This document shows positions 1-64,000 of a stretch of 64,000 nucleotides of DNA, one piece after another. Made by a program: the position numbers and the translations under genes. The stretch covers positions 12,551 through 76,550 of the forward strand of contig JAZJZE010000006.1 of NCBI GenBank assembly GCA_040390065.1, read 5' to 3'. The notes under the pieces are model-generated. The model saw only the letters and a list, made by a program, of their open reading frames with translations, did no database searches and was not told where the DNA came from. The DNA comes from a bacterium. GTDB lineage: Archaea > Thermoplasmatota > E2 > JACPAO01 > JAHFTW01. Position 1 is the stretch's first letter; each line of letters begins with the position of its first letter.

Positions 1-1
1 C

Positions 2-1612
2 GTGGTGGACGCAGGACGCATCGGAGCCATCCTTGTCTTGGCTTGCACCGTCATCGCAGGATGCTCCGGGTCGCATGAGTCCCGGCCAAGGGCAACCTCC
101 GCCGTGCCTGCCGCATCCACCTTCCCCGTGCGCTGCGTCGTGGTGGATGCCCGCGACGCGGCCATCGGGCAAGCCCATTGCCAGTTCCGCCTTGGAACCC
201 TCGACGTCCGCGTCCCCGTCGCGGCGGACGGCGTCGCGACGCAGGATGTCGCCCTGGGAGCGTCAGGCTCCCTGCAAGCCGGCGCCGCCGGTTTCGTCGA
301 CAAGACGGTGACGCTGACGGTGGACGGCCCAAAGACCATCCGTTTCATCCTCGAACCCTCAACGCCGGTTGCGCCCCCGACGACCACGGACCCCAGTATC
401 ACACCGCCGGCAAATCATTCTCAGCCTGTCGGCCCGAGCCGGACGTGGGGCGCGCCCGTGACCGTCGTCGCGAACCCGGATGGCGGCTACGTGAGCGAGC
501 CGCAACTCGTGGTCGACGGCAAGGGCCGCGTCCTCTACTCGCCCAACTCGTACGGAACTGGCCCTTACCGCAGCACCGACGGCGGCCGGACCTTCCAGGA
601 CATTGGCGCCAACCTCAAGTCGCCGCTGCCGACGACGCGCACCGACTCGTCCGTCTCCTTGGCGCCCGACGGCTCGCTGTGGTACGCGCGATCGACGGTG
701 GACACGACAAACGTCCTCGGCTGCACCTCGACGGATTTTGGTGACTCCTGGACCTGCGACGCCGCGGCGATGCCAGGCGTGACGGACCGCATGTGGACCG
801 TCGGCGTCGACGCCAAGACCGGATACCTGGGCGGCTTGGAGCCAAACCTCTACTCCTACCTCGTGCCGCAGGTCTACTTCTACTACCAGGCATGGTTCGC
901 GACGACGGACGGCAGCACGGCGTATGCGCCATACGGCACGACGACCGACCGCGCCTGGCCACCCGGCAACATGGTCTACGACGCCGTGCACAAGCAGGTC
1001 TGGCAAGTCGAGACCTACGCGGGAAAACTCAGCGTCGCGCGCGTCGACGACGCAACGGGCCTTGTGACCTGGCAGGACACTGGCGTTCCGGATACGGCCG
1101 CCATCCCGTGGATCGCGGCGGCAGACGGCGTGCTTTGGACGACGGGGGAGCCAAAGAGGTCCGACGGCAGCCACGGTCTCGTCGTGGCGCGCAGCACGGA
1201 CCAGGCGGCGACATGGAAGCAACTTGCCATCCCCACGACGGCCAAGACCGTCGCGTTCAGCTACTCCGCGGCCGCGCCAGGTGGTCGCGTGGCCGTCGCC
1301 TTCTACGGCAGCGACGTTGCCCGCCCGCCTGGAGACAATGGTGGAAACTGGAGCCTGTACGTGGTGGAAACGCAAGACGCGCTGGCAGCCAATCCGACGT
1401 GGGTCGAGACGCGCGTCGTGCCACTCGTGCACGTCGGCAGCATCTGTACGGGTGCGAGTTGCGAATCCACGGGGACGGACCCCTACGCGCGCTACAGCCT
1501 TGACATGATCGGCATCGCCCTCGACGGCGACGGCAACGCCCACGTGGCGTACGTCGACGATTTGGACGGGCACCGCATCCACGACGACTACGTGCGCCAG
1601 ACCGTGCCGTAG
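2..1612 (+). CDS. Secreted BNR/Asp-box repeat protein (sialidase-like beta-propeller), probable lipoprotein
   Basis: ORF opens at the window edge (GTG at 2). N-terminal hydrophobic segment ends in lipobox-like IAGC. Asp-box motifs S-x-D-x-G-x-T-F/W are present (STDGGRTF, TSTDFGDSW, STDQAATW). Good G/C third-position bias. Confidence 0.6.
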   Translation: MVDAGRIGAILVLACTVIAGCSGSHESRPRATSAVPAASTFPVRCVVVDARDAAIGQAHCQFRLGTLDVRVPVAADGVATQDVALGASGSLQAGAAGFVDKTVTLTVDGPKTIRFILEPSTPVAPPTTTDPSITPPANHSQPVGPSRTWGAPVTVVANPDGGYVSEPQLVVDGKGRVLYSPNSYGTGPYRSTDGGRTFQDIGANLKSPLPTTRTDSSVSLAPDGSLWYARSTVDTTNVLGCTSTDFGDSWTCDAAAMPGVTDRMWTVGVDAKTGYLGGLEPNLYSYLVPQVYFYYQAWFATTDGSTAYAPYGTTTDRAWPPGNMVYDAVHKQVWQVETYAGKLSVARVDDATGLVTWQDTGVPDTAAIPWIAAADGVLWTTGEPKRSDGSHGLVVARSTDQAATWKQLAIPTTAKTVAFSYSAAAPGGRVAVAFYGSDVARPPGDNGGNWSLYVVETQDALAANPTWVETRVVPLVHVGSICTGASCESTGTDPYARYSLDMIGIALDGDGNAHVAYVDDLDGHRIHDDYVRQTVP

Positions 1613-1613
1613 C

Positions 1614-2891
1614 CTAGGCCTTTCGCGTCATGGCGACAGCCTTCTTGCCGCGCACGTCGACCTTGTGCACCGGCCGCCTTTCCAGGGCGCGCAGGATATC
1701 CGCCAGAAGCACGTCGGTGCCCTCGATGCCAACGCTCAGGCGGACCAAGCCGGGCGTGATGCCGGCTTTCTTGCGCGTCTCCTCCTTCATCGCGCTGTGC
1801 GTCGTGCTCGCGGGGTGGCAGGCGAGCGACTCGTAGCCGCCGAGGCTCACGGCGCGGGCGAACACCTGCAGCCGGTCGAGGAAGCGCATGGCCGCACTCT
1901 GCGAGTCGAGGTCGAGCGTGAAGACGGAGCAGCCCGCCGCCATCTGCTTCTGCGCCACCTTGTAGTCCGGGTGCCCGGTCAGGAGCGGGTGGCTGACCTT
2001 GAGGCCCTCGGCGGACAGCGTGCCGACGATCTCCATCGTCGACGCGACGGCGGCCTCGAAGCGCACTTTCAGAGTCTGGGCGCCGCGCAGGCAAAGCCAG
2101 GCCGTGTCCGCGTCGAGGATGGCGCCAGCATCCTTGCGCCAGTCCCACGCCTTGGCAACAAGGCTGGCCTTGCCCATGACGGCGCCGGCGAGCAGGTCGC
2201 TGTGGCCGTTCACGCCCTTCGTGAGGCTGTGGACGACGAGGTCGCATCCGAGGTCGAGGGGGCGCTGGCCAAGCGGCGTGCAGAACGTGTTGTCGACGAC
2301 GACGAGGCCGCCAGCCTTGTGGGCCAACTGCGCGGCGCGTTGCAGGTCGACGAGGCGCAGCGTCGGGTTCATGGGTGTCTCGATGAAGACGACGTCGACG
2401 TGCGAGCCGATGGCGCGTTCCAGGGATTTCGGGTCCGACGTGTCGGCCTCGATGACGTCGACGCCCCAGGCCTTGAGCTTCTTGATGAGGGTGTGCGTGC
2501 AGCCGTAGACGCACGGGTCGGCGACGAGTTTGGCCCCGGGCTTGAGGAGTCCCATGAGCGCGCAGTGGACAGCCCCCATGCCACTTGCAGTCGCGATGCA
2601 GGCTTCGGCGCCTTCCAGCTTGGCAAGGTGGTCTTCGAGCGCGCGCACCGTCGGATTCTCCATGCGGCTGTAGAACAGGCCCGGCTCCCCCTCGGCGCCG
2701 CCTGCGACGGCGAAACGGCGGGCTCCTTCCGCGGCCGTGGGATACGTGAAGGTGCTGGAGCGCACGATGGGCGGATTGACCGCTCCAAACGGATGGTCTT
2801 GCGCGCGCTCGTTGGTGTGTCCCCGCCCCGCCATGCCCGGGAAGCCCAGATGGCCCAGATGACCCTTTCGAGAGGGGCTGGACCGGCTCAT
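1614..2891 (-). CDS. Cys/Met-metabolism PLP-dependent enzyme (cystathionine gamma-synthase / methionine gamma-lyase / O-acetylhomoserine sulfhydrylase family)
   Basis: Family-typical blocks: HPFGAVNPPIVRSSTF, YSRMENPT, ASGMGA, ETPMNPTL, the PLP-lysine block HSLTKGVNGHSD, and LGGYESL. The ORF track extends to 3248, but that Arg/Pro-rich extension overlaps the upstream lipoprotein gene. ATG at 2891 lies 13 nt after that gene's stop. Confidence 0.85.
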   Translation of the reverse strand: MSRSSPSRKGHLGHLGFPGMAGRGHTNERAQDHPFGAVNPPIVRSSTFTYPTAAEGARRFAVAGGAEGEPGLFYSRMENPTVRALEDHLAKLEGAEACIATASGMGAVHCALMGLLKPGAKLVADPCVYGCTHTLIKKLKAWGVDVIEADTSDPKSLERAIGSHVDVVFIETPMNPTLRLVDLQRAAQLAHKAGGLVVVDNTFCTPLGQRPLDLGCDLVVHSLTKGVNGHSDLLAGAVMGKASLVAKAWDWRKDAGAILDADTAWLCLRGAQTLKVRFEAAVASTMEIVGTLSAEGLKVSHPLLTGHPDYKVAQKQMAAGCSVFTLDLDSQSAAMRFLDRLQVFARAVSLGGYESLACHPASTTHSAMKEETRKKAGITPGLVRLSVGIEGTDVLLADILRALERRPVHKVDVRGKKAVAMTRKA

Positions 2892-2904
2892 GTTGGGCAG
2901 CACG

Positions 2905-3414
2905 TCAGGCGCACGGGGATTGCGCCCCGGTTCGCTGCCCGATGGCGGCCACGATGGCCTGGAATTCATCGACCGCCGTCTGTTCCGCAACGTCACCGCG
3001 GTCCAGGCCGAAAAGAACGTACCACTTTCCCTTGCTGAGGGCATTATCGAATCGGCCGGTTCCGCCCAGGCACTCGAACTTGGCGGCCGAGCAGAATCCC
3101 GAGCCCGACACCGAGGAAAGGTCGGCCACGGTGGCCCACATCCGGGTTGCGTTGTGGCCTGCTTTGCCATAGAAGGCGCCGAATACCTGGTCTGGAGGGT
3201 CGGACCCCATGGCCGCGCAATGGCCAGTTCCTGGATTGGTGGTTGCATCTGGAAGGACAGCGCGAACGGACGGATCCGACGCCGCGACCAGGAGCCAGCC
3301 TGGGGCCTCGCCAGGCAGGGGAAGGAAATCGGTGGCGGATGCGTCTTGGCTGATTGGCGCCTTTGCCCCGCAACCGGAAAGAACCATCGCCAGGAGAAGG
3401 CCTGCCATCGACAT
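2905..3414 (-). CDS. Hypothetical lipoprotein
   Basis: Signal peptide with lipobox (MSMAGLLLAMVLSGCGA). No recognisable catalytic motif. Coding-like codon bias. Confidence 0.5.
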   Translation of the reverse strand: MSMAGLLLAMVLSGCGAKAPISQDASATDFLPLPGEAPGWLLVAASDPSVRAVLPDATTNPGTGHCAAMGSDPPDQVFGAFYGKAGHNATRMWATVADLSSVSGSGFCSAAKFECLGGTGRFDNALSKGKWYVLFGLDRGDVAEQTAVDEFQAIVAAIGQRTGAQSPCA

Positions 3415-3449
3415 CCGTTTCAGCACAAGATCTCGACCGCCGGGGCGCA

Positions 3450-4454
3450 TTAGAATGATTCCGTTTCCCACGCGACTTCGTCCTTCGTCATCTGCAGCGA
3501 TGTGGCCCCGCCGAGGTAGCGCGCCTCGACGTCCTTGAGCTGGTGGTAGATGTCCTCGGACGCAAAGGCCGGATGCCCAAGGCGTCGGGCGAGTCGCACG
3601 AGGCGGCCGCTGATCTGTTCGACCTCCGTAGGCTTCTGGGCCGCAAGGTCCTGCACCATGGAGTTGCGGTTGGCGCGCGTGCGCCCGAGGGTCTCGCGCA
3701 CGACCTCGACGAGGCCGGCGGGAGTTGATACGTCCGGAAGTGGAACGCCCGCTGCGCGCGCAACGGCGAAGCCTTCCTGCGCCAGGTCATGGCATGTGCG
3801 CCACCAAGATCCGTCCAAGACCTGGCCATTGCTCAGGCCGTGGATGGCGGCAAGTGGATTGACGGCGTGGTTGACGAGGGCCTTGCGCCACACGGCCGAG
3901 CGCATGTCGGCCTGCGAAACTGGCTCGAGTCCGGCATCGGCCAAGAGGGACGAGGCCCGTTCGGCCGCCGCCGTCGACGCGGCGTCCAGCGGTCCCACGA
4001 AGGTCCCGCCCACGCCGGCGTGCACAAGGACCCCCGGCCGCTCGACCATGACGCCGTGGCTGGTGATGGCGACGGCCACGCGGGAGGGCGGCACGAAGCG
4101 CGCGAGCTTGGCCCCGTTGCCGAAGCCGTTTTGCAGGCTGACGGCGACGCCGTCGTCCGCCAGAAGGGCGGCCACGTCTTTGGCGAGCGCGGCCGTGGCG
4201 TGGGCCTTGCACGTCAGCACGATTGCGTCGTACCGGCGCGTGGCCTGGCTCGGCGATGTGATGCATTCGACGTGTCCGTGCAGGCTGGTGGCGCCGTGGA
4301 TCTGCAGGCCGTCCTTCCGGATCGCGGCAGCGTGTGTTTCCCGGGTCAGCAGCGTGACAAGGTGGCCGCCCTGCTGCAGGCGGGCGCCGATGAATTGGCC
4401 GATGGCGCCGGCGCCGGCAACGAGGATGTCGCGCGGGTCGCGGCCGCCACTCAT
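3450..4454 (-). CDS. panE: 2-dehydropantoate 2-reductase (ketopantoate reductase, ApbA/PanE family)
   Basis: N-terminal Rossmann motif ILVAGAGAIGQFIGARL. Length and overall pattern typical of the ApbA/PanE family. Start overlaps the upstream gene's stop by 4 nt (4451-4454). Confidence 0.75.
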   Translation of the reverse strand: MSGGRDPRDILVAGAGAIGQFIGARLQQGGHLVTLLTRETHAAAIRKDGLQIHGATSLHGHVECITSPSQATRRYDAIVLTCKAHATAALAKDVAALLADDGVAVSLQNGFGNGAKLARFVPPSRVAVAITSHGVMVERPGVLVHAGVGGTFVGPLDAASTAAAERASSLLADAGLEPVSQADMRSAVWRKALVNHAVNPLAAIHGLSNGQVLDGSWWRTCHDLAQEGFAVARAAGVPLPDVSTPAGLVEVVRETLGRTRANRNSMVQDLAAQKPTEVEQISGRLVRLARRLGHPAFASEDIYHQLKDVEARYLGGATSLQMTKDEVAWETESF

Positions 4455-5476
4455 GGCGACACCGTGCGGTGCATGGACGTGATGGAGTCCACCGTCTCAC
4501 GCGATGCGTCGTCGAGGATGGACGCCGGCCAATCCATGCCTTCGAGGCCGAGGCGCGCGCCCACCATTGCGACCTCCCGCGCGTCGAGGCCGCAGACGGG
4601 CCGCAGGATTGGCAAGGGCAGGCCCATGAGGAGTTCGGAGGCAATCGTCTCGCCTGTTGCGACGGCGTCACAACGCGTCCGTTGCGCGACGCGGCAGGCC
4701 GCCTCGAGAAGCACACGTTTGGAGACGGAGCCCGTGCATACGGGAAGCAAGTCGATGTCCTTCGGCATGCCCCAGCGCGCCAGCGACGCCACGGCGTCGA
4801 CAGGGACGGATCCGGTGTCGCCGGCGTGAACGGGGATGATGCGGCACCCGCGCCGCATGAGGAGCCACGCAGACACGCAGGATGCCGCATCGGAGAGCAG
4901 GAGGACGACCTTGCCCTGCGTGCCAAGCGGGATGCCCCCGGGTCCGTCAAGCTCGTGCGTGAAGAGGTACGCCTTGTCCTGCCGCACGTCGATGTGAAGC
5001 TCAAAGTCCGGCTTGGTCAACTGCACCTTTGGTTTGCGCCCGGCGGCCTCCGCTGCGACGAACACGGCGCTGCCGGCCTTGACTTGCACATCTTGGCTGG
5101 AGAAGGTGTGCTGCCCCTCACGGCGGGCCCGGATGGCAAACGTCGTCCAAGGCGACAGCAGGGCGAGGTTCGCAGCGGCCTCGCAGATGCCCTCCATCTT
5201 CGCCGGCACCAGAAGGCACGGACTCGCGGAGACCACGCCAAACGTCATCGTCGCCACGCGGCACAACGCGTCGGCGTCCGGTCCCTGCATCCACAACCGC
5301 GCCCCGCGCCGCTGCACGTCGCCCTCGACGCCATGGCGCAGAAGTCCGTCAACGAGGTTGGCCCGCAGGCGTTCCAGCATGGCGCCCCGCACCGGGGCCG
5401 ACTTGATGCCGATCTCGCCGAAACGGACGAGGACGCCATCCCAGGCCATTGCCACGCCGACCTCCGACGCGTTCAT
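4451..5476 (-). CDS. ThiI-like THUMP-domain protein with degenerate PP-loop
   Basis: N-terminal block VLVRFGEIGIKS and a THUMP-like middle region. C-terminal ThiI-like block ILRPVCGLDAREV. Where ThiI carries SGGIDS, this protein has LLLSDAASCVSAW. Confidence 0.65.
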   Translation of the reverse strand: MNASEVGVAMAWDGVLVRFGEIGIKSAPVRGAMLERLRANLVDGLLRHGVEGDVQRRGARLWMQGPDADALCRVATMTFGVVSASPCLLVPAKMEGICEAAANLALLSPWTTFAIRARREGQHTFSSQDVQVKAGSAVFVAAEAAGRKPKVQLTKPDFELHIDVRQDKAYLFTHELDGPGGIPLGTQGKVVLLLSDAASCVSAWLLMRRGCRIIPVHAGDTGSVPVDAVASLARWGMPKDIDLLPVCTGSVSKRVLLEAACRVAQRTRCDAVATGETIASELLMGLPLPILRPVCGLDAREVAMVGARLGLEGMDWPASILDDASRETVDSITSMHRTVSP

Positions 5477-5502
5477 AACAAGAACCCTTGTCGAGACATC
5501 TG

Positions 5503-5538
5503 CGCACGCGTACCCAAGCGGTCAACGGGAACCGGCTC
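5503..5538 (+). repeat. Direct repeat copying the 5' half of the downstream tRNA-Leu (acceptor 5' strand, D arm, 5' anticodon stem)
   Basis: cgcacgcgtacccaagcggTcaacgggaaccggctc at 5503-5538 versus cgcacgcgtacccaagcggCcaacgggaaccggctc at 5641-5676 (35/36 identical). No matching T arm or 3' acceptor strand follows the first copy. Confidence 0.8.
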
Positions 5539-5641
5539 CCCCTACGGCTCCGCAAGCGGGGCCGCACGGTCCGCCCGCTTCGCGGCTGACCCGTTTCCCG
5601 TGGCCGGCTTTTTGTACGACGTGGGCGTCGCAAGCTCCGCC

Positions 5642-5723
5642 GCACGCGTACCCAAGCGGCCAACGGGAACCGGCTCAAGATCGGTTGCTTCGTGCTTCAC
5701 AGGTTCGAATCCTGTCGCGTGCA
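5642..5723 (+). tRNA. tRNA-Leu (anticodon CAA), class II with long variable arm, no encoded CCA
   Basis: Manual cloverleaf. Acceptor GCACGCG/CGCGTGC; D stem CCC/GGG; anticodon stem ACCGG/TCGGT with loop CTCAAGA; 13-nt variable region; T arm ACAGG-TTCGAAT-CCTGT; discriminator A. Confidence 0.85.
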
Positions 5724-5743
5724 TTCTCCGGCGGCTGGGGCCG

Positions 5744-7570
5744 TCACGCCGCGACGGCGTGCACGGGCTTCCCCTTCTCGCCGCTCTGGACGTTCCACAA
5801 GTCGGCGTAGACGCCGCCTTTCTTGACGAGTGCGTCGTGCGGCCCGCGTTCGACGATGACGCCGTCGACGATGACGAGGATCTCGTCGCTCTGGCGAACC
5901 GTGCTCAGCCGATGGGCCACTGCAAGTGTGATGCGGCCCTGGCGGAACTCGTGCAGGTTGCGCTGGATGAGCTCCTCCGTGCGTGTGTCGACGGCGGACG
6001 TCGCCTCGTCCAGGACCAGGATGGCCGGGTCGCGCAATATGGCGCGTGCCAGGCTGATGCGCTGGCGCTGTCCGCCCGAGAGTTTGAGGCCGCGCTCTCC
6101 GATGAGCGTCGCATAACCCTGTGGAAGTTCCTTGATGAATTCGGCGGCGCCGGCGATGCGGGCCGCCTCCTCCACCTTGGCGTCAGGAGCATCCGGGCTG
6201 CCTAGGCGGATGTTCTCGGCCACGGTGCCAGAAAACAGGAAGGCGTCCTGGCTGACGTAGCCGATGTGCCGGCGCAGGCTGGCGAGGGTGTACGCCGGAA
6301 GCTGCTTGCCATCGACGAGGACCTGGCCGCGCGTCGGCTCGTAGTAGCGCAGCAGCAGTTTGATGAGCGTGGACTTTCCGGCCCCGGTCGGGCCGACGAC
6401 GCCGAGGACCTGGCCGCGCTGGATCGAGAAGGCAACCCCATGCAGGACGGCCTCGCGCTTGGCATAGCCGAAGTGGACGTCGCGGAACTCGATGGTCGAC
6501 GGCGGGCCGGCAATTGGCTGCGCTTCTGCCGTGTCCTTGATGCTGGGTGCCGTGTCGAGGAGGTCCATGATGCGCTTGGCCGAGGCCTCGCTGCGCTGGA
6601 TCTGGTTGAGGAGCATGCCGAGGATGAAGAGCGGCATGATGAGTCGCATGGCGTACAGGATGAAGGTCACGTAGTCACCAAGGCTTGGCCCGGCGCCCGA
6701 GAAGGTGAGCCAGCCACCGATGGCGATGATGAGCGCGAAACTGAGGCCGGCGACGACGTAGACCCACGGGATGAACTTCGTGCGCGTGACCGCCGTGGCG
6801 ATGCCGGCGTCGCGGTACTCGGCGCTGCGAGCCGTCATGCGTTCCTGCTGCTGGGCTTCGGCCGTGTACGCTTGGATGACGGCGATGCCCTGCAGGTTGT
6901 TCTCGAGGATGGCGTTCATGGTGCCGACCGCTTCGCGCGTGCGGCGATACTGAGGTTGCACGCGTTTGGCGAAGAAGCGCACGATGAACACGGCGATTGG
7001 CAGCGGGGCGAGCAGCACGAGGGCGAGGTGCCAATCCAGCCAGACCAGGAATCCGTAGATGCCGACGAACGTCACGACGAGGCGCACGATGGAGGTCGTC
7101 GCGTCGCTCAGGAAGTTCTCCAGGTTGTCGACATCGCTGGACAGCACGGACATGATGTCGCCGGCCTGGCGGTCCTCGAAGTAGCTCACGTCCAGCCGCT
7201 GCAGATGGGCGTACAGCTTGGTGCGGATGTCATGGCGCACTTTCTGGGCGAGGGTGTCCCAGGCGTAGTCGCTTGCGGACTGGAAGACGGCCAGGCCCAC
7301 GAAGGTGCCGAAGATGGCGGCCCCGAACCAGGCAAAATCCCGCACGGGGACGTTGGAGATGCCGCCGGGCTGCGAGATGCGGTCGATGATGAAGCCGACG
7401 ATGAGCATCGGCAGAAGGTCGAAGACGCGGGCCATCGCGTTGGTTGCAAGCCCCACGGCGACGCGGCCCCGATACGGCCGGACGAAGGGGACGATGCGCC
7501 AGAGCTGGCGGCCAAGGGTGCGGTGTGGTAGCTCCGTCGGGGCCGCGGACGGGTTCGGGGAGGATGCCAA
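5744..7570 (-). CDS. ABC exporter, fused permease and ATPase (MsbA/MdlB-like)
   Basis: Six-helix N-terminal transmembrane domain. Walker A GPTGAGKST, signature LSGGQRQR, Walker B ILVLDEATSAVD. Confidence 0.9.
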   Translation of the reverse strand: MASSPNPSAAPTELPHRTLGRQLWRIVPFVRPYRGRVAVGLATNAMARVFDLLPMLIVGFIIDRISQPGGISNVPVRDFAWFGAAIFGTFVGLAVFQSASDYAWDTLAQKVRHDIRTKLYAHLQRLDVSYFEDRQAGDIMSVLSSDVDNLENFLSDATTSIVRLVVTFVGIYGFLVWLDWHLALVLLAPLPIAVFIVRFFAKRVQPQYRRTREAVGTMNAILENNLQGIAVIQAYTAEAQQQERMTARSAEYRDAGIATAVTRTKFIPWVYVVAGLSFALIIAIGGWLTFSGAGPSLGDYVTFILYAMRLIMPLFILGMLLNQIQRSEASAKRIMDLLDTAPSIKDTAEAQPIAGPPSTIEFRDVHFGYAKREAVLHGVAFSIQRGQVLGVVGPTGAGKSTLIKLLLRYYEPTRGQVLVDGKQLPAYTLASLRRHIGYVSQDAFLFSGTVAENIRLGSPDAPDAKVEEAARIAGAAEFIKELPQGYATLIGERGLKLSGGQRQRISLARAILRDPAILVLDEATSAVDTRTEELIQRNLHEFRQGRITLAVAHRLSTVRQSDEILVIVDGVIVERGPHDALVKKGGVYADLWNVQSGEKGKPVHAVAA

Positions 7571-7618
7571 CGGCGCTGGGACGCAACTCCAAGGGAAAAA
7601 CGGTCGTCTGCGGGCACC

Positions 7619-8242
7619 CTATGGCAACGGGACGCGCTTGGCGAGCACGCGCAGCGTCGCCGGGGTCCGCCAGACGACGAGGAAGCCGATGACGACGGAT
7701 GGAACGGCCAGGCCGCCAACGAGGAGTTCGGGGATGGCGACCCCCATCACGACCGGCCCTCGCAGGTACCCGATGACCTTCTCCTCCAGCAGGGCGTTCT
7801 GCAGGAACAGCACGATGTTGGCGAAGAACAAGAACATCAGCCACTGCGTGTACAGGCGCGCAAGTTCCGGGTGGTCGGCCGTCGCGAACTGGCTGGCGCC
7901 CCACAGGATGATGGCGATTCCCAGCGTGTCGAACATTGCGTCGAGCACCGCGCCGCTTTTCGACTCCAGCTTGCCGACGCGGGCCAGGATCCCGTCGCCG
8001 CCGTCGAGGACGATGACGAGGATGGTCGAGAGCGCGAAGATCCAGCGCCAGACTGGTTCGTTGGCCGAACTCGCGTGCAGGGCGGCTTCGATTTCGACGA
8101 GGAAGACGGGCAGCTGCAGGAAGGTGAAGTGGTTCGGATGCACGCCGCGCTCCAACAGCCAGCGCGCGCCGCGCTCGAAGCTGCGGTCATAGGTCCCCTC
8201 CTTCGATTCGCGCACACGGCGACGCAGAAGCGGCGGGCTCAT
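7619..8242 (-). CDS. CDP-alcohol phosphatidyltransferase family protein
   Basis: Motif D-G-x2-A-R-x8-G-x3-D-x3-D, seen as DGGDGILARVGKLESKSGAVLDAMFD. Multi-pass membrane protein. ATG at 8242 overlaps the cysS stop as ATGA; the ORF also has an upstream GTG at 8254. Confidence 0.7.
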   Translation of the reverse strand: MSPPLLRRRVRESKEGTYDRSFERGARWLLERGVHPNHFTFLQLPVFLVEIEAALHASSANEPVWRWIFALSTILVIVLDGGDGILARVGKLESKSGAVLDAMFDTLGIAIILWGASQFATADHPELARLYTQWLMFLFFANIVLFLQNALLEEKVIGYLRGPVVMGVAIPELLVGGLAVPSVVIGFLVVWRTPATLRVLAKRVPLP

Positions 8243-9900
8243 GCCTTGCGCCACCGCACGCCGGTCGGCGTGTCCTCCATCAGGTAGCCAGCCGCCTTGA
8301 CCGCATCACGGATGGCGTCCGAGCGCGGCCAGTCCTTGGCCGATCGAGCTTCGACGCGCGCATCGGCGATCAGGCGCTGCAACGTCGACTCGCTGGCGTC
8401 CCCTTCGATGCGCAGACCAAGCTTCGACGCGACGGCAAGCAGGGCCGTCGCCTCGCCCGGTGCCCGCAAGGGCTTGTCGAACAGTGTCAGGAATCGCCCG
8501 CACCGCTCGAAAGCCGCCAGGGCCTGCGCGGCGGCGCCGGAGCCGAGGGGCTTGTCCGGCCGTTGGCCGTCCAGGGCTGCGTTGGCCCAGCGCTGGAAGG
8601 CGTGCAAGGCCGCAATCGCGCCGGGCGTGTGGAAATCGTCGTCCATCGCGGCTTCGACGTCGCGTTCCAGAGCGGCGCAAGCGTCCCCCAGCGGCCCGTC
8701 GATGTCGGCGCAGCCAATCTTCGGTGTCGCGGCGGCCTCCGAGAGAAGCTGCCTGGTGCGCTCCAGCCGTTCGTGGGCGCGCATCGCTTCGGCGAGCCCC
8801 TTTCGCGAGAAGTCGATCTTGGAGCGGTAATGCGTCTGCAGGAAGTAGAGGCGCAGCGCCGCGGGGTCCGTACCGGCCCTGGAGAGTTCGTCCAGCAGGG
8901 ACTCGAGCGTGATGAAGTTCCCCAACGACTTGGACATCTTCTCGCCGTCGACGTTCAGGAACCCCGTGTGCATCCAGACATTGACGAAGGGGGCCTTGCC
9001 GGTCTTGGCTTGGCTCTGCGCGATCTCGTTCTCGTGGTGGGGGAAGATGAGGTCCTGGCCGCCGCCGTGGATGTCGATCTGGTCGCCCAGCGCCCGCGTC
9101 GCCATGAGGCTACACTCGATGTGCCAACCGGGGCGGCCCCGTCCCCAAGGCGACTCCCAGTTCGCATCCAGGTGGTCGCCGGCGTCGGCAGATTTCCACA
9201 ACGCGAAGTCTGCCGGGTGCCGCTTGTCGCCTTCCACGTCCTTGCGCGTGCCGGCCTCCATCTCGCGGTAATCGCGGTTCGACAACGAGCCGTAGCCGCA
9301 TGCCTTGAACGCGGCTTGCGCCGTGGCTTCGTAGGCCGGGACGTCGAAGTAGACGTTGCCTTCCGGCGTGGCGTACGCGGAGCCTTGCTTCACTATGGAT
9401 TGGATGAAGGCGATGATGTCGGGCACCGACGTCGTCACGTGCGGCGTCTCATGCGCTGGCCGGATGCCGAGCCGGACCATCTGGGCGGCGCAGCGCTCGC
9501 CCCATTCCTTGGCGTGCGCCCGGGGCGAGACTCCCCGCTCCTTAGCCCGCGTCAGGATCTTGTCTTCCACATCCGTCACGTTCTGCACGTGCCGCAGGCG
9601 CCCCGGGTAGCAGTGTTCGAGCCAGCGCCGGATGACCTCGAACGGCACGTACGTGCGGGCATGGCCGATGTGGACGTGGTCGTAGACGGTAAGGCCGCAG
9701 ACGTACATGCCAATGGGCCCCTCGGGGGACAGCGGGGCAAATGGCTCCTTGCGGCGGGTCCGGACGTTGAACACCTGCAGGCCCACGCCGGGCCCACGCC
9801 GGGGGGTGTCAAAGGATTGCTGGCTCCAACAGGCCCCGGGCGGCCATGGCGCGTTTGGCCGCCCCCGGCGATTCGGGCCCTTCCTATCCACAGCGGTCAT
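8239..9900 (-). CDS. cysS: Cysteine--tRNA ligase
   Basis: HIGH motif (VHIGHARTY) and KMSKS motif (GEKMSKSLGN). The N-terminal 38 aa look non-homologous. An alternative GTG start at 9786 gives MGLQVFNVRTRRKEPF, which resembles canonical CysRS N-termini. Confidence 0.9.
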   Translation of the reverse strand: MTAVDRKGPNRRGRPNAPWPPGACWSQQSFDTPRRGPGVGLQVFNVRTRRKEPFAPLSPEGPIGMYVCGLTVYDHVHIGHARTYVPFEVIRRWLEHCYPGRLRHVQNVTDVEDKILTRAKERGVSPRAHAKEWGERCAAQMVRLGIRPAHETPHVTTSVPDIIAFIQSIVKQGSAYATPEGNVYFDVPAYEATAQAAFKACGYGSLSNRDYREMEAGTRKDVEGDKRHPADFALWKSADAGDHLDANWESPWGRGRPGWHIECSLMATRALGDQIDIHGGGQDLIFPHHENEIAQSQAKTGKAPFVNVWMHTGFLNVDGEKMSKSLGNFITLESLLDELSRAGTDPAALRLYFLQTHYRSKIDFSRKGLAEAMRAHERLERTRQLLSEAAATPKIGCADIDGPLGDACAALERDVEAAMDDDFHTPGAIAALHAFQRWANAALDGQRPDKPLGSGAAAQALAAFERCGRFLTLFDKPLRAPGEATALLAVASKLGLRIEGDASESTLQRLIADARVEARSAKDWPRSDAIRDAVKAAGYLMEDTPTGVRWRKA

Positions 9901-9923
9901 GACCGGGACGTCGATGGTCGGGC

Positions 9924-11555
9924 ATGCGTGGAGTCCTGCGTTTCAGCAAGGTGGTCATGCTCCTCGGTGTGCTCGTTCTGGCGGGGGCCCAGGTTTCTCC
10001 GGGCGCCAAGGCGACATCAGGCACGCCCCCGGCCGGTCCCGGCCTGACCGGAGCCTGGGTCGGAAACTACCTGGGCCCGCCCAACCAGGACACGGGCCAC
10101 TACGCCTTCGCCGTCATCGGCAGCGGGACGGACGCCTACGTCTATCCGCACAGTGTGCTCGGCCTCATGGAAGACATCCACACGGAGCCGACGGGCCTCG
10201 CCTCTGCGGTCACCTACGGTGCAGCCGTTTCCCTGTTCGAATTCATCGGGCCCGCCACGGACGGCAAGTACCAAGCAGTCCCCGACGCGCACTGCGGCCA
10301 CCTGTCACACTGCATCTACCTCGTCGGAGGCGAGGACACGTCCGGGACGCGGGCAACTATCACGCGGCTCGACCTGGCAGCCGGCACGGCGACGACGGCC
10401 GCGACGATGCCCGTGGCGCGCAGCCATGCCGCCGCCGTGTGGATGAGTCCCTTCGTCTACATCTTCGGCGGCCAGGATGGTTCGGGGACGCCCCTGTCAT
10501 CTATCCTGCGCTTCGACCCCGCGTCCGGGACCGTGGCGACGGATCCGGCAGTCCTCCCGACGGCCACGACGGACCTGATGGCCATCGATTTCGGCGGCCG
10601 CATCCTCGTCATGGGCGGCCAAGACGCGAGCGGCACCCCAACCGACCACGTGTACTCCTTCGACCCGGGAGCCGATGCCTTGACGCCACGGCCTGCCCTC
10701 GCGTATGCGGTCGCATCCGCCGGCATCGCGAGCGACCGGGTCAACATCTTCGTCCTTGGTGGCGTCGCGGAAGACCGCATCCAGAAGTACGACCCGGTGA
10801 CGGGGACCGCGACCGCCATGGCCGTGACGATGGCGCACGAGCGGCAAGGCATGGCAGCGTGGTCGACCATCAACGGCCCCCACATGCTGAGCCCGACGTA
10901 TCCCATCACGCCAATCCTCGACTACGTCTACATCGGCATGGCAGGCGGACGCGACACGGCAACCGGCAACGACCTCGTCGGAATGTCCACCTATGCACCG
11001 CGCCCACCTGTGGCTCCGGTCACGGCGACGGTGCTGCCGGGTGGCCTCGTCACCGTGCAATGGACGGCGCCACCGGCGAACACGTACTCGCAACTCGTGG
11101 TGTACAACGTCTGGCGCGGCGACAGCCCCTGGGAATCCGATGCGATGGCGACGTGGCAGGTCGCGCCCACGATGACCACGTTCACGGATCACCCGCCCGC
11201 GGGCGGACCCTACCGGTACTGGGTGAGCGCACGCGACATTTCGGGGAATTCCAACCCGCAATCCGCCGTGGCCTCGACACCCGTCTGTCCGCCGCCGCAG
11301 CAAGGCACCCCTCCCGCTTGCGTCGGTGACGACCAGGATGGCGACGGCGTGTCCGATGCGGCGGACGACTGCCCGGCCGACGCAGACGCATCGCAATCGG
11401 ACAGCGATGGCGACGGTCTTGGCGACGCCTGCGACCCCGATGACGACGGCGACGGCGTCGACGACAGCCAGGAGCCGTTCATCTGCGCCAACGAGAATCC
11501 CTTCACCCCACTCGACGGCCATTGCGTGGGCAATGACTACTTCCCACCGCCATGA
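9924..11555 (+). CDS. Secreted Kelch-repeat + FN3 protein with C-terminal TSP type-3 cassette and CANENP tail
   Basis: Signal peptide MRGVLRFSKVVMLLGVLVLAGAQVSPGAKA. Kelch-like blades (IYLVGGED, VYIFGGQD, ILVMGGQD, IFVLGG). FN3-like segment. Asp-rich DxDxDGxxDxxDxCP repeats. Terminal EPFICANENPFTPLDGHCVGNDYFPPP. Confidence 0.85.
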   Translation: MRGVLRFSKVVMLLGVLVLAGAQVSPGAKATSGTPPAGPGLTGAWVGNYLGPPNQDTGHYAFAVIGSGTDAYVYPHSVLGLMEDIHTEPTGLASAVTYGAAVSLFEFIGPATDGKYQAVPDAHCGHLSHCIYLVGGEDTSGTRATITRLDLAAGTATTAATMPVARSHAAAVWMSPFVYIFGGQDGSGTPLSSILRFDPASGTVATDPAVLPTATTDLMAIDFGGRILVMGGQDASGTPTDHVYSFDPGADALTPRPALAYAVASAGIASDRVNIFVLGGVAEDRIQKYDPVTGTATAMAVTMAHERQGMAAWSTINGPHMLSPTYPITPILDYVYIGMAGGRDTATGNDLVGMSTYAPRPPVAPVTATVLPGGLVTVQWTAPPANTYSQLVVYNVWRGDSPWESDAMATWQVAPTMTTFTDHPPAGGPYRYWVSARDISGNSNPQSAVASTPVCPPPQQGTPPACVGDDQDGDGVSDAADDCPADADASQSDSDGDGLGDACDPDDDGDGVDDSQEPFICANENPFTPLDGHCVGNDYFPPP

Positions 11556-11660
11556 GGTGTCGGAGCGTTGCACGCGCAACCGGGCCCAACGTAGCCAGAA
11601 CCACTTAATGTCGCAACGCGATGGAAAGGGTTGGCTGAGGAGTCGGCCGGAGTGGTTGTC

Positions 11661-13304
11661 ATGCGTGCCCGCACTGCTAGCGCGATTCTCGTGATTGTAT
11701 TCGCCTTCATGCCCCTGGCGGCGCCCCACGCCCAAGCGGCGCCATGGGTGCAACTGAGCGAAGGCTGCCAGGCCGGAATCGACGGCGGTTCCGTGAGCGC
11801 GACACCGTTCAACGTCGTCTGGACCGACATGGCGGTCTGCGTCGATCCCGACCAACCCAGCGTCTGCGTGGACGGCGCCGCGACCGGAACGATTTCCTCC
11901 GGCATCCTGCTCAACGAGGCGACCGCCTACTCCGGATCGTGCACCGAAGGCTGCAGCCACATGCAGACCCAATCCGTCCTCAAGGTGCTCCTCGGATCCC
12001 TGGTGCAGGCGTTCGTCTCCGACCACACCGAGTGGAGCCAATGCCCAACGCCGGATGGAGGCACGTCGTGCCCGCCGCCATATGTGATCGTCACGCCGGT
12101 GGGGACTTTCGACAATCCGTACACGTGTGCCGTGTCCGGCTGCGGCGGCGGACCGCCAAGCATCGAGCTGTGGGGAACGCCCCTGGTGTGCTGGCCGCCC
12201 GGGTTCGATTACTGCCCTGATGGCCTCGGCGCCGTGACGCCGGCCGGTCCCCTGTGCATGGAACTCGACTTCTGTCCGCCTCCTGACCAGGGCGTCGTCA
12301 TTGATTCCGTCATGCTCTGCCTGCCGCCCTGCCCGCCCGGCGACATCGGTCCGGGGTCACCGGCCTGCGTTCCGCCGCCGGTTCCGTGCACGTTGCCGGA
12401 GCTCGGATTGGAGCCTGATTGCATCGTCCCGTGCACGCCGCCGGACTTGGGCTACAAGCCGGCTTGCGTGCCGGGGCCCGTGCCATGCACCTTCCCTGAA
12501 TTGGGTCTCGAACCAGATTGCATCATCCCATGCACGGCCCCGGACGTCGGCTACGAGCCGAATTGCCTCGCGCCGCCCGTTCCGTGTACGCCGCCCGCGA
12601 TTGGCCTGGAGCCGGATTGCCCGGTTCCGTGCACGCCGCCGGACGTGGGCTTCGAGCCCGACTGTGCGGGGCCGCCCACGCCGTGCACGCTCCCCGAGGT
12701 CGGCATCGAGCCGGACTGCCTGGTGCCTTGTGCGGCGCCGGACGTCGGCTACGAACCGAACTGTGTCACGCCGCCGGTTCCGTGCACGCCGCCTGCCATC
12801 GGCCTCGAACCTGACTGCCTGGTTCCGTGTACGCCGCCGGACGTCGGCTTCGAGCCTGATTGCGGCCTGACCCCCGTACCGTGCACATTCCCGGAGATTG
12901 GCATTGAGCCGGATTGCATGGTGCCTTGTGCGGCGCCGGACGTCGGCTACGAGCCGAATTGTGTGACGCCGCCGGTTCCGTGCACGCCGCCTGCCGTCGG
13001 CCTCGAACCTGACTGCCTGGTTCCGTGCACGCCGCCGGACGTTGGCTTCCAGCCGGACTGCCAGCCAGCGGACGACGATGCGGACGATGACGGCGTCTCC
13101 GATGCTGTGGACAATTGTCCGGGCGTCCCGAACGGTGACCAAGCCGACCAAGACGGCGACGGCGTCGGCGATGCCTGCGACCCTGACGATGACGGCGACG
13201 GCATCCCGGACGACTTGGAGCCTACGCTATGCGCCAACGAGAACCCCCTGACCCCGCTCGACGGCACCTGCGTCGGCGACGACTATACGCCGCCGCACCC
13301 ATAG
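11661..13304 (+). CDS. Secreted Cys-rich repeat protein with C-terminal TSP type-3 cassette and CANENP tail
   Basis: Signal peptide [26 protein letters not shown]. Cys-rich N-domain, then seven 33-aa repeats, then the TSP3 cassette. Terminal [28 protein letters not shown]. The ORF track starts at a TTG (11631); the ATG at 11661 follows a GGAGTGG SD-like element. Confidence 0.85.
12369..13061 (+). repeat. In-frame tandem array of 7 x 99 nt (33-aa unit with 4 Cys)
   Basis: Units such as [33 protein letters not shown]. Each unit is two half-repeats of the form VPC-T-x-P-x-x-G-x-E-P-D-C. The nucleotide copies are clearly related but diverged. Confidence 0.9.
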
Positions 13305-13500
13305 TCGTTGGACGACACGATCGATATCTCGGGCACCCAGCTGGAAGGCCTCATGCGGCCCGCCCGTGCGGACGCTTCTCTGCGCGCGCATCCGCGCCGG
13401 CACTCCGATCCACGCGCAATCGGGCCCGAACTAGCCAGCACCACTTAATCCCCCAACGCAATGCGAAGAGTCGGCCGAGAGTTCGGCCTGGGTGGTTGGA

Positions 13501-15270
13501 ATGACTCGAAGGATGTCCACTGTCGCTACGCTGTTGCTGTTTGCATTCATGTCCATGGTCGTGCCTGCGGCGCATGCTTCGCCGCCACCGCCGTACGTGC
13601 AGTTGAGCCAAGACTGCCAAGTCGGTGTGCCAGGTGCCAGCGGAACCCTTGGCCCGGCGTCGTATGGCATCACCGACCAGCAGGTCTGCATCGACCCGGA
13701 CCACCCGCACGTCTGCATCGACGGCGCGACGGCCGTGAAGGTGGTCACCTCCGTGGCCACCGCGAACGCAAAGACCGCCGGATCGTGCACGGAGGACTGC
13801 ACCAACAACGTGGTCAACGCGGGAGGCAGCGTCAATGCGCTGCCCGTCATCGTCGGCTCCATTTCGGATGGTGGCGGCTTCCACCAGTGTCCGACACCGG
13901 ATGGGGGCGTCCGCTGCTTCCCCACCTTCCACTTCGACACAATCGTAGGTCCCGTCGACGACTCCATCTTCACGTGCTCGACGGTCGCGGCCTGCGCGGT
14001 CGGGACGGTCGAGGTCGCCCGCATCGAGGGCATCCCGATCTGCATCCAGCCCGGGACGTTGGACCCATGCCCTGGCGGCGACCTCGGCGTCGTCGTGCTC
14101 GGCAACCCGGTCTGCCATGAGGTCGACTTCTGTCCGCCGCCCGACCAGGGCGTCGTCATCGATTCCATCGTGACGTGCCTGCCGCCGTGCCCGCCCGGCG
14201 ACACCGGCCCCGGCGTGCCTCTGTGTGTCCCGGGCTCGTGCAGTTCCGTGTCACTCCTCCTCTACCTGCTCAACGCGGACTGGCTGCACGACGGCTTCCA
14301 GCCGAGCAACTGCGTCCCGCCGAACCCGGGTGCGTGCTCGGTCGACCCGTTCCTCGACGCCCTGTGCGTGTGCCTTGGCTTCGGCAGCATCAATGACTTC
14401 CTCGGGTCGCCCCACACGATTCCGTGGCCGGCGGACTGCGTCGTGCAGCCTTGCACGGCCCCTGCGATGGGACTCGAGCCCGTCTGCGTGACGCCCTGTA
14501 CTTTGCCGGACGTCGGGTTCGAGCCGAACTGCGTGACGCCCCCGGTCCCCTGCACCCCACCGACCGTCGGCTTTGAGCCGGACTGCATGGTTCCGTGCAC
14601 GCCGCCGGATGTCGGCTTCGAACCCGACTGCAACACCACGCCGACGCCCTGCACACCCCCAGAACTTGGCATCGAGCCGAATTGCATCGTAACCTGCACG
14701 GCCCCGGACGTCGGCTACGAGCCGAACTGCGTCACGCCGCCGGTTCCATGCGCCCCGCCTGCCATCGGTCTCGAACCGGACTGCATCGTTCCGTGTACCG
14801 CGCCGGACGTCGGCTACGAGCCGAACTGCGTGACCCCGCCGGTCCCGTGCACTCCCCCAGCGATTGGCCTGGAACCGGATTGCATGGTGCCGTGCACGCC
14901 GCCCGACGTCGGATTCGAGCCGGATTGTGGTACGACGCCCGTCCCGTGCACTCCCCCGGCCATCGGCCTCGAGCCTGACTGCATGGTTCCGTGCACCCCG
15001 CCGGACGTCGGCTTCCAGCCGGACTGCCAACCCGTCGACGACGATGCGGATGACGATGGCGTCTCCGACCCGGTGGACAATTGCCCCGGCATCCCGAACG
15101 GCGACCAAGCCGACCAGGACGGCGACGGCGTCGGCGACGCCTGTGACCCTGACGATGACGGCGACGGCGTCCCCGACGACTTGGAGCCGACCGTCTGCGC
15201 CAACGAGAATCCACTGACGCCACTAGACGGCACGTGCGTCGGCGACGACTACACGCCGCCGCACCCGTAG
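13501..15270 (+). CDS. Secreted Cys-rich repeat protein, paralog of 11661..13304, with the same C-terminal cassette
   Basis: Signal peptide [27 protein letters not shown]-domain alignable to its neighbour ([11 protein letters not shown]... versus [11 protein letters not shown]...). About six 33-aa repeats. Terminal [28 protein letters not shown]. Confidence 0.85.
14440..15027 (+). repeat. In-frame tandem array of about 6 x 99 nt, same 33-aa Cys-rich unit
   Basis: Units [33 protein letters not shown] and similar. The first unit is shorter and more diverged. Confidence 0.9.
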
Positions 15271-15281
15271 GGCGTGATTCA

Positions 15282-17624
15282 ATGACGCCAAGGAACATCT
15301 CCGTCCGCGCCGCGGGTGCGCTCTCGCCAGGTACCTCTGGCCGACCCCGGACGCGCCGCAATCTGCTGTACTGCCTCGCGCTGGCCGCCCTCGTGGCCCT
15401 TCTGGTCCCCGGAGCGAAGGCCGGCCCGGTCCACGCCACCGCAATTTCCGCCGGCGGCGCGCACGACTGCGTCCTTACCAACGAAGCCAACGTCGACTGT
15501 CGAGGCCTCAACAACCACGGTCAGGCCGCAGACTACACTGGGGGTCACGCCGTCGAGGTGGCCGCAGGCTACGTCCACACGTGCATCCGCACCGATGATG
15601 GGGACGTGGACTGTTGGGGCGACAACGGATACGGCGAGGCCGCCGACTACACGGGCGGCGATGCCATCGGCGTCGGCGCCGGCGTGCACCACTCGTGCGT
15701 CCTGCAGTCCTCGGGAAACGTCGACTGCTACGGGGAGTCAGCCTTCGGCATCAGCGACGACTACACGGGCGGCGACGCCGTGCAACTCGACGTCCATCTT
15801 TGGCAGAACTGCATCCTCAAGACGAGCGGCGACGCGCATTGTTGGGGATCCTCGCCGAACGATTACACCCTCGGCGATGCCGTCGCGGTCGGCGCAGGCA
15901 ACGGCCTGATGTGCGTGGTCACGACCGGCGGCAGCGTCGAGTGTGATGGCGATAACACGTACGGGCAGGCCATCGACTACGCCGGCGGCGACGCCATCCA
16001 AGCTTCGCCCTCGAACGGCTTCACGTGCATCCTCAAGAGCGACGGCAACGTCGATTGCACAGGGTACAACGATTACGGCGAGGCAAACGACTACGCGGGC
16101 GGCGACGTCTTGCAGGTCGCCACCGGCCCATACCACCAGTGTCTGCTCCTGGAGTCGGGAAGCGTCGACTGCACCGGCAGCGATTACACCACCGACTGGT
16201 TCGCCGATAGCGACGGCGACGGCGTGCTCGACAACGTCGACAACTGCCCTGCCGACGCCAACGCGGGCCAGGCCGACGCCGACAGTGACGGCATCGGCGA
16301 CGCGTGCGACCTCGACAACGACAACGATGGCGTTCCCGATACCACGGACAACTGTCCAAGCGATGCCAACGCCAGCCAGGCCGACAATGATGCAGACGGT
16401 GACGGAGACGTGTGCGACAGCGACGACGACAACGATTCGGTTCCTGACGCGTCCGACAACTGCGTCTTTTTGGCCAACATCGCGCAGGATGACAATGACG
16501 CCGATGGCTCGGGTGATGCTTGCGATTTCGACGACGACAATGACACAGTCGCGGATGGCGCGGACAACTGTGCGTTCATGGCCAACACCGACCAGGCCGA
16601 CAACGATGCAGACGGTGCCGGGGATGCTTGCGACAGCGACGATGACGACGACACGATCGCCGACACGGCAGACAATTGTCCCTTCGCAGCCAACACCGCG
16701 CAGGCCAACAACGACGGCGACGCCATGGGCGACGCATGCGATCCGGACGATGACAACGACGGTGTTGCCGACGGCACGGACAATTGCCTCTTCACGGCCA
16801 ATGCGGGCCAGGCCGACAACGACGCCGACGGTTCGGGAGATGCCTGCGACGCTGATGACGATAACGACGGCGTTGCGGATGGCACCGACAATTGCCCATT
16901 CATCGCCAATGCCGGCCAGGCGAACAACGATGGCGACGCGACGGGCGACGCATGCGACCCGGACGATGACAACGACGGCGAGGCGGACGCAGCGGACAAC
17001 TGTGTCTTCACGGCGAACCCCGGCCAGGCGGACGTCGACGGCGATGGCATCGGGGATGCCTGCGACGACTCCGACGGCGACAGTGTGATGGACGACACGG
17101 ACAATTGCCGCACGACGCCAAACGCCGGGCAAGGCGACAACGATGCGGACGGCCAAGGCGATGTCTGCGACACGGACGACGACAACGATAGCGTGCCGGA
17201 CTCCGTCGACAACTGCGACCTGGACGCCAACCCCGGCCAGACGGACCTCGATGCCGACGGCCAAGGCGACGCATGCGATGCCGACGACGATAACGACGGC
17301 ATCGCGGACGGAGCCGACAACTGCCCGACCATCGCCAACGCGAGCCAAAGTGACGCCGACGGCGACGGGCAAGGGGATGCCTGCGACCCCGTCAACGACG
17401 ATGCAGATGGTGACGGCGTCCCCAACACCACCGACAACTGTCCCGTCGATCCCAACGGCGGTCAAGGCGACCAGGACGCAGACGGCAGCGGCGACGTGTG
17501 CGATCCCGACGATGACGGTGACGGCGTCGCGGACAGCCAGGAACCCTTCCTCTGCGCCAATGAGAACCCCTTGACCCCCTTGGACGGCCATTGCGTCGGG
17601 AGCGACTACTACCCGCCGCCGTGA
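15282..17624 (+). CDS. Secreted RCC1-like seven-blade propeller fused to 12 TSP type-3 repeats and the CANENP tail
   Basis: N-terminus RPRTRRNLLYCLALAALVALLV (possible Tat-like RR signal). Seven repeats of the type HTCxxxxxGxVDCWGxNxYG. Twelve D-rich units each containing DNC. Terminal [30 protein letters not shown] lies 11 nt after the previous stop, with GTGAT SD-like element. Confidence 0.85.
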   Translation: MTPRNISVRAAGALSPGTSGRPRTRRNLLYCLALAALVALLVPGAKAGPVHATAISAGGAHDCVLTNEANVDCRGLNNHGQAADYTGGHAVEVAAGYVHTCIRTDDGDVDCWGDNGYGEAADYTGGDAIGVGAGVHHSCVLQSSGNVDCYGESAFGISDDYTGGDAVQLDVHLWQNCILKTSGDAHCWGSSPNDYTLGDAVAVGAGNGLMCVVTTGGSVECDGDNTYGQAIDYAGGDAIQASPSNGFTCILKSDGNVDCTGYNDYGEANDYAGGDVLQVATGPYHQCLLLESGSVDCTGSDYTTDWFADSDGDGVLDNVDNCPADANAGQADADSDGIGDACDLDNDNDGVPDTTDNCPSDANASQADNDADGDGDVCDSDDDNDSVPDASDNCVFLANIAQDDNDADGSGDACDFDDDNDTVADGADNCAFMANTDQADNDADGAGDACDSDDDDDTIADTADNCPFAANTAQANNDGDAMGDACDPDDDNDGVADGTDNCLFTANAGQADNDADGSGDACDADDDNDGVADGTDNCPFIANAGQANNDGDATGDACDPDDDNDGEADAADNCVFTANPGQADVDGDGIGDACDDSDGDSVMDDTDNCRTTPNAGQGDNDADGQGDVCDTDDDNDSVPDSVDNCDLDANPGQTDLDADGQGDACDADDDNDGIADGADNCPTIANASQSDADGDGQGDACDPVNDDADGDGVPNTTDNCPVDPNGGQGDQDADGSGDVCDPDDDGDGVADSQEPFLCANENPLTPLDGHCVGSDYYPPP
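16206..17535 (+). repeat. Array of 12 thrombospondin type-3-like repeats (about 36 aa each)
   Basis: Recurrent DxDxDGxxDxxDNCxxxANxxQxDxDxDGxGDxCD. Twelve DNC occurrences counted in the translation. Confidence 0.85.
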
Positions 17625-17660
17625 CCCAATCCACCCCCCTTCTCCCCTTGACCCAGAACC

Positions 17661-18500
17661 ATGGTGAACCGCATGAACAAACCAACACTCGTCCTCGTGA
17701 CTGCCTGCATGCTCGTGACTGCCTTCCCGGCGTCCGCAACCTTCCCCGACAGCGACCCCATCCCGGACGCAGCCGAACAACTCGTCTGCGGCTTCCCGGC
17801 GGTCAAGAACGCCATCAACATGCTTCCCCCGAACGTCCTGCACTGCGACCCCGACGGCGACCTGACGGGCGACCTCCTGGTCCCCGCGACGCCGCCCGCC
17901 CCGTGCGGCTCCTGTGCGGCGACCGACATCGTCGCGGATCAGGTCTTGCCGCTGGTCCCCGGCATCCCCACGCCCCCGGTCGTGCTGCCGCCCAACGACA
18001 TCCCGCCCAACGGCGTGCTGCTCGGCTACCTCAGCACGGAATACCGCCCGCTTCCCATCGACCGCTGGTGCGTCATCTGGGCCCCCGTCATGGGCCCCCC
18101 CGTGCCCGTCTGCGTCGACGCCGGCCCGGCCAGTCCGCTCCTGCCGCAGCAGCCCCCGACGCCCATCGGCAGCACGCCGGGCATCCCCGCGGGCTCCATC
18201 TTCAACCAGGACCCCGATGACGTGCCGTCCGTCGACATCCGCGTGCACGTCCAGTACTTCCACGACGACACCATGTTGAACCAGCGCGTGGGCGTCGGCC
18301 CGACGGGACCCTTCGAGCCCGTCGACCTGGACAACACGGGGGCCATCAACTGGTGGGCGACGAACGCCGCCGGCACGGGACTCGTTGTGAGCCTCACGCC
18401 CATCGTCGGCGGCAACCCGCAGACCCCCATCGTGGTCTCCGCGCCGATGGTCGGCCAGGCCGTCGCGGCCGCAGCCGCCACCGTGGCGTCGCTGCCGTAA
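17661..18500 (+). CDS. Secreted Pro-rich hypothetical protein
   Basis: Signal peptide MNKPTLVLVTACMLVTAFPASA. Pro-rich, several Cys. Good G/C third-position bias. No family recognised. Confidence 0.55.
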   Translation: MVNRMNKPTLVLVTACMLVTAFPASATFPDSDPIPDAAEQLVCGFPAVKNAINMLPPNVLHCDPDGDLTGDLLVPATPPAPCGSCAATDIVADQVLPLVPGIPTPPVVLPPNDIPPNGVLLGYLSTEYRPLPIDRWCVIWAPVMGPPVPVCVDAGPASPLLPQQPPTPIGSTPGIPAGSIFNQDPDDVPSVDIRVHVQYFHDDTMLNQRVGVGPTGPFEPVDLDNTGAINWWATNAAGTGLVVSLTPIVGGNPQTPIVVSAPMVGQAVAAAAATVASLP

Positions 18501-18582
18501 GCGTCCAATCGGGTCCGCCCAGCCCGGATCCAGCCCGTGAGGCGCCGCCTCCAAATACCGCGGCACCTCACGGGCCTTCGGC

Positions 18583-19644
18583 GTGAACCTCTACTGGCCG
18601 CACCACGTCATCCCGCGCAGTGCGCGCCGCCGCAACGCGAAGCGCCGCGGCGCGTGGGATGGCGCCGAAGCGGCCGCGTCGTCCGTCCTGCTGGTGAGCC
18701 ATGCCAACTGCTTGGACGGCGTCGGCGCGGCCCTCGTCGTCCTGCGCACTCTCGGCCCCGCAGGGGTCGGTGTGTGCTACGTGCAGCCCGGAGAGATGGC
18801 CGAAGTGTTGAGCCATTTCGCCAGCGTTCCCGGGGGCGGGCGCCGCCTGCTGGTTGCCGACCTCTCGTTGCAGCCGGACCAGTACGACGGCATCGTCGCC
18901 GCGTGCCGGCGCCTGCGCGAGGGCGGTTGGAGGATCGAGTGGCGCGACCACCATCACAAGCAGTGGGAGGGCCTCGACCTGTCGCGGCTTCGGGCGCAGC
19001 TCGTGGTGCTGGACGTCAACGCCGATGCGACGGAGTCCGGAGCGAGCCTGCAGCAGAAGGCGACGGCGCCGAAGGACGCATTCCTTGCGCGCCTGGCCGA
19101 AACCGTGCGCGACCGCGACCTGTGGTGGAACAAGACGCCTGACTCCGAGACGCTCGAGTTCGCCCTCAGCGATTTGGGGACGAAACGTTTCGTGGCCGCT
19201 TACCTCGCCGCGCCCGCGCCATCGGCCGTTGTCTTGCCCGCCGTCGCCGAGGCGGCCCAGCGCGAACGCGACGGACAGGCACGTGTGCTCGCGCGCCTGC
19301 TCGGCCAGGCGCGGTACTTCGGCGAGGGCACCACGCGCGTCGGCGTCATCTACGGCTGGCTGCCGAAGAACACGGGCCTGCACGAACTTCTGCACGACCA
19401 TGCTTGCCACGTCGCCGTCAACGTGCGCCCGAACGGCAAAGTCAGTCTGCGCAGCCGCAAGGGTGCCGACGTGTGCCATCTCATCGCCCGCGACTTTTCC
19501 GGGGGCGGCCACCCGAACGCCTCAGGCGCCGACCTTGGCTTGTCGGGCCGGTCCTACTGGTGGTATGTTCTCCGCCGCGGCCGCGTCGCCGTCGTCGAGA
19601 GACTCGCGGCGCGAGCCGTCGCAGCCCTGCGGGACGGTGCGTGA
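18583..19644 (+). CDS. DHH/DHHA1-family phosphoesterase
   Basis: SHANCLDGVGAA (DxD-type motif), WRDHHH (DHH motif), GGGHPNASGA (DHHA1 GGGH motif). GTG start about 25 nt downstream of CCAAATACC, so possibly leaderless. Confidence 0.75.
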   Translation: MNLYWPHHVIPRSARRRNAKRRGAWDGAEAAASSVLLVSHANCLDGVGAALVVLRTLGPAGVGVCYVQPGEMAEVLSHFASVPGGGRRLLVADLSLQPDQYDGIVAACRRLREGGWRIEWRDHHHKQWEGLDLSRLRAQLVVLDVNADATESGASLQQKATAPKDAFLARLAETVRDRDLWWNKTPDSETLEFALSDLGTKRFVAAYLAAPAPSAVVLPAVAEAAQRERDGQARVLARLLGQARYFGEGTTRVGVIYGWLPKNTGLHELLHDHACHVAVNVRPNGKVSLRSRKGADVCHLIARDFSGGGHPNASGADLGLSGRSYWWYVLRRGRVAVVERLAARAVAALRDGA

Positions 19645-20627
19645 TGGCCAAGCCGCGGCCGGCGCAAGGCGTCGTGCAAGGCGACGCGGTCGTCGTGAAG
19701 GACGAGGCGCAGGCCAACCGCCTGCACAACCGCGGTTATCTCGGCGCCCCGCAGCCCGGCAACACGTTGCGCCTGACGCTCACGGAAGCTTCCTGGGCCG
19801 TGGCCGAGGGGCGACTCGTCGTGCAGCAAGACGGGAAGGGGTTGGGCTTGCCGACGTTGCTGGATTTCGCAGCCAATCGGGACCTCACGGCGGCGGCCCA
19901 ATACGCCGTCTATCGTGACCTGCGCGAGCGTGGCCTCGTCGTGCGCCATGTTGCCGCCGGCCTTGCCGCATGGCCTCGTGGCAAAGGGATCGACGGCGAG
20001 CCGGATTTCGTCGTGCGGCCGCATTCCGAGGACGATGGCATCCCCGCCACAGACCTGTGGGTGTCGAACGGCATGGTGCACGCCATCGTAGACGCCGACG
20101 GCGCAGTCACGTACTTTCGCGCTACGACGGCATCCCCGGAGGGAACGACGGTCGAGCCGCGTTTTCCCAAAACGGCCGGCCAGCGCATCGGTGGCCAGGT
20201 GCTCGTCACCGACCCCACTGCCTGCCAGGCCATGACGGCGGCGTTCGTGGGGGCCGCGGGGCTGGGCGGTGTCGTTCTCTCCCGCGCGGAGGCAGCATGG
20301 CTGGAGGGCCGAGGCATCCTGGACGTCGCCGGCGGCGCAGACGACGGCGCGGCGCCAACTGTCGCGGCGACCCTGGCGTCCCTCCGAGCCCGCGGCATCG
20401 TCGTGCGGTCCGGCTTCCGTTTCGGCACGCACCTGCGCGGCTACCGAGGAGACCCGGATGCCGGGCACGCTGAGTGGATCGTGACCTGCTGCAATGCAGA
20501 CGACGAGCTCCCATGGAGGCTACTCGCGCGGGCCATCCGTGTAGCGCATGGCGTGCGCAAGACGTTCCTTGTCGCCCTGGCCGCGGCAGACGTGCAGTAT
20601 GTCGCGCTCGCCTGGTTCAAACCGTAA
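19644..20627 (+). CDS. endA: tRNA-splicing endonuclease, duplicated-domain (homodimeric) type
   Basis: 327 aa with two endonuclease-like halves. C-terminal catalytic block GFRFGTHLRGYRGDPDAGHAEWIV...VRKTFLVA (Y/H/K pattern). ATG overlaps the DHH stop (TGATG). Confidence 0.8.
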   Translation: MAKPRPAQGVVQGDAVVVKDEAQANRLHNRGYLGAPQPGNTLRLTLTEASWAVAEGRLVVQQDGKGLGLPTLLDFAANRDLTAAAQYAVYRDLRERGLVVRHVAAGLAAWPRGKGIDGEPDFVVRPHSEDDGIPATDLWVSNGMVHAIVDADGAVTYFRATTASPEGTTVEPRFPKTAGQRIGGQVLVTDPTACQAMTAAFVGAAGLGGVVLSRAEAAWLEGRGILDVAGGADDGAAPTVAATLASLRARGIVVRSGFRFGTHLRGYRGDPDAGHAEWIVTCCNADDELPWRLLARAIRVAHGVRKTFLVALAAADVQYVALAWFKP

Positions 20628-20724
20628 CGCGGCATCCCCTTGAGGCTGGGGTGGAGGTGGCCAAACTCGCACACGCCTTGGCCGGTCCTTTCACCCCTAA
20701 GGCCGGCCGGTGCCTGCGCCCATC

Positions 20725-21930
20725 ATGCGCGTGTCCATTGCCGTCCTCGCCGCCGTCCTGCTCATCGCCCCGCCCATCCCCGTCGGCGGCCAGGCGCAGC
20801 CGTCGGGCGTGCGGATTTCCGAGATCATGTCCGATCCGGATACAACGGCGGGCCAGCGCGAGTTCATCGAGGTGTGGAACACCGGCCAATCGGCGGTCGC
20901 CCTGGCGGGCTGGAAGTTGCACGATGCCGCGACCGCATCGGGATCGGTGAACACCTTCACCTTTCCGCCATGGAGCCTGCCCCCCAACGGCCGGGTCGTC
21001 GTCTGGGGTGGCGGCGTCGGAGACGGCCGCGGGCCCGCGTGGAGCAACTCCGCGGTCTGGAACAATGCAGGCGATGGCGTGAGCCTCGTCGACAGTGGAG
21101 GTGCCACCATCGACTGGGTGGGCTACGGGTCGGCCGTACCGCCGCCAGGGTTTGGCAATCAATCCGTCCCCGCCGCGCCGCCCCGGGGGCAATCGTTGCA
21201 GCTCGATGGCAGTGCCTGGGCACCCGGCGCGCCCACGCCTGGCAGCGCCCCCGGCGCCGTCGGCGGATCGCTCACGATTGAGGTCGCCAATGTTGCACCG
21301 TCCGTGGCCTTCGCCGCCACGCCGGTAAGCGCTCGTCCCGGTTCTAGCATCGCCGTGTCGTTCGTCGTGGATGACCCGAACGGCCCCTCGGATGTCGTCA
21401 CGTGGCGCCTCTCGTCAGGGCAGGGGATCCTCGCAACTGGGACTGCGACAGGAACCCGGACCTTGCACCTCGCGGCGCCCCCGTCACCCGGGGCCTGGGT
21501 GCTCAACCTGACGGCGACCGATGCGGCCGGGGCCAGTGCCGCAGCCGCGGCCATCATCCAAGTGCGGAACACGGACCTCGTCGTGACGATCCCGGCGGGT
21601 GCGCTCCAGTTCGGTCAGGCCGCCCCCGGCGAGTCCGAGGTCACGGGCGTGGGCGCCGTCGACGTCACGAACGACGGCGACGCGGACGTGACGCCGCTTT
21701 TGGACGTCTCCGGATTCGCGGGGTCCGGCGGGCTGGCGTTTCCCGCCGAGGGCCATGTACGCGTGACCTGGGATGCAGGCAACCAGACCATCGCTTACGT
21801 TCACCCCCTGACGGCGCTTTCGCCCCTCGCGCCGCACGGTCACGCGACGCTGCGCTTCCATCTCGTCGATGTCCCCGCGGGATTGGCCGCAGGAACCTAT
21901 GGCGCTTCGTTCACGTTGGTCGCGCAATGA
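20725..21930 (+). CDS. Secreted lamin-tail-domain (LTD) protein with Ig/PKD-like domains
   Basis: Signal peptide MRVSIAVLAAVLLIAPPIPVGG. LTD pattern ISEIMSDPD...REFIEVWNTGQSAVALAGWKL...FTFPPWSLPPNGRVVVW. Downstream beta-sandwich-like segments follow. Confidence 0.75.
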   Translation: MRVSIAVLAAVLLIAPPIPVGGQAQPSGVRISEIMSDPDTTAGQREFIEVWNTGQSAVALAGWKLHDAATASGSVNTFTFPPWSLPPNGRVVVWGGGVGDGRGPAWSNSAVWNNAGDGVSLVDSGGATIDWVGYGSAVPPPGFGNQSVPAAPPRGQSLQLDGSAWAPGAPTPGSAPGAVGGSLTIEVANVAPSVAFAATPVSARPGSSIAVSFVVDDPNGPSDVVTWRLSSGQGILATGTATGTRTLHLAAPPSPGAWVLNLTATDAAGASAAAAAIIQVRNTDLVVTIPAGALQFGQAAPGESEVTGVGAVDVTNDGDADVTPLLDVSGFAGSGGLAFPAEGHVRVTWDAGNQTIAYVHPLTALSPLAPHGHATLRFHLVDVPAGLAAGTYGASFTLVAQ

Positions 21931-22307
21931 TGCACGTCCTGGTTGCCGTCGTCATCCTTCATCCGGTCCTGGCGGAGCCGGGGGACGTGCGGCTGGTCGC
22001 CGCCGGGACGGGCGGGGCGAGTACGGAGTGGGCGGTCGACGGCGCGCACGTCGCATCGACGGCAGACCGGGAGGCCGCCGTCGTGCACCTACAGGCCGGC
22101 GGGCACCGCATCGAGGCCGAAAGCCATGCGTCGCGTGCGTGGATCGCCATCGCCCGAGTGGTCCCGGCACAACCCGGCCTCGCCTACGTCCCATCGTGGA
22201 GCGGCGGAGCGGCAGGGGAAGCTACGCGGCCAATCCCCGTCGACCTTCCCGTGGTGGGCGTGGCCGTCGCAGCCGCGGGGTTGCGCCGTCATTCGAAGGG
22301 GCCTTGA
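21927..22307 (+). CDS. Small hypothetical protein with N-terminal signal-like and C-terminal hydrophobic anchor
   Basis: ATGA overlap with the LTD gene stop. MMHVLVAVVILHPVLA at the N-terminus. C-terminal PVVGVAVAAAGLRRHSKGP. Coding-like third-position bias. Confidence 0.45.
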   Translation: MMHVLVAVVILHPVLAEPGDVRLVAAGTGGASTEWAVDGAHVASTADREAAVVHLQAGGHRIEAESHASRAWIAIARVVPAQPGLAYVPSWSGGAAGEATRPIPVDLPVVGVAVAAAGLRRHSKGP

Positions 22308-23662
22308 AGCCCGGCCGGCATGGCTTGCGCGTGCAGATCGACCCGTGGGGCAGCGGGCAGGTGAAGGACTACGCGCGCTTGCGCGACGAGTTCGGCATCG
22401 CGGCCTTCGGCGTCGCCGAGTACAGCGTCTTCGCCAAGCCGCACAACCTGTTCAGGCGCGGCGTCGTCTTTGGCCACCGCGACTTCGAACGGGTCGCGGA
22501 CGCCGTCAAGGCGCAGGACGCATGGTCCGTGATGACGGGCTTCATGCCGTCCGGCGATCTGCACATGGGCCACAAGATGGTCCTGGAACAGGTCATCGCC
22601 CATCAAGCGGAAGGGGCCGACGTCCACCTGGCCTTGGCCGACTTCGAGGCCGTGGCTGCGCGCGGCTTTACCCTGGAGAAGGCCCGCGAAGTCGCCGTGG
22701 ACCAATACGTGCGCAATGCGTTGGCCCTCGGCCTTTCGCCCGGCAATGCGGAATTCTACTTCCAGACGAAGCGCAAACGGGTGACCGATCTGGCGCACCG
22801 TTTTGCGCAGAAGGTCAACCTGTCCCAGATGCAGGCCCTGTACGGATTTGCCGGCGAGACGTCGGTCGCGCACGTGCTGGCCCCAATCATCCAGGCCGCG
22901 GACATCCTGCACGTCCAGGGCGACGAGGCGGGGGCGCGGCCCGTGCTCGTCCCAGTCGGCGTCGACCAGGATCCGCACGTTCGCTTGACGCGTGACATCG
23001 CAGCGGATTGGCGTTGGTTTGGCGTGACCTGGATGAAGGGCGACGGCGGGTCGCAGCTGACCGTGAGCGTGCGCCGCGGCGGCGACAAGAAGGCCGCGCT
23101 CGACCTGGCGGAGAGGGCGCTGCGCGACAACGGATACGGCGAACTGCGGCGCAACGACGCGTACGGAACGATGGAGGTGCGCGGGGGCACGGCGAAGGAC
23201 GAGCGGCGGATCGACTTGGCCTTGGCGCGGGCCGAGCGCGCTGCGGGGAACGAGACCGCCCTGTTGCGTCCGGCGGCAACGTTCCACCGGTTCATGACGG
23301 GCCTGCAGGGTGGCAAGATGTCATCGTCCAAACCGGAGACGTCCATCTATCTCACGGAGGATCCGAAGGCGGCGGAGAGGAAGCTTAAGGCTTCCGTCAC
23401 CGGCGGCCGCGCGACGGCGGAGGAGCAGCGCAAACTCGGCGCCGACCCAACGGTCTGCCCGGTCTACGAGATGTACTTGTACCACTTGGCCACCGACGAC
23501 GCACACTTGCAGGTCGTCTATGACGAATGCCGCAGCGGTGCGCGGCTCTGCGGCCAGTGCAAGGGTGAAGCGGCGGGCCTGCTTCTCGGTTTCCTCAAGT
23601 CCCACAAGGAGAAACGCGACGCGACCGCGCACCTCGTGCCCGAGGTCCTCGCCACCGACTGA
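22304..23662 (+). CDS. trpS: Tryptophan--tRNA ligase (archaeal/eukaryal type) with internal insertion and C-terminal Cys cluster
   Basis: IDPWGSG N-terminal block, HMGH (HIGH-type motif), DQDPHVRLTRDIA, and KMSSS. There is no in-frame ATG before the catalytic core. Candidate starts are TTG 22304 (overlapping the upstream stop as TTGA), TTG 22325 or GTG 22331. Confidence 0.85.
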   Translation: MKPGRHGLRVQIDPWGSGQVKDYARLRDEFGIAAFGVAEYSVFAKPHNLFRRGVVFGHRDFERVADAVKAQDAWSVMTGFMPSGDLHMGHKMVLEQVIAHQAEGADVHLALADFEAVAARGFTLEKAREVAVDQYVRNALALGLSPGNAEFYFQTKRKRVTDLAHRFAQKVNLSQMQALYGFAGETSVAHVLAPIIQAADILHVQGDEAGARPVLVPVGVDQDPHVRLTRDIAADWRWFGVTWMKGDGGSQLTVSVRRGGDKKAALDLAERALRDNGYGELRRNDAYGTMEVRGGTAKDERRIDLALARAERAAGNETALLRPAATFHRFMTGLQGGKMSSSKPETSIYLTEDPKAAERKLKASVTGGRATAEEQRKLGADPTVCPVYEMYLYHLATDDAHLQVVYDECRSGARLCGQCKGEAAGLLLGFLKSHKEKRDATAHLVPEVLATD

Positions 23663-23697
23663 GGGCTCAGGCCAGAAAAGGTTTCAACGTCTGCGCC

Positions 23698-25386
23698 GTG
23701 CAATCGGCGTTGCGCGTCCTCCTCCTGGCAATGCTCCTCGTCGCTCCAGCCCTGTCCGGCTGCTTCGGCTTCGGCCCCCAATGCAGCTACCATGTGGCCA
23801 TCACGCCCATCAGCGACAACGCCCTCACCACCGACAACCGCTTCCGCGTCGAAGTCACCGAGGACGAGCCGGTGCACATCGAAGCCACCGCGTCGGACGG
23901 CCGTTTCGTGCAACAGGACGGTCAGCAGAAGGCTACGCTCGTCATGCCCGACGGCACGTGGGACGTCTCCTACAGTGTCCACGGCAACCGCTGCAATTCG
24001 TACTCGGGCGTCCGCGTGGATACCACACCGCCGACGATCACGGGGCTGCAGGCGCTGGCCAACGCGGATTCGGGGCGGCATTACCGTCTCGGCGTCGGCG
24101 TCACGATTTCTGGCGCAGCCTCGACGCGCGTCATGGACCTGCGTGACAATTCCCTCATCGCCACGAGCCTCCCCGTGGACCTCAACAACCTCGCCGACGG
24201 GGTCTCGGCGTACCTGGTCTCCGCGCGGGACGAAGCGGGGAACTACGCCAACGCGACCGTGCAGGTCCGCGTCGGCTCCGCCGTCGACCTGCCGGCGGGC
24301 AAGTACACGTTCGGCGTGGTGGCGCGGTACTCCAACGACCTCATCCTGTGGGACATCACCGACCCGGCGTCGTACATGACGGTGGCGCAAGCTTCGGCGG
24401 CCACCGGCGGGCATGATCTCGGAGCCGGATATGGCGTCACACCGGCCGACGCAGAGGTCCAGCGCGTCGTCGCGGCCACAGTGACGCCCGGCATGACGAG
24501 CGCCGAGCGCGCGCTCGCCTTGCTGAAGTACATGATGCGCAACCTGCACTACGACACGTCGCGCCTGGACAATGACCACCTGTTGACACCGCACCAAGTC
24601 CTCCTCGACATGGAAGACTCGGCTGGCCGGGACTGCACCGACGCCTCGGGCAAGGCGCCGGATTGCGACGGCCTCGTCATGGACGGCAGTGGCAACGGTG
24701 TCAAGGGAGGCATCTGCCGAGACCTCGCCGCCACCTACGTCAGCCTTCTGCGCGCGGCCGGTGTCCCCGCTCGCTTGGTCTCCGGCTACGTCGCCGGCAA
24801 CGTCAACGGCTTCCACGCCTGGGCCGAGTTCTACGGGGGCGCACCAGCCGCGCACCCGGGCCAAGCACCGTGGGTCCCGGTGGACGTGAGCAACGTCGAC
24901 GGCACCTATTCCGATTCCGTGCTGCTGCAGTCGTTTGGCATCCAGTTGCCCGAGTACCTGACGTTGCGCGCGGTGCCGGAGACGTCCGAAGTGCAGGGCT
25001 GGAGCACGGCGCTCGGCGTACACTACCAGTACCCCCAAGGCACGCCGGAGCCCAAGATCACGTTCCAGAAATCCGTGGCCGCCGACTTCACGCGCCCGGG
25101 TGTCCTGTGCTTCGACCCGCAGACGCGCAGCCGCGCCCCCGCCGACAGCGAGTCGGCGTGCACCTCCTTCGGGTTCTACTTGCCGCATTTCACTCTGTCC
25201 ACGACGCGCAGCATCGACTACGGCATTCTCGTCGAATCCGCCGCCAAGGGGACGCAAGTGAGAGCCGAGGTCGCCTATCCGTTCCCGGAATCGGTGGCGC
25301 CGAACCACGTCGACTTCCTGTTCTACGGCCCCCTCGACGGCCAAGACAAGGTGGCCGGCAAGGCCGACGCTAACTTCACTGTCTGA
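23698..25386 (+). CDS. Transglutaminase-like secreted lipoprotein
   Basis: Lipobox LSGC in MQSALRVLLLAMLLVAPALSGC. Transglutaminase-core Cys-His-Asp pattern (GGICRDLA, FHAWAEFY, WVPVDVS). GTG start about 25 nt after AAAAGGTTT. Confidence 0.75.
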   Translation: MQSALRVLLLAMLLVAPALSGCFGFGPQCSYHVAITPISDNALTTDNRFRVEVTEDEPVHIEATASDGRFVQQDGQQKATLVMPDGTWDVSYSVHGNRCNSYSGVRVDTTPPTITGLQALANADSGRHYRLGVGVTISGAASTRVMDLRDNSLIATSLPVDLNNLADGVSAYLVSARDEAGNYANATVQVRVGSAVDLPAGKYTFGVVARYSNDLILWDITDPASYMTVAQASAATGGHDLGAGYGVTPADAEVQRVVAATVTPGMTSAERALALLKYMMRNLHYDTSRLDNDHLLTPHQVLLDMEDSAGRDCTDASGKAPDCDGLVMDGSGNGVKGGICRDLAATYVSLLRAAGVPARLVSGYVAGNVNGFHAWAEFYGGAPAAHPGQAPWVPVDVSNVDGTYSDSVLLQSFGIQLPEYLTLRAVPETSEVQGWSTALGVHYQYPQGTPEPKITFQKSVAADFTRPGVLCFDPQTRSRAPADSESACTSFGFYLPHFTLSTTRSIDYGILVESAAKGTQVRAEVAYPFPESVAPNHVDFLFYGPLDGQDKVAGKADANFTV

Positions 25387-26360
25387 TGCGAGGCCACATG
25401 CAGAAGCCTGAAGACTCCCGACCCGAGTCGCTGCGCGTGGATGTCCGGACCGCCGTCATGGCCGTCGTCCTTGCGGCCCTCGTCGCCGGCTGCGCCGGAG
25501 CACCGTCGGCCAAGGCCGGTGACGATGCCCGCGCGGCGCTCGCCGCAGTCCACTTCCCCTCCATGCTCGTGAAGGTCACGCCCGACGAGCCGTTCGAGAC
25601 GGTCACCGAATCGACCATCGCCTGGGGGGATGGCGCGTTCGGCGTGCTCTCGGCTGACCCGCACAGCGGGCTCTATCGCATGAACGTGTATTCCGATGGC
25701 AAATCCTACGGCTCGAATCTCGGCATGGGCTGGGTCAGCGCCGAATACCCCGGACAGCTCGATGGTTCGGCACACGGCTCCCCCTTCCTCGCCTTGTGGA
25801 ACCTCAGGGACGTCGCAAACGATCCAGCGATGGCCGTCACGATGGCCGACGGTGGCCAGAACTTCACCGTGGTCGGTGTCCTGGCCCGGGGCGGTGTCTC
25901 CTTCGTCCTCCACATCGACCTTGGCGTCCAATCCGGCACGGCGGTATGGGCGAGAATGGTCGCCCAAGGAACACGTGAATCTCCATTCACGTTTCATGCC
26001 GGAGGGGAGCTCGGCTTCCCGTTGACGGTGCCAGCCAACGCCATGGACATCCAGGGAGTCGTGGCCGGCGAGACCGTCGCCAAGAACGGCCACAAGATCA
26101 TCATGGACTTGATCAAGGACTACACCGACCGCCGCGGCAGCGTCCCGGATTCCGTCGACCCCCAGACGCTGCAGCTGGAGCGCATCGCGGCCAACAAGGA
26201 GTGGCCAGCCAACCCGTTCAAGGGCGGCGACATGCAGAACGCGCGCCAGGCGGGCGACTTCGTCTGGACGAAGTGCTCCGACAAGCTGGGCTCCTATGTC
26301 GGTCTCGGATGGGACGGCTCCGTCTCCAGCCGCAATTACGGCGGCCAGAACTGTCCGTGA
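25386..26360 (+). CDS. Hypothetical lipoprotein
   Basis: Lipobox LVAGCAG after a hydrophobic segment. Start overlaps the previous stop by 1 nt (TGATG). No family recognised. Confidence 0.55.
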   Translation: MRGHMQKPEDSRPESLRVDVRTAVMAVVLAALVAGCAGAPSAKAGDDARAALAAVHFPSMLVKVTPDEPFETVTESTIAWGDGAFGVLSADPHSGLYRMNVYSDGKSYGSNLGMGWVSAEYPGQLDGSAHGSPFLALWNLRDVANDPAMAVTMADGGQNFTVVGVLARGGVSFVLHIDLGVQSGTAVWARMVAQGTRESPFTFHAGGELGFPLTVPANAMDIQGVVAGETVAKNGHKIIMDLIKDYTDRRGSVPDSVDPQTLQLERIAANKEWPANPFKGGDMQNARQAGDFVWTKCSDKLGSYVGLGWDGSVSSRNYGGQNCP

Positions 26361-26480
26361 GGGCAGCCGCCGAGGCCCGCAAACGACTCTCCGCAACGGA
26401 GGGGGCGCATCAGAAAGCTTATAGTGGCTCAGGGTCCCTGCAACTTGCTCCGGAACGGCGCATGCCGGGCCGGGGCCACC

Positions 26481-28943
26481 GTGGTGCACAACGTGGTCGC
26501 TGTCCAATCCCTTCGCAAATTGCCCATCGTCGCCGTCGCCTTGGTGATGTTGGCATCCGCGCTCATCCTGCCGCCATCGCACATCGTTTCGCCCGCGGAC
26601 GCGACCGCCACCCCGACGTCGACGAAGTTCGGCATGTCGGGCGCGCGCATCTGGAACAACTACAACCTTGCGACCGTCACGGCGGTCGGAGAGGCGGGTC
26701 CGAGCGGCGCCTGCGGCTGCGAGCCCACGATGGGCGTCGACTGGGTGCACGGCAACGGCAAGGACGCCATTTACCAGGCGATGACCGAGACCTTCTGCCT
26801 CTCCTGGGACGACAACCAGCCGATTGGCGTCCCGCCGCAGCTCACGATGACGCGCTGCACGTCGCAATTCAACAACTACGGCGCCACGTACGGCGGCGGC
26901 GCCGTCCAGCCCAACTACGACCCGATCCTCTATACGGACTTCGACGGCGGCCGCACCTTCGCCGGCGGCCTCGTCATCAACCCGCCCCCGCCGGCCAACC
27001 CGGTGACGCCGATTGTCTGCGGCGTCCTGCCTTACCCCGCCGGCTGCACCTACGGCTGCAGCGAACTCTCCTTCACCGACACCAACGACGGCTCCGACGG
27101 TTGGATGCCCGTCACCGACGCCTGCGCCCTGCCTTCGTGGGATCATGAGACGATCAGCGGTGGACCCTGGGCCTTCCCGCCCCCGAGCTGGGCGGCCCCC
27201 GGCTCGCGTGCCGTCTATTACTGCGCGCAAGTCGGCGAGATCGCCTGCTGGACCTCGTACGACGGCGGCGTCACCTTCTCACCGACGAACCTCGCAAACG
27301 ACCCGAGCAACGACGACTGCACCGGCATCCACGGCCACATGCGCATCGGCCGCATGTACAAGGGCGACGACGTCGGCGAATCCGGCAGCGACCCGCAGGA
27401 CGGCCTCGGCTACGCCTACTTGCCCGACAAGGCTTGCAGCATCGGGTCTGCCGCGGCCGCCGCGGCTTCCACGCCGCCCACGCCGCCTGCCTGCAAGGTC
27501 AACCCCGGCAACCTGCCGTGCAAGACCGGCTTCGTCTACAGCAAGGACAACGCCCTTTCCTTCATCGAGCGCGAGCGCCCGGACACGAGCTCGACCGACT
27601 GCAGCACGAACCCGCCCCCGGCCGGCCCCATCCTGCGCCCCGGCCACATGGACCCCTCCATCGCGCCGTCCCTTGACAACGGCTGGATCTACCTCGGCGC
27701 CGGCGAGCAGGGCGCGACGGCCGGGCAGCCCGGCGGCGCCTACATCGCCATGAGCAAGACGAACGGCGCAACGTGGGAAGACGTCGGCGTCGGCAACGGA
27801 GCCTGCCCCGGTACGAAATACTTCAACGTCGGCGCCCTCGCTGGCGTCCAGCAGGCCACGATGGCGGACGTCATGGTCGGCGACGACGACCGCGCAGCCT
27901 TCGCTTTCCTTGGCAGCACGGCATCCACCGCGGACTACGACAGTTGCGGCGGCGGCGCGTCGGCGCACATCTTCAACCTCTACGTCGCCTTGACCTACGA
28001 TGCGGGCAAGACGTGGACCGTGGACAAGGTCACGACCGACCCCGTGCAGCGCGGCGGCATCTGGCCCTACGGCGGCGGCGCAACGTGCCGCAACCTCCTC
28101 GACTTCAACGACATCGTGACGGACTACCAAGGACGCATCATGATGGCCTACAGCGACGGTTGCGTCGGCACTTGCGCCGGGCCGACCGGAACCTCCGGCA
28201 TGTCGACGAGCGCGGACGCCGCGGTTGCTCGTCAGACGACGGGTCGTGGTCTGTTGAAGGCGTATGACATTCCGGATCCTCCGCCAACGCCGTTGCCGGA
28301 TGATTCTTCGTCGCCCAGTTCCGCGGGCCCCGTGCAGTATCAACCGTATGGGCCGGAAGTGACGGATACGAATGACCAGGATGGCGATGGCGTCATCGAT
28401 GCCAACGACGACTGCAAGACCGTCCCCAACGCAGACCAGAAGGACACTGACATGGATTCCTTCGGCGATGCGTGTGATGCGGATGATGATGGCGATGGTA
28501 TCCTCGATGGTGCCGACAATTGCCAATTCGTCCCTAACGCGCAGCAACTCGATGCCAACCACAACAAACTCGGTGACGTCTGCGATGCGGATGCGGACGG
28601 CGACGGCAAATTGAATGCCGCCGACGATTGTTGGCTCATGCCGAATGCGGATCAAGTCGACTTGGATCGCGACGGCATCGGCGATGTTTGCGACAAGGAC
28701 CGCGACGGCGACGGTGTCCCCGACTCCAGCGACGCCTACCCTGATGACCAGTCGCGTTGGAACGGCGACCTCGTGGATGCCGCGGGCGCTCCGCAGACCA
28801 TCGGCGAAGACCACCGCCCCATGAATGGCGTCGAAGCCAAGACGGCCGGCAGCACCAGCAGCATGCCCGTCCTCATGATCGCCGGAGCCCTCGTCATCGC
28901 AAGCATGCTCGCCCTCATGCTCCTCATGCTGCGGCGAAAGTAA
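26481..28943 (+). CDS. BNR/Asp-box propeller protein with three or four TSP type-3 repeats and C-terminal TM anchor
   Basis: Asp-boxes (TDFDGGRTF, TSYDGGVTF, SKTNGATWE, TYDAGKTWT). TSP3 repeats (DQDGDGVIDANDDC...). C-terminal helix MPVLMIAGALVIASMLALMLLMLRRK. The ORF opens at a GTG (26424) that lies inside a TATA-like AAGCTTATAG. I therefore prefer GTG 26481, which gives MVHNVVAVQSLRKLPIVAVALVMLASAL; the start remains uncertain. Confidence 0.8.
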   Translation: MVHNVVAVQSLRKLPIVAVALVMLASALILPPSHIVSPADATATPTSTKFGMSGARIWNNYNLATVTAVGEAGPSGACGCEPTMGVDWVHGNGKDAIYQAMTETFCLSWDDNQPIGVPPQLTMTRCTSQFNNYGATYGGGAVQPNYDPILYTDFDGGRTFAGGLVINPPPPANPVTPIVCGVLPYPAGCTYGCSELSFTDTNDGSDGWMPVTDACALPSWDHETISGGPWAFPPPSWAAPGSRAVYYCAQVGEIACWTSYDGGVTFSPTNLANDPSNDDCTGIHGHMRIGRMYKGDDVGESGSDPQDGLGYAYLPDKACSIGSAAAAAASTPPTPPACKVNPGNLPCKTGFVYSKDNALSFIERERPDTSSTDCSTNPPPAGPILRPGHMDPSIAPSLDNGWIYLGAGEQGATAGQPGGAYIAMSKTNGATWEDVGVGNGACPGTKYFNVGALAGVQQATMADVMVGDDDRAAFAFLGSTASTADYDSCGGGASAHIFNLYVALTYDAGKTWTVDKVTTDPVQRGGIWPYGGGATCRNLLDFNDIVTDYQGRIMMAYSDGCVGTCAGPTGTSGMSTSADAAVARQTTGRGLLKAYDIPDPPPTPLPDDSSSPSSAGPVQYQPYGPEVTDTNDQDGDGVIDANDDCKTVPNADQKDTDMDSFGDACDADDDGDGILDGADNCQFVPNAQQLDANHNKLGDVCDADADGDGKLNAADDCWLMPNADQVDLDRDGIGDVCDKDRDGDGVPDSSDAYPDDQSRWNGDLVDAAGAPQTIGEDHRPMNGVEAKTAGSTSSMPVLMIAGALVIASMLALMLLMLRRK

Positions 28944-29065
28944 GGCGCTTCATCGGCCGAAACCAGCCGAAACTGCCCTCGCTGCGCGTTCCACCGGCCG
29001 CTTGCCACCCTGTTGCCAGCCCAATCGGCAAGTTGCGTAGCATCGGCCAAACTCCTTCGGTGGCG

Positions 29066-29074
29066 TTTTAAATA
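29066..29074 (+). promoter_or_regulatory. Archaeal TATA box (TTTTAAATA) of giant gene 1
   Basis: Matches TTTAWATA-type archaeal TATA boxes. The context ggcgTTTTAAATAccccc is shared with giant gene 3. The inferred start lies about 50 nt upstream of ATG 29147. Confidence 0.6.
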
Positions 29075-29146
29075 CCCCCATCATGGTTCAACCTGCCATT
29101 GTCCCTAGGGAGACCATCCCAAGGGCCAATTGATCGAGGTCCCACG

Positions 29147-32100
29147 ATGCAGCGCACGCAACCCACCGGCCGCCTGAACAGGTTCTCGGCCCTGACCCTG
29201 ACGTCTCTCCTGGTAGTCGCCGGGCTTTTCGTCATCCCCCTGCTGGCCCCGAACGTCAGCGCTGCACCGCCCGTGGTCGCCAAACAATGGTACCAGGACC
29301 TCGACTGCAACGGCCACGTCGACGCGGTCACCATTGTCTTCAACGACCCGCTCGGCACCGCCGTGGCGATGAAGGACGACTCGATCCGTCCCTCCGACTT
29401 CACCCTCACCTACGCCCTCGGCACGGGCACCATCAGCATTCCCGCCAACGGCTTCATGACGACGGCACCCGTCCCCGGCTCCGGCTACCCCGCCGCCGGT
29501 TGCGTTGCCGGTGTCACCGCAGGCCTACCGTCCTCTCCCGGCACGAACCAACCGACGGCGGCCAACGGCTGCCCCGCCGGAGCCGGCATCGACGACTCGT
29601 GCTTCACCCTCCTGTTCCCTGAAGGCCTCAACCCGGACGGCGGCCCCACGAACAACGGCGGCACGGCCTACAACCCGCCAGCCATCACGTACAACCCTGA
29701 CGCTGCGGCACCGGCGCACACCGTCGCGGGCATCAACCTCGCGTCGCTTGGCGCTTGCGCCTCCGGCACCTGCCGGTTCGACGCGACCGCGCCGACGCTG
29801 CGCGCGGCCTACGCCAAGACCGGCGATTCGACCATCACCGTCCTGTTCTCCGAGAACGTCGGCGTCGGCGCCAACGCCGGCACCGTCCCGGCCGCCACGG
29901 ACTTCTGCGTCACCGGCGCCGCGCAACTCGCGGGCAGCCCCCCTGTCTCCGTCCCGTCCGGAAGCCTGCCCAACCGCGGCTTCAAACTGACGCTCACGGC
30001 GCCCATTGCCAACCCCGCGGCCGTCACCGTCGGCGTCGGCAGCGGCACCTGCACCTCCAACATCGTCGACACCGCCGGCAACATCGTCCCCGGCCGCACG
30101 GTCACGACGGGCGCGCCCTTCGTCAACCGCGTCTATGCGAGCGCCGGCGACGCGACCCTCGTGATCGAGTTCAACGGCCCCGTCTGGGACGGCACGACCG
30201 ACATCACGCAGATTCAGAGCACCTTCGAGGTCATCACGGGTTCCGGCTCCGGCCTCACCGGCCTGCAGAGCACGGGCTTCCACACGAGCGGCTCCGACCG
30301 CGTCCAGGTCTCGGCCCAAGGCTCGCCGCCTAACAAGTGCGACATCACCCAGTCGGCGACCGATTGCGGTTCCGCCAACGCGGGCACCCGCATCCGCATC
30401 GCGGCCAACAAGATCTTCGGCTTCAAGGCGACCGGCATTCCTGAACAGCCCACCGGCACTCCGGTCGGCCCGTGCGTCTTCACCAACACCGCGGAGGATT
30501 TCTGCCTCAACGACCCCGTCAATGTCCCGACGCCTCCCGCCGGGGTCTCGGGCTCCATCACGGCGCCGCGCGTCGTGCAGTTCATGACCGAGGACACCAA
30601 CCAGAACGGTTGCCTGGACACCATCAAGGTCACGTGGAACGAGAAGATGGACGACAGCACGATTGGAGGAACGGGCTGGCGCGTCTTCTTCCCCAACGAG
30701 GTCGTGCAGACGCTGCCGACGATGCAGTCGCTTGAGCCGACGACCGGCGCCGGCGCGGCGAACGACCAGTACACGTACCTCAACTTCCTTGCGGGAGAGA
30801 CCTGCACCGGCTCCACCCCGTCGCCCTACGGCAACACGGGCGTCCTGCCCCGGGTGTCCTTCTGCGACGGCATCGATGTCTCGCGCTCCGGCGCCTGCCT
30901 CACATCGACCAAGGACTTTTCGGGCCTGTTGAACACTGGCAGCCAAATGGTCGCCGGCAACAACATGGCTCTCAAGAATTACATCTACCGCGCCCCGACG
31001 GTCGACGGCGCCAAGCCTGTCATCGTGGCGGCTTCGACGCGCGACACGGCCCCCAACGACGGCTACCTCGACGCAATCAAGATCCAGTTCTCCGAGGGCA
31101 TTGATGCAACCACGGTCGACGCGACGCAGTGGACGGCGGTCATCCCCGCCTGGACCGTCGCGGCCCGCTGCCCGCGCGCCGTCGGCTTCACCTACTCGGT
31201 GACGAGCGTCACGACGACCAACTCCAACCCGCAGACCCAGCCCGCGCTGCCGACCCTCGGCACACTCGCAGGCGACGTCATCCTCAACCTCGCGGCCACC
31301 CCGGTCACGAACCCGGTTGGCGACTCGGGCTGCGTCCCCGACGTCACGTACACGGGCGGCGCCAAGTTCGTCAAGGAGTCCAGCGCCACACCGGGCGGCC
31401 TGCTGGCCAACAACGTCCCGGCGGACACGTCGATTGGCGTCTGCGCAGCGGACGGCACGCTCGGCGGCAACGGCAACACGTTCACCAACAACAAGCTGTG
31501 CGAGAACGATGGTGCGCCCCCCGTCATCATCCCGTCCCTGACGTTGGGCACGGTCGGTTCCGACACGGCGTACGTCACGATGAGCGAGCCAGTGTTCGGT
31601 TCGGGCGGCGGTGCGCCTCCGGCAACCTGCGGCACGCCGGCGGCCGGTGGCACATGGGCGGCTAGCCAAGGCTTCCTGCGCGCCTCCGACTTCGACTACC
31701 AGGACAACTCCAACGGTGGCGCCACGGGCATCGCCGGAGTGAGCTCCATCAGCAGCGACTGCCGCAAGTGGCAGATCACCCTCAACGTCCCGAACGGCGG
31801 CGGCCTCAGCAGCTCGGACCAACTCGCCGACTGCATCCAGTCGCGCATTCCCACGTCGTCTGCCCAGGAAGGCATCCGCGATGCGGTCCCCGCAGCGCCT
31901 TGGGTCTCGCCCCCGGCCACACCGACCGGCATCGGCAACGTCGGCTACCCGACGGACGGCGCAACCATTCCCTGCGTCAAGTTCACGACTGGACCCTCGC
32001 CGGTCTCCGGCGCCGTCACGATGGACTCCGACAGGGACGGCTCCCTCGACGCCATCCAAGTCACGTTCACGTCGAGCGTCAAGGACATCGTCACCAATGC

Positions 32101-35100
32101 GGCGACACCGGCCTTCGTGGCCGCCGCCTGTCCGGGTGACGCGGACTGTGGCGCCGCGTTCAAGGCCATCAGCGGATCGCTGGTCTGCCGCGTCGACGTC
32201 CTTCCGACTGCCGCTGGCACCGTCGGCCCCGAGGACCGCTTCTACGCCCACGTGGGCGGCACATGCACGGCCACCGTCGCGGACGGAGACTTCCGTTACT
32301 CCGGAATGCCGGGCACGGCCGCCATCAACAAGAAGGCAGGGACCCCGGTCGTCTGTGTCGGCACGGCGGACGCTGACTGCGGCAATACCCTCACCGGCGT
32401 CACGGGAGGCACTCTGCGCCGGGTGGGTGGCCCAGGCAGCGGTGGCGCTCCCACGGCGACGGACCTGCTTTACAACGACGTCGGCGGCTCAAGCACGACG
32501 AACGTCGAGAACGGCGACTTCCGCCTGTCCGGCGCCGACTCGCGCGCCTGGTCCGTGACCTTCCCGTCCGGCGTCGCCATCGTGAGCGGTGTGAGCAGCG
32601 GCCAGGCCACCGGCCCCGGCACGCACTCCAACACGTTCGGCACCGCCCCCACCGGCGCCGCCTGCCACGACTCGACGATCCTGACGGCCAACGTCGCCAA
32701 CGACAACATCCTCTACATCTGCTTCGAGGAACTGCGCGACGCGGCCGGCAAGCTCATCCCGAACACGGGCGCGGTCCCGACGTTCAGCTACATGGGATCG
32801 ACCCTGCTTGACTCGACGGGCGGCGTGATTGGTGTCTTCAACAACCAGGCGACGGTCGACGGCGCGCAGCCAGTCCTGGTCTCCGCCTTCGTCGGCACGG
32901 TTGCCACCGGCGCGTTGCCGATCCTCGGCGCGCAGCCCAAGACGATCACGGCCACGTTCAGCGAGCCGGTCACCGAGACGGGTGGCAACGCTCTCTTGGT
33001 CTCCGACTTCGCTTACACGAACGGCAACGCAGGTGCGGCCAACACGAACTGCCCCAGCGGCGCCGCGAGCCTTGCATCGCTCGTCTCCGGCGGCACGGCG
33101 CCCACGGGAACGCTCAGCCAGACGCACACGGTCGTGCTCACGACGGACGGGCCCATCACGACCTTCGACGTGGGGCCGAACCCCGTCACGGGCGTCTTCC
33201 TCGCCGGCGGCGGCACATGCCTGACAGTGTTCGACAGCGTCCGCGCCATCTCTGGCCAAGTGGTCGAGAAGGCGGCTCCGCACGCGACCGTCTACACGCC
33301 GGCCTCGGCCCTGCGCCTCACGGACGCGGAAGCTCCGAGCATCGCGAGCGCTGGTTTCATCGACGCCAACGGCGACGGCATCATCGACGCGGTCCAGGTC
33401 AAGTTCAACGAAATGGTCAACGACGCTCCGCTGACGGCCGCCGACTGGTCGGTCAAGATCGGAACGCAAGCGCTGACCATCAAGGCCGTGACGACGGGCC
33501 AAGACGGCACCGAAACCGTCGACGGGCCGGGCGTCTGCCAGAACACGTATTCGCTCGCGACGGGCACGGGCGCCGTGAAGACGGTCTTCGCGCTGTACCC
33601 GGACGAGGTCACGCCCGCAACCGGATTCGGCAAGGGCCTCTTCGACGACACCATCTTCCTCTGCCTCAACCCCGACGCGGCGACCGCCAACGGCGGCACC
33701 AAGACGCTGGGCACGGGAGCCACGGGCTCGCTGCTGTACTCCGCCGCTGCCCCCGCAAGCCGCATCACGGACGTCCAGATGGCGACGAACAAGTTGCAGG
33801 ACCTCGCCGCGGCGGTCACCATCGCAGACCTGGCTCGCCCCGTCATCCTGAACAACTGCCGCGTCGGCTCGGTCCAAGCCGGGGCCACCTGCCCCGCAGA
33901 TGTGTCCGACGTCAGCGTCGAGACGGTTGACCTCAACAGCAACGGCAAGATTGACGCGCTGAAGGTCACGTTCTCGGAGAAGGTCAAGGACAGCACGTTC
34001 ACGGTCGGCCAATGGAACCTCGCCGCACGCGCGCTCACGGGCATGCAGAGCGGCTCCATCGTCCCGACGCCGGCCGGCGAAGTCGACGACGCAACCATCT
34101 ACCTCACCTTCGCCGAGGCCTCGTCGCTCGACAGCGGCACGGGCCGCTACGGCTCGGCCACCATCCCCGACGTCGCGTACTTCGGTTCCGGCTCGATGAA
34201 GGACCTCAACAACAACCTGCTTCGCGGGGTGAGTCCCGGCGCGTGCAACGCACCGACCGTCGGCTGCTCCGACGAACGCGACGGCGCTGCCCCGACCATC
34301 GTATCCATCACGGCTGCGCCCGGCACGAACCTGGTCACCATCCAGTTCAGCGAGAACGTCGGCACGGGTGCGACGGGCACGGGCGCCATCGGCACGGCCG
34401 ACCTGGCGTACGTCAACACTGCCTCGGGCGGTGCCTCCAGCATCAACAGCATCAGCCACGCCGTCGGCAGCTCGACCCTGACGCTCACGCTGAATGCCAA
34501 CCTGAACTCGGCCGATGTGGCAAGCGGCGGAGACAAGATCGTCTTCACACCGGGCAACATCAAGGAGTTCAACTGCGGCGCCCACACGCCCCCGTACGCT
34601 TACCCCATCGTCGGCCCTGCGGCGCCCAACTCGTGCTACCGCGAAATCGCGATCACGCAGTCCAGCGTCGAACTCGCAGGTGTCAAGAGCCACGCGCCGC
34701 CGACCGCCCCGGTCCTCACGAAGGACCCAACCGGTGACACGGCAACGGGCGCCAAGTTCACCTGGACGGTCCCGACGACATCCGGTGGCGCGACCCTGGC
34801 ATCCTACGAGTTCTTCGTGTGCCAGGCCCCGACGCTCCCCGCGTCGCACGCGGGCTGTGTTGCTCCGACCGGCGGCCAACCCGCCGCCTCGGCCACGTCG
34901 CTCACGGTGACCGGCCTTACGACGGGCAGCACGTACAGCTTCGGCATCCGTGCCATCGACTCGGACGGCCTGGCTGGCGCCGACTCCAACGGCATCAACG
35001 GTTATGTCCCGGCCGCGCCGGACACCGATCCGCCCTGCGCCATCACCGACCTCTCGGTCGGCACGACGACCAGCAACTCGGTCACCCTGACATTCCAGTC

Positions 35101-36511
35101 GCCGTTCGAGGACTGCGCCGCCCACGCGGGCAAGGTCAAGAGCTACAAGGTTGCCGTCTCGACGGGCACCGCGATCGGTTCGCAGGCGCAGTTCGATGCA
35201 GCCGTCGCGACGACGGGCCTGTCGTTCAGCCCCGCCACGCCGCAAGCGAACCCGACGCTTCAGGGGCTGACGGTCAGCAACCTCCAGCCCGGCCAGCAGT
35301 ACCTCATCAGCGTCGAGGCCGTCGACGACGCCACCCCGACGGCCAACGTCGGTCCCCTCGGCGCCGCCGTCCCCGCAACGCCGTCGGCTCCTGGTGGGAC
35401 GCCCGCCAAGATCGTCGACCTCGCCGTCACGGCCGGGTCGGCCTTCGGCAGCGTCGACCTTTCATGGTCAGCGCCGCCCAAGGACAGCCTCCTCGGAACG
35501 GGCACCGTGACGGGCTACGATGTCCGCATCACGACCTCGCCCGGTGGCCTCGGTGTCCCGGTGAGCAGCAGCGACCTGAGCTTCGGCTTCGGAACGCCGG
35601 GAGCACCGGGCCAACCGCAGAGCGCCACCATCTCGGGTCTGTCCGCCGACACGACGTACTACATCACCGTCGCCGGCAAGAACCTCGGCACGACCGGAAC
35701 GCCGTCGACCCCCGCGTCGATCACGATCGGTTCCGACCCCAACGCGCTCACCGTCGCGGCACTGACCGCGTTCGAGACCAGCTTCGCGAACACCCTCAAG
35801 GTCACGAACTCGGGCGGCACGAACACGCTGACCTGGGACACGCCGCCGGGCGACGCGACGCACGCGGCCGAGGGCATCCAGATCTGGAAGTCCACGAACG
35901 GCGGCCCGTACACGCTGGTCAAGACCATCTCGTCGCTCAGCCCCGAGTACGGCCTGAAGTCGATGACGGACCCCGGCTCGTCCTCGGACAAGTACCGCGG
36001 GACGGTCTACTACGGCAACACGGCGGCCAGCGGGTTTGCCGCCAACGGCGACCCCAACAGCATCCCGGGTTTCTCGAGCCTCCACGAGGCCAGCGCATCG
36101 TCCAACTTCCTGGGTCTCGACCCCATGATCTGGTGGATCATCATCGCGGCCGTCGGCCTGCTGTTGCTGCTGCTCATCATCCTCCTCATCGTCCGCAGCC
36201 GCCGCAACAAGGGCGGCGACTTCGCCGAGGAAGACGACGACGGAGGCTTTGCCGCGGTCGACGAGGGTGCCGAGGCGGCGCCTGCCATGGAAGCGCCCGA
36301 TGCCCCGCCGGCGGATGCAGCCGCGGATGCGGCCGCAGCTTCGGCCGCCGTAGCCGCCGCCGCAGAGACGCCGCCGCCCGCGCAACCACAGGCCTCGGCC
36401 GAAAAGCACTACCTCACGTGCCCCAAGTGCACGACCGAGTTCACGGCCATGGGTGTCAAGCCGCTTGCCATCCAATGCCCGAACTGCGGTGTCCGCGGCA
36501 CGCTCCGTTAG
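29147..36511 (+). CDS. Giant cell-surface protein 1 (about 2454 aa): Ig-like/FN3 modules, TM anchor, cytoplasmic zinc ribbon
   Basis: GAGGT lies 6 nt upstream of the ATG. Signal peptide MQRTQPTGRLNRFSALTLTSLLVVAGLFVIPLLAPNVSA. At least six DxDxDG...FSE modules and several FN3-like domains. TM helix MIWWIIIAAVGLLLLLLIILLIV followed by RSRRNK. Acidic/Ala-rich linker. Tail CPKC-x19-CPNC. Confidence 0.9.
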   Translation: MQRTQPTGRLNRFSALTLTSLLVVAGLFVIPLLAPNVSAAPPVVAKQWYQDLDCNGHVDAVTIVFNDPLGTAVAMKDDSIRPSDFTLTYALGTGTISIPANGFMTTAPVPGSGYPAAGCVAGVTAGLPSSPGTNQPTAANGCPAGAGIDDSCFTLLFPEGLNPDGGPTNNGGTAYNPPAITYNPDAAAPAHTVAGINLASLGACASGTCRFDATAPTLRAAYAKTGDSTITVLFSENVGVGANAGTVPAATDFCVTGAAQLAGSPPVSVPSGSLPNRGFKLTLTAPIANPAAVTVGVGSGTCTSNIVDTAGNIVPGRTVTTGAPFVNRVYASAGDATLVIEFNGPVWDGTTDITQIQSTFEVITGSGSGLTGLQSTGFHTSGSDRVQVSAQGSPPNKCDITQSATDCGSANAGTRIRIAANKIFGFKATGIPEQPTGTPVGPCVFTNTAEDFCLNDPVNVPTPPAGVSGSITAPRVVQFMTEDTNQNGCLDTIKVTWNEKMDDSTIGGTGWRVFFPNEVVQTLPTMQSLEPTTGAGAANDQYTYLNFLAGETCTGSTPSPYGNTGVLPRVSFCDGIDVSRSGACLTSTKDFSGLLNTGSQMVAGNNMALKNYIYRAPTVDGAKPVIVAASTRDTAPNDGYLDAIKIQFSEGIDATTVDATQWTAVIPAWTVAARCPRAVGFTYSVTSVTTTNSNPQTQPALPTLGTLAGDVILNLAATPVTNPVGDSGCVPDVTYTGGAKFVKESSATPGGLLANNVPADTSIGVCAADGTLGGNGNTFTNNKLCENDGAPPVIIPSLTLGTVGSDTAYVTMSEPVFGSGGGAPPATCGTPAAGGTWAASQGFLRASDFDYQDNSNGGATGIAGVSSISSDCRKWQITLNVPNGGGLSSSDQLADCIQSRIPTSSAQEGIRDAVPAAPWVSPPATPTGIGNVGYPTDGATIPCVKFTTGPSPVSGAVTMDSDRDGSLDAIQVTFTSSVKDIVTNAATPAFVAAACPGDADCGAAFKAISGSLVCRVDVLPTAAGTVGPEDRFYAHVGGTCTATVADGDFRYSGMPGTAAINKKAGTPVVCVGTADADCGNTLTGVTGGTLRRVGGPGSGGAPTATDLLYNDVGGSSTTNVENGDFRLSGADSRAWSVTFPSGVAIVSGVSSGQATGPGTHSNTFGTAPTGAACHDSTILTANVANDNILYICFEELRDAAGKLIPNTGAVPTFSYMGSTLLDSTGGVIGVFNNQATVDGAQPVLVSAFVGTVATGALPILGAQPKTITATFSEPVTETGGNALLVSDFAYTNGNAGAANTNCPSGAASLASLVSGGTAPTGTLSQTHTVVLTTDGPITTFDVGPNPVTGVFLAGGGTCLTVFDSVRAISGQVVEKAAPHATVYTPASALRLTDAEAPSIASAGFIDANGDGIIDAVQVKFNEMVNDAPLTAADWSVKIGTQALTIKAVTTGQDGTETVDGPGVCQNTYSLATGTGAVKTVFALYPDEVTPATGFGKGLFDDTIFLCLNPDAATANGGTKTLGTGATGSLLYSAAAPASRITDVQMATNKLQDLAAAVTIADLARPVILNNCRVGSVQAGATCPADVSDVSVETVDLNSNGKIDALKVTFSEKVKDSTFTVGQWNLAARALTGMQSGSIVPTPAGEVDDATIYLTFAEASSLDSGTGRYGSATIPDVAYFGSGSMKDLNNNLLRGVSPGACNAPTVGCSDERDGAAPTIVSITAAPGTNLVTIQFSENVGTGATGTGAIGTADLAYVNTASGGASSINSISHAVGSSTLTLTLNANLNSADVASGGDKIVFTPGNIKEFNCGAHTPPYAYPIVGPAAPNSCYREIAITQSSVELAGVKSHAPPTAPVLTKDPTGDTATGAKFTWTVPTTSGGATLASYEFFVCQAPTLPASHAGCVAPTGGQPAASATSLTVTGLTTGSTYSFGIRAIDSDGLAGADSNGINGYVPAAPDTDPPCAITDLSVGTTTSNSVTLTFQSPFEDCAAHAGKVKSYKVAVSTGTAIGSQAQFDAAVATTGLSFSPATPQANPTLQGLTVSNLQPGQQYLISVEAVDDATPTANVGPLGAAVPATPSAPGGTPAKIVDLAVTAGSAFGSVDLSWSAPPKDSLLGTGTVTGYDVRITTSPGGLGVPVSSSDLSFGFGTPGAPGQPQSATISGLSADTTYYITVAGKNLGTTGTPSTPASITIGSDPNALTVAALTAFETSFANTLKVTNSGGTNTLTWDTPPGDATHAAEGIQIWKSTNGGPYTLVKTISSLSPEYGLKSMTDPGSSSDKYRGTVYYGNTAASGFAANGDPNSIPGFSSLHEASASSNFLGLDPMIWWIIIAAVGLLLLLLIILLIVRSRRNKGGDFAEEDDDGGFAAVDEGAEAAPAMEAPDAPPADAAADAAAASAAVAAAAETPPPAQPQASAEKHYLTCPKCTTEFTAMGVKPLAIQCPNCGVRGTLR

Positions 36512-36521
36512 GCCGGTCCAG

Positions 36522-36543
36522 CCTTTTCTCCCCTTTTCCCCCC
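36522..36543 (+). terminator. Oligo-T/pyrimidine-rich archaeal terminator candidate
   Basis: ccTTTTctccccTTTTcccccc lies 11 nt after the stop. A similar motif follows giant gene 2. Confidence 0.5.
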
Positions 36544-36672
36544 GTGCCGTCACCGCCAACCTACGGCGTCCGCGGATTTGCCTGAAATACCGTGCAGGAC
36601 CGGTTTGGCCCACGCGCATCTTGCGAGGCCGCGGACTGGGAGCACATTTTGCCGATTTTGGCGTACCGTTTT

Positions 36673-36725
36673 GGTCAATCGGCGCACTCCAGATGGATGA
36701 CGAACTGGAAGGCATCTGCGCAATG
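36673..36725 (+). promoter_or_regulatory. Conserved upstream element, copy B
   Basis: ggtcaatcggcgcactccagatggatgacgaactggaaggcatctgcgcaatg. Near-identical to the copy at 50483-50538 and clearly related to 42205-42260. Contains the dyad CAGATG-N17-CATCTG. Ends about 40 nt upstream of the TATA box. Confidence 0.6.
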
Positions 36726-36765
36726 GAGCCCGCGGTTCGGTCGGGTCCGAATCTGTTGCTTGTTG

Positions 36766-36774
36766 TTTTAAATA
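36766..36774 (+). promoter_or_regulatory. Archaeal TATA box (TTTTAAATA) of giant gene 2
   Basis: Consensus-like TATA box. ATG 36851 lies about 55 nt downstream of the inferred start and is preceded by GAGG at a 7-nt spacing. Confidence 0.6.
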
Positions 36775-36850
36775 CGTCCAGGGATGGGACGGACCAGCAA
36801 CGCTGATTGCGTGCCGCGAGGGCCGCGTCGGTGTGCCTTGAGGCAACAAC

Positions 36851-39800
36851 ATGGTGGCTGGTTCCCCGAAGCCAAAGTACCGCGCCCCGGCGCGCATCCT
36901 GATGGTCGCCGCCGTGCTGCTCCTTGGCAGCCTGATGCCCGCCATCGGCCCCGCCGCAGCGCAGTCCGGCAGCACGACGCTCATGACCGGCCCGTTCTTC
37001 GACGACGCCGGATCGCAGACGTTCCCGCACTGTCCGACGACGCCGACGAACCCCGCCCTCAAGGCGCAGAACGACGACGGCATCTGGCAGGTCCGCCAAG
37101 TCACTGTCATCTCCTCCACGGACGTCAACCAAGTCACCTTCGATTACGTCGTCGGCACCGGCACGGGTGTGGGCGCCAACCAGCGCATCGAATGGGGCAC
37201 GTCCACCGCAGGCAGCAAGGCCGCCGGCTGGCCGAGCATCTCCGTCTCCAACGGCGCAGCGTCCGGCAACCTGAACCGCCTCACGTTTTCGGGCGGCACA
37301 CTGTCGCACCTCAGCCTCGCCGGCCAAGTCTTCACGATCGCGTTCCGCGTCATCGGAAGCCCCGCGGCCGACGTCTACACGCAGCTGGGCGCCGGCAAGG
37401 TCAGCGTCACCGCAGGCAGCAAGGACGTCGTCGGCACCGGCACGGCCTTCACGCAGTTCTTCGCCGTCGGCAACACCTTCAAGGTGAGCGGCGACGCGCA
37501 CCAGTACAAGGTCGCAAGCATCCAGGACGCGACCCACCTCAAGCTCACGGACAAGCTGGTCGGCTCCTCCATCACGCCGACGACGGCGCTCAACTACACC
37601 AAGATTGACCCGGCCACGACGACCACGCCCGCGACGTTCCCCGTCAAGGTGGACAACGACGCCAGCATCTGCATCGTCATCGACATGACGCCGCCGCACG
37701 TCATCTCGGCCTACACGCGCGACACGAACTTCAACGGTCTCTTGGACGAGATGGTCCTCACCTTCGACGAGGAGATGGACCCGACGACGCTGAACCCCGC
37801 CTCGTTCGCCGTCAACGCGAGCTCCAGCGGCGAACCCATCCCCTACTCCGTGCTCCCGTCCAACGGCAAGAGCCTGGTCAAAGGACTGGGCAGCGACGAC
37901 GGCCATTTCTCCGACCCGGCATGCACCACGGCCTCACCGCCCGCCAATGCCTGCGTCAACCTCGAGAAGACCCTGAAGTTGTCGCTCGCGGAGGGTTACA
38001 AGTACGACACGGGCGTCTTGCCTGAGGTCACGTACCCGAAGGCCGGCGAGTCGGCGACGTTCTCGGACCTTGCGCACAACCCTCTCGCCAACATCACGAA
38101 CTCCGACCTCACCGAAGTCGACGGCGCCAAGCCCGTCCTGGTGAGCGTCTTCGACTTCGAGGGCGCCACCTCGATGATCGCCACGTTCAGCGAACCCGTC
38201 ACGGGCTCGGGCCCCAAGTCGGGCGCCCAGGCCGGCGACGTCGACAACTGCATCGGTGGTCTCGGCTGCGTCCGGACGACCGACTTCTTCTACTACGATC
38301 GCTGCGCCGGAAAACTCAGCAGCGACAGCCAGTGCAACCCGGCCACGGGCCTCAGCCACATGTCGGGCACGAATTGCATCACCGCGCAATCCGGTCTTTC
38401 CCCTGAGATCGGCGTCTCCATGCACACGCCTGGCCCAACGAACGGCAACACGGTGACGCTGCCCGTCATCGCTGTCGCCTCGGACCCTGGCTGCGATGTG
38501 GCCGGCAAGGGGCAAGGCGTCAAGGGCTACGTCGGCAAGGGCGACGCTCAGCAGGCGCTCGGTGATGTCATCGCGCTCAACACAATGGCCTCCGAACCCG
38601 TGAGTTCCATCACTTGCCCCGGCATCGACTTCCTGCCCTGCGGCGCCCTCGTACGCGACGCCACCGGCCTGCGCGGCGTCCCCACGGCTCCGTGCAGCAT
38701 CGCCAACGTGTGCAACGCCGGCGCCGGCCCCGGCGGCGGCGCCAACGGCATCAAGGGCGCAACCTCGTCGCTGCCCCTCGTTGTCGACGCGGTCGTCAAC
38801 ATCGACACCTTCCAAGTCACGCTCAACTTCAACGGTCCCGTGAGCGACGCCTCCGGCGACGACAAGCCCCTTACGCTGCAGGACCTCACCGTCATCTCGG
38901 CCGACGGTCCCAGCAACTCGCAGGGGCCGGGCGGCATCACGCAGATCCTGCACCGGGCCGGCGCCTCGCGCGCCATCCTGACGCTGGACAAGAAGGTCCG
39001 GCCGACGGACGTCGACGACACGCCGACCAAGATCGGCATCAAGTGCAATGCCATCAAGGGCACGCGGCAGGCGGCGTTCGTGCCGTGCGGCGATCCTGAC
39101 GGCACGGGCGGATCGGGAGTGGCCCTCATCGACAACGTTCTGCCCGCCATCCTCAAGGCCGAGACGGTCGACATGGACCGCGACGGCCAGGTGGACGGTT
39201 TGTTCCTGGAGTTCAACGAGCCGGTCGACGACACGACGTTCTGTCAGCTTGGCAACGCGCCGCCCCCGGCCGAATGCTACCCCGGTTCCGGCGGCGTCGG
39301 CCTGCAGGTGGGCAAGTACCACCACCCCGCGGACGCGACGGGTCCGGAGACGAAGTACGTCTTCGACACGGACGCCAGCCCCGGAGGCGTTGGCGCGCCC
39401 ATCAGCGTCGACCAAGGCAACGGCCAGCCCAACGACCGCTTTGGCATCATCAAGTTCGTGAACCCGTTCAAGCAGCCCATCGGCCTCGGCACTGCCGACC
39501 CGGCCGACACGGCCATCACGACGACCGCCGCAGGCCTGTTCTCCGACCTGTCCCATCCGGGGCCGCCGACGCAGCCGCCGTACGCCCAGGCCAAGCAGAT
39601 GGCACAGATCTGCCCCACCGGATGCCTCGGCTCGGTCAAGCTCCTGGACGGCGCGCCGCCGGTGCTGCTCTCGGCCTTGACGGTCGACACGCGGCTCACG
39701 GTTCCTGGAGCCCCCACGGTCAACGACCTGGAAGGGGACGGCTACCTCGACGGATACCGCATGACGTTCAGCGAACCCGTGCTCGACAAGTCGTTCTGCC

Positions 39801-42046
39801 ACAACAACCTGCAGACCGGCCCCGTCTACCTGTGCAACTCGGTGGAGTGGGCTGTCGAGGGCCACAAGGTCATCGGCATGCGCACCCGCGACCCGAACGT
39901 CGTCGACCTCACCGGCCTCACGAACGTCGACAACGAGGTCACGCTGCTCTTTGCCCCGGGCGACCACCCGGATACCGGCGAGCGGCCCAAGCTCACGTAC
40001 TTCGGCCCGTCGCAGCCCACGTACGGCTTCAAGGATCTGCAAGGCGTCCAGATGCTGCCCCTGCAGCCGATCGACGGCTTCGAGGAGGACGATGCAGCAC
40101 CGGTCATCACGTTGGTCGAGGGCTTCCTCGGCCGCAACAACGTGACCATCCGCTTCAGCGAGCCCGTCGACAACGGCCAGAAAGGCGCCCTCGGGCGCTC
40201 CAGCCTGCTGTACTTCAACATCGACCACTTGCCCGACGGCGTCTCCGGATTGTCCTCGCAGGACGCAGTCGTGCACTTCGCCGCCACGGACAACCTGATT
40301 GCGCACCTGAACTGCCCCGTCAACGCGCCCAAGACGGTGCCGGACTGCGGCAACATCGGCTTGCAGGTGCACGACATCCAGAACGACACCATCTCGGCCG
40401 AGCTGAACTCCATCTGGGAAACGTCCCCCAGCGTCCCGTCGCCGCATGTCGTTTCCAAGAAGTCCGTGTCGGTGAAGAACCACCACCTCGGCAACGCCAT
40501 CGACATCTTCCGCCCCGCCAACGTCACGCAGTTCCAGGTCGTGAAGCAGCTGACGTCCGCCAACTCGGTGACCCTGAGCTGGAAGGCGCCCGGCAACGAC
40601 GGCAACGGCTTCGGCTCGGTGCGCGGCTACCGCATCAAGGTGTCGACGCAGAAGATCGCCCCCGGCGACTTCAACGTCTCGTCGGCGCCGGGCAGCTACG
40701 GCCTTGGCGACTCGAACCCGAACGCCACCCTCAACGCCGACGGCAGCGCCAATATCGTGCGGCTGCGCGGCGACCAGGTCTACGCCATCCTCAGCCCCGA
40801 CGCGGGCGGACTGGCCGGTCCTGGCGAGTACCAGCAGGCGACCATCATCGGCCTGCAGGCCCAGACCACGTACCACTTCGCCGTCGAGGCGTTCGATGCC
40901 GCGACGCTGCCGCCGTGCTACACGACGGATGCAGGTCACACGACGTTTGCCGCCCCAGTGGCCGCTTGCCCCTCGACCAACACGAAGCGCGTCGACTTCC
41001 GCCACTTCTCCGGCATGCGACCGGATGACGTCTCGATTGCCGCGACGCAGTACGACGTCTCCACGGCGACCGGCATCGACCTGACGCCGCCGGTCCCGAC
41101 ACCGGTCATCGCAAGCACGACGCACCCGGCGAACCGCCCCGACCCGAAGATGACCGCCATCTTCAGCTGGACGAACGCGACGGACGGCGAGTCGACGGTG
41201 AACTACCACTACGCGCTCAACACGGACCCGCAGTACAAGGTCCTCGTCACGGACTTGGTCTACACGGGCGCTGCCAACCTGCCGAGCGTCTCGATCCCCA
41301 TCCCGAGCCGCGGCACGTGGTACTTCCACGTCGCGGCCTTCAGCGGCGGCGGCTCGACGGCGACGGCGCACTACACCATCATCGTGGACCGCCCGACCAT
41401 CGACCCCGCGGACATCCGCGAACGCAACGACCTCGTGCTCACGAACGCGACGCGCGACGGCGCGACCAACTCGGTGACGTGGCACCTGCCGGACCAGGCG
41501 CTCCTGCCCCCCGGCGGCCAACTCGAGGGCGTCGACATCTACGCCATCGAAGGATGCGGCTCCTCGACGGGCTGCACGGTCGTCAACGCCCACTCGATCA
41601 CCGGCACGTACGACCAACTGCAGTCGGGCACGTGGACGGACGACCGCGCGACGGCCGGAAGCGTCACGGGCTACCGCGTCGAGATGGTCTTCGCCAACGC
41701 GCAGACGCAGACGCCGACCGGCGGGAGCCACAGCGTCCAGGGTTTCGCCGCCATCCAGGAACAACCCGGCCACGACAACTCCGCGCTCTGGTGGCTCCTG
41801 GCCGCTGTCCTACTGGTTCTCGTGGCGGCCGGCATCGCCTTCCTGGTGATCCGCAGCAAGCGCGCCAACGCTGCAGCCTTCGAGGAGATCCCCTCGGAAT
41901 CGACCGCGGCGGGCATGGACCCCGTGACCGGCCTGCCGGCACATGACGTGCGCTGCCCCTCGTGCCAGACGGCGTTCCAGGCGGTCGGCAACCTGCCGCT
42001 GCAGATCACCTGCCCCAACTGCGGTGTTTCGGGCCTGCTGCAGTAG
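36851..42046 (+). CDS. Giant cell-surface protein 2 (1731 aa), paralog of proteins 1 and 3
   Basis: Signal peptide MVAGSPKPKYRAPARILMVAAVLLLGSLMPAIGPAAAQS. DxDxDG...FSE/FNE modules and FN3-like domains. A YHYALNTDP...TWYFHVAAFSGGGST module is shared with protein 3. TM helix LWWLLAAVLLVLVAAGIAFLVI. Tail CPSC-x19-CPNC. Confidence 0.9.
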   Translation: MVAGSPKPKYRAPARILMVAAVLLLGSLMPAIGPAAAQSGSTTLMTGPFFDDAGSQTFPHCPTTPTNPALKAQNDDGIWQVRQVTVISSTDVNQVTFDYVVGTGTGVGANQRIEWGTSTAGSKAAGWPSISVSNGAASGNLNRLTFSGGTLSHLSLAGQVFTIAFRVIGSPAADVYTQLGAGKVSVTAGSKDVVGTGTAFTQFFAVGNTFKVSGDAHQYKVASIQDATHLKLTDKLVGSSITPTTALNYTKIDPATTTTPATFPVKVDNDASICIVIDMTPPHVISAYTRDTNFNGLLDEMVLTFDEEMDPTTLNPASFAVNASSSGEPIPYSVLPSNGKSLVKGLGSDDGHFSDPACTTASPPANACVNLEKTLKLSLAEGYKYDTGVLPEVTYPKAGESATFSDLAHNPLANITNSDLTEVDGAKPVLVSVFDFEGATSMIATFSEPVTGSGPKSGAQAGDVDNCIGGLGCVRTTDFFYYDRCAGKLSSDSQCNPATGLSHMSGTNCITAQSGLSPEIGVSMHTPGPTNGNTVTLPVIAVASDPGCDVAGKGQGVKGYVGKGDAQQALGDVIALNTMASEPVSSITCPGIDFLPCGALVRDATGLRGVPTAPCSIANVCNAGAGPGGGANGIKGATSSLPLVVDAVVNIDTFQVTLNFNGPVSDASGDDKPLTLQDLTVISADGPSNSQGPGGITQILHRAGASRAILTLDKKVRPTDVDDTPTKIGIKCNAIKGTRQAAFVPCGDPDGTGGSGVALIDNVLPAILKAETVDMDRDGQVDGLFLEFNEPVDDTTFCQLGNAPPPAECYPGSGGVGLQVGKYHHPADATGPETKYVFDTDASPGGVGAPISVDQGNGQPNDRFGIIKFVNPFKQPIGLGTADPADTAITTTAAGLFSDLSHPGPPTQPPYAQAKQMAQICPTGCLGSVKLLDGAPPVLLSALTVDTRLTVPGAPTVNDLEGDGYLDGYRMTFSEPVLDKSFCHNNLQTGPVYLCNSVEWAVEGHKVIGMRTRDPNVVDLTGLTNVDNEVTLLFAPGDHPDTGERPKLTYFGPSQPTYGFKDLQGVQMLPLQPIDGFEEDDAAPVITLVEGFLGRNNVTIRFSEPVDNGQKGALGRSSLLYFNIDHLPDGVSGLSSQDAVVHFAATDNLIAHLNCPVNAPKTVPDCGNIGLQVHDIQNDTISAELNSIWETSPSVPSPHVVSKKSVSVKNHHLGNAIDIFRPANVTQFQVVKQLTSANSVTLSWKAPGNDGNGFGSVRGYRIKVSTQKIAPGDFNVSSAPGSYGLGDSNPNATLNADGSANIVRLRGDQVYAILSPDAGGLAGPGEYQQATIIGLQAQTTYHFAVEAFDAATLPPCYTTDAGHTTFAAPVAACPSTNTKRVDFRHFSGMRPDDVSIAATQYDVSTATGIDLTPPVPTPVIASTTHPANRPDPKMTAIFSWTNATDGESTVNYHYALNTDPQYKVLVTDLVYTGAANLPSVSIPIPSRGTWYFHVAAFSGGGSTATAHYTIIVDRPTIDPADIRERNDLVLTNATRDGATNSVTWHLPDQALLPPGGQLEGVDIYAIEGCGSSTGCTVVNAHSITGTYDQLQSGTWTDDRATAGSVTGYRVEMVFANAQTQTPTGGSHSVQGFAAIQEQPGHDNSALWWLLAAVLLVLVAAGIAFLVIRSKRANAAAFEEIPSESTAAGMDPVTGLPAHDVRCPSCQTAFQAVGNLPLQITCPNCGVSGLLQ

Positions 42047-42057
42047 GCCACAACCCC

Positions 42058-42088
42058 CATTTTCCCTCCTTTTCCCTCGTCCTTTCCT
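42058..42088 (+). terminator. Oligo-T/pyrimidine-rich archaeal terminator candidate
   Basis: caTTTTccctccTTTTccctcgtccTTTcc begins 12 nt after the stop. Resembles the motif after giant gene 1. Confidence 0.5.
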
Positions 42089-42204
42089 GTCCGTCCGGGC
42101 GCCGACGCCTTGCCCGCCATCCCTGGGAGAGTGGGTCAGCTCCGGGGGGCTATGGCGGCCGGGCCGGCGCCAGACCGGGGCCAACCAGGGGGTCGCCCAG
42201 GAGG

Positions 42205-42260
42205 GGCAATCTGCGGGGAATCCAGCTGGATTGCGAACGGGAAGGCATCTGCGAAATGCC
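42205..42260 (+). promoter_or_regulatory. Conserved upstream element, copy C (more diverged)
   Basis: ggcaatctgcggggaatccagctggattgcgaacgggaaggcatctgcgaaatgcc. Homology to copy B continues downstream (cggttcggt..ccgaatctgtt) as far as the TATA box. Confidence 0.55.
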
Positions 42261-42292
42261 CGTTCGGTTGACTCCGAATCTGTTCCTTGGCG

Positions 42293-42301
42293 TTTTTAAT
42301 A
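42293..42301 (+). promoter_or_regulatory. Archaeal TATA box (TTTTTAATA) of giant gene 3
   Basis: TATA-like box followed by the same CCCCCC run as in gene 1. The inferred start lies about 50 nt upstream of ATG 42372. Confidence 0.55.
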
Positions 42302-42371
42302 CCCCCCAGATTGGAGAACCATGGGACCGGTGCGCCTTTTGGTGACGCCGGCCTCAAGACGAGGTCAAATC

Positions 42372-45300
42372 ATGGCATCGAAGTCGAGCCGAATGGGTCA
42401 GCTGCTGGGTCCCCTGGTGCTGGCGTTCCTGATGGTCTTCACGGTCCTTGCGACGGTGACACCGCAAGCACAGGCTGCCGTGACGAGCCGACCGGAAGGC
42501 AAGGTCCTGATCACCACGGAGCCCGACTTCAACCTCCCCAACTACGACCAGATGGGGCCCACCGGGTCGATCTTCTACCCGTGGCAGGCGCAGCCGCCCG
42601 GACCGACGACGCAGCCGCCGCAGGTCGTCAACAACCCCTTGGCGACGTATCCGAAGAACCCGGCGACCGTGTACGTCAACACGAAGCACCAGGACCCGGA
42701 CGGCAAGTGTCCGGGCTGCTTCCAGCGCACGGTGCGCGTCGCCTTCAACGACATGGCCGTGACCCGCATCGACTTCGTCGCCCCGACCCGCGACGCCTTC
42801 TCGACGCCGGTCTGCAGCAACACCCCGGTGGATGCCTGGGCCGCCGCGATGGACCCGTGCAAGGACCACGGCATGCTGCGCTGGCGCCCCGAGTATTCCT
42901 ACGCCACCCGGCCTGGCTGGGCCGTGAGCGTCAACGCGGAGAACGCGAAGAAGAGCCAATGCGACGACCCGATCAAGTGCGCCATGGGCGACGACACGCC
43001 GCCGGCGCGCATCATGAGCTTCACGTCCGACGTGCCGAACCCGGTGCCCAGCCTGCTCTTGGGAACGACGCCGGGCGACGCTCGCCTCGCCAACGCCCTC
43101 GATATCGTGCTTGCCTTCTCCATCGATGGCACGCCTTCTGGCGACGACGGCATGCAGACGTTCCCGCAGACGCCCGCCGACGAATTCCACGTCCAGATCA
43201 ACGTGACACCGTCGGGAAACCCCAACATCCCGTTCGAGACGACCTGCCCTGCATGGAACTCGGCCACCGGCGTCAACGGCAACCCGCAAAGCCCCTTCAC
43301 CTGCGTCTACACCAACCCGCCGTTCAAGGGACCTGCGCCCGTCAACTTCCCGGCTGAGTTCATCGCCGACCCGCGCTTCTCGTCCGTCGACTGCGGTGTC
43401 CCGGGCGGCTTGTGCACCGGCACTCCTGGCCTCGTGATCCGCGTCGACAACACGCCGCCGGAAGTCCACGAGACGTCCAACGGCGACGCCCGCGTGGCTG
43501 CCGGAAACGGCGGTCCCATCCCGTGTGTCTGCAGTTTCTTCTCGCAGGACGTCGACCACAACGGCCACATCGACCGCTTCATCGTCTCGTTCACCGAGCC
43601 GCTGAACCCGAACACCTTCGACTTCCGCCAGTTCAGCATCCAGACGAAGGGCCGCGACCGCCCCTACACGATCACGAACGCCTTCTTCGAGCAGCAGAGG
43701 GCCGGCCCCGGCCCCGAGGAAGGCCTGTGCTTGCAAGGGCTCACGACCCCGCCCGCGCAGACGCCGCCTCTCACGCCGATTCGCATCACGTACCCTGGCT
43801 CGACGTGCCGCGTCGACTTCCTCGTGGCGGAGATGCCCTTCATGGACTCCGGCGACACGCCGAACCTGAAGTATCCCTGTGACCTCTGCCCCGCGACGGC
43901 CACGGACCGCGCCGGCAACCCGCTCAAGAAGATGACTGGCACGACCATCCTCGCCGTCGACCGCGCCCCACCGATCCTCTACTCGACGTACGCACTCGAC
44001 GCCGCCCACAACGGTGGCGTCCCCTACGCGCAGACGGAACTGCAGGTCTTCTTCTCCGAGAACGTCATGGGCTCTGGCTGCAACGACCCGCAGGCCGGCC
44101 CGCCCGCAACCTGCGGCACGCGCCCCGTCCAGTTCAACGACTTGTGCTACATGGACAATGTCTCGCCCGGCGGTGCCGGCGACGTGATCGGCAAGCCGAC
44201 GCCAGACCTGCCCTCGGGTGGCCGCGTCATCACGAGCATCACGACGACCATCAATCCGTCCGACACGCTGAACTTCGCGACGGGCCCCGTCATCACGGCC
44301 GGCCAGATCTACTACATCGGCACCGTAACATCGGGAACGACGACCGGCGGCGGCGCCACCAGGCTCATCGACACGAGCAAGAACTTCGCAGCCATCGGCG
44401 TCACGGTCGGCATGATCATCGACTTCAGCGGCGGATGCTCGGCGCCCATCGGCGCATGCACCGGCTGCTTCTCCCTCGATACGCCGTATGACACGACATC
44501 GGCCGTCTGCCAGCCCGCACCCAAGTGCCGCTACTTCGACCTCGTCGACCACACGCCGGCACCGGGTGCCAGCTCCGTCGGCACGGCTGGCGACGGCTGG
44601 AAGATGCGCGTGCTGACGATGCTCAACCCGACGGACACCAACAACCGACTCATGTACGGTTCGGCCGACGTGCATCCGTTCAACGGCGACATGATCACGG
44701 TCAACGTCGCGCCGCACGGACTGACGCGCGGCTGCTTCGCCGTCATGCTGGAGCAAGGCATCCTCGGCACCGACCCGTGCAACGCCGACGTCCGCGACCT
44801 GCACGACAACGGCGCCTGGTACCCGACCGGCCTGCCGCGCGTGGCCTACCCGCGCCCGCCCGCCTTGGCGCATGTGACGTTCCCGATGGTCAAGTCGGCG
44901 ACCGTCGATTCAAGCAACCCCAGTTGCCCGCAGTCCACGCCCGGCAAGGGCGTCGGTCCCGGTGACCTCACGGACACGGTTGCCTGCCACTACTGGCTGA
45001 AGCTGCAGTTCAATGGCCCGGTGCGCGGCCCCAACGGCCCCGCCTCGTGCGACACGACGACCGGCAGCGGCAAGACGGCGAAGCCGTTCTTCGCCTGCAA
45101 CCTCGACATCAAGGCCGCCACCGGCAAGGAGCTCGGCCAAGGCCCGCAGGGCTTCTTCGGCCCGGCGCCGCCGTCCACGACCGGCTCAAGCAGCACGGCC
45201 ACGCAGGCGCCCTACTACCTGATGGGCGACAACGACCAGGCAGTCCTGCAGATGGACTACGCCGCCCGACCCATCGACGTCTCCCTGAGCGGAGCGCGCG

Positions 45301-48300
45301 TCAAGCTCGTCTGCAACACCATCTTCGCAACCCCGGGCTGGGTCAGCAAGTACAGCCTCGACCCGAGCACGACCGGCGTCAACCCGCTGGTCGGCGCCAT
45401 CCCCTGCGACGACCCCGACCAGTACTACGGTCCGCAGGAAGACTTTGGCGGCGTCGTGCAGCGCCCCGACATCGACATCGTCGACCTGACGCCGCCTCGC
45501 ATCCTCGAGGCCCGCACCGTCGATGCCGACCACAACGGCTACCTCGACGGCGTGCAGCTGACCTTCAGCGAGCCCATCGACGACGGCAGCTACTGCGGCA
45601 ACGACCCGTCCGCGCAGGCCGCGCCCAACTTCTGCCCTGACACCGAATCCGGCGCCGGCACGGGCTACATCACGTTCTCGCGTTGGACTTCGCAGGAGAT
45701 GATCCGCGCCATGACGGACGTGCACGAGGAAGAGTGCTTCGCCTCGTCCGGTACACTGGACGGCACCGACACGGGCACGCCCTACACGGACGGCTTCAAG
45801 TGGGACACGGGCACGCTGTCCAACGACAACGTCGGCACCATCCTGCACGTGCGCACACTGACGCAGCAGGACGGCTCTTACATCACGCGTCCGCAGGACT
45901 GCAACGAATACTTCCGTGGCGTCCGCATGGATGGCCTGCCAAACCCGCCTGCCCCCAACGGCGACGGCGCGACGCGGCCCCTGCAGCGCTGGCCGACGGA
46001 TTCGCTCCTGCACATCACTTCCCCGGTGCCCGGCCTCTTCTCGGATCTGGCGACCCATCCGTTCCACGACAACTCGGACATCTTCAGCCCGCCCAACTCG
46101 CCGCCGGTTGCCAACCCCAACCAGTTGCCGCGCATCTGCCAGTTCGAGTCGCGCGCCATGACGGGCCAGGCGGGCACCTACAACCAGGTGCAGAGCCACC
46201 CGAGTGCGGCGTGCGACACGACGCAGATCACGGTGGATTCCGTGCGTGTGACGGACGGCGCGCCGCCCGTGCTCTGGAAGGCGCAGACGTACGACACGCC
46301 TGTCCTCGATGTCAACGGCATCCCCGACACCAAGAACTTCTGGAACAACCTGTTCGGCGACGGCACCATCGACGGCTACCGCCTGACCTTCAGCGAACGG
46401 GTCAACGACGGAAGCTTTGTCGCCGCCGACTGGCACGTGGCGGGCCACGACACGCTGGAGTTCACCAACCCGACGGGCTGCAGCAAGCCGGGCAAGACGA
46501 CGTATGTCAACCACGAGGTCACGATCGACACCGTCATCCCGGGCAAGGCCCTCATGCGGACGCGGGACACGACGCTGAACCCGTTCGACCCGCTGCAGAA
46601 CGACCAGATCTCGCAGGGCCAGAGCGACGACCAGTTCATCCTGCTGTTCACGCCGGCGAAGACCATCTTCACCAAGCCGGACGGCTGCAAGGAGTTGCAC
46701 GCCGCGTACGACACGGAGACGAAGCCTGAACTGACGGCGTCCGGCCCCAACGGCCACTTGCACATGGCGGACCGCGCCGGCCTCCTGAAGCCGAACCCGA
46801 TCTGCCCCAGCAACACCGCCAACTGCTGCCCAGGCGGGCCGTCCATCAACAACTGCATGGTCGACTTCGACACCTTCGCCGTGCAGGAAGAGGACCGCGC
46901 CGGTCCACAGATCGTGCGCATCGAGGGCTTCGCCGGAACGAACCACATCGACGTGCGCTTCAGCGAACCCGTCGACGACGGCAGCCACAGTGGCCTGGTG
47001 CGCGACGACTTCCAGTACTTCGACAAGAACGCCAAGGACGTGGCGGGCTTCTCCAGCACGGAGCCCGTGGAGTCCACGGCCGGTGGCCGCAACTCCACCA
47101 TCCACCTCGGCCAGCTTCTGACGGTCTCCGACCAGACGTCGGACAAGATCGCCGCCAGGACCTGTCGCATCTACGAGGTCGCTCCGTCGGTCAGCCCGTC
47201 GCAGCGCCAATGCGTGCCGAGTTACCCGCGCTCGCTCGTGCCCGAGAACGACACCGCCGCGCCCGGCGCCCTGTCCGACTTCCGCATCGTGGCCGAGCTC
47301 ACGAACGCCAACAGCCTGACAGCGAGCTGGACCGCGCCTGCCGACGACGGCACGGCCGGCAAGCCAGTGTCGGGCTACACGTGCCTCGTCGGTACGCGCA
47401 CGATCCTCGGCAACGAGACGAACGACAACCGCATCAGCTTCTCGTACGACCCGCCGGTGTCGTCGCTTGCCGGACCGGGCCTCACGCAGACCGTCCGCAT
47501 CGCAGGCCTCGACTCGGAAGCCAAGTACTACATCGCCTGCTACGCCAAGGACGATCTCGGCAACCTGTCGCCGCTGTCCGAGGTGGCGTCCGGGACGACG
47601 ACGCGCGATGTCACGCCGCCGACCGGCACCATCACCATCAAGTCGCCGTCGCACCCCGCCGGCGTCCCGACGGCTGGCAACACCATCTCGTTCACCTGGA
47701 ACGCCATCACGAAGGCGCAGGAGCCCGAGTCGACCGTGGTGTACCACTACGCGCTCAACACGAACCCGAACTACGTGGTTCTCGCCACCGACGGTGCAAC
47801 CCAGGACACGAAGGTGACGCAACTCGCTCCGGGCGACGGCACGTACTACTTCCACGTCGCGGCCATGAGTGGCGGCGGCTCGACGCTCACGGCCCACTAC
47901 CAGGTCGTGGTCGGCTTGCCCCCGCTGACGGTCGCCTCGATCGAGTCGGCCAACGACCTCGTCAAGACCGAGCCGTTCCGCCAGGAGCAGGAGTTGAACG
48001 GCCAGACGGTCGTCCTCAACAACGTCACCTGGACGCTGCCGCCGGACACGACCCCTCCCGGCTTGGACATCAGCGGCGTCGAGATCTGGCGCGAGGACCA
48101 CGGCATCTTCACGAAACTGAACCTCGCCGACACGGACCCGAAGATCTGCTCGCACCCGCTGTCGGGCTCGTACGACGACCTGAAGAGCGGTCACTGCTGG
48201 GACACGAGCCTAGGCGCCACCGCCGACTCGAAGTACAAGGTCACGATGGTCTTCGCGACCCCCCCGCACACGCAGGGCGAACCCGTGAAGGGCTACGCCG

Positions 48301-48611
48301 GCCTCGTGGACCAGACACCGGGAGTCGTCCCGCCGTGGATCTGGATTCTGGCCGGCATCGCGCTGGCGCTCATCCTGTCGGGTCTCGTGATCTTCGTGAT
48401 CCTGAAGCGCCGCTCCAAGCTCGAAGCCACCGGCGGCACCGCCTACAGCTGGGAGTCGGCCAACCCCGAACTCCTCGGCATCGACGAGGCCACCGGCCTG
48501 CCCGTGCACGAAGTGCGCTGCCCGTCCTGCAACAACCCGTTCCAGGCCGTCGGCGCTCTCCCCTTGCCGGTCACGTGCCCGACTTGCGGCACGACCGGGG
48601 AACTCGAATAG
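42372..48611 (+). CDS. Giant cell-surface protein 3 (about 2079 aa), paralog of proteins 1 and 2
   Basis: The ORF opens at 42321, but GAGGT lies 6 nt before ATG 42372. That start gives the signal peptide MASKSSRMGQLLGPLVLAFLMVFTVLATVTPQAQA. Same module types as its paralogs. TM helix PWIWILAGIALALILSGLVIFVIL. Tail CPSC-x19-CPTC. Confidence 0.9.
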   Translation: MASKSSRMGQLLGPLVLAFLMVFTVLATVTPQAQAAVTSRPEGKVLITTEPDFNLPNYDQMGPTGSIFYPWQAQPPGPTTQPPQVVNNPLATYPKNPATVYVNTKHQDPDGKCPGCFQRTVRVAFNDMAVTRIDFVAPTRDAFSTPVCSNTPVDAWAAAMDPCKDHGMLRWRPEYSYATRPGWAVSVNAENAKKSQCDDPIKCAMGDDTPPARIMSFTSDVPNPVPSLLLGTTPGDARLANALDIVLAFSIDGTPSGDDGMQTFPQTPADEFHVQINVTPSGNPNIPFETTCPAWNSATGVNGNPQSPFTCVYTNPPFKGPAPVNFPAEFIADPRFSSVDCGVPGGLCTGTPGLVIRVDNTPPEVHETSNGDARVAAGNGGPIPCVCSFFSQDVDHNGHIDRFIVSFTEPLNPNTFDFRQFSIQTKGRDRPYTITNAFFEQQRAGPGPEEGLCLQGLTTPPAQTPPLTPIRITYPGSTCRVDFLVAEMPFMDSGDTPNLKYPCDLCPATATDRAGNPLKKMTGTTILAVDRAPPILYSTYALDAAHNGGVPYAQTELQVFFSENVMGSGCNDPQAGPPATCGTRPVQFNDLCYMDNVSPGGAGDVIGKPTPDLPSGGRVITSITTTINPSDTLNFATGPVITAGQIYYIGTVTSGTTTGGGATRLIDTSKNFAAIGVTVGMIIDFSGGCSAPIGACTGCFSLDTPYDTTSAVCQPAPKCRYFDLVDHTPAPGASSVGTAGDGWKMRVLTMLNPTDTNNRLMYGSADVHPFNGDMITVNVAPHGLTRGCFAVMLEQGILGTDPCNADVRDLHDNGAWYPTGLPRVAYPRPPALAHVTFPMVKSATVDSSNPSCPQSTPGKGVGPGDLTDTVACHYWLKLQFNGPVRGPNGPASCDTTTGSGKTAKPFFACNLDIKAATGKELGQGPQGFFGPAPPSTTGSSSTATQAPYYLMGDNDQAVLQMDYAARPIDVSLSGARVKLVCNTIFATPGWVSKYSLDPSTTGVNPLVGAIPCDDPDQYYGPQEDFGGVVQRPDIDIVDLTPPRILEARTVDADHNGYLDGVQLTFSEPIDDGSYCGNDPSAQAAPNFCPDTESGAGTGYITFSRWTSQEMIRAMTDVHEEECFASSGTLDGTDTGTPYTDGFKWDTGTLSNDNVGTILHVRTLTQQDGSYITRPQDCNEYFRGVRMDGLPNPPAPNGDGATRPLQRWPTDSLLHITSPVPGLFSDLATHPFHDNSDIFSPPNSPPVANPNQLPRICQFESRAMTGQAGTYNQVQSHPSAACDTTQITVDSVRVTDGAPPVLWKAQTYDTPVLDVNGIPDTKNFWNNLFGDGTIDGYRLTFSERVNDGSFVAADWHVAGHDTLEFTNPTGCSKPGKTTYVNHEVTIDTVIPGKALMRTRDTTLNPFDPLQNDQISQGQSDDQFILLFTPAKTIFTKPDGCKELHAAYDTETKPELTASGPNGHLHMADRAGLLKPNPICPSNTANCCPGGPSINNCMVDFDTFAVQEEDRAGPQIVRIEGFAGTNHIDVRFSEPVDDGSHSGLVRDDFQYFDKNAKDVAGFSSTEPVESTAGGRNSTIHLGQLLTVSDQTSDKIAARTCRIYEVAPSVSPSQRQCVPSYPRSLVPENDTAAPGALSDFRIVAELTNANSLTASWTAPADDGTAGKPVSGYTCLVGTRTILGNETNDNRISFSYDPPVSSLAGPGLTQTVRIAGLDSEAKYYIACYAKDDLGNLSPLSEVASGTTTRDVTPPTGTITIKSPSHPAGVPTAGNTISFTWNAITKAQEPESTVVYHYALNTNPNYVVLATDGATQDTKVTQLAPGDGTYYFHVAAMSGGGSTLTAHYQVVVGLPPLTVASIESANDLVKTEPFRQEQELNGQTVVLNNVTWTLPPDTTPPGLDISGVEIWREDHGIFTKLNLADTDPKICSHPLSGSYDDLKSGHCWDTSLGATADSKYKVTMVFATPPHTQGEPVKGYAGLVDQTPGVVPPWIWILAGIALALILSGLVIFVILKRRSKLEATGGTAYSWESANPELLGIDEATGLPVHEVRCPSCNNPFQAVGALPLPVTCPTCGTTGELE

Positions 48612-48676
48612 CCCAGAACGGGTTCGTGCGGCGGTCGCGCTCGGCCGCGCGCCCGCCGACGGAACCCATTCTGGGC
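48611..48676 (+). terminator. Long imperfect hairpin immediately after giant gene 3 (possible 3'-end or terminator structure)
   Basis: GCCCAGAACGGGTTC ... GAACCCATTCTGGGC (14 of 15 pair). Inner stem CGGCGG/CCGCCG. There is no oligo-T run, unlike the regions downstream of genes 1 and 2. Confidence 0.35.
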
Positions 48677-48951
48677 GATGCCAAGCCAGGGCACTAGGGG
48701 GCGCCGTTCGTGTCATGCTCCACTTGGGCCATAGGGTGGTGTCAGCCCCTAAGACCCCCCAGCGGACGGCGCAGCGTCGCCCGGCGCCGCTGCGCCGGCC
48801 ATCGCACCGGGCCCTCCCGGGCCACCTCCCCCACCATTCGGTAGGCACGCCAGCGCGTCGCAGCGCCTCGCGGGCCGCGATGCCCCCGTCGCACGAAGCG
48901 GTCCTTTCCACCTAAATAGCGAAAAACCCCTGTGCCGACCATGGGGCCGCC

Positions 48952-50349
48952 ATGCGTTGGGGAGGATTCCGCATGAGGCACGGCCGCGGCGCGGCATCGA
49001 CCCTGGCCCGTGGCTGGCTGCGCGACGGTCGCCGCTGGTCCCTCGGCTCCTCCCTCGTCCTGGCTGGCACTCTCATCGCCATGGTCGGGACGGCCGGCAT
49101 CCTGGATGGAACGCGCGACGTCACCCTGGACCGAGTGTCCGATTTCTACACGGGCGACCTTCGCATCACACCCGTCAGCCAAGGTGCCATGCCGGCTGGG
49201 TGGTTCGCCCTCAATGCATCGGCTGCCGGCCCCGGCGCGGCCAAGGAATTGCAGGCGAGCGGTCTCACCGTCTCGACGCGCGTCGAAGCGCAGTTCGTCA
49301 TGAGTCGGCAAGGCCTCATCGCGAGCGCCATCGACCAGTTCCTGCAAAATGGCCAGATTCCCGTGGAAACCCCCGGCAGCGGGGGCACGGATGCAAACAA
49401 GGCGCTGGTCGTGGGAGGTCTCGTCGGCATCGAGGCCGGCGACCACGCCTCGACCCGCATCGCGGAGCACCTCATCGACGGGCGCCTGCCGCGGCCGACG
49501 ACGGACGGCACCGTCGAGGTCGCCATGTCGGTGCGCCGCCTCGAGGGCCTCCTGACGCCCGACGAACGCGCCCGCCTGCCCAGCCCACCGCCTCTGTCGG
49601 CCCTGTGCCACCGGGACGCCGTGACCAAGTCCACGCCATGCGACATCACGGCCGGCAAGACGCGCACGGGATCCTACTACGAGCCCTTCGTCGACCGGCC
49701 CGTCGACATCGTCGGCCTCTTCGAAACGGGCATCGACGTCCTCGACATGACGACGCTCGTCGCGGCCGCGCCGCAAGTGCGCGAGCTTCTGGGACGGGGT
49801 GCTGATGAACCGATCGCCAACGCCTTGCTGGTCCAATCTGGCAGCCCAGCGGCGGCGCAAGCCATCGCCGACAAGCACCACTGGGCCACCGAGGGCACCG
49901 AGCACTTTGCCGGCAGTTACGTGGGCCAGCTGCTTGCCGTCCTCTCCGCCGTCGTCTTCCTCGTCGGCGCGCTCCTGTTCTTCCTGCCGACCTTCCTCGT
50001 CAGCCACGGCATCTCGCGGCAGTTGGCCATGCAGCAACGTGAACTTGCCGTGTGCACGGCCATCGGCGTGCCGACGTCCACGCTGCGCAAGGCGCTCGCC
50101 TTCCAGGTCCTGCTGATTGCCGCCGTGGGCGCCGGCGTGGCGCTTGTCGTCTCCCTTGCGGCCGCGGCCATCCTCCCTGGCGTCCTCGCCCAAGTCAAGG
50201 GGACGCCGTTGCCAGCAGGCTTCACCATCACGTGGACGACTGCAGTGCTGGCCGTCCTTGTCACGGTCGTCGCGATGGCCGTCGGTTGGGGACTTGGACT
50301 GCGGGCGCGCAGCCGCCTCCCGCTCACGGCGCAGTTGCGCTCCGCGTAG
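48952..50349 (+). CDS. FtsX/MacB-like ABC-transporter permease (no ATPase partner in the window)
   Basis: One N-terminal TM helix, a large extracytoplasmic domain, then three C-terminal helices in the FtsX-family arrangement. TAAATA box at 48913-48918. Confidence 0.65.
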   Translation: MRWGGFRMRHGRGAASTLARGWLRDGRRWSLGSSLVLAGTLIAMVGTAGILDGTRDVTLDRVSDFYTGDLRITPVSQGAMPAGWFALNASAAGPGAAKELQASGLTVSTRVEAQFVMSRQGLIASAIDQFLQNGQIPVETPGSGGTDANKALVVGGLVGIEAGDHASTRIAEHLIDGRLPRPTTDGTVEVAMSVRRLEGLLTPDERARLPSPPPLSALCHRDAVTKSTPCDITAGKTRTGSYYEPFVDRPVDIVGLFETGIDVLDMTTLVAAAPQVRELLGRGADEPIANALLVQSGSPAAAQAIADKHHWATEGTEHFAGSYVGQLLAVLSAVVFLVGALLFFLPTFLVSHGISRQLAMQQRELAVCTAIGVPTSTLRKALAFQVLLIAAVGAGVALVVSLAAAAILPGVLAQVKGTPLPAGFTITWTTAVLAVLVTVVAMAVGWGLGLRARSRLPLTAQLRSA

Positions 50350-50482
50350 TGTTGCTGCGTCGGAAAGGCCCCGCTCATCCACAGATTCCGCTGAGACATC
50401 TGGCATGGTGCTGGTGAGCTCTTGCACGTCTTGCACGCACTCCGACGAGGGGCAGAACACGCAGATTGTGTCAAACCGGCAT

Positions 50483-50538
50483 GGTCAATCTGCGGGTATC
50501 CAGATGGATGACGAACTGGAAGGCATCTGCGAAATGCC
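50483..50538 (+). promoter_or_regulatory. Conserved upstream element, copy D, in front of acyl-CoA dehydrogenase
   Basis: ggtcaatctgcgggtatccagatggatgacgaactggaaggcatctgcgaaatgcc. Preceded by the inverted repeat GCAGATTG-N19-CAATCTGC (50461-50495). Ends 45 nt upstream of ATG 50583. Confidence 0.6.
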
Positions 50539-50582
50539 GGGGCAAAGCCCTGAAAACCCCCCGCCTCGTCGCTACGGCGTCC

Positions 50583-51725
50583 ATGGAGTTCAAGCCGACC
50601 TCGGAGCAGGAGCTCATCCGGCAGACCGTGCGGGATTTCGCCGAGAACGAGGTCAAGCCCATCGCGGCGAAGATGGACGAGGACGACTGGTGGCCGGCCG
50701 AGCTTGTCCCGCGCATGGCCGAGCTTGGGCTGATGGGCATGACGGTCGCCGAGAAGGACGGCGGGTCCGGTCTCGACACGGTCTCCTACAACATCGCCAT
50801 CGAGGAGGTCGCGCGCGTCTCCGGTTCGCTGGCCTTGTCGCTTGCAGCCCACAACGGCCTCGGCATCAGCCAACTGTACAGGTTCGGCGGAGCGGAGCTC
50901 GTGTCAAAGTACATCCCGGACCTTGCCGCCGGCCGCAAGATCGGCGCCTGGGCCTTGACGGAACCGGGCTCCGGCTCCGACGCCGCCGGCCTCGCCACGA
51001 CCGCCGTGCGCGAGGGCGACGGCTGGACCCTGTCGGGGCAGAAGCAGTTCATCACCAACGGGCACGTCGCCTCCGTCTTCACGCTCATGGCCCGCAACGA
51101 CCCGGCCAAAGGGTCGCAAGGCATCTCGGCCTTCGTCGCGCCCGCAGGCGCAAAGGGCCTGCGACTCGGCAAGAAGGAGGACAAGCTCGGCATGCGGGGC
51201 AGCATCACGAGCCAGATCTATCTCGAGGACCTGTGGATCCCCGACGACCACGTCGTCGGCGAGGTCGGCCAAGGCTTCGTCGGCGCCATGCAGACGCTCG
51301 ATGCCGGCCGCATCGCAATCGGCAGCCTCGCCCTCGGCCTCGCCCAGGGCGCCTTCGACGCGAGCCTCGCGTACAGCCAGGAGCGCAAGCAATTCGGCAA
51401 GCCCATCTCGGCGAACCAGGCCATCCAATGGAAGTTGGCCGACATGGCCACACAGATCGACGCCGCCCGCCTCTTGCTGCAACGCGCCGCCACCCGCAAG
51501 GACCAGGGACTCCCGTACACGCGCGAAGCCTCGATGGGCAAACTCTACGCCAGCGAGGTCGCCATGTGGGTCACGACCCAGGCCATCCAAGTGCACGGCG
51601 GCAATGGCTACACACGGGACTATCCGGTCGAGCGCATGTTCCGCGACGCGAAACTGTGTGAGATCGGCGAAGGTTCGTCCGAAGTGCAGCGCATGATCAT
51701 CGCCAAATCCATCGGGCTGCGGTAG
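50583..51725 (+). CDS. Acyl-CoA dehydrogenase
   Basis: Typical ACAD blocks: [21 protein letters not shown], the [12 protein letters not shown] region, and C-terminal [15 protein letters not shown]. Confidence 0.9.
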
Positions 51726-51825
51726 CAAACCCGGATTCGACCGCGCCGAGCGCAGCGCGGGAACGCGCCGGCTGAACCTGCTCGGCCGGGGCGCCATCGC
51801 GATACAGATCGGCTTGACGGGCTAG

Positions 51826-53484
51826 CTAGCGCCGCCGGGCCGCGAACGCGACGGCGATGGCTGCCAGAGCGAAGACCGTCGCGGGCGCAGGTGAGCCGTG
51901 GGCCTGGCCGTCTTCGGTTGCAGGAGGCGTCGGCGCCGCCGCCATCGGGTATCCCGGTCCCCCGCCGACGTCGAAGATGACGAGCTGCAGCGGGCACATC
52001 TCGCCTGGCCCGCCGCTGTTGCACTGGTTGCCGTAGAACGTCATCGTCGGCCGCGGCTCGAGCGCAAAGGGCGACAGCAGGAGTTGGTACAGTCCAGACG
52101 GCAGGCTGACGTTGACGTCGAAGGTGCCGGTCTCGTGCGTGTGCAGTTTGCCGGCAGCCACCGTGATGAAGCGGTTGTCCCCGGACAGGAGGTTACGGAT
52201 CGCATAGTCGACCTCCGAGTGCTGCAGCGGGTTTCCGGCGGCGTCATGGATGAACAGGTGCAGCTTGAACGGGATGCCGTTTGCGTGGCCGTTCAGGCCG
52301 GAGATGTCGACGTACTCGATGGGTGAGGCAAGCGACAGCGGGACCGTCCCTTGTCCAGGCAAGGCCGCATCGATTGGTGGGACGACGGCGTACGGCAGGT
52401 CGATGTGGGCCGACCAGTTGCCGCGGGTGGCGTCGACGGACAGGACGTACTCGCCGACCGGCTCGACGGCCGTGAACTCGTAGATGCCGTCGTACTCATG
52501 CAGCGTCTTCGAAGTGAAGATCGTGTACCCGGTGCCGCGTTGCGTCAGGGTCGCGACGACGTTGACGTGCGGCACGGGGTGATGGGTGATCGGGTCCATG
52601 GCCAGTGCCGTGAGGCGCATCTGCGTCTGCGGGCCGACCGTGGTCCACGGGTCGTACGTGCCGACGAGGGAGTACAGCCCGCCGGCCGGGGATTGCACGA
52701 CGGCATTGCTTTGCGGCTCGTCGGGCTGAACGATTGGCCCCGGCATGAACGCGGTCCCGACGACGCCCGGGGCAATCGTGACCAGCTTCGACGAGGTCAC
52801 GGGTTCGAACAGGGTCGTGCCGGGCCCGGGGAACGCGATGAAGCCCGTCACCGTGACGGTAAACGACGGCTCGTTGCCGGTGTACAGGTAGGAGACCTCC
52901 ATGGCCTCCGTGTGTGTGTGCGTCTTGGTGCGGAACTGCAAGCCGGAGGCGTCGCGCACCTCGAACCACGCGTCCGTGTGGTTGAGCGTTCGGCCGTGGT
53001 CGAGGAGTTGGAAGGTGAAGGTCGAGGGGACGCCGGGCGTGAAGGTTTCCGGCCCGGTCAGGGGCAACGTTGGGTAGCGCAAGACGGGGTCCTCCGGCGC
53101 GTCCATGACCGTGCCATTGAACATGGCCAGCATCGTGCCCGCCTCGTCGTAGTCCGCGACCGTGTACGTCCCGGCGGCCGGGAAGGTGACGTCGAACATG
53201 TTGACGCCGTCGTAGTCGTGGCCCGAGTCCGGCGTCGTCTCGAGGATCGGCACGCCGTTCAAGGTGACCTTGATGTGGTTCTGCTGGTGGTAGTCCGGGA
53301 CGACGTCGTCGCCCAGGTCCAGCACGCCGAAATGGGCGAGGTTGCCGACGAACTCGACGCCGTCCGCATTGGCGTCATGCGCAATGACCACCGCGGTCGC
53401 GGCGCCGTGCTCGTGCTGGGCGGATACGCTTGGCATCGCGAGGGCGAGAAGGACGACGGCGGCAAGGCCGGCGCGGCGCAACAT
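51826..53484 (-). CDS. Secreted hypothetical protein with Ig-like repeats and C-terminal hydrophobic anchor ending RRR
   Basis: Signal peptide MLRRAGLAAVVLLALAMPSVSA. His-rich N-terminal segment (QHEHG, HDANADG). C-terminus PAPATVFALAAIAVAFAARRR. The upstream 100-aa extension in the ORF track is Arg/Pro-rich and was rejected. Confidence 0.65.
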   Translation of the reverse strand: MLRRAGLAAVVLLALAMPSVSAQHEHGAATAVVIAHDANADGVEFVGNLAHFGVLDLGDDVVPDYHQQNHIKVTLNGVPILETTPDSGHDYDGVNMFDVTFPAAGTYTVADYDEAGTMLAMFNGTVMDAPEDPVLRYPTLPLTGPETFTPGVPSTFTFQLLDHGRTLNHTDAWFEVRDASGLQFRTKTHTHTEAMEVSYLYTGNEPSFTVTVTGFIAFPGPGTTLFEPVTSSKLVTIAPGVVGTAFMPGPIVQPDEPQSNAVVQSPAGGLYSLVGTYDPWTTVGPQTQMRLTALAMDPITHHPVPHVNVVATLTQRGTGYTIFTSKTLHEYDGIYEFTAVEPVGEYVLSVDATRGNWSAHIDLPYAVVPPIDAALPGQGTVPLSLASPIEYVDISGLNGHANGIPFKLHLFIHDAAGNPLQHSEVDYAIRNLLSGDNRFITVAAGKLHTHETGTFDVNVSLPSGLYQLLLSPFALEPRPTMTFYGNQCNSGGPGEMCPLQLVIFDVGGGPGYPMAAAPTPPATEDGQAHGSPAPATVFALAAIAVAFAARRR

Positions 53485-53551
53485 GCCACGGCACCTTGGG
53501 GATGGCCTCTTAAGCGCTGTCGTGCCGCCCGTGCGACCTCGGTCAACCGTC

Positions 53552-53557
53552 TTTATA
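53552..53557 (+). promoter_or_regulatory. TATA box (TTTATA) for a probably leaderless antiporter mRNA
   Basis: cTTTATAggg is centred about 27 nt upstream of ATG 53582. Confidence 0.5.
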
Positions 53558-53581
53558 GGGCATGCGGGACGTTTGCCCGCA

Positions 53582-55033
53582 ATGGCGGACGTCGCCGCGG
53601 TCTTCCTCGCCGTTGCGGGCATCACTCTCATCGGCTTCATCGCGGGCCGCATCTTCGAACGCACGGGATTCCCAGACATCCCGCTGCTGTTGGGCATCGG
53701 CCTGTTGGCTGGGCCCGTCAACCGCCTTGCCGTGGCAAACGGCGGCGGACTGCCCTGGCTCGACCACGCCATCGGCCAAGACACACTCCGCGCCGTCGGC
53801 CCCTACATGTCGGGTCTTGGCCTGGTCGTCATCCTCTTCGAGTCCGGACTGAAACTGGAGTTCCGCGGCTTCCGTTCGTCGATCGGCCCCGCGCTGCTGC
53901 ACACGCTGCCGATCTTCCTCGTGACCGTCGCGGGCATCGCCGCCATCGGCCACTGGGTGCTGGGGATGCCGAGCCTCGTTGCCGTCGTCCTCGGCGTCAC
54001 GCTCTCCAACGTCGGCCAGACGGTCTCGGCGGCGCTCATGCGCAGCATGTCGCTCTCGGCCGAGACGAAGGCCATCGGCTTCCTCGAGATGGCCCTCTAC
54101 GACCTCATCAGCATCCCCATCCTGGTGTCGCTCTTCTCCTTCTCCGGTGGCGTGGGCGGCGAGGCCGTCGGCGCGTCCGTTCGCAGCTTCTTCCAACTCG
54201 CGTCCATCTCGCTCGTGATCGGCGCCGCCTGCGGCATGGCGTGGATCCTTGCCTTGCGCCGCCTTGGCAACCACCCGCAAGCCTACATGCTCACGTTGGC
54301 GGTCCTTCTCGGGTTGTACGGGGTCACGCAGTTCCTCGGCGGTTCGGGCGCAATCGCAGTGCTGCTGTTCGGTCTCATGGTCGGCAACCGGTCGGCCCTT
54401 GCCAAGGTCTTCGGCACGGAGCCCGGCTCTGCGGCGGGGTCGCAACGCGTCGAGGCGTTCCACGACGAGATCAGCTTCTTCGTGCGCACGGTCTTCTTCC
54501 TGTACCTGGGCGCCAGTTTCTCCCTGGCGGTCACGGGTACGTGGCCGGTCACGACCGCTCTGCCCATCCTGTCCGCATTCAACAACCAAGGCGCCCTGTT
54601 TGCCATCGGTGCGATCCTGGTCGTGGCCTGGTTCGTCGCCGCCCGGTGGATCTGCATCAGCCTCATCTCGGTGCGCATCCGGCCGGCCACGCGCGGCCTC
54701 ATCCCGGTCTTCGGGCACGGCTTGGGCACGGCCGTGCTGGCGACGCTCCCGTTCGTCGCCGTGCAGTACCAGCCGGGGACGCACTTCTACGAGCAGTTCA
54801 ACCCGTGGGAACAGATGTTCCTGAACCTGGCCCTTCTCATCATCCTCGCGACCGTGCTTCTCTCTAGCATCCTGGTGTGGATGCAGGAAAGGCCCGTGCG
54901 ACAACGCAGGGCGGCCCGTGCCGAGCTCGCGTCGCGCGAGGACAAGCCGGCCGCGGCCGCGACGCCTTCGGCTCGACCGGCACCCGCCGCCAGCAAGCCG
55001 TCGGCGCCCGCGCCGCCACGGCGCAAGGCCTGA
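53582..55033 (+). CDS. Cation/proton (Na+/H+) antiporter, CPA1-like
   Basis: Polytopic membrane protein with Na_H_exchanger-like blocks (PDIPLLLGIGLLAGP, VVILFESGLKLE). Hydrophilic Ala/Pro-rich C-terminal tail. Confidence 0.8.
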   Translation: MADVAAVFLAVAGITLIGFIAGRIFERTGFPDIPLLLGIGLLAGPVNRLAVANGGGLPWLDHAIGQDTLRAVGPYMSGLGLVVILFESGLKLEFRGFRSSIGPALLHTLPIFLVTVAGIAAIGHWVLGMPSLVAVVLGVTLSNVGQTVSAALMRSMSLSAETKAIGFLEMALYDLISIPILVSLFSFSGGVGGEAVGASVRSFFQLASISLVIGAACGMAWILALRRLGNHPQAYMLTLAVLLGLYGVTQFLGGSGAIAVLLFGLMVGNRSALAKVFGTEPGSAAGSQRVEAFHDEISFFVRTVFFLYLGASFSLAVTGTWPVTTALPILSAFNNQGALFAIGAILVVAWFVAARWICISLISVRIRPATRGLIPVFGHGLGTAVLATLPFVAVQYQPGTHFYEQFNPWEQMFLNLALLIILATVLLSSILVWMQERPVRQRRAARAELASREDKPAAAATPSARPAPAASKPSAPAPPRRKA

Positions 55034-55035
55034 CC

Positions 55036-55386
55036 TCAGGACTTGCCGTCCGCCCGGTCCGCCAGGACGCCGGCCCGTCGTGTCAGCGCGGCAAGGGTTC
55101 CGCTCGTCGACAAGGTCACCACGGTCAGGGCATGCCGCGCTCCGCCTTCCCTGACTGCCGCGATGCGCGGCAGCAAGCGGCGCGCGGCGGCGAGGCGCTC
55201 GTGCGGCACGCGGACGGCGGCGTGCGGCCAGGCAAAGCGCGTGAGTTGCGGGACGTCCGCCTCCAGCCAACCGTCGGCGAGCGCCTGCTCGCGTAGGGCG
55301 GCGGCAAACGCGCGGCGCCCGACGGGCGTCTGCGCGGCCAACTGCACGAGGACATGCCGCGGCCGGTCCATCGCGACTTTGCTCAT
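55036..55386 (-). CDS. Possible RNase P protein component 2 (Pop5-like)
   Basis: 116 aa. The pattern RPRHVLVQL ... AAVRVPHERLAAARRLL ... ALTVVTLSTSGTLAALTRRA resembles archaeal Pop5 (RxRYI..., GIIRCxR..., VSGTIKxL), recalled from memory. ATGA overlap with the upstream gene. Confidence 0.45.
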   Translation of the reverse strand: MSKVAMDRPRHVLVQLAAQTPVGRRAFAAALREQALADGWLEADVPQLTRFAWPHAAVRVPHERLAAARRLLPRIAAVREGGARHALTVVTLSTSGTLAALTRRAGVLADRADGKS

Positions 55387-56267
55387 GCGGCGCCCCCTTG
55401 GCGTTCGTGCTCGGCCACCTTGGCGAGGCGGTTGAGGATGGCGTTGCGGCGCCGCGACCGCAGCCAACTCTGCAGGCTCGTCAGCAGCGGAAGGACGAGG
55501 GCGAGGGGCAGGGCGGTCGCAAGGGGCATGTGGGCGGCGCCAGCCAGCAGCCAGAGCACCGGGGCGGCGCAGGCGAAGAGGAAGACGATGGCGAAGAACG
55601 GCAGGAACGGGCGGCGGGCCTCGGCGAGCAGACGGTCCCGGCTTGCCGCGTCGAGGTGCTCGGCGGTGGCGACGAGAGGACGCCCTTGCTGGGCAAAGAT
55701 GGCCCGCACCACATCCATGCCCTCGCGGTAGCCGCGGCTGCGGCGCGTGTTCTCGGCAAAACGCGTCGGGGTGAAGCGGACGGTCTCGAACGATCCATCG
55801 CGCAGTTCCAGGCCGAGGCCCGTCTGGGTTACCTTCCCGTCGGACGAGGCAAACGGCGAGACGAAGGCGCCGGTCACGTCGTAGCTGGCGGGGAAGGCAG
55901 CGGCAACCTCTTCCCAGCGCACGAACGGGCGGTGCCACCGCGCGGCCAGGAAGCGGCTGGGGGCGAGGCCCTGCTCATGGATGCGGATCGGGCTACGCCA
56001 GAGGGCGATCATGAAGAGCAGGACGGCCGCGACGGGGGCAGCGTACACGGCATACAGAAGCGGACGGTTGTCCCGGAGGGCGTTCTCCAGCGACCCCATG
56101 GCGCAGACGGCAAGCGTCACGATGAGGCCGGCGTACAGGATGGGATGGGCCCGAGGCGGCCGGTATTCCCAGAGGATGGCCCCACGTTCCTGCACGAGCG
56201 GCCGAGGCTCCGTGGCCACAAGGGTTTGCCGGCCAGACGGCATGCAGGGGCCAGCCTCTACGCTCAT
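55383..56267 (-). CDS. Hypothetical integral membrane protein
   Basis: Two N-terminal helices and two C-terminal helices flank a soluble middle domain. The longer N-terminal extension in the ORF track (to 56651) is Arg/Pro/Gly-rich and antisense to the coiled-coil gene. Confidence 0.55.
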   Translation of the reverse strand: MSVEAGPCMPSGRQTLVATEPRPLVQERGAILWEYRPPRAHPILYAGLIVTLAVCAMGSLENALRDNRPLLYAVYAAPVAAVLLFMIALWRSPIRIHEQGLAPSRFLAARWHRPFVRWEEVAAAFPASYDVTGAFVSPFASSDGKVTQTGLGLELRDGSFETVRFTPTRFAENTRRSRGYREGMDVVRAIFAQQGRPLVATAEHLDAASRDRLLAEARRPFLPFFAIVFLFACAAPVLWLLAGAAHMPLATALPLALVLPLLTSLQSWLRSRRRNAILNRLAKVAEHERQGGAA

Positions 56268-56293
56268 CAACCGGCCCGTTTGTCGCCAACCCC

Positions 56294-58723
56294 GTGCCCC
56301 CGCCGCCTGAGGGCCCCATCCGCCGCGTCGTTGCCGACCCCAAGGCGGAGGCGCGTTGGCAAAAGGCGATGGAGCGCTCCCGCGAGATTCAGGCCAAGCG
56401 TGAGGCCAAGGGGAAGGCCAAGCAGGAGAAGGCGGCGGCGCGCCAGGCTCGCGGCGGACTCTTCGGCAAGATGATGGGGCGAAAGGTCCGCGAGGCCGCC
56501 CCCGACCTATCCCCTTCAGCCACGAGGCCGCCCCCGCCGCCGCCAGACGCGCCATCCGACTGGGGCGAGTCGGTTGCCGTTGCGCTCCCGCCGCCGCAGC
56601 CCGCCCGACCCAGGGTGACCGCGGCCCCCCGGGTCCCGCAGTGGCACGCATCGCCGGAGCCCGAGCCCCTCGTGACGGCGCCCAAGAAGGCCCGGCCAGC
56701 CAAGCCTGGCAAACCTACCGCGCGCAAGTCCAAGCCCGCCCTCCAACTTCCCCCGCCGGACGCGCGCGACGACGAGAGGCGGCAACTCGAACGCGAGAAG
56801 GCGGCCCTCGAGCAGGAGCGCGCCCGTCTCGCCGGGGAGTTGGAGCAGGCGCAGCGCCGCGCCGCGGAAGCCGAGCGCCACCGCAGCGAGGAAGAGCGCC
56901 GGCGCCACCGCGAGGAGCAGCGGCGAGCCGACGAGGAGCAGCGCCGCAAGGAGGCCGAGCGGCAGCGCAAGGAGGCCGACGCCTCGCGCGGCGAGGCGGA
57001 GAAGGAAGCGCGGCGCCTGCAGGCCCTTGCGGATGAGCACCGCTTGCGCGAGAAGGAAAGCCGGAAGGCCGTCTTGGAGGGCGAACGCGAGCGCAAGCGC
57101 CTCGAGGGGGAGAGCGGGCGCGCCATGCGTGAGGCCCGAACGGCCCACGATGAGGCGGCCAAGGCCCGCGTTGCCTTGGATGCCGTGGAGGCGCAGCGCA
57201 AGGAACTGGAGGGGGAGAGGCAAGCGCTGACGGTCCGCATGGCCGCCGCCCAACGACGCGAGGTGACCGCGGAAGCCCAGCGTATCCGCGACCGCGAAGC
57301 GATCCTGCAGCAATCGGCCGAGGCGCTGCGCCGCGAGCACGACCGCTTGGCGCAGGAGGCTCGCTTGCGCGAGGAAGCGCAGCGGCGTTCCCAGGAGGCC
57401 GTTGCCGAGGCCGGCGCGCGTGCCGAGGCTGCAGCCGCCGCCGAAGGCGCCCTTGCTGCAGAACGCGCCCGCGTGCAGGAGCTTTCGCAGGCCCGCGAGC
57501 GCGACCGCCAGGACGCCGAGCGGCGCTTGCGGGAGCAGGAGCTGGCCGTGAAGGGCGCCCGCGCCGAGCTCGAACGCGCCCAGGCCCTCCGGAAGGCGCG
57601 CGAAGGAGAAATGGAGGAGCTGCGCTCAACTGCGGCCCGCCTGCGCGACGAGGCCGCAGCGAGCCGCGTCGTCGTCGATCGCATGCAAGGCGAACAGGCC
57701 GCGGCTCGCAGGGAGGCGGCGGAGCACCAGAAGCGGGTGGCCGACCTGCAGGCGCAGGCCCGGCAAGCCGCCGCCGACGCCGAGCGGCTCGCTGCGACGG
57801 CCGCGGAGGCGGCAAAGCGCCAGGCCGCGCTCGAGGCGCGCGCCGCGCAGCAGGCGACGGCAATCTCCAAGCTCGAGCGCGAGCGCCGCGAGGCCGTCGA
57901 AGGCCGGCGCGAGACGGCGCAGGAGGTCGAGCGGCGCATCGCCGAGGCCCAACGCCTGCAGCTGGACAGCGAGGCGACGCGGCGCGAACTGGCCGCCCAG
58001 CGCGAGGCAGCTGTTGCCATCCGGGAAGAGCAGGAGGCCTCACGTGCCGAGGTGGAGGCGTTGCGCCGCCAGGAGGCGATCGCGGCGGAGCGGGGTCGGG
58101 CGTTGGCTCAGGTCGAGCGGGAGCGCGCCGATGCCGAGGCCCGACTGCGGCGCTCGCAGGAAGAGCGGGCCAAGGCGGAGGCCGCGCTTGCCGCCGAGGT
58201 CGAGGCCGTGCGCCGCGAGGCCGCGCGGTCCCGTCTCGCCCTCGAGCAACGTTTGGCGGAGGCCGAAGCCGCTGCCGCCGGTGCGGCCGTGCCCGCCGCC
58301 GTTCCTCTCCTGCCGACGCCGGCCGAACCGCCCGCACCCGCAGCCGACGCCGGGGTCCGGGGTCGGCTGGGCCATCTCGTCAAGGAGGCGCGCTCCATGC
58401 CGGCGCACGAAGTGGTGCAGCCCCGTGGCAAGGCTCCTGCGCCCGGCGGTCGGGCCATCGAGCCCTGGGAGGATGCAGCGGCGTGGGAGCAGGACAAGGA
58501 GCGGGCCGTGCAAGAGGCCGAGGAGCGACTGCGCAAGCAGCGCGAGGAGTCGAAGTGGCGGGCGCGCAACTTGGCGGTGAGCGGCATGGAACTGGATGCG
58601 GCCGCTGGCGTCATGCCGACAGAGGCGCCCGACGATCCCACCCTCCCGCCGCATGGCAAAGGAGCCGCGGGGCATGCGCCCAAGAAGAAGGGGCGGCGCG
58701 CCGACGACCGGCGCTGGGGTTGA
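56294..58723 (+). CDS. Long E/R/A-rich coiled-coil protein (about 800 aa)
   Basis: A run of about 550 aa of heptad-like charged sequence (EREKAALEQERARLAGELEQAQRRAAEAE...), flanked by Pro-rich and basic termini. No TM segment. Coding-like third-position bias. GTG start at 56294; alternative ATG at 56369. Confidence 0.6.
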   Translation: MPPPPEGPIRRVVADPKAEARWQKAMERSREIQAKREAKGKAKQEKAAARQARGGLFGKMMGRKVREAAPDLSPSATRPPPPPPDAPSDWGESVAVALPPPQPARPRVTAAPRVPQWHASPEPEPLVTAPKKARPAKPGKPTARKSKPALQLPPPDARDDERRQLEREKAALEQERARLAGELEQAQRRAAEAERHRSEEERRRHREEQRRADEEQRRKEAERQRKEADASRGEAEKEARRLQALADEHRLREKESRKAVLEGERERKRLEGESGRAMREARTAHDEAAKARVALDAVEAQRKELEGERQALTVRMAAAQRREVTAEAQRIRDREAILQQSAEALRREHDRLAQEARLREEAQRRSQEAVAEAGARAEAAAAAEGALAAERARVQELSQARERDRQDAERRLREQELAVKGARAELERAQALRKAREGEMEELRSTAARLRDEAAASRVVVDRMQGEQAAARREAAEHQKRVADLQAQARQAAADAERLAATAAEAAKRQAALEARAAQQATAISKLERERREAVEGRRETAQEVERRIAEAQRLQLDSEATRRELAAQREAAVAIREEQEASRAEVEALRRQEAIAAERGRALAQVERERADAEARLRRSQEERAKAEAALAAEVEAVRREAARSRLALEQRLAEAEAAAAGAAVPAAVPLLPTPAEPPAPAADAGVRGRLGHLVKEARSMPAHEVVQPRGKAPAPGGRAIEPWEDAAAWEQDKERAVQEAEERLRKQREESKWRARNLAVSGMELDAAAGVMPTEAPDDPTLPPHGKGAAGHAPKKKGRRADDRRWG

Positions 58724-58729
58724 CGGGCG

Positions 58730-59113
58730 CTACGACAAGTTCAGGATGGCCTGCGCCAGGTCGCCGTCGGTCTCCAGCAAGGCCTTGCGGGCTGCCGCCT
58801 CGGATGCGCTTGCCGCCTGCATGACGGTCTGGATGTCCTCCGGCGTGGGGGCGTATGCCGGGCTTGGCGCCTCCGCCGGTTGGGGCTTCGCTGCGGGCGC
58901 CGACCCTGCACGCTCGGAGACGTCCGGCTTGCCGACGACGGTCCAAGTCTCCTGGCCCTGCGCCTTCATCACCGAGACCTGGGCCTTGCGGAAGCGGTAC
59001 TCCCTGTCGAGCGTGCGGATGGTGACCTCCTCGACGCCTTCGATGTCGCGCACGTCGATGCCCATGCGCTTCATCGCAGCCGCCATCGCCCGGGGGTCCA
59101 TTCCCATCGCCAT
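58730..59113 (-). CDS. nac: Nascent polypeptide-associated complex protein (archaeal NAC)
   Basis: MDPRAMAAAMKRMGIDVRDIEGVEEVTIRT (NAC domain) and a C-terminal UBA-like block EDIQTVMQAASASEAAARKALLETDGDLAQAI. Several closely spaced start candidates (59101-59125). Confidence 0.85.
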   Translation of the reverse strand: MAMGMDPRAMAAAMKRMGIDVRDIEGVEEVTIRTLDREYRFRKAQVSVMKAQGQETWTVVGKPDVSERAGSAPAAKPQPAEAPSPAYAPTPEDIQTVMQAASASEAAARKALLETDGDLAQAILNLS

Positions 59114-59157
59114 TGCAAAGGCCAAGCCTCAAGCCTCCTTGACGTTTTTGACGCCCC

Positions 59158-60627
59158 GTGACAGGCGCCCCACCGGCGGCCATCCCATTGAGCGCCCGCG
59201 ACGTGCGCCGCCTCGACGGCAACGCGGAGGAACTCGGCGTCCCCGTCGCAACCCTGATGGCCAACGCGGGCCAGGCCGTCGCAGAAGCCGTCATGGATCA
59301 TGTGCGCAAGGGCGGCGAGGCCCTCGTCATGGTGGGCAAGGGCAACAACGGCGGCGACGGGCTGGCCGCCGCGGTCGAGCTGCAGAGCCTCGGCCGCAAG
59401 GCGTGGGTCGTGCTTGCGGAGCCCCCCGAGCGGCTGTCGCGGCCGGCCGCCTCCTTCTTCAAGCGCCTCAAGCCCGGCTCCTGGATGGTGTGGACCGGTC
59501 GCCCCGCGCCCGGCTGGGCCAAGGTGCCGGTCGTCGTCGACGCCCTGCTGGGCATCGGCCTGTCGGGCCCGCCCCGGCCGCCCTACGCGCAGATGATCGA
59601 GTGGATGAACGCCCGCCGCCAGGCCGGCACGGAGGTCATCTCCTGCGACGTGCCAAGCGGCCTCGGTCACAAGCCCGCGGTACGCCCAACGCGCACCATC
59701 ACCTTCCATGGCATCAAGGAAGGCATGCATGACCGCAACTGCGGCGCAATCGAAGTCGCGGAGATCGGCATCCCGCCCGCCGCCGAGACGGACGTCGGCT
59801 TCGGCGACCTCGTCGTCGGCTATCCGGTCCCGGCCGCCGACTCGCACAAGGGCCAAAACGGCGTGCTCCTCATGATTGCCGGCTCGATCCCGTACTCGGG
59901 CGCGCCGTTCTATTCGGGGACCGCCGCCTACCGGACCGGCTGCGACCTGGTGCACGTCGCGACGGCTCTCGACGCCGCCCAAGCCATCCGTGGCTATGGG
60001 CCGCACATCATCGTGCACGACGTCTGCAAGGGCCCGCGGCTGCAGGTCGAGGCCATCCCGAACATCCGCCGGCTCTTGCCCCGCGCCTCGGCCGTCCTCG
60101 TGGGTCCGGGACTCGGCGACGACGCCCGGACACGGCGCGCCGTGGCCCAAGTCCTCAAGGATGCGGCCCGCCGCGACCTGCCCATCGTGGTCGACGCCGA
60201 CGGACTCGACGCCATCACCCCTGCGCTTCTTGCCCGGCATGGACACAAGATGGTCCTCACGCCGCATACCCGCGAGTTCGAGGACCTGACGGGCAAACCG
60301 GCGACGGACGGCAACGTGCAGGCTTACGCCGCCCAGTCGGGCGTCACCGTCTTGTGCAAGGGTGCCGTGCGCATCATCTCCGATGGCACTCGCATGCGAT
60401 GGTGCCGCCGCGGCCATCCGACCCTGACAGTCGGCGGCATCGGCGACGTCATCGCGGGCACGACGGCGGCTCTCATGGCCAAAGGTGCAGCGCCGTTCGA
60501 TGCGGCCTGCGCGGCATCGTATCTCGTGGGCTGCGCTGGCGAGCAGGCCGCGGAGATGTGGAGCTACGGCGCGACCGCGACCGACGTGGCCAACGCGATT
60601 CCCGCCGTCCTGCGACGCCTACCGTGA
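59158..60627 (+). CDS. nnr: Bifunctional NAD(P)H-hydrate epimerase/dehydratase
   Basis: YjeF_N block (VMVGKGNNGGDGLAAA) followed by a carbohydrate-kinase-like dehydratase domain (KGQNGVLLMIAGS, VGPGLG, GGIGDVIAGT). Confidence 0.85.
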   Translation: MTGAPPAAIPLSARDVRRLDGNAEELGVPVATLMANAGQAVAEAVMDHVRKGGEALVMVGKGNNGGDGLAAAVELQSLGRKAWVVLAEPPERLSRPAASFFKRLKPGSWMVWTGRPAPGWAKVPVVVDALLGIGLSGPPRPPYAQMIEWMNARRQAGTEVISCDVPSGLGHKPAVRPTRTITFHGIKEGMHDRNCGAIEVAEIGIPPAAETDVGFGDLVVGYPVPAADSHKGQNGVLLMIAGSIPYSGAPFYSGTAAYRTGCDLVHVATALDAAQAIRGYGPHIIVHDVCKGPRLQVEAIPNIRRLLPRASAVLVGPGLGDDARTRRAVAQVLKDAARRDLPIVVDADGLDAITPALLARHGHKMVLTPHTREFEDLTGKPATDGNVQAYAAQSGVTVLCKGAVRIISDGTRMRWCRRGHPTLTVGGIGDVIAGTTAALMAKGAAPFDAACAASYLVGCAGEQAAEMWSYGATATDVANAIPAVLRRLP

Positions 60628-60677
60628 CGCACAGGCCGAGGCCTGACCGAATCAGGCCATGAGACGACGCGCGTTCC

Positions 60678-61277
60678 TTGCATGTGCGCTGGCGCCTACG
60701 TCCCCTCCTCATCGCGGCAATCCTGGAACTAGCGGGCCTCGCATGGCTGGCCCACGGCAGCCCCATCCTCGACATCGCGCCAGCCGATGCCGCGGGCTTC
60801 GAAGGCCAAGGCCCCGTGCGCATCGCGGGCATGGCCTCCGATGTTGCGCCGGCCCCTTCGGGCTCGACCAGATTCCTGCTTCGCGCGGACGGTGCTGCCA
60901 TCGCCGTGCAAGTCGATGGACCTGTGGCGCTGGGCGACGGTGTCTGGGTCGCCGCGCAGGGCCGCGTCATGCGTCAAGGCGGACGGCTCACGCTCGCCGT
61001 CGGGTCCGCCGACGACGTGCATGCCGAAGCCGGGCCAGATCCGCAGACGCCGTCATGGGCCCAACTGGCGGCATCACCGTCAGCCTGGCATGACCGACGC
61101 ATCCGCCTGGCGGGAGACATCGACCGGGGCAGCCTCGCGGACAAAGACGGCCACCGCATCCAACTCGGCGCCGGGGACTGGCCCAAGGTCGGCGCCGTCG
61201 AAGCCACCGGCTTCATCGAGTACGCGGCCGGCTGCCTGTGCGAACGCATGGTCGCCTCTCTGGTGCGCCTGACCTGA
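60678..61277 (+). CDS. Hypothetical membrane-anchored protein
   Basis: N-terminal TM helix LRPLLIAAILELAGLAWL, then beta-rich segments. TTG (60678) or GTG (60684) start. Stop overlaps the next ATG by 1 nt. Confidence 0.45.
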   Translation: MHVRWRLRPLLIAAILELAGLAWLAHGSPILDIAPADAAGFEGQGPVRIAGMASDVAPAPSGSTRFLLRADGAAIAVQVDGPVALGDGVWVAAQGRVMRQGGRLTLAVGSADDVHAEAGPDPQTPSWAQLAASPSAWHDRRIRLAGDIDRGSLADKDGHRIQLGAGDWPKVGAVEATGFIEYAAGCLCERMVASLVRLT

Positions 61278-62524
61278 TGGACGTCTGGGCCGTGTCCGGT
61301 TGGACCGCGTTGGGCGCGCTTGCTGGAGCGACGGGCTTGCTCCCGGGCTTCCACGTCAACACCTTGGTCGCGCTCGCTTTGGCGGCCGCTTGGACCGGGA
61401 CCGGCCCCGCCCTCGCCTTCGTGGCGGCAGCCGCGTCCCATGCCGTCTTTGCGGTCCTGCCCGCGACGTACGTCGGCGTCCCGGGCGATGACACGGCCAT
61501 CGCCGTCCTTCCCGCCCAGCGCCTGGCACGCGACGGCCGCGGCCGCGAAGCGGTCCGCATCGGTACGGACGCCGTGTTGTTGGCGACGGTATTGGCCATC
61601 GTCGTGCTCCTGCCGGCCAAGTGGCTGCTTGCCGAGCCCGTGGGTTTAGCAGGCCGCATCGCAGGTGCCCTTCCCTGGATCTTGGCCGCCAGTCTGCTCG
61701 TGCTGCTATTGGGCGAACGCCGCAAGGGCTGGCCCCGCGTCGCCTGGGCTGCCGGCGTGCAACTCGCCGCGGGCTGCGTTGGACTTCTCGCAAGCGGCAT
61801 GCACATGGGTGGACTCATTGCCATGCCGTCGCCACAACTTCTGCCTCTCTTTGCCGGCCTCTTCGGCGCAGCGGGCCTCGCAGCCAGTCTCGCGTCCGCG
61901 CGCCCCATCCCGACGGCGGTCGTCGAGACCAACCCGACGGTGAGCCGTCGCCTCACGGCGGCCGGAGTGCGCGGCGTCGCAGCCGGTCTGTGCACGGTCG
62001 CCGTCCCCGGCCTGACCCCGGCCGTCGCAGCCAGCATTGCCTACGGACGGCAACGCGACGACCCGAGGCCGGCGCTCGCAGCCCTCACGGCGACGGCCAC
62101 GGCGCATCAGACCCTCGCCGTCGGCCTCTTGTTCGTCACCCTCCATGCACGCACGGGACTGGCGGCCGGCGTCGCCGGGCCCAGCGGCGTCGACCCATGG
62201 ACGGTCGGTCGACCACCGCCGCAGCTGCTCGACCTCCTCGTGGCCGCATTGCTGGCCACCCTCCTCGCATGGTGGGTCGTGCGGCGCATCGAACGAGCCG
62301 TCCGCCGCGGTCTGGCATGGTTGCCCCATCGCCTGCCGGAATGGCTGGCGCTTGCGTTCCTCGTCGCGCTCGTCATCACGCTGAGCGGCGCATCGGGCCT
62401 CGCGCTCTTCGCCACCTCGGCAACCATCGGCCTTCTGCCAATCGTCCTCGGGACACGCCGCGTGCACCTCGTGGCGTGCGTCGCGCTGCCCCTTCTGGCA
62501 TCGCAACTCGGGCTTACGCCTTGA
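61277..62524 (+). CDS. Polytopic membrane protein (possibly TctA/DUF112-like)
   Basis: About ten hydrophobic helices, with a GLLPGFHVNT-type motif near the N-terminus. The family assignment is from memory only. Confidence 0.5.
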   Translation: MDVWAVSGWTALGALAGATGLLPGFHVNTLVALALAAAWTGTGPALAFVAAAASHAVFAVLPATYVGVPGDDTAIAVLPAQRLARDGRGREAVRIGTDAVLLATVLAIVVLLPAKWLLAEPVGLAGRIAGALPWILAASLLVLLLGERRKGWPRVAWAAGVQLAAGCVGLLASGMHMGGLIAMPSPQLLPLFAGLFGAAGLAASLASARPIPTAVVETNPTVSRRLTAAGVRGVAAGLCTVAVPGLTPAVAASIAYGRQRDDPRPALAALTATATAHQTLAVGLLFVTLHARTGLAAGVAGPSGVDPWTVGRPPPQLLDLLVAALLATLLAWWVVRRIERAVRRGLAWLPHRLPEWLALAFLVALVITLSGASGLALFATSATIGLLPIVLGTRRVHLVACVALPLLASQLGLTP

Positions 62525-62972
62525 TGCCCGCCGCCTCGCCCACGTCAAGGCCAGCCTCGGCGGCAAGCCACAGAAGCGCCGCCCAAGCCGTGAGCAAGCC
62601 GCCCATGCGCGCCTGGCGTTCGGCGACGGCCGCAAGAACCGCGGGTCGTCCCGCGTTGGTCCGTTGCGCGACTTTGTCAAGCCACGTCGCAAAGGGGTCC
62701 GCTGCGGCGGTCGGCGCCTCGGCGGGGGCGGCTGCTGCCGGGCGAAAACCCCGCGGCGCGTCGACGGAATCCGCAGGGAATGCCAAACGCAAGGCCTCGC
62801 CGTCAACGCGAAGCACGCCAGCCGCGGTGGCTCGCGTGACGAAGGTGCGCGCCTCCCCCGGCGCCATCCAGCCCAGGCCGAGGGACAGGTGGTGAGCCCA
62901 ATCCGCCGCCGGCATCGCGGCGCGGCCGCTGCGCCGCGCCACGAAGGCCAAGGCGGTCTCGACGTCTCCCAC
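62514..62972 (-). CDS. DUF2240-like archaeal protein
   Basis: About 150 aa. The N-terminal half (HLSLGLGWMAPGEARTFVTRATAAGVLRVDGEAL) resembles DUF2240 proteins as I recall them. Ala/Pro linker, then a helical C-terminal half. Confidence 0.45.
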   Translation of the reverse strand: MGDVETALAFVARRSGRAAMPAADWAHHLSLGLGWMAPGEARTFVTRATAAGVLRVDGEALRLAFPADSVDAPRGFRPAAAAPAEAPTAAADPFATWLDKVAQRTNAGRPAVLAAVAERQARMGGLLTAWAALLWLAAEAGLDVGEAAGIKA

Positions 62973-63023
62973 AACCAGTTCGACCAGGCGCGCCTATGTA
63001 AGCGCCGTGGGCATCGAAGGGGC

Positions 63024-63084
63024 GCCGCGATGATGATGACTCCCGCGACTGAACCGTGACGAGAAGACGGGCGGGCTGAGCGGC
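63024..63084 (+). ncRNA. Box C/D sRNA (2'-O-methylation guide)
   Basis: Terminal stem GCCGC/GCGGC. C box ATGATGA (63030-63036), 12-nt guide, D' box CTGA (63049-63052), 3-nt loop, C' box GTGACGA (63056-63062), 13-nt guide, D box CTGA (63076-63079). TATA-like CTATGTAA lies about 30 nt upstream. Confidence 0.65.
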
Positions 63085-63342
63085 ACGACCTGCAAACAGG
63101 TCGATCATTTGTGCGTGGGGCCTCGCCGTGCTCGGCCCCACAGAACCGCGGGGGGCGCTGCCCCCCGCCCCTAGCCCCCCGCGCGGGGGCGCTCCCGCCC
63201 CCGCGACCCCCTGAGAGCTCGCGCCCCCCGGGCGCTCGCGCGGACGCACGCATCGCCAGGCATGTCCCCGAGGAGGGCAACCGCTTCTGCCTTCACGGAA
63301 CCGACAACAACCCTTATCGCCGCGGCTGGCCGACGCGGAGGC

Positions 63343-63882
63343 ATGCGCATGATCATGGCCATGGGGGCGGCGTTTGCAATGATGCTTGCCGGATGCAGCG
63401 GCGGCAACAACGACACCGGCACCTCCGGAGGCGACGGCTCGGGCTGCGCCGGCACCGAGTGCACGAGCGGCGGCCCGACCGACCCGGGACCGGGCGGCGG
63501 GTCGGCAGCATCTGCGGGCCCGCATTGGAGCCAGCAGAACGTCACGCACCAATTCACTGCGACGGCGGCCGGGTCGTCGGGCGCCCTCGGCTCCCTCGTC
63601 ACCTTCACGCTTCCTGAGAACACGACGGCGGTCTGGTTCAATGTCACCATCACCGCTAGCGTGCCGGGCGGCACCCCAGCCACGGAGTTCGTGTGCGACT
63701 TCCAGGACTCGGACCACTTCACGCCCACCGCCGAAACCCAAGCCACGTTCACGACGTCCAACGACGCGGGCCAAGTCAAGGTGTCCAAGCCGATGCAGGG
63801 GGACTGGCGCATCGCGATTACCTCCACCGGCGCGCCGAATCAGGGAACCTTCGTCCTCAACGTCAACAGCCTGGTGCCGTAG
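63343..63882 (+). CDS. Hypothetical lipoprotein
   Basis: MRMIMAMGAAFAMMLAGCSGG (lipobox), Gly/Ser/Thr-rich linker, then a beta-rich domain. CTTATC lies about 27 nt upstream of the ATG, so possibly leaderless. Confidence 0.6.
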   Translation: MRMIMAMGAAFAMMLAGCSGGNNDTGTSGGDGSGCAGTECTSGGPTDPGPGGGSAASAGPHWSQQNVTHQFTATAAGSSGALGSLVTFTLPENTTAVWFNVTITASVPGGTPATEFVCDFQDSDHFTPTAETQATFTTSNDAGQVKVSKPMQGDWRIAITSTGAPNQGTFVLNVNSLVP

Positions 63883-63913
63883 AGAAACGACGCAACCTGC
63901 CACCGGCGTCCTC

Positions 63914-63919
63914 TTATAT
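63914..63919 (+). promoter_or_regulatory. TATA box (TTATAT) of tRNA-Gly
   Basis: Located 25-30 nt upstream of the first tRNA nucleotide (63944). Confidence 0.55.
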
Positions 63920-63943
63920 CGCGGGTTTTTGGGCCGACCCAAC

Positions 63944-64000
63944 GCGCCCGTAGTCTAGTGGTAGGACTTTACCTTGCCAAGGTAAAAGCGTGGGTTCAAA
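63944..64000 (+). tRNA. tRNA-Gly (anticodon GCC), truncated by the window end
   Basis: Acceptor 5' strand GCGCCCG; D arm GTCT-AGTGGTA-GGAC; anticodon stem TTACC/GGTAA with loop TTGCCAA; start of the T arm GTGGGTTCAAA. Confidence 0.8.

Follow-up and report, generated by a model that had tools for sequence, protein, structure and literature searches.

A short Cys-bracketed module at the C-termini of adjacent secreted proteins in Thermoplasmatota, and a candidate docking partner encoded beside them

Introduction

In cohesin-dockerin systems (PF00963, PF00404), secreted proteins with unrelated heads carry a short C-terminal module, the dockerin, which is built from two duplicated 22-residue segments (in tandem, about 70 aa) and binds a constant partner in a Ca2+-dependent manner. 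Single EF-hands can likewise find a partner outside their own chain: unpaired EF-hands pair in trans, as in the EF5-EF5 dimerisation of calpain subunits, sorcin and ALG-2. Another class of extracellular Ca2+-loop sequence is found in thrombospondins (TSP-1/2, COMP; PDB 1ux6, 1yo8, 3fby), where the junction following the last type 3 (T3) repeat leads to a lectin-like domain of about 200 aa. In Poseidoniales, widespread TSP genes have been implicated in adhesion (PMC6461757). Cell-surface construction in uncultured Thermoplasmatota is little understood. The present study concerns a small terminal module from this phylum; we found no mention of it in the literature on Thermoplasmatota and thrombospondin, dockerin or C-terminal signals.

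Results

Four adjacent genes with different heads and a common end

The stretch of DNA analysed (hereafter the window) is 64 kb long. Four adjacent genes on its forward strand, spanning positions 9924-17624, encode signal-peptide proteins with a common C-terminal cassette of about 75 aa. Gene A (9924-11555; 543 aa; NCBI MES2154667.1) specifies a signal peptide, a Kelch propeller (Pfam, E=3e-14), an FN3-like stretch, a TSP3 repeat and a terminal segment designated S (~11439-11552). Gene B (11661-13304 from the ATG, the ORF opening at 11631; 547 aa) combines a signal peptide and a Cys/Pro-rich repeat head with TSP3 and S (~13185-13301). Gene C (13501-15270, ORF opening at 13492; 589 aa; S at ~15151-15267) is a paralog of B, and Pfam recognises nothing except TSP_3 in either. 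Gene D (15282-17624, ORF opening at 15234; 780 aa) contains a signal peptide, an RCC1-like propeller (RCC1_2, E=1.5e-33), 13 TSP_3 repeats and S (~17508-17621). With a cut-off of 25 bits, the profile of the 36-residue repeat TSP_3 (PF02412), DxDxDGxxDxxDNCPxxxNxxQxDxDxDGxGDxCD, scores 29, 36, 36 and 346 bits in A, B, C and D, respectively. The first-pass annotation of this DNA had described the shared ends, and its cassette coordinates are right to within a few codons. Its Kelch and RCC1-like assignments held up as well; the FN3 domain it placed in A, plausible by eye, is not recovered in Pfam at E≤0.01, and the 13 TSP_3 repeats of D had escaped it.

With the cassette removed, the heads of B and C are the sole related pair (53% identity), and A and D match none of the other heads at E<1e-3. 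As opposed to this 53%, 72 of the last 76 residues of B and C are identical. Over the 80 codons of the B and C cassettes, differences at codon positions 1, 2 and 3 number 4, 1 and 26 (23 synonymous and 5 non-synonymous codons), bearing out the third-position bias reported earlier. In the last 27 codons of A and D the corresponding figures are 2, 2 and 12. Differences in the tail are thus mostly synonymous, and S is under purifying selection. A Kyte-Doolittle scan (19 residues) found the N-terminal signal peptide to be the sole hydrophobic segment in A-D, confirming the claim that these proteins have neither a transmembrane (TM) anchor nor a hydrophobic sorting signal.

S is a separate module, with a predicted Ca2+ loop and disulfide

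Upstream of S, the cassette is made up of one to two true TSP3 repeats, with the pattern DxDxDG...NCP...GDxCD. A PDB sequence search with the cassette returned only COMP and TSP-1/2 (E down to 8e-37), exclusively through this upstream part. About 27 residues separate the end of the best TSP_3 stretch from the C-terminus, and the tail alone has no TSP_3 match in Pfam. All four tails read EPxxCANENP[LF]TPLDG[HT]CVG[NDS]DY[FTY]PP(H)P-stop. The module proper is the terminal 36-38 aa, with consensus DxDxDx[VI]PDxxEPxxCxxENxNxxxDGxCxGxDYxPP; a six-frame regular-expression search and the module HMM find exactly four full copies in the window, at 11439-11549, 13185-13295, 15151-15261 and 17508-17618 (61-67 bits). 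S is represented by no Pfam or NCBIfam model and no PDB entry.

Three elements make up the module. A 12-residue EF-hand-like loop, D-x-D-x-D-G-[VI]-P-D-x-x-E, leads into a short helix ending in a Cys; a 12-residue acidic loop (xxENxNxxxDGx) follows, closed by a second Cys; and the chain ends in a small hairpin, GxDYxPP. Seven residues (D, D, D, E, C, G, C) are invariant across the family. Within the first loop, D1, D3, D5 and E12 are the same in all 57 modules, and the four window tails have Gly at position 6. This arrangement conforms to the EF-hand ligand pattern (positions 1, 3, 5 and 12, with Gly at 6) and suggests that the loop binds Ca2+. The two Cys probably form a disulfide staple around the acidic loop. 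In an AlphaFold2 (AF2) model of the cassette the tail is predicted with pLDDT 88-93, a helix (residues 46-54) directly following the Ca loop and preceding the hairpin. The model has no EF-hand entering helix before the loop, and the module matches no EF-hand profile in Pfam.

The gene for a transglutaminase-like secreted protein lies further along the window (23698-25386). As the tail lacks both a conserved Gln and a conserved Lys, we rejected this protein as its cross-linker.

Distribution of the S family

A 36-column tail profile was run against 1.84e9 representative proteins and gave 57 matches at E<1e-3. Nearly all of these proteins have a signal peptide and bear the module at the C-terminus or close to it. 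The 44-aa tail alignment, too short a query for a word-indexed protein search, gave zero matches there. Of 43 family representatives, only 2 contain TSP_3. Since the other 41 carry S without it, the functional unit is S and not the whole 75-aa cassette, as had been assumed earlier, and S is not simply the end of a TSP3 array. Heads among the 43 include fn3 (8), Kelch (5), Ig-like, LamG and CarboxypepD_reg domains. Some two thirds of the modules finish 0-3 residues from the C-terminus; in one subgroup the motif is followed by 11-18 further residues, and internal or duplicated copies are found in P0002, P0004, P0006 and P0056. In a genome collection, all 13 matches were true modules from archaeal metagenome-assembled genomes (MAGs), 12 of them labelled Thermoplasmatota. 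As found so far, the family is nearly confined to MAGs of this phylum. The CysRS encoded in the window shares 64-65% identity and synteny with those of two S-bearing MAGs.

A homologous long-loop module in gene E and in fused proteins

Gene E (17661-18500, forward strand; 279 aa) begins 36 nt after D and encodes a protein with a signal peptide and no membrane anchor. Its N-terminal region (~17748-17867; DSDPIPDAAEQLVCGFPAVKNAINMLPPNVLHC) is a module that we call L, homologous to S and distinguished by a long loop, CGRxAVRxxIN...C. The alignment of the two (hhalign) covers 37 columns, with probability 97.8% and E=1e-12. E further contains a CxxC motif, six conserved Cys and the C-terminal motif VPYxGQAxAA. 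Related proteins (E-like, about 270 aa) are conserved and carry L without S; they have an invariant CxxC and three Cys pairs, but no invariant His or Ser. E has no Pfam or NCBIfam match, thioredoxin-like families included, and the E-like profile none in the PDB. In a word-indexed search, E alone retrieved only itself and the E-like alignment retrieved five proteins.

Elsewhere in the family, small members hold L and S in a single chain, the minimal ones consisting of L+S only. An AF2 model of one such protein shows the same secondary-structure pattern in both modules (pLDDT 79-91), and its pTM of 0.60, taken by itself, suggests packing of L against S in cis. When this model and the cassette model were compared with PDB structures in Foldseek, no match was better than E=2. 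The small L+S proteins also have a hydrophobic, Gly-rich stretch before S, a candidate TM helix that is absent from A-D.

E-like genes accompany S-tailed genes that lack L

All eight distinct E-like genes, three of whose loci were found by searches with E only and without S, directly adjoin same-strand S-tailed genes lacking L. At one of these loci (L019) the E-like gene is accompanied by six such genes, whose heads are unrelated. When only loci found through S are counted, an E-like gene is present in five of six, versus none of the ten with fused L+S proteins (Fisher p ~0.0014). P0006, a protein with two S modules, is encoded at a locus (L022) where an E-like gene is absent within the 9.4 kb contig. 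The tails fall into three subtypes, a single one per locus, which match three subtypes of the E-like L; this correspondence involves eight loci only and is confounded by shared phylogeny. A shared role in maturation, a chaperone relationship or the common descent of clustered genes could also account for the adjacency, in place of docking.

Discussion

The complementarity between split and fused loci, along with the homology of S and L, leads us to propose that the S tails of A-D pair with the L module of E in a Ca2+-dependent manner, following a dockerin-like logic. We put the probability of this reading at roughly one in two. S would associate with L much as unpaired EF-hands do, or as the two F-hands of a dockerin do. 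The two modules reside in the same chain in the small secreted proteins and are divided between chains at loci like A-E. There, several large proteins that resemble adhesins and differ in their heads (Kelch, RCC1, FN3, Cys-rich repeats) bear S alone, and the constant neighbour E bears L alone. E would thus be a common adaptor into which interchangeable heads could be plugged outside the cell. The broader notion of a hitherto unrecognised extracellular assembly of Thermoplasmatota, where E-like adaptors capture adhesin-like heads by Ca2+-dependent trans-pairing of homologous disulfide-stapled F-hand mini-domains, is more tentative, and we consider it somewhat less probable than the pairing itself.

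Other explanations centre on the tail or on E. Of these, the one we take most seriously, while still judging it unlikely, is that E-like proteins are dedicated maturation factors for S tails (CxxC thiol-disulfide helpers or Ca2+-dependent folding chaperones), or that E is a bystander while S self-associates or uses Ca2+ to bind glycans of the envelope. The invariant CxxC and three Cys pairs of E-like proteins, next to a tail that needs one disulfide, are in keeping with a helper, and adjacency alone is compatible with chaperone and adaptor alike. Yet the L of E is homologous to the L that is fused with S elsewhere, a relationship better suited to a stoichiometric partner than to an enzyme, and E matches neither a thioredoxin-like nor any other family. 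Still less probable is that the tail merely caps the repeats. In that case it would be the last, degenerate unit in the Ca2+ wire of TSP3, would help the acidic repeats to fold, by nucleation or stabilisation, and would bind no partner. The start of the tail (DNDNIPDIDDVCPENNAIS) shows a weak alignment with the end of the thrombospondin-2 T3 repeats, and the DxDxDG loop is common to both; however, the occurrence of the module without any TSP_3 in most representatives, and of minimal proteins made of L+S alone, argues against a cap, which also leaves unaccounted for both the matching subtypes and the E-like genes next door.

We give little credence to the tail being a sorting or processing signal, cleaved or covalently attached by some enzyme in the manner of sortase, archaeosortase or myxosortase substrates. 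Its usual position at the extreme C-terminus, and the presence of PGF-CTERM-like proteins next door in relatives of the same lineage, would suit such a role. But the tail has neither a hydrophobic helix nor a basic end, is modelled with confidence as a folded mini-domain, and matches no NCBIfam sorting-signal model; the first-pass annotation had rightly set this acidic sequence apart from PGF-CTERM-type signals. Its alternative proposal of covalent attachment fares poorly: no enzyme gene is conserved nearby, E-like proteins have only Cys pairs and no invariant His or Ser, and both the internal or duplicated copies and the residues trailing the motif in one subgroup speak against it. The same annotation had named the giant proteins encoded nearby (29099-48611) as candidate docking partners, and this we regard as the least probable of the readings considered. 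Three TM-anchored giants and one TSP3+TM protein do lie 9-31 kb downstream on the same strand, but the giants contain no match to cohesin, L or S, and at four S/E loci (L003, L020, L023, L025) the sequence examined encodes no protein of at least ~1,500 aa. The conserved neighbour is instead the small E family, which had gone unflagged.

Should S and the E-like L turn out to be a docking pair, they would constitute a new, very small (~37 aa) Ca2+-switchable protein-protein connector and a means for archaea to display varied binding heads. Dozens of hypothetical proteins would become annotatable, a testable model of adhesion in soil and groundwater archaea would be at hand, and the pair might serve protein engineering as a compact orthogonal tag and partner. 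Even without pairing, the module and the E-like proteins represent two new conserved and selected domain families in strict genomic association.

How, then, does S compare with known systems? The cassette is bona fide TSP_3 in its upstream half, the tail begins with DxDxDG, and it weakly resembles the ...D-x-C-P-E-N junction of thrombospondins; here, however, the chain stops 22 residues on in place of entering a lectin-like domain. The loop DxDxDGIPDxxE is nearly identical to the Ca2+ loop of anthrax protective antigen and clostridial binary toxin B (PF03495), which was the only sub-threshold Pfam match, in two of six module sequences tested (E=0.0036 and 0.74), but this likeness spans 12-13 residues and the remainder of the 78-position domain is missing from S. 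The MYXO-CTERM MtsC model (NF047638, cut-off 350 bits) gives 346 bits with D, all from the TSP3 repeats, and 41-43 with A-C, and none of the four has the Cys-plus-TM terminus of MYXO-CTERM proteins. As in penta-EF-hand proteins, one Ca2+-loop module on its own would find its counterpart in a second chain; those proteins, however, are cytosolic helix-loop-helix structures without disulfides, whereas S is extracellular, has no entering helix and presents a Cys-bracketed loop.

The closest parallel remains the cohesin-dockerin pair. The dockerin-like handle envisaged at the outset is sustained as regards its logic, Ca2+-dependent docking of exchangeable heads being the best fit, and not as regards identity: no S, L or L+S sequence matches Dockerin in Pfam even at E≤10, and Cohesin has no match in the giants or the other neighbours. 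Like dockerin, S is a short C-terminal EF-hand-like loop plus helix (F-hand), of predicted Ca2+ dependence, found on many secreted proteins with unrelated heads and with a constant partner candidate encoded nearby. It differs in having one loop-helix unit where dockerin has two, in its predicted disulfide staple and in its terminal GxDYxPP hairpin, and the candidate partner E carries a homologous module with one site, not the beta-sandwich of cohesin on a multi-site scaffold. If the pairing is real, these archaea would possess a counterpart of cohesin-dockerin that operates on a different principle, that of homologous module pairs either split between chains or fused in one.

A common C-terminal cassette on four adjacent secreted proteins

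Positions 9924-17624 of the window hold four ORFs, all on the + strand: A (9924-11555), B (11661-13304), C (13501-15270) and D (15282-17624). Each opens with a hydrophobic signal-peptide-like segment, beyond which a hydrophobicity scan detected no hydrophobic stretch, in agreement with the first-pass annotation, which had seen no transmembrane (TM) anchor in any of them. All four end alike, with [VI]xDxxEPxxCANENP[LF]TPLDG[HT]CVG[NDS]DY[FTY]PP(H)P-stop, and a six-frame regular-expression search combined with a module HMM identified exactly these four full copies of the tail in 64 kb. Pfam recognizes Kelch repeats in the head of A and RCC1 repeats plus 13 TSP_3 repeats in D; the heads of B and C are made of Cys/Pro-rich repeats. 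The FN3 domain also ascribed to A is plausible by eye but receives no Pfam call. With the cassette removed, the only related heads are those of B and C (53% identity).

The last 76 residues of B and C are identical at 72 positions. Over the last 80 codons, the two genes differ at 4, 1 and 26 first, second and third positions, respectively (23 synonymous and 5 non-synonymous codons), as expected from the early remark that cassette differences are largely third-position; the cassette codons of A and D show the same pattern. Given this excess of third-position changes in both pairs, the cassette copies are old and under purifying selection, and are not recent chimeras.

The heads of B and C (11661-13060 and 13501-15030) consist of units of ~17-18 aa (PVPCTPPxVGxEPDCxVPCTxPDVGxEPxC), with 48-50 Cys per protein, and have no Pfam match. 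A similar Cys/Pro-rich stretch is apparent by eye at the end of P0005, a family protein from locus L002; in BLASTP, the P0005 head matched neither B nor C at E<1e-3. Against the NCBIfam model MtsC (MYXO-CTERM cohesion protein), protein D reaches 346 bits, below the cut-off of 350. Since this score stems purely from the 13 TSP3 repeats, automated pipelines risk mis-annotating D.

The tail as an independent module

The upstream half of the cassette is a genuine thrombospondin type-3 (TSP3) repeat (Pfam TSP_3; PDB matches to COMP and TSP-1/2). The last 36-38 residues, the S module, match no Pfam or NCBIfam model, and no PDB entry by sequence or fold. A profile of the tail (36 columns), run against 1.84 billion representative proteins, yielded 57 matches at E<1e-3, nearly all of them signal-peptide proteins with the motif at or near the C-terminus. 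The consensus is D-x-D-x-D-x-[VI]-P-D-x-x-E-P-x-[LIV]-C-x-x-E-[ND]-x-N-x-x-x-D-G-x-C-x-G-x-[DN]-Y-x-P-P, with invariant D, D, D, E, C, G and C. A degenerate DNA pattern of the motif occurs at 13 places in 185,579 species genomes, each of them a true module; twelve lie in MAGs labelled Thermoplasmatota (habitats sand, groundwater and soil) and one in a genome labelled Halobacteriales. The AlphaFold2 model of the tail is confident (pLDDT 88-93) and predicts a 12-residue EF-hand-like loop followed by a helix (PDDLEPTLC), a loop bracketed by Cys residues and a hairpin of two strands around DY; model confidence is low for the TSP3 portion of the cassette.

The tail might have been merely the end of a known TSP3-type family, as the first-pass annotation allowed. 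The composition of the family contradicts this reading as a plain TSP3 cap: 41 of the 43 representatives lack TSP_3. Other heads include fn3, Kelch, Ig-like, LamG and CarboxypepD_reg domains, or nothing recognizable. The S module is thus mobile and independent of TSP3 arrays rather than their terminal part. It is also unlikely to be a cleaved sorting signal: the tail has no hydrophobic helix and is confidently predicted to fold, internal and duplicated copies of the module occur, as do extensions past the motif, and no conserved enzyme is found near S genes.

A sister module in fused and split proteins

The gene downstream of D, ORF E (17661-18500, + strand, 279 aa), has an N-terminal partial match to the module HMM, DSDPIPDAAEQLVCGFPAVKNAINMLPPNVLHC. 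The consensus of this long-loop L module is DxDGDx[IV]PDxxExxxCGRxAVRxxINx6-8C..[DN]YxP. L and S are homologous (profile-profile probability 97.8%, E=1e-12, 37 columns) and alike in the loop-helix...hairpin pattern of the AlphaFold2 model. Most small family members carry L upstream of S, and the minimal ones (111-133 aa) consist of a signal peptide, L, a linker and S, nothing more. Proteins of the L+S class (29 clusters, median 227 aa) have S loops of the Cx[VIL]E[ND]QN type; those of the S-only class (23 clusters, median 638 aa) have loops of the CA[NQ]ENP type and often a 12-17 aa amphipathic extension after the motif. Fused/split complementarity of this kind is a classic Rosetta-stone signal, suggesting that L and S work together.

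Positions 1540-5396 of locus L009 (Thermoplasmatota MAG JBFIJP010000051.1) hold four small module-bearing paralogs (184-201 aa), clustered on one strand and interrupted by a single unrelated gene of 220 aa. In all four, a long-loop Cys unit (LCGR...C) that lacks the Ca loop precedes a Gly-zipper-like hydrophobic stretch (e.g., GPIVGGIVGLILSVPWALL), which is followed closely by the S module.

Linkage of the ORF E family to S-tailed genes

E-like proteins are secreted, 258-289 aa long, and combine an N-terminal L module with an invariant CxxC (PAPCGSC in the window), two further Cys and a C-terminal VPYxGQ motif; the family has no match in Pfam, NCBIfam or PDB. In all eight distinct cases, the E-like gene is co-oriented with, and directly adjoins, one or more S-tailed genes without L; the gaps are ~0-36 nt when S lies upstream and 93 nt in L019. 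Four such genes accompany ORF E in the window, six are found in L019 (289-1346 aa, with unrelated heads: Kelch+fn3, MAM/fn3 and others) and one each in L002, L003, L020, L023, L025 and L027. Three of the eight loci were reached with E-like sequences only, that is, independently of S. Among loci reached through S, five of six contain an E-like gene, versus none of the ten with fused L+S proteins (Fisher p ~0.0014).

Tail and partner subtypes match across the eight loci, forming three groups. ENPxTPxDG tails go with ...LPPxVxHC L modules (window, L002), NFNFDG or FFESDG tails bearing a PPTxEGIL extension with ...NSLP... L modules (L003, L019, L023, L027), and PADGxC(x6)Y tails with GVPC L modules (L020, L025). 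Within any one locus there is a single tail subtype despite differing heads.

Source organism and wider neighbourhood

The window is 68% G+C. Protein A is deposited as MES2154667.1, "MAG: kelch repeat-containing protein [bacterium]", from a 109 kb contig. Despite this label, gene content indicates an archaeal source: the window encodes a two-domain tRNA-splicing endonuclease (19404-20627) and a CysRS with 64-65% identity to its counterparts in two "Thermoplasmatota archaeon" MAGs, both of which also share the CysRS/CDP-alcohol-transferase synteny. In two related MAGs (L010, 727-3527; L014, 3804-6370) a fused L+S protein adjoins CysRS in divergent orientation, at the position that gene A occupies in the window; module-bearing genes thus appear to have a conserved site beside CysRS.

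Three giant proteins with FN3/Ig-like domains are encoded at 29099-36511, 36851-42046 and 42321-48611 (2470, 1731 and 2096 aa). Each has a signal peptide and a single C-terminal TM helix, and the cytoplasmic tail ends in a conserved zinc-ribbon-like motif (CPxC...CPxCG), which is unusual for a surface protein. The interval from the S/E cluster to the giants includes genes for a secreted lamin-tail-domain protein (20710-21930) and a secreted transglutaminase-core protein (23698-25386).

A proposed docking tag

The Rosetta-stone signal, together with loops that resemble EF-hands, strict gene adjacency and matched subtypes, leads us to propose that S and L pair in a Ca2+-dependent manner, the module binding Ca2+ and containing a disulfide, and the two partners being in physical contact. 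Pairing would occur in cis in the small L+S proteins and in trans in the window, where ORF E would be a constant adaptor that accepts the exchangeable heads of the four S-tailed proteins. The proposed system would be a modular Ca2+-dependent docking tag, made of a new mini-domain together with a new candidate partner; no description of S, L or the E-like family was found in the literature and family libraries searched.

The first-pass annotation had instead nominated the giants as the scaffold on which the tails dock. Against that role, neither L nor S nor a cohesin was found in the giants, and the examined sequence of four other S/E loci contains no protein of similar size. A live alternative is that E acts as a maturation factor, as its CxxC suggests. 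TM-anchored neighbours are candidate membrane anchors of the proposed system, ORF E itself having no anchor in the hydrophobicity scan. The window encodes an 839-aa TSP3+TM protein (26424-28943) with a C-terminal TM anchor (...LMLLMLRRK), and TM-anchored proteins lie directly beside S/E genes in L019 (1-1617, TSP3-like motifs), L020 (5561-7927, PKD + TSP3) and L025 (1-1380, TM anchor only, no TSP3 seen).

In its logic the S/E system resembles dockerin-cohesin pairing, and to that extent the idea of a dockerin-like handle stands. Membership among dockerins does not, having failed every test made here: no dockerin profile is matched, the F-hand is not duplicated and the candidate partner has no cohesin. 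The nearest counterparts of the S loop are the DxDxDGIPDxxE Ca2+ loops found in TSP3 and in binary-toxin B/PA.

Follow-up and report, generated by a model that had tools for sequence, protein, structure and literature searches.

Three tandem genes for giant membrane-anchored proteins with zinc-ribbon tails in an archaeal genome: candidates for a cell coat

Introduction

Among the closest known systems is PySLP from Pyrobaculum arsenaticum (Thermoproteota), a 292-kDa S-layer protein with 19 Ig-like domains and a C-terminal transmembrane (TM) helix (bioRxiv 10.64898/2026.08.21.746120). By description, the three giant proteins considered here, p1, p2 and p3, resemble PySLP as very large archaeal surface proteins with tandem Ig-like beta-sandwiches, a long stalk, a single C-terminal TM helix and a conserved cytoplasmic end. 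PySLP is one protein, whose short basic tail ends in Lys, whereas p1-p3 represent three paralog types from another phylum and carry a linker of 30-70 residues followed by a folded Cys4 zinc ribbon. Classical archaeal S-layer glycoproteins, such as csg of Haloferax volcanii, share Sec export, Ig-like arrays, an acidic pI and a C-terminal membrane anchor with p1-p3. However, proteins of the csg type are processed via PGF-CTERM and archaeosortase, while p1-p3 do not match PGF-CTERM or other sorting-signal models, and their cytoplasmic zinc ribbon has no counterpart in the classical glycoproteins.

Eukaryotic Ig/FN3 receptors follow the same plan: Ig-type domains at the N-terminus, FN3 domains close to the membrane, one membrane-spanning helix and a tail in the cytoplasm. 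Robo, neogenin, PTP-delta and contactins match the membrane-proximal region best in structure, but at identities of 10-16% this signifies a common fold without demonstrable homology, and the tail of p1-p3 is a minimal zinc ribbon in place of the signalling or kinase/phosphatase domain of the receptors. Giant bacterial adhesins that depend on Ca2+, and SbsA-type Big_5 surface proteins, are of similar size and share Big_5 with p2. Loops of the Ca-binding type are a usual feature of the giant bacterial adhesins, and Asp/Asn-rich loops suggest Ca2+ rigidification in p1-p3 as well. Unlike these adhesins, p1-p3 have neither RTX repeats nor a T1SS signal, stem from an archaeal host, are exported by an N-terminal signal peptide and possess a type-I TM anchor.

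In the wall-less prokaryote Mycoplasma mobile, tandem genes encode the three giant TM-anchored surface proteins Gli123, Gli349 and Gli521. The analogy is organisational only: no sequence or domain similarity to p1-p3 was detected, and no motor gene lies near the giant genes. With regard to the tail, the C-terminal CPxCG zinc ribbon of CdpC binds FtsZ1 directly in H. volcanii (bioRxiv 10.64898/2026.07.16.738847). Compared by description, both are small C4 zinc ribbons with CPxC and CPxCG knuckles, that of CdpC mediating contact between proteins on the cytoplasmic side of the membrane; CdpC itself is cytoplasmic, attached by an amphipathic helix and devoid of an ectodomain, whereas p1-p3 are TM-anchored and have one.

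Three intact giant genes with a common promoter motif

The window, i.e., the whole stretch of 64 kb that was analysed, contains three consecutive, intact open reading frames on the same strand, just as the sequence-only reading had described them (NCBI entries MES2154680-82):

29147..36511, plus strand: gene 1 (type 1, 2454 aa; ORF, Pfam, module HMM)
36851..42046, plus strand: gene 2 (type 2, 1731 aa; ORF, Pfam, module HMM, AlphaFold2/Foldseek)
42372..48611, plus strand: gene 3 (type 3, 2079 aa; ORF, Pfam, module HMM)

NCBI places the start of p3 seven codons downstream of 42372; the start at 42372 is supported by its GAGGT motif. The earlier proposal of a TATA box and a GAGG(T) for every giant gene holds: direct reading finds GAGG(T) at 6-7 nt spacing 5' of each ATG, and GTTTTWAATAC has three matches in the whole 64 kb (0.00 expected by chance), each ending 70-76 nt upstream of one giant-gene ATG. 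The leaders would comprise about 50 nt. Promoter and leader of gene 2 are near-identical in two related loci (L001 and L005).

29065..29075, plus strand: TATA/BRE-like box of gene 1, GTTTTAAATAC (one of the three window matches, sequence read)
36765..36775, plus strand: TATA/BRE-like box of gene 2, GTTTTAAATAC (one of the three)
42292..42302, plus strand: TATA/BRE-like box of gene 3, GTTTTTAATAC (one of the three)
29136..29140, plus strand: GAGGT ribosome-binding site of gene 1, 6 nt 5' of the ATG (direct reading)
42361-42365, plus strand: GAGGT of gene 3 (direct reading)

Codon bias is strong, the called frames have GC3 values of 0.89-0.92, and the Nc of genes 1-3 (30.3-30.7) is the lowest in the window save for one small secreted protein; such codon use is as expected for highly expressed genes. 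The same genes are the sole carriers of the consensus TATA motif, and from codon bias and promoter quality together high abundance of p1-p3 appears likely.

Architecture of the encoded proteins

In all three proteins, a signal peptide with an AxA-type site (direct reading) precedes Big_5-like Ig modules and FN3 or FN3-like domains; a single TM helix, a linker and the Cys4 zinc ribbon complete the chain. This layout, already recognized in the sequence-only reading, is upheld by Pfam, HMM searches and direct reading. The fn3 model scores above the Pfam cut-off in p1 (three stretches), p2 and p3, and Big_5 (PF13205) does so in p2; an HMM derived from modules with the FSE motif, which is partly circular yet picks up non-seed modules, finds about ten Big_5-like modules in p1 and about five each in p2 and p3.

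p1 aa 1-39, p2 aa 1-37, p3 aa 1-35: signal peptides
p1, after the signal peptide: about ten Big_5-like modules, three fn3, then the membrane-proximal FN3-like domain
p1 aa 2327-2349 (nt 36125-36193): TM helix; linker of 71 aa, rich in Ala, Asp and Glu
p1 aa 2421-2454 (nt 36407-36508), plus strand: zinc ribbon
p2 about aa 40-275: N-terminal head
p2 aa 1227-1350: fn3
p2 nt 41204-41353, plus strand: YHYALN..FHVAA module (Y_Y_Y/FN3-like), then, before the TM helix, the membrane-proximal FN3-like domain
p2 aa 1645-1667 (nt 41783-41851): TM helix; linker of 30 aa
p2 aa 1698-1731 (nt 41942-42043), plus strand: zinc ribbon
p3 N-terminus, before the Big_5-like modules: Cys-rich head
p3 aa 1644-1739: fn3
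p3 nt 47742-47879, plus strand: YHYALN module, then, before the TM helix, the membrane-proximal FN3-like domain
p3 aa 1988-2011 (nt 48333-48404): TM helix; linker of 34 aa
p3 aa 2046-2079 (nt 48507-48608), plus strand: zinc ribbon

AlphaFold2 models the C-terminal part of p2 (aa 1400-1731, 332 aa, pLDDT 79) as a pair of beta-sandwiches followed by a TM helix, which a disordered linker joins to a zinc ribbon of four strands, and the best PDB matches of this model in Foldseek are tandem FN3 domains or ectodomains. A model of 1200 ectodomain residues is of low confidence (pLDDT 47), so that sequence motifs are the basis for the number of Ig modules and for their packing. The signal peptides, the Arg/Lys residues directly past the TM helix (positive-inside), the even numbers of ectodomain cysteines (46, 28 and 50 in p1, p2 and p3) and the Ig/FN3 folds make a surface location well supported. 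Of the 'envelope or adhesion system' suggested earlier, the location thus stands, while the role, be it coat or adhesin, and the ligand of the tails are matters that we infer.

Top structural matches include ectodomains of Robo, neuroglian, PTP-delta, contactin and titin, and several Big_5-like modules of p1 contain Ca-binding-type DxDxNGxxD loops. Both features would suit specialised adhesins or receptors for substrates or cell contact instead of a structural coat, with heads that bind particles, polymers or other cells and zinc-ribbon tails that relay or regulate binding, outside-in or inside-out, as in eukaryotic Ig/FN3 receptors. We regard such a function as possible but on the unlikely side. 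Domain searches detected no lectin, CBM or vWA domain in the heads, and the codon bias and the consensus promoters of all three genes accord no less well with a constitutive structural role.

N-glycosylation sequons are strongly depleted in type 1 proteins (one N-X-S/T in p1 versus 22 expected), whereas S-layer glycoproteins of the csg type are sequon-rich. Well-studied archaeal S-layer proteins are heavily glycosylated, and the depletion counts against a coat.

The zinc-ribbon tail and its distribution

The 34-residue Cys4 zinc ribbon forms the very C-terminus of p1, p2 and p3, and its conservation is extreme: in all nine ortholog comparisons, the best-conserved segment was the last bin, the cytoplasmic tail. 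For type 2 orthologs, the bin of the last 31 residues, inside the zinc ribbon, reaches 83-93% identity, compared with 36-66% for the whole protein; tails of types 1 and 3 are 55-89% identical. Counted at the 50% identity level, no fewer than 104 protein clusters share the TM-linker-tail ending with its fixed spacing. The CxxC knuckles are spaced by 15 residues in all 104 family members, the chain ends exactly 7 residues past the last Cys in 96 of them, G11, P14 and G26 are invariant in 103 tabulated tails, and a strongly hydrophobic segment lies 28-143 residues upstream of the ribbon in 107/107 tail-bearing proteins. Pfam and other profile searches found no curated family for the tail or the whole architecture, which agrees with the earlier reading, where the full architecture could not be placed in any named family. 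The design of these tailed surface proteins is uncharacterised and may provide a link between the coat and a component of the cell interior.

Ortholog types

Over about 840 C-terminal residues, p2 and p3 are 33% identical, including the YHYALN...FHVAA module that had been spotted in both, while p1 aligns only weakly (E 1e-12 to 1e-13); the TM helix and the CPxC...CPxCG tail are common to all. The genes are ancient paralogs and not products of a recent duplication. A search among relatives for the same combination of TM helix and zinc ribbon, proposed at the outset, revealed orthologous arrays with conserved synteny in four assemblies, in the order 1-2-3 in L001, L002 and L003, where the type 1 ortholog stands first, and in the order 2-3 in L005. 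Ectodomains of orthologs in these other assemblies have diverged to about 30-38% identity; full-length orthologs (30-66% identity) retain domain order and tails. In distant orthologs, conservation is lower towards the N-terminus than next to the membrane, which would favour adhesins or receptors; the deep conservation of all three types fits a constitutive structural role at least equally.

Each tail has its own signature, and because of these signatures and the recurring orders 1-2-3 and 2-3 the three proteins appear non-redundant: judged by sequence, they are three ancient ortholog types and not interchangeable copies. Maintenance of three copies, as first proposed, applies to one sub-clade, but elsewhere relatives have 1, 2, 3 or probably 4 giant tail-bearing genes, and a fixed heterotrimeric building block is therefore not a family-wide rule. 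This variation in copy number counts against a coat. The tail family goes far beyond a single lineage-specific trio. Named relatives are MAGs titled Thermoplasmata or Thermoplasmatota.

Genetic neighbourhood and origin of the DNA

Three neighbours of the giant genes deserve attention:

23698..25386, plus strand: secreted transglutaminase-core protein, conserved neighbour
26424..28943, plus strand: secreted protein, anchored by a TM helix, that carries thrombospondin type-3 (TSP_3) Ca-binding repeats; conserved neighbour directly upstream of gene 1
48952..50349, plus strand: FtsX-like (MacB/LolC-type) permease, conserved neighbour

A counterpart with 45% identity to the transglutaminase-core protein occupies the corresponding place in the distant locus L009, and the TSP_3-repeat protein is also found upstream in L001 and L009. 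The locus belongs to an island of genes for secreted proteins with TSP_3, Kelch or lamin-tail domains, which again points towards adhesins or receptors, as TSP_3 proteins of Poseidoniales have been discussed as adhesion factors (PMC6461757). The FtsX-like permease follows the giant genes in 6/6 loci with visible downstream DNA (37-64% identity in L002, L003, L005 and L009, Pfam FtsX match in L011). Genes for TrpRS and acyl-CoA dehydrogenase are syntenic across loci together with the transglutaminase-like and FtsX-like genes; since housekeeping genes are included, the conserved neighbours, the permease among them, may reflect general synteny.

Together with the near-invariant cytoplasmic tails, the permease raises the question whether p1-p3 could serve as 'legs' or tracks on the surface for a machine that transmits force, their tails coupling to a cytoplasmic motor, the cytoskeleton or an FtsX-like mechanotransmission permease, by analogy with the Gli proteins of M. 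mobile and the Agl-Glt focal-adhesion complex of Myxococcus. Cultured relatives of this lineage are often wall-less, and tandem genes for giant TM-anchored proteins would fit such cells. Moreover, the zinc-finger domain of GltJ is reported to act as a cytoplasmic switch in Agl-Glt (PMC11135422). Nevertheless, a machine of this kind, proposed purely by analogy, is improbable: the cluster contains no motor ATPase, profile searches gave no similarity above threshold to Gli proteins, Glt proteins or MJ0042-type fingers, and the conserved place of the FtsX-like gene is confounded by the synteny of the region at large.

The MAG was deposited solely as '[bacterium]', high-GC genomes yield many spurious long ORFs, and one relative resides on a 'Gemmatimonadaceae' contig. 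One might therefore take the giant frames for decaying or spurious ORFs, or the DNA for mis-assigned bacterial or viral sequence. This is largely refuted and highly improbable. Intact frames, strong codon bias with high GC3 and full-length orthologs argue against pseudogenes. No viral relatives were found, which, along with the cross-locus synteny and the identity of the named relatives, indicates a chromosomal and archaeal origin; the promoter boxes are of archaeal type, and the models closest to the adjacent TrpRS are those of NCBIfam PRK12285, which we take to be archaeal/eukaryote-type. The 'bacterial' relative was rejected because its contig is a chimera: the tail fragment has a GC content of 75%, but the stretch with LepA/Mfd-type bacterial genes has only 55%.

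A proposed anchored coat

We lean towards p1-p3 being non-redundant, type-I-anchored giant surface proteins of an uncultured Thermoplasmatota archaeon that form the main coat of the cell and carry zinc-ribbon docking tails. PySLP provides a precedent for the Ig-like build with its TM anchor, and the ribbon of CdpC one for the docking. Each gene would be driven by its own strong archaeal promoter and its product exported via the Sec signal peptide. The ectodomain is predicted to form a rod, tens of nm in length, that consists entirely of beta-folded Big_5-like Ig and FN3-like domains and has a variable N-terminal head at its tip. The DxDxNGxxD loops of many Ig modules probably bind Ca2+, and paired cysteines probably form disulfide bonds. 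The single TM helix would act as membrane anchor and pass via the flexible linker into the cytoplasmic ribbon with its predicted Zn2+ site. Jointly, the rods may constitute the main protein coat as an S-layer-like or glycocalyx-like canopy, or as adhesive fibres. The tails would be cytoplasmic docking modules that bind a putative conserved intracellular partner or one another, and docking from inside could determine where the coat is placed, its stoichiometry or its dynamics.

Intergenic elements

The regions between the giant genes contain terminator-like tracts and a repeated element:

36523..36545, plus strand: T/C-rich tract past the gene 1 stop, resembling archaeal terminators (direct reading; putative function)
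42058..42088, plus strand: T/C-rich, terminator-like tract past the gene 2 stop (direct reading; putative function)
36675..36725, plus strand: element of about 55 nt with a palindrome, 40-90 nt 5' of the gene 2 TATA box
42208..42258, plus strand: second copy, with the perfect palindrome AATCCAGCTGGATT, 5' of the gene 3 TATA box

A 19-mer of the repeated element occurs three times, compared with 0.03 expected.

Giant genes with archaeal promoters

Three long open reading frames lie head to tail on the plus strand of the window, whose G+C content is 67%. They encode the giant surface proteins p1, p2 and p3 (of types 1, 2 and 3, respectively), which are deposited at NCBI as MES2154680-82 under the names "fibronectin type III domain-containing", "Ig-like domain-containing" and "hypothetical", the source MAG being labelled "[bacterium]":

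29147-36511, plus strand, long open reading frame for p1 (2454 aa)
36851-42046, plus strand, long open reading frame for p2 (1731 aa)
42372-48611, plus strand, long open reading frame for p3 (2079 aa)

The sequence-only reading had assigned to each of these genes a TATA box, a GAGG(T) motif close to the start codon and a leader of about 50 nt, and all of its sequence-level claims were borne out by the open reading frame calls, a motif count and direct reading. Exactly three copies of GTTTTWAATAC are present in the 64 kb (at 29065, 36765 and 42292; chance expectation 0.00), and each of them ends 70-76 nt upstream of the start codon of one giant gene. GAGG(T) lies 6-7 nt ahead of each ATG, and T/C-rich tracts follow the stop codons of the p1 and p2 genes. 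The promoters are archaeal in form. Going by the position of the TATA boxes, the leader would measure about 50 nt. In the called frames, third-position GC amounts to 0.89-0.92, a level that no other large gene of the window attains, and the effective codon number Nc to 30.3-30.7, the lowest of the 27 genes apart from that of one small secreted protein. Set beside this codon usage, these promoters and the conservation described below, an artefact, a pseudogene or foreign DNA is an explanation to which we give hardly any credence, the "[bacterium]" label of the MAG notwithstanding. The adjacent TrpRS gene product is matched best by the NCBIfam PRK12285 models, which we take to represent the archaeal-type enzyme, and relatives of the giants reside in species genomes titled Thermoplasmata archaeon, Thermoplasmatota archaeon and "uncultured Halobacteriales archaeon", the last of these relatives being 67% identical and syntenic. 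Assigning the lineage to, for example, the high-GC order RBG-16-68-12 (Ca. Angelarchaeales) was considered but not adopted. A scan of viral contigs returned no relatives of the giants. An apparent bacterial member on a "Gemmatimonadaceae" contig (L006; L numbers denote homologous loci fetched from other assemblies) was rejected since the contig is chimeric by GC and gene content: a type-1-like tail fragment at 75% GC (1-914) is joined to a stretch at 55% GC (1163-10187) with bacterial genes for a GT9 heptosyltransferase, LepA, Mfd and a PpiC-type rotamase.

Domain architecture of the giant proteins

A Sec-type signal peptide, its AxA-like site read from the sequence, opens each of the three proteins. 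Their pI is 4.4-4.8, and each ectodomain carries an even number of cysteines (46 in p1, 28 in p2 and 50 in p3). Pfam fn3 (PF00041, cut-off 25 bits) is passed by p1 (78.9 bits, three stretches), p2 (25.6 bits) and p3 (26.3 bits) and also matches five of six type 2 orthologs. Pfam Big_5 (PF13205, cut-off 23.6 bits) is passed by p2 with 26.2-31 bits and matched by five of six orthologs, while p1 stays below the cut-off with 17.3 bits. At the domain level the giants belong to the fn3 and Big_5 families, and most of the length of each is without a Pfam match. An Ig module that begins with "P-x-[IV]", contains "...[FW]-[ST]-E-P-[VIM]-D" and often harbors an embedded Ca2+-binding-type loop, D-x-[DN]-x-[DN]-G-x-[ILV]-D, is present in about ten copies in p1 and in about five copies each in p2 and p3. 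Because one copy coincides with the Pfam Big_5 match, the module can be tied to the Big_5 Ig fold, the remaining copies being linked to it solely through an in-house HMM.

Modelled with AlphaFold2 from nine sequences (mean pLDDT 79), the C-terminal 332 residues of p2 form two beta-sandwiches (model residues 15-113 and 130-238), then a transmembrane helix (245-271) and, after a disordered linker, a zinc ribbon of four strands (297-331). Foldseek against the PDB returned as top matches the tandem FN3 ectodomains of Robo, neuroglian, PTP-delta, titin and contactins (E down to 2e-5, 10-16% identity); a phmmer search of p2 against PDB sequences gave no match. The region spanning residues 30-1229 of p2 was modelled with low confidence (pLDDT 47, six sequences) and is predicted to be almost entirely beta. 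HMMER and, for the C-terminal part of p2, AlphaFold/Foldseek recovered the Ig-like and FN3-like layout, the transmembrane helix and the zinc ribbon expected from the earlier inspection. The "YHYALN...FHVAA" module, which had been noticed as common to p2 and p3, is real and corresponds to the first of the two sandwiches in the p2 model; Pfam Y_Y_Y matches it in one ortholog. Many unrelated proteins that lack the tail contain it too, repeated 7-21 times; it is a beta-sandwich domain of wide distribution and does not mark the tail family.

Beyond the transmembrane helix, at least 100 residues follow in p1 and at least 60 in p2 and p3, comprising a linker of 30-71 residues and the zinc ribbon, and the chains end with R, Q and E. 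Arg/Lys residues straight after the helix predict a cytoplasmic C-terminus. Taken together, these predictions show the giants to be exported, single-pass, all-beta multidomain proteins with a putatively cytoplasmic Cys4 ribbon.

N-X-S/T sequons are scarce in type 1 proteins: p1 of the window has one where 22 are expected, and further observed/expected ratios are 3/27, 1/19, 2/12 and 3/16. This depletion, about 5-20-fold, is kept in the orthologs of L001, L003 and L009, whereas type 2 proteins are at expectation, a pattern suggesting that these organisms do N-glycosylate proteins and have to keep the modification off type 1. The TSP_3 protein encoded upstream of the giants (26424-28943) has no sequon in 839 aa.

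Conservation of three types in fixed order

Proteins p2 and p3 share 33% identity over about 840 C-terminal residues, and p1 is weakly similar to both (E 1e-12 to 1e-13). Homologs are scarce: a word-indexed search of 5.8 billion sequences yielded seven, and scans with one narrow peptide pattern detected four homologous loci in 185,579 species genomes and a single, short one in 241 million JGI metagenome records. The giants again form arrays in the fetched loci, and the tail, i.e., the 34-residue ribbon at the extreme C-terminus, carries a signature specific to the position in the array:

Type 1: HY[LV]TCP[KR]C..[EP]F[TS]A.G[VI]KPL[AS]IQCP.CGVRGTL[RK]
Type 2: TGLP.HDV[RK]CPSC.T.FQA.G.LPLQITCP.CGV.G.LQ
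Type 3: YSWES..P....GIDEATGLPVHEV[RK]CPSCNNPFQA.G.LPLPVTCP.C.TTG.L[ED]

The order is 1-2-3 in the window, L001, L002 and L003 and 2-3 in L005. In the remotest of these genomes, ectodomain identity has dropped to 29-38%; the final bin, a part of the zinc ribbon, was the best conserved in nine of nine ortholog comparisons and is 83-93% identical among p2 orthologs. Divergent ectodomains, type-specific tails in a fixed order and the highest conservation in the tail imply that the triplication is old and that the copies are not interchangeable, and the behavior of the final bin indicates that the strongest purifying selection acts on the predicted cytoplasmic tail. These comparisons show that the three types are conserved in fixed order, with the tail as the most constrained part. 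The initial suggestion that the duplication is not recent agrees with this outcome, and the search of related genomes for a transmembrane helix combined with a zinc ribbon did indeed find this architecture in syntenic arrays. That the system is maintained as three copies holds for the window, L001, L002 and L003 but not for more distant genomes, in which one (L012), two (L009) or at least three, probably four (L010), members are present. In every locus with two or more visible members, a type-1-like member with a K-P-L core comes first.

An uncurated family of C-terminal zinc ribbons

A profile of the C-terminal 332 residues gave 369 matches at E <= 1e-10 among 1.84 billion representatives, and the same tail ends 104 of the best 150 of these. 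Its consensus is H-x-[VLI]-x-C-P-x-C-x3-F-x-A-x-G-x-[KLR]-P-[LI]-x3-C-P-x-C-G-x2-G-x-L-x-COOH. The knuckle spacing is 15 residues in 104/104 tails, the chain ends exactly 7 residues past the last cysteine in 96/104, G11, P14 and G26 are invariant across the 103 tabulated tails, and a strongly hydrophobic segment is located 28-143 residues upstream of the ribbon in 107/107 tail-bearing proteins. We propose to define the family, in which a giant ectodomain is joined through a transmembrane helix and a linker to this tail, by a transmembrane segment 28-143 residues before the Cys4 motif, a knuckle spacing of 15 residues and a chain end 7-8 residues after the last cysteine, features found in p1, p2, p3 and those 104 representatives. 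Two classes can be distinguished: a broad one of 50 clusters, type 1 included, has a K-P-L core and a final R/K/N, and 30 clusters, including types 2 and 3, carry "G[LMV]P.H" before the ribbon.

Existing models capture this ribbon poorly. All 42 of 42 tails match many zinc-ribbon models weakly, and for the one tail with a complete table the highest zinc-ribbon score is 24.8 bits, the cut-off being 30.3. The tail reaches 16-19 bits with the Zn_ribbon_8/FmdB-type models (PF09723, TIGR02605; cut-offs 34.4 and 31.3) and 19-25 bits with Pfam Zn_ribbon_4 and Zn_ribbon_5, relatives of the MJ0042-type finger discussed below (cut-offs 29-30), and no Pfam or NCBIfam model scored above its cut-off on the tail in whole p1, p2 or p3. 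A profile of the tail met only knuckle-level matches in the PDB (C2H2 linkers, eS27, anti-TRAP, LysW), which were rejected as homologs as each covers just 7-17 residues. A search of 5.8e9 sequences with the 40-residue tail produced 456 candidates, none at E <= 1e-3, and a word-indexed search with a 32-sequence C-terminal alignment gave no matches, low-complexity linker words having probably swamped the candidates. The initial impression that the full architecture belongs to no named family therefore stands, given that Pfam and NCBIfam matched fn3 and Big_5 only and that the tail fell below all tested cut-offs. The tail is, by these profile comparisons, a distinct, uncurated zinc-ribbon subfamily; four invariant cysteines and positive-inside residues support a zinc-binding, cytoplasmic ribbon. 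Its novelty lies in the extreme C-terminal position after a transmembrane helix and linker, in its being the best conserved part of the protein, and in its having a version for each type, with the versions kept together and their genes in constant order. In the literature, nothing specific on this architecture in Thermoplasmatota was found.

The MJ0042-type zinc finger (TIGR02098), which is presumably the type present in Myxococcus GltJ, bears on the idea that the giants are a force-transmitting machine comparable to GltJ or the Gli proteins of Mycoplasma. With this model p2 scores 13.5 bits against a cut-off of 20.9, and the MJ0042-type finger is usually N-terminal, whereas the ribbon of the giants sits at the extreme C-terminus. 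By analogy alone such a machine could be imagined; we consider it quite improbable.

Comparison with known systems and proposed function

The envelopes of uncultured Thermoplasmatota are little known and many cultured relatives have no wall. Giant surface proteins built of Ig domains are familiar from archaea. That such proteins end, on the predicted cytoplasmic side, in a folded zinc ribbon that hardly varies has, going by the libraries searched here, not been described, and neither has the conservation of this ribbon in three type-specific versions. The S-layer protein PySLP of Pyrobaculum arsenaticum (292 kDa) has 19 Ig-like domains and a C-terminal transmembrane helix, and this type of protein ends in a short, highly basic cytoplasmic tail with a terminal Lys and has a conserved membrane-proximal beta-hairpin (bioRxiv 10.64898/2026.08.21.746120). 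Set beside this description, the giants likewise combine tandem Ig-like domains with a C-terminal transmembrane helix, but their tails consist of a 30-71-residue linker plus a zinc ribbon and end in R, Q or E, and no membrane-proximal beta-hairpin was identified in the C-terminal model of p2. Archaeosortase substrates of the PGF-CTERM type display a signature motif, a transmembrane segment and a short basic tail, whereas the giants run at least 60-100 residues past the membrane; the NCBIfam models detected no PGF-CTERM, and GG_III-CTERM remained below threshold on the p1 transmembrane helix (18.3 versus 22 bits). RTX adhesins secreted by T1SS possess RTX nonapeptides and a C-terminal secretion signal and lack an N-terminal signal peptide, which the giants have, and no HemolysinCabind or related match was obtained in the giants at E <= 0.1. 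The giants therefore differ from PGF-CTERM-type proteins, from those with PySLP-type tails, from RTX adhesins and from the curated zinc-ribbon families tested. In architecture they resemble archaeal S-layer proteins anchored by a transmembrane helix, and structurally they resemble eukaryotic Ig/FN3 adhesion receptors.

With moderate confidence, we favor a model in which the giants are abundant anchored rods that form a coat or adhesive fibers and whose tails dock inside the cell. The ectodomains would be extended rods of 40-55 nm (about 4 nm per sandwich and about 10-14 domains), with disulfide bonds and Ca2+ bound in the DxDxNG loops lending them stiffness. Judged by their codon bias and consensus promoters, the proteins are probably abundant; they may jointly build the proteinaceous coat or adhesive fibers of the cell, and the tails would bind zinc and attach either to a conserved partner in the cytoplasm or to one another. 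PySLP, by its architecture, and CdpC of Haloferax volcanii, whose CPxCG zinc ribbon binds FtsZ1 at the haloarchaeal membrane (bioRxiv 10.64898/2026.07.16.738847), are precedents that support this reading of rods and tails. That the giants serve instead as adhesins or receptors is a less likely option which we nevertheless take seriously; the Foldseek matches to Robo and contactins fit it, and ordinary adhesins with a passive tail would amount to a useful family annotation and nothing more.

Returning to anchored rods with docking tails, a bolder and unlikely extension, drawn by analogy, would make the tails the inner half of a transmembrane linkage, an archaeal counterpart of integrin- or CAM-type coupling. 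Rods would then be positioned, moved or remodelled from inside, the tails might bind an FtsZ-, CetZ- or actin-type cytoskeletal or division protein as CdpC binds FtsZ1, and the three tail types would address three sites. The architecture is surprising and, although its function is entirely inferred, opens a testable way into the coupling of envelope and cytoplasm in archaea about which little is known: the tail may reveal how an archaeal surface coat connects to the cell interior, and HxVxCPxC-x15-CPxCGxxGxLx at the C-terminus after a transmembrane helix is a compact signature for finding such proteins in metagenomes.

Genetic environment and further observations

The common gene order is lamin-tail-domain protein, TrpRS, transglutaminase-core protein, TSP_3 protein and giants, followed in some genomes by genes for RimK-like and AstE/AspA-like proteins and then by those for an FtsX-like permease and acyl-CoA dehydrogenase. 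Wherever downstream DNA is visible, as it is in six loci, an FtsX-like gene comes after the giants. As housekeeping genes are conserved alongside, synteny is no proof of functional coupling. Genes for a RimK-like ATP-grasp ligase and an AstE/AspA-like deacylase lie directly between the giants and the FtsX-like gene in L002 (14231-16272), L009 (21492-23494) and L011 (5310-7585); L012 has only the AstE/AspA-like gene (9420-10589) and the window has neither. The free C-terminus of fixed length and these neighbors make C-terminal modification a lead: under the transmembrane-linkage reading, the RimK-like/AstE-like pair might modify this terminus, whose distance from the zinc knuckle is constant, in a reversible way, although the placement could equally be plain synteny.

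The promoter and 5' leader of p2 are almost identical DNA in the window (36740-36850), L001 (9880-9990) and L005 (380-500), and the p2 proteins of these genomes are only 57-67% identical, which suggests a conserved regulatory or leader structure. A CGTCC-AGGGATG-GGACG hairpin lies within this stretch, just past the TATA box. An intergenic element of about 55 nt occurs three times in the window, upstream of the p2 TATA box (36675-36725), upstream of the p3 TATA box (42208-42258) and, at 50486-50536, 47 nt before the ATG (50583) of the acyl-CoA dehydrogenase gene. Within it lie the inverted repeat GGCAT...ATGCC and a palindrome, which reads AATCCAGCTGGATT in the p3 copy, and an exact 19-mer of the element was observed three times in the window against 0.03 expected. 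The element was not found in the related loci searched; it may be a site for a transcription factor common to these genes, or else a small repeat peculiar to this genome.

Upstream of the giants, a run of secreted proteins is encoded (9924-17624 and 20710-21930), namely a Kelch plus TSP_3 protein, three further TSP_3-repeat proteins and the lamin-tail-domain protein, so that the giants form part of a larger surface-protein island. One of these TSP_3-repeat proteins scores 345.7 bits on the NCBIfam MtsC cell-cohesion model, whose cut-off is 350 bits. An open reading frame of 809 aa (56294-58723) with an extreme content of Glu, Arg and Ala, a coiled-coil-like appearance, a first-position GC of 0.85 and no Pfam match is either real or composition-driven. 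The strongest codon bias of the window (GC3s 0.925, Nc 29.5) belongs to a gene (17661-18500) for a secreted, Pro-rich protein of 279 aa with no family match, and this bias suggests very high expression.

Follow-up and report, generated by a model that had tools for sequence, protein, structure and literature searches.

Three adjacent giant surface proteins, encoded in the 64,000-nucleotide stretch of DNA from an uncultured archaeon that was analysed here (the window), share one C-terminal order: a single transmembrane helix, a basic stop-transfer sequence, an acidic linker and a predicted C4 ribbon (Table 1). We hold, with moderate confidence, that the giants are type-I surface proteins whose ribbon serves for docking in the cytoplasm, as a portable domain tethered to the membrane and resembling those of ZitP and GltJ or of CdpC. 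Each giant would expose some 1,650–2,350 aa of Ig/FN3-like domains, following a signal peptide and closing next to the membrane with an FN3-like tandem, and would cross the membrane by one helix; on the cytoplasmic side, a flexible acidic tether of 26–65 aa would carry a small, independently folding Cys4 ribbon. As a portable and strictly C-terminal docking or adaptor module, the ribbon would bind a cytoplasmic protein of a scaffold, cytoskeletal or regulatory kind, possibly with a short aromatic stretch of the tether taking part, and through this contact the cell interior would be linked to where the envelope proteins lie, how they cluster or what state they are in.

Table 1. Positions in the window of the three giant proteins and their membrane-proximal and C-terminal parts.
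Feature	Position	Strand	Details
Giant protein 1	29144..36511	+	2455 aa from ATG 29144; ORF open from TTG 29099; signal peptide, Ig-like/Big_5, three FN3, C-terminal helix, linker, ribbon
Protein 1 transmembrane helix MIWWIIIAAVGLLLLLLIILLIV	36125..36193	+	translation, hydropathy
Protein 1 basic stop-transfer RSRRNK	36194..36211	+	translation, positive-inside statistics
Protein 1 acidic, Ala/Pro-rich linker, 65 aa	36212..36406	+	
Protein 1 predicted C4 ribbon HYLTCPKCTTEFTAMGVKPLAIQCPNCGVRGTLR, basic flavour	36407..36508	+	stop codon 36509-36511
Giant protein 2	36851..42046	+	1731 aa
Protein 2 transmembrane helix ALWWLLAAVLLVLVAAGIAFLVI plus RSKR	41783..41863	+	
Protein 2 linker, 26 aa	41864..41941	+	C-terminal end ...DPVTGLPA
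Protein 2 predicted C4 ribbon HDVRCPSCQTAFQAVGNLPLQITCPNCGVSGLLQ, neutral flavour	41942..42043	+	
Giant protein 3	42372..48611	+	2079 aa from ATG 42372; ORF open from ATG 42321
Protein 3 membrane-proximal FN3-like beta-sandwich pair	47601..48335	+	AlphaFold mean pLDDT 86.5; Foldseek matches are FN3 tandems
Protein 3 transmembrane helix WIWILAGIALALILSGLVIFVIL plus KRRSK	48336..48419	+	helix pLDDT >90
Protein 3 linker LEATGGTAYSWESANPELLGIDEATGLPV, 29 aa	48420..48506	+	pLDDT <55
Protein 3 predicted C4 ribbon HEVRCPSCNNPFQAVGALPLPVTCPTCGTTGELE, acidic flavour	48507..48608	+	four strands, pLDDT 86-89

The start listed for protein 1 (ATG 29144) is the probable one because its orthologue, P0146, begins MRNTQPAGRL..., and that listed for protein 3 (ATG 42372) because the gene call on a Logan contig gives 2079 aa. 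Protein 2 is identical to library protein P0013 and also occurs on a Logan contig. The FN3-like pair is a constant companion of the helix and ribbon in the family alignment. The linker of protein 3 is 56–83% conserved between orthologues and contains an aromatic A-Y-x-W-E motif, and that of protein 1 is predicted to be disordered by analogy with the low-pLDDT linker of protein 3. Protein 1 had been credited with about 90 aa of extra linker, a figure that needs correction to about 37–39 residues relative to proteins 2 and 3: its linker measures 65 aa from RSRRNK to the His, as against 26–29 aa in the other two, and 75 aa separate its helix from the first Cys.

Translation places the three C-termini as the preliminary description had them, with RSRRNK leading to HYLTCPKCTTEFTAMGVKPLAIQCPNCGVRGTLR, RSKR to HDVRCPSCQTAFQAVGNLPLQITCPNCGVSGLLQ and KRRSK to HEVRCPSCNNPFQAVGALPLPVTCPTCGTTGELE, each directly followed by a stop codon. 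The full tail motif, H-[DE]-V-x-CPxC-x3-F-x-A-x-G-x2-PL-x3-CPxCG-x2-G-x-L-x, is present in all three giants, the Cys pairs being separated by 15 residues and the last Cys followed by 7 more before the stop, and direct comparison of proteins 2 and 3 recovers the shared TGLP[AV]H[DE]VRCPSC that had been noticed between them. In a six-frame scan for C-x2-C...C-x2-C, these three were the only matches in real coding frames, the remainder being Arg-rich and off-frame, and a degenerate DNA pattern for the motif matched three times in the window against 0.00 matches expected from 100 shuffles. The net charges read from the tail sequences differ, at about +3 for protein 1, 0 for protein 2 and about -2 for protein 3.

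The tails had been described as far better conserved than the rest of the proteins, and this holds: over their last ~450 aa the paralogues are 30–31% identical to protein 1, with the motif columns invariant. Elsewhere, the motif is carried by at least about 50 cluster representatives and occurs in four archaeal MAGs and on 20 metagenome contigs. The profile used on the representative library took in all 450 columns of P0001, because of which many of its 1314 matches are generic FN3 proteins, and the best 150 of these 1314 were inspected; the metagenomes were searched with a degenerate DNA pattern in which the stop codon was left unspecified. A word-indexed protein search returned one match for a 336-aa C-terminal query and none for the tail alone or for a helix-plus-tail alignment, where the query is too short and helix words swamp the candidates. 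Viral contigs searched for the motif gave no matches, for which reason a viral or mobile-element origin was dropped.

Sixty tails keep the register CPxC-x15-CPxC with F(+7), G(+11), P(+14) and G(+26) invariant, so that conservation of the cysteines reaches well past this genome; L(+28) is found in 57 and H(-4) in 54 of the 60. The protein ends exactly 7 residues past the last Cys in 57/60 family members, and the same C-terminal end recurs in 20/20 metagenome matches although the pattern contained no stop. Orthologues in other archaeal MAGs also retain the motif, and in the same gene order: a Thermoplasmata MAG (locus L003) has all three tail flavours, and a second MAG (locus L002) has the protein 2 and protein 3 flavours. 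Locus L004 encodes two tandem giants with the ribbon. Between orthologues the ribbon is 74–97% identical, as against 35–68% for the ectodomains, with many synonymous changes. In one example pair of orthologous ribbons 33/34 residues but only 19/33 codons are identical, which argues for purifying selection and against gene conversion. Gene conversion between the paralogous tails was also rejected, with only 10/22 codons identical among conserved residues.

The retention of paralogue-specific tails in order points to specific surfaces, beyond what the fold alone would demand. In a domain of 34 residues most of the invariant Cys, Pro, Gly, Phe and Leu may serve folding, and conservation alone is therefore no proof of a binding surface. 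Such surfaces might instead face one another, the tails binding among themselves to hold the three giants in a fixed hetero-complex or lattice, akin to an S-layer-like canopy, with no other partner. The ordered flavours of L003 and L002, the high identity of each between orthologues, the complementary net charges and the tandem pair of L004 are all consistent with such an arrangement. We nevertheless judge it unlikely, as other families carry the ribbon on single-copy proteins, as mini-proteins with no triad in evidence have it too, and as self-association is not general among small zinc ribbons.

In addition to the single C-terminal helix, a Sec-type signal peptide stands at the N-terminus of each giant, and among the 60 family members Lys and Arg together average 3.1 in the 12 residues after the helix as against 0.63 in the 15 residues before it. 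Because a signal peptide is present and Lys and Arg are enriched after the helix, the ribbon is likely to lie on the cytoplasmic side of the membrane; the signal peptides and the positive-inside rule thus agree, as a rule-based estimate, with the cytoplasmic tail originally proposed. Another 60–109 residues extend beyond the helix, with a flexible tether of 31–100 residues. An extracellular disulfide-bonded knot was considered unlikely, the flank after the helix being basic.

The designation of the tail as a C4 zinc ribbon is supported by structure prediction and by weak matches that all fall in zinc-ribbon families. In the AlphaFold models the helix leads through a disordered tether to a zinc-ribbon-like fold of four short strands (ribbon pLDDT 71–89), which agrees with the general definition of a zinc ribbon (two CxxC knuckles, 3–4 antiparallel strands), and the CPxC-x15-CPxC spacing is invariant. 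Foldseek neighbours of the ribbon over 31–38 residues are zinc ribbons, none of them significant (E >= 0.3); the nearest neighbours in structure or sequence are eS27, LysW, the ZitP zinc finger (2nb9) and the MJ0042-type domain, and the remaining PDB comparisons by Foldseek and HMM were either not significant or spurious C2H2 knuckle matches. We infer that the ribbon binds metal, with zinc as the metal. The Cys4 may alternatively form a rubredoxin-like iron site; the rubredoxin family (PF00301; cut-off 23) gives 18.4 bits, with protein 2 only (E = 0.002), and RubredRD 13 bits against 90.

No family in Pfam or NCBIfam has a convincing claim on the ribbon. With the MJ0042-type model (TIGR02098; cut-off 20.9) the isolated tails of proteins 2, 3 and 1 score 24.3, 23.2 and 19.5 bits, in an alignment that covers profile positions 24–37 of 38 and hence one knuckle, and full proteins reach only 13.5 and 11.0 bits; Pfam Zn_ribbon_4 (PF13717), which with Zn_ribbon_5 (PF13719) represents this type in Pfam, gives 17–23 bits against 30.3. 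MJ0042-type zinc fingers stand at the N-terminus of their proteins, whereas the present ribbon is the extreme C-terminus in the same 57 of 60 members and all 20 metagenome matches. The tail also resembles the FmdB-type ribbon (Zn_ribbon_8, TIGR02605) in its strand, C-x2-C-x3-F and C-P-x-C-G, with a full-length alignment to the ribbon of protein 3, and scores below the cut-offs of that family (TIGR02605 12.7–21.8 bits against 31.3; PF09723 16–23 against 34.4); FmdB proteins are free and cytoplasmic. The haloarchaeal families of small CPxCG zinc-finger proteins, HVO_2753 (11–12 bits against 80), HVO_2142 (9–14 against 90) and Brz (11–14 against 100) likewise fall below cut-off, and DUF7093, the family of CdpC, is absent among the Pfam matches listed for the tails.

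The strictly C-terminal position after the last hydrophobic segment, common to differing surface or membrane proteins of a lineage, recalls the PGF-CTERM/archaeosortase, MYXO-CTERM and PEF-CTERM systems. Such sorting signals consist of a short motif, a helix and a few basic residues and are cleaved off, whereas here the helix is followed by a 26–100 aa tether and a predicted metal-binding folded domain. An archaeosortase/exosortase-type signal (PGF-CTERM, PEF-CTERM, MYXO-CTERM and others) was rejected, with no model at cut-off on the three giants; the sole sorting model listed was GG_III-CTERM, on protein 1 only (18.3 bits against 22).

The ribbon is also the C-terminus of an unrelated multi-pass membrane protein family of ~490 aa and of a two-helix protein, and there is possibly a free-standing version of 58 aa, comparable with the haloarchaeal small CPxCG zinc-finger proteins. 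Two mini-proteins (P0016 and P0117) have, besides a helix and the ribbon, only a lipobox signal and a single FN3-like domain, and ribbon-less homologues of the giants have a MYXO-CTERM-type signal at the position of the ribbon. This replacement by a different C-terminal anchor would suit a mechanical stopper, a metal-stabilised knob that fixes the N-out/C-in orientation or prevents the helix from being pulled out under a loaded ectodomain and that needs no partner, as would the very small and stable-looking build of the module and its place, always after a hydrophobic segment. A stopper nonetheless seems to us quite unlikely: it would have no need for a tether of 31–100 residues, paralogue-specific conserved surfaces or a fixed C-terminal register, multi-pass proteins end in the ribbon yet need no such device, and another surface protein of the window has just a plain helix and LRRK as its anchor.

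In two contigs a ZIP zinc transporter is encoded directly upstream of the ~490-aa family, with a NikR-like regulator near in one, and in two a gene for a CheY-like receiver adjoins the family. The transporter and regulator, the weak rubredoxin-like matches and the measurable zinc/cadmium exchange reported for the GltJ ZnR (PMC11135422) would be compatible with a metal or redox sensor whose Cys4 binds zinc or iron reversibly and reports cytoplasmic metal or thiol status to the attached membrane protein. Such a function appears highly improbable given that the ZIP linkage is limited to two related contigs, that the giants of the window have no metal-homeostasis neighbours and that CPxC/CPxCG ribbons are usually structural sites. 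The receiver gene, the receptor-like architecture of the giants (FN3 tandem, one helix, cytoplasmic domain) and sub-threshold matches to the ribbons of TFIIB, TFIIS, RpoP and Brz could instead indicate a signalling output, with the giants as receptors and the ribbon as an effector that is freed by intramembrane proteolysis or that binds nucleic acid or RNA polymerase in the manner of TFIIB, TFS or Brz. This, too, is very unlikely in our view, since the neutral and acidic ribbons of proteins 2 and 3 fit nucleic-acid binding poorly, all of the family matches are far under their cut-offs and the neighbourhood scans revealed no site-2 or rhomboid protease nearby. The same scans for a partner gene returned only surface proteins and housekeeping genes, with no obvious cytoplasmic binder: apart from housekeeping genes, conservation of the neighbourhood extends to genes for a transglutaminase-like protein, an FtsX-like permease and surface proteins with TSP3 repeats.

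The docking domain that we favour has precedents in both prokaryotic domains. ZitP of Caulobacter and GltJ/AgmX of Myxococcus are likewise bitopic membrane proteins with a small (~35–40 aa) cytoplasmic Cys4 ribbon and a flexible linker, their ribbons dock cytoplasmic proteins, and among curated families those of the MJ0042 type score best with the tails of the giants. The ZitP zinc finger is reported, in work cited by PMC11135422, to bind PopZ, and the GltJ ZnR, on its flexible linker, binds both that linker and MglB (PMC11135422). In contrast to these N-terminal, type-II arrangements, the ribbon of the giants is strictly C-terminal and type-I, has 15 residues between its Cys pairs and belongs to giant FN3/Ig ectodomains in an archaeal host; homology to the precedents is not demonstrable. 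Closer in position is archaeal CdpC (HVO_0399, DUF7093; Haloferax volcanii), in which a long disordered linker connects the membrane-binding part with a C-terminal CPxCG-type zinc ribbon that binds FtsZ1, a filament protein of the cytoplasm (bioRxiv 10.64898/2026.07.16.738847). Unlike the giants, CdpC lacks an ectodomain, being a peripheral protein that has an amphipathic helix, and no sequence relationship was detected. From these analogies, from the portability of the module across unrelated membrane proteins and from the retention by each paralogue type of its own tail, we infer docking to a cytoplasmic partner.

Docking of this kind would make the membrane-tethered small zinc ribbon a recurrent solution in both prokaryotic domains, and the giants add a C-terminal, type-I counterpart to the N-terminal zinc-ribbon adaptors of bacteria. 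To our knowledge, descriptions of a physical link between envelope and cytoplasm in archaea are very few, and our literature search turned up none of a C-terminal zinc ribbon on an archaeal surface protein. The arrangement bears on the organisation, positioning and sensing of giant surface proteins in archaea that lack a rigid wall, and the ribbon, as a short, sharply defined and conserved module, is usable as a ~34-residue bait, a search pattern and a target for mutation. A broader and distinctly more tentative proposal, which we regard as rather doubtful, is that the ribbon might be a lineage-wide cytoplasmic address tag on unrelated membrane proteins, read by a dedicated cytoplasmic scaffold or cytoskeletal system. 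Wall-less archaea would then possess a surface-to-interior link comparable to an integrin tail, with the three flavours setting positions or partners. The carriers named for such a tag are the giant FN3/Ig surface proteins, a four-helix EF-hand-like protein next to the ZIP transporter and small hairpin proteins.

Three giant surface proteins (proteins 1, 2 and 3) are encoded in tandem on the plus strand of the window, which has a G+C content of 68%. Each begins with a Sec-type signal peptide. Ig-like (Big_5) and FN3 domains make up most of the rest, and the Asp-rich, EF-hand-like motif D-x-D-x-[DN]-G-x-x-D recurs in each. Translation of proteins 1 and 3 probably begins at ATG 29144 and ATG 42372, respectively. 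Near the C-terminus comes a 23-residue hydrophobic helix, then a group of basic residues (RSRRNK, RSKR or KRRSK) and a linker or tether; the last 34 residues, which we refer to as the ribbon, hold two CPxC knuckles. This layout, claimed for all three giants in the preliminary description, is seen in the translations, with a Cys4 tail in each. The extra linker of about 90 residues ascribed to protein 1 was an overestimate: the linker measures 65–75 residues, an excess of about 38 over proteins 2 and 3. Protein 1 (29144-36508) also has a single N-x-S/T sequon against about 22 expected from composition, as compared with 10 against 13 in protein 2 and 7 against 15 in protein 3; such near-total avoidance of N-glycosylation sequons is unusual for an archaeal surface protein.

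Coordinates of features in the window, in loci of archaeal MAGs (L002, L004) and in metagenome contigs carrying the ribbon (L015–L023)
Feature	Sequence	Position	Strand	Basis or remark
tRNA-Leu(CAA)	window	5642-5723		ARAGORN; absent from Rfam output at gathering threshold
Four tandem paralogous secreted proteins	window	9924-11555, 11631-13304, 13492-15270, 15234-17624		
Transglutaminase-like	window	23698-25386		upstream of giants
Protein 1 gene	window	29099/29144-36511	+	translation
Protein 2 gene	window	36851-42046	+	translation
Protein 3 gene	window	42321/42372-48611	+	translation
FtsX-like permease	window	48952-50349		downstream of giants
tRNA gene	window	63944-64000		Rfam; cut by window 3' end
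Transglutaminase-like/FtsX-like relatives	L004	12-632, 18525-20756		near giants
Transglutaminase-like/FtsX-like relatives	L002	11079-12491		near giants
~490-aa protein	L015	8067-9539		
~490-aa protein	L022	10097-11584		
~490-aa protein	L023	10953-12452		
58-aa ORF	L019	3060-3236	+	

An N-terminal signal peptide combined with one helix near the C-terminus should leave each giant's tail in the cytoplasm, as initially proposed. The positive-inside rule agrees: across the family, Lys and Arg together average 3.1 in the 12 residues after the helix versus 0.63 in the 15 before it. AlphaFold2 models were built from family alignments for segments of 100 and 336 residues. In the shorter model the helix is predicted with confidence and the tether with little, and four short strands follow (pLDDT 71–81); the longer places two FN3-like sandwiches before a ribbon modelled at pLDDT 86–89. 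The Foldseek matches of the sandwiches are generic, namely FN3 tandems from numerous receptors and adhesins; those of the ribbon are eS27, LysW, the ZitP zinc finger and TFS4, none of them significant. Searching the tails against Pfam and NCBIfam returned no models beyond generic zinc-ribbon ones. The best curated model, of the MJ0042 type, aligns over one knuckle only; it exceeds its cut-off solely with the tails of proteins 2 and 3 taken in isolation and falls below it in the full proteins. On this basis the tail is predicted to be a zinc-ribbon-like domain with a putative metal site, and no curated family convincingly accounts for it.

A six-frame scan found Cys4 motifs in genuine reading frames of the window in the giants' tails only, all three with 15 residues between the knuckles and seven to the stop codon; a degenerate DNA pattern of the motif matched three times in the window versus none in 100 shuffles. 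Such tails also occur beyond this genome. When 1.84 billion cluster representatives were searched with a profile, many of the matches were generic FN3 proteins; about 50 of the best 150 are giants with the same ending, one of which matches protein 2 exactly. A scan of species-representative genomes added four archaeal MAGs (labelled Thermoplasmata, Thermoplasmatota, Methanobacteriota and 'uncultured Halobacteriales'). Where named at all, these giants are 'fibronectin type III domain-containing protein' or 'hypothetical protein'. One metagenomic relative, found with the last 336 residues of protein 3, is 65% identical overall and differs at 2 of 34 tail positions. We aligned 60 tails in register; they were picked by CPxC-x15-CPxC, which fixes the Cys and Pro columns by construction. 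Phe +7, Gly +11, Pro +14 and Gly +26 are invariant, Leu +28 (57/60) and His -4 (54/60) nearly so, and the stop lies exactly seven residues after the last Cys in 57 of the 60 proteins, giving the consensus H-[DE]-[VIL]-x-CPxC-x3-F-x-A-x-G-x2-P-L-x3-CPxCG-x2-G-x-L-x-COOH.

The ribbon is also found on other proteins. The DNA pattern, which leaves the stop codon unspecified, matched 20 JGI metagenome contigs and no viral contig, and in all 20 the frame stops seven codons past the last Cys. Several encode further members of the giants' family. At least nine (L009, L010, L013, L015, L021–L023, L025 and L026) encode a different protein of about 490 residues, unrelated to the giants and without a Pfam match, whose ribbon keeps the seven-residue register. 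It has an N-terminal helix, a domain of about 200 residues with an EF-hand-like motif, probably outside the cell, and two or three further hydrophobic segments, counted by a crude hydropathy measure that fixes neither the exact helix number nor the side of the tail. A long Pro/Ala-rich tail with short repeats follows, ending in the ribbon RVRCPGCKHYFEAQGARPLSVTCPHCGRHGVLR, which is the best-conserved part (68–91% identity versus 47–56% for the body). In L015 and L022 its gene lies between an upstream ZIP zinc transporter gene and a downstream CheY-like receiver gene, with a NikR-like gene upstream of ZIP in L015. L011 encodes a small two-helix protein with the ribbon, and L019 a possibly free-standing 58-residue ORF with the signature …HYLHCPDCDADFVVVGKKPLLTKCPSCGAKGYLK; this predicted ORF overlaps the end of a neighbour that we take, from its sequence, to resemble archaeal ribosomal protein eL40. 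Two library representatives, the mini-proteins P0016 (212 residues) and P0117 (220 residues), hold no more than the family's minimal conserved unit: after a lipobox-type signal peptide come a single membrane-proximal FN3-like domain, a transmembrane helix, a linker and the ribbon. Conversely, P0048 and P0103 are homologues of the giants' C-terminal ectodomain module without the ribbon; they end in a MYXO-CTERM-type sorting signal (20.5 and 21.6 bits, cut-off 20) and are probably bacterial relatives with a different anchor. Another surface protein of the window ends in a plain helix and LRRK. Together, these carriers and ribbon-less proteins point to the ribbon as an optional, transferable C-terminal module.

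The tail had been described as better conserved than the extracellular part, and orthologues bear this out, with ribbons 74–97% identical versus 35–68% for ectodomains; the tethers of the protein-3 lineage are 56–83% identical. Between protein 3 and its orthologue in L002, 33 of 34 ribbon residues agree, yet just 19 of 33 codons are identical, which places the conservation at the protein level. The window's paralogous tails share just 10 of 22 codons among conserved residues; given these codon differences, recent gene conversion does not account for the tail similarity. Judged from sequence, the tail is basic in protein 1, neutral in protein 2 and acidic in protein 3, and orthologues keep each charge flavour. 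The MAG locus L003 has all three in unchanged order; in L002 the types of proteins 2 and 3 occur, and the FtsX-like and acyl-CoA dehydrogenase genes come after them as in the window.

The ribbon would be a small folded domain, putatively metal-binding, that hangs from a flexible tether just inside the membrane, which is how a docking module would be built. Its tether, acidic and in part conserved, carries the aromatic motif A-Y-x-W-E. In the tether of protein 3 (window 48420-48506) and its family equivalents, the form [AG]-Y-x-W-E is found again in members as far as the distant ones, and in the lineages of proteins 2 and 3 the ribbon is preceded by D-x-x-T-G-[LM]-P; these may represent a short linear binding motif. 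There are experimental precedents: the N-terminal zinc finger of ZitP is reported to bind PopZ (as cited in PMC11135422), that of GltJ binds the GltJ linker/MglB (PMC11135422), and in Haloferax CdpC a C-terminal zinc ribbon, joined through a long disordered linker, binds FtsZ1 (bioRxiv 10.64898/2026.07.16.738847). Given this anatomy and these precedents, we favour, with middling confidence, a role as a cytoplasmic adaptor. There is some support for hetero-association of the three tails with each other, for a mechanical stopper, for a signalling or nucleic-acid-binding output and for a metal or redox sensor, and tether, flavours, charges or distribution weaken each of these readings. Among the neighbouring genes examined, none is an evident partner for the proposed adaptor.

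The zinc-ribbon fold class and the idea of a membrane-tethered zinc ribbon are already known. A literature search found no description of such a C-terminal zinc ribbon on archaeal surface proteins. What appears to be new is the type-I arrangement, with the ribbon strictly at the C-terminus of giant archaeal surface proteins; a register fixed so that the chain ends seven residues past the last Cys; the specific signature; and the ribbon's presence on several unrelated membrane proteins in one group of high-GC uncultured archaea.

Conserved neighbours of the giants include a transglutaminase-like protein, TSP3-repeat proteins and an FtsX-like permease. Relatives of the first and last recur in distant MAGs at 35–64% identity, which hints at a conserved surface-protein gene cluster. 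Of the four secreted paralogues of the window, three have Pfam-confirmed TSP3 repeats, and one has RCC1 repeats as well; all four share a C-terminal C-A-N-E-N-P-[FL]-T-P-L-D-G-x-C-V-G-x-D-Y-x-P-P without a helix, and this Cys-containing ending may serve as another kind of C-terminal signal for sorting or attachment.
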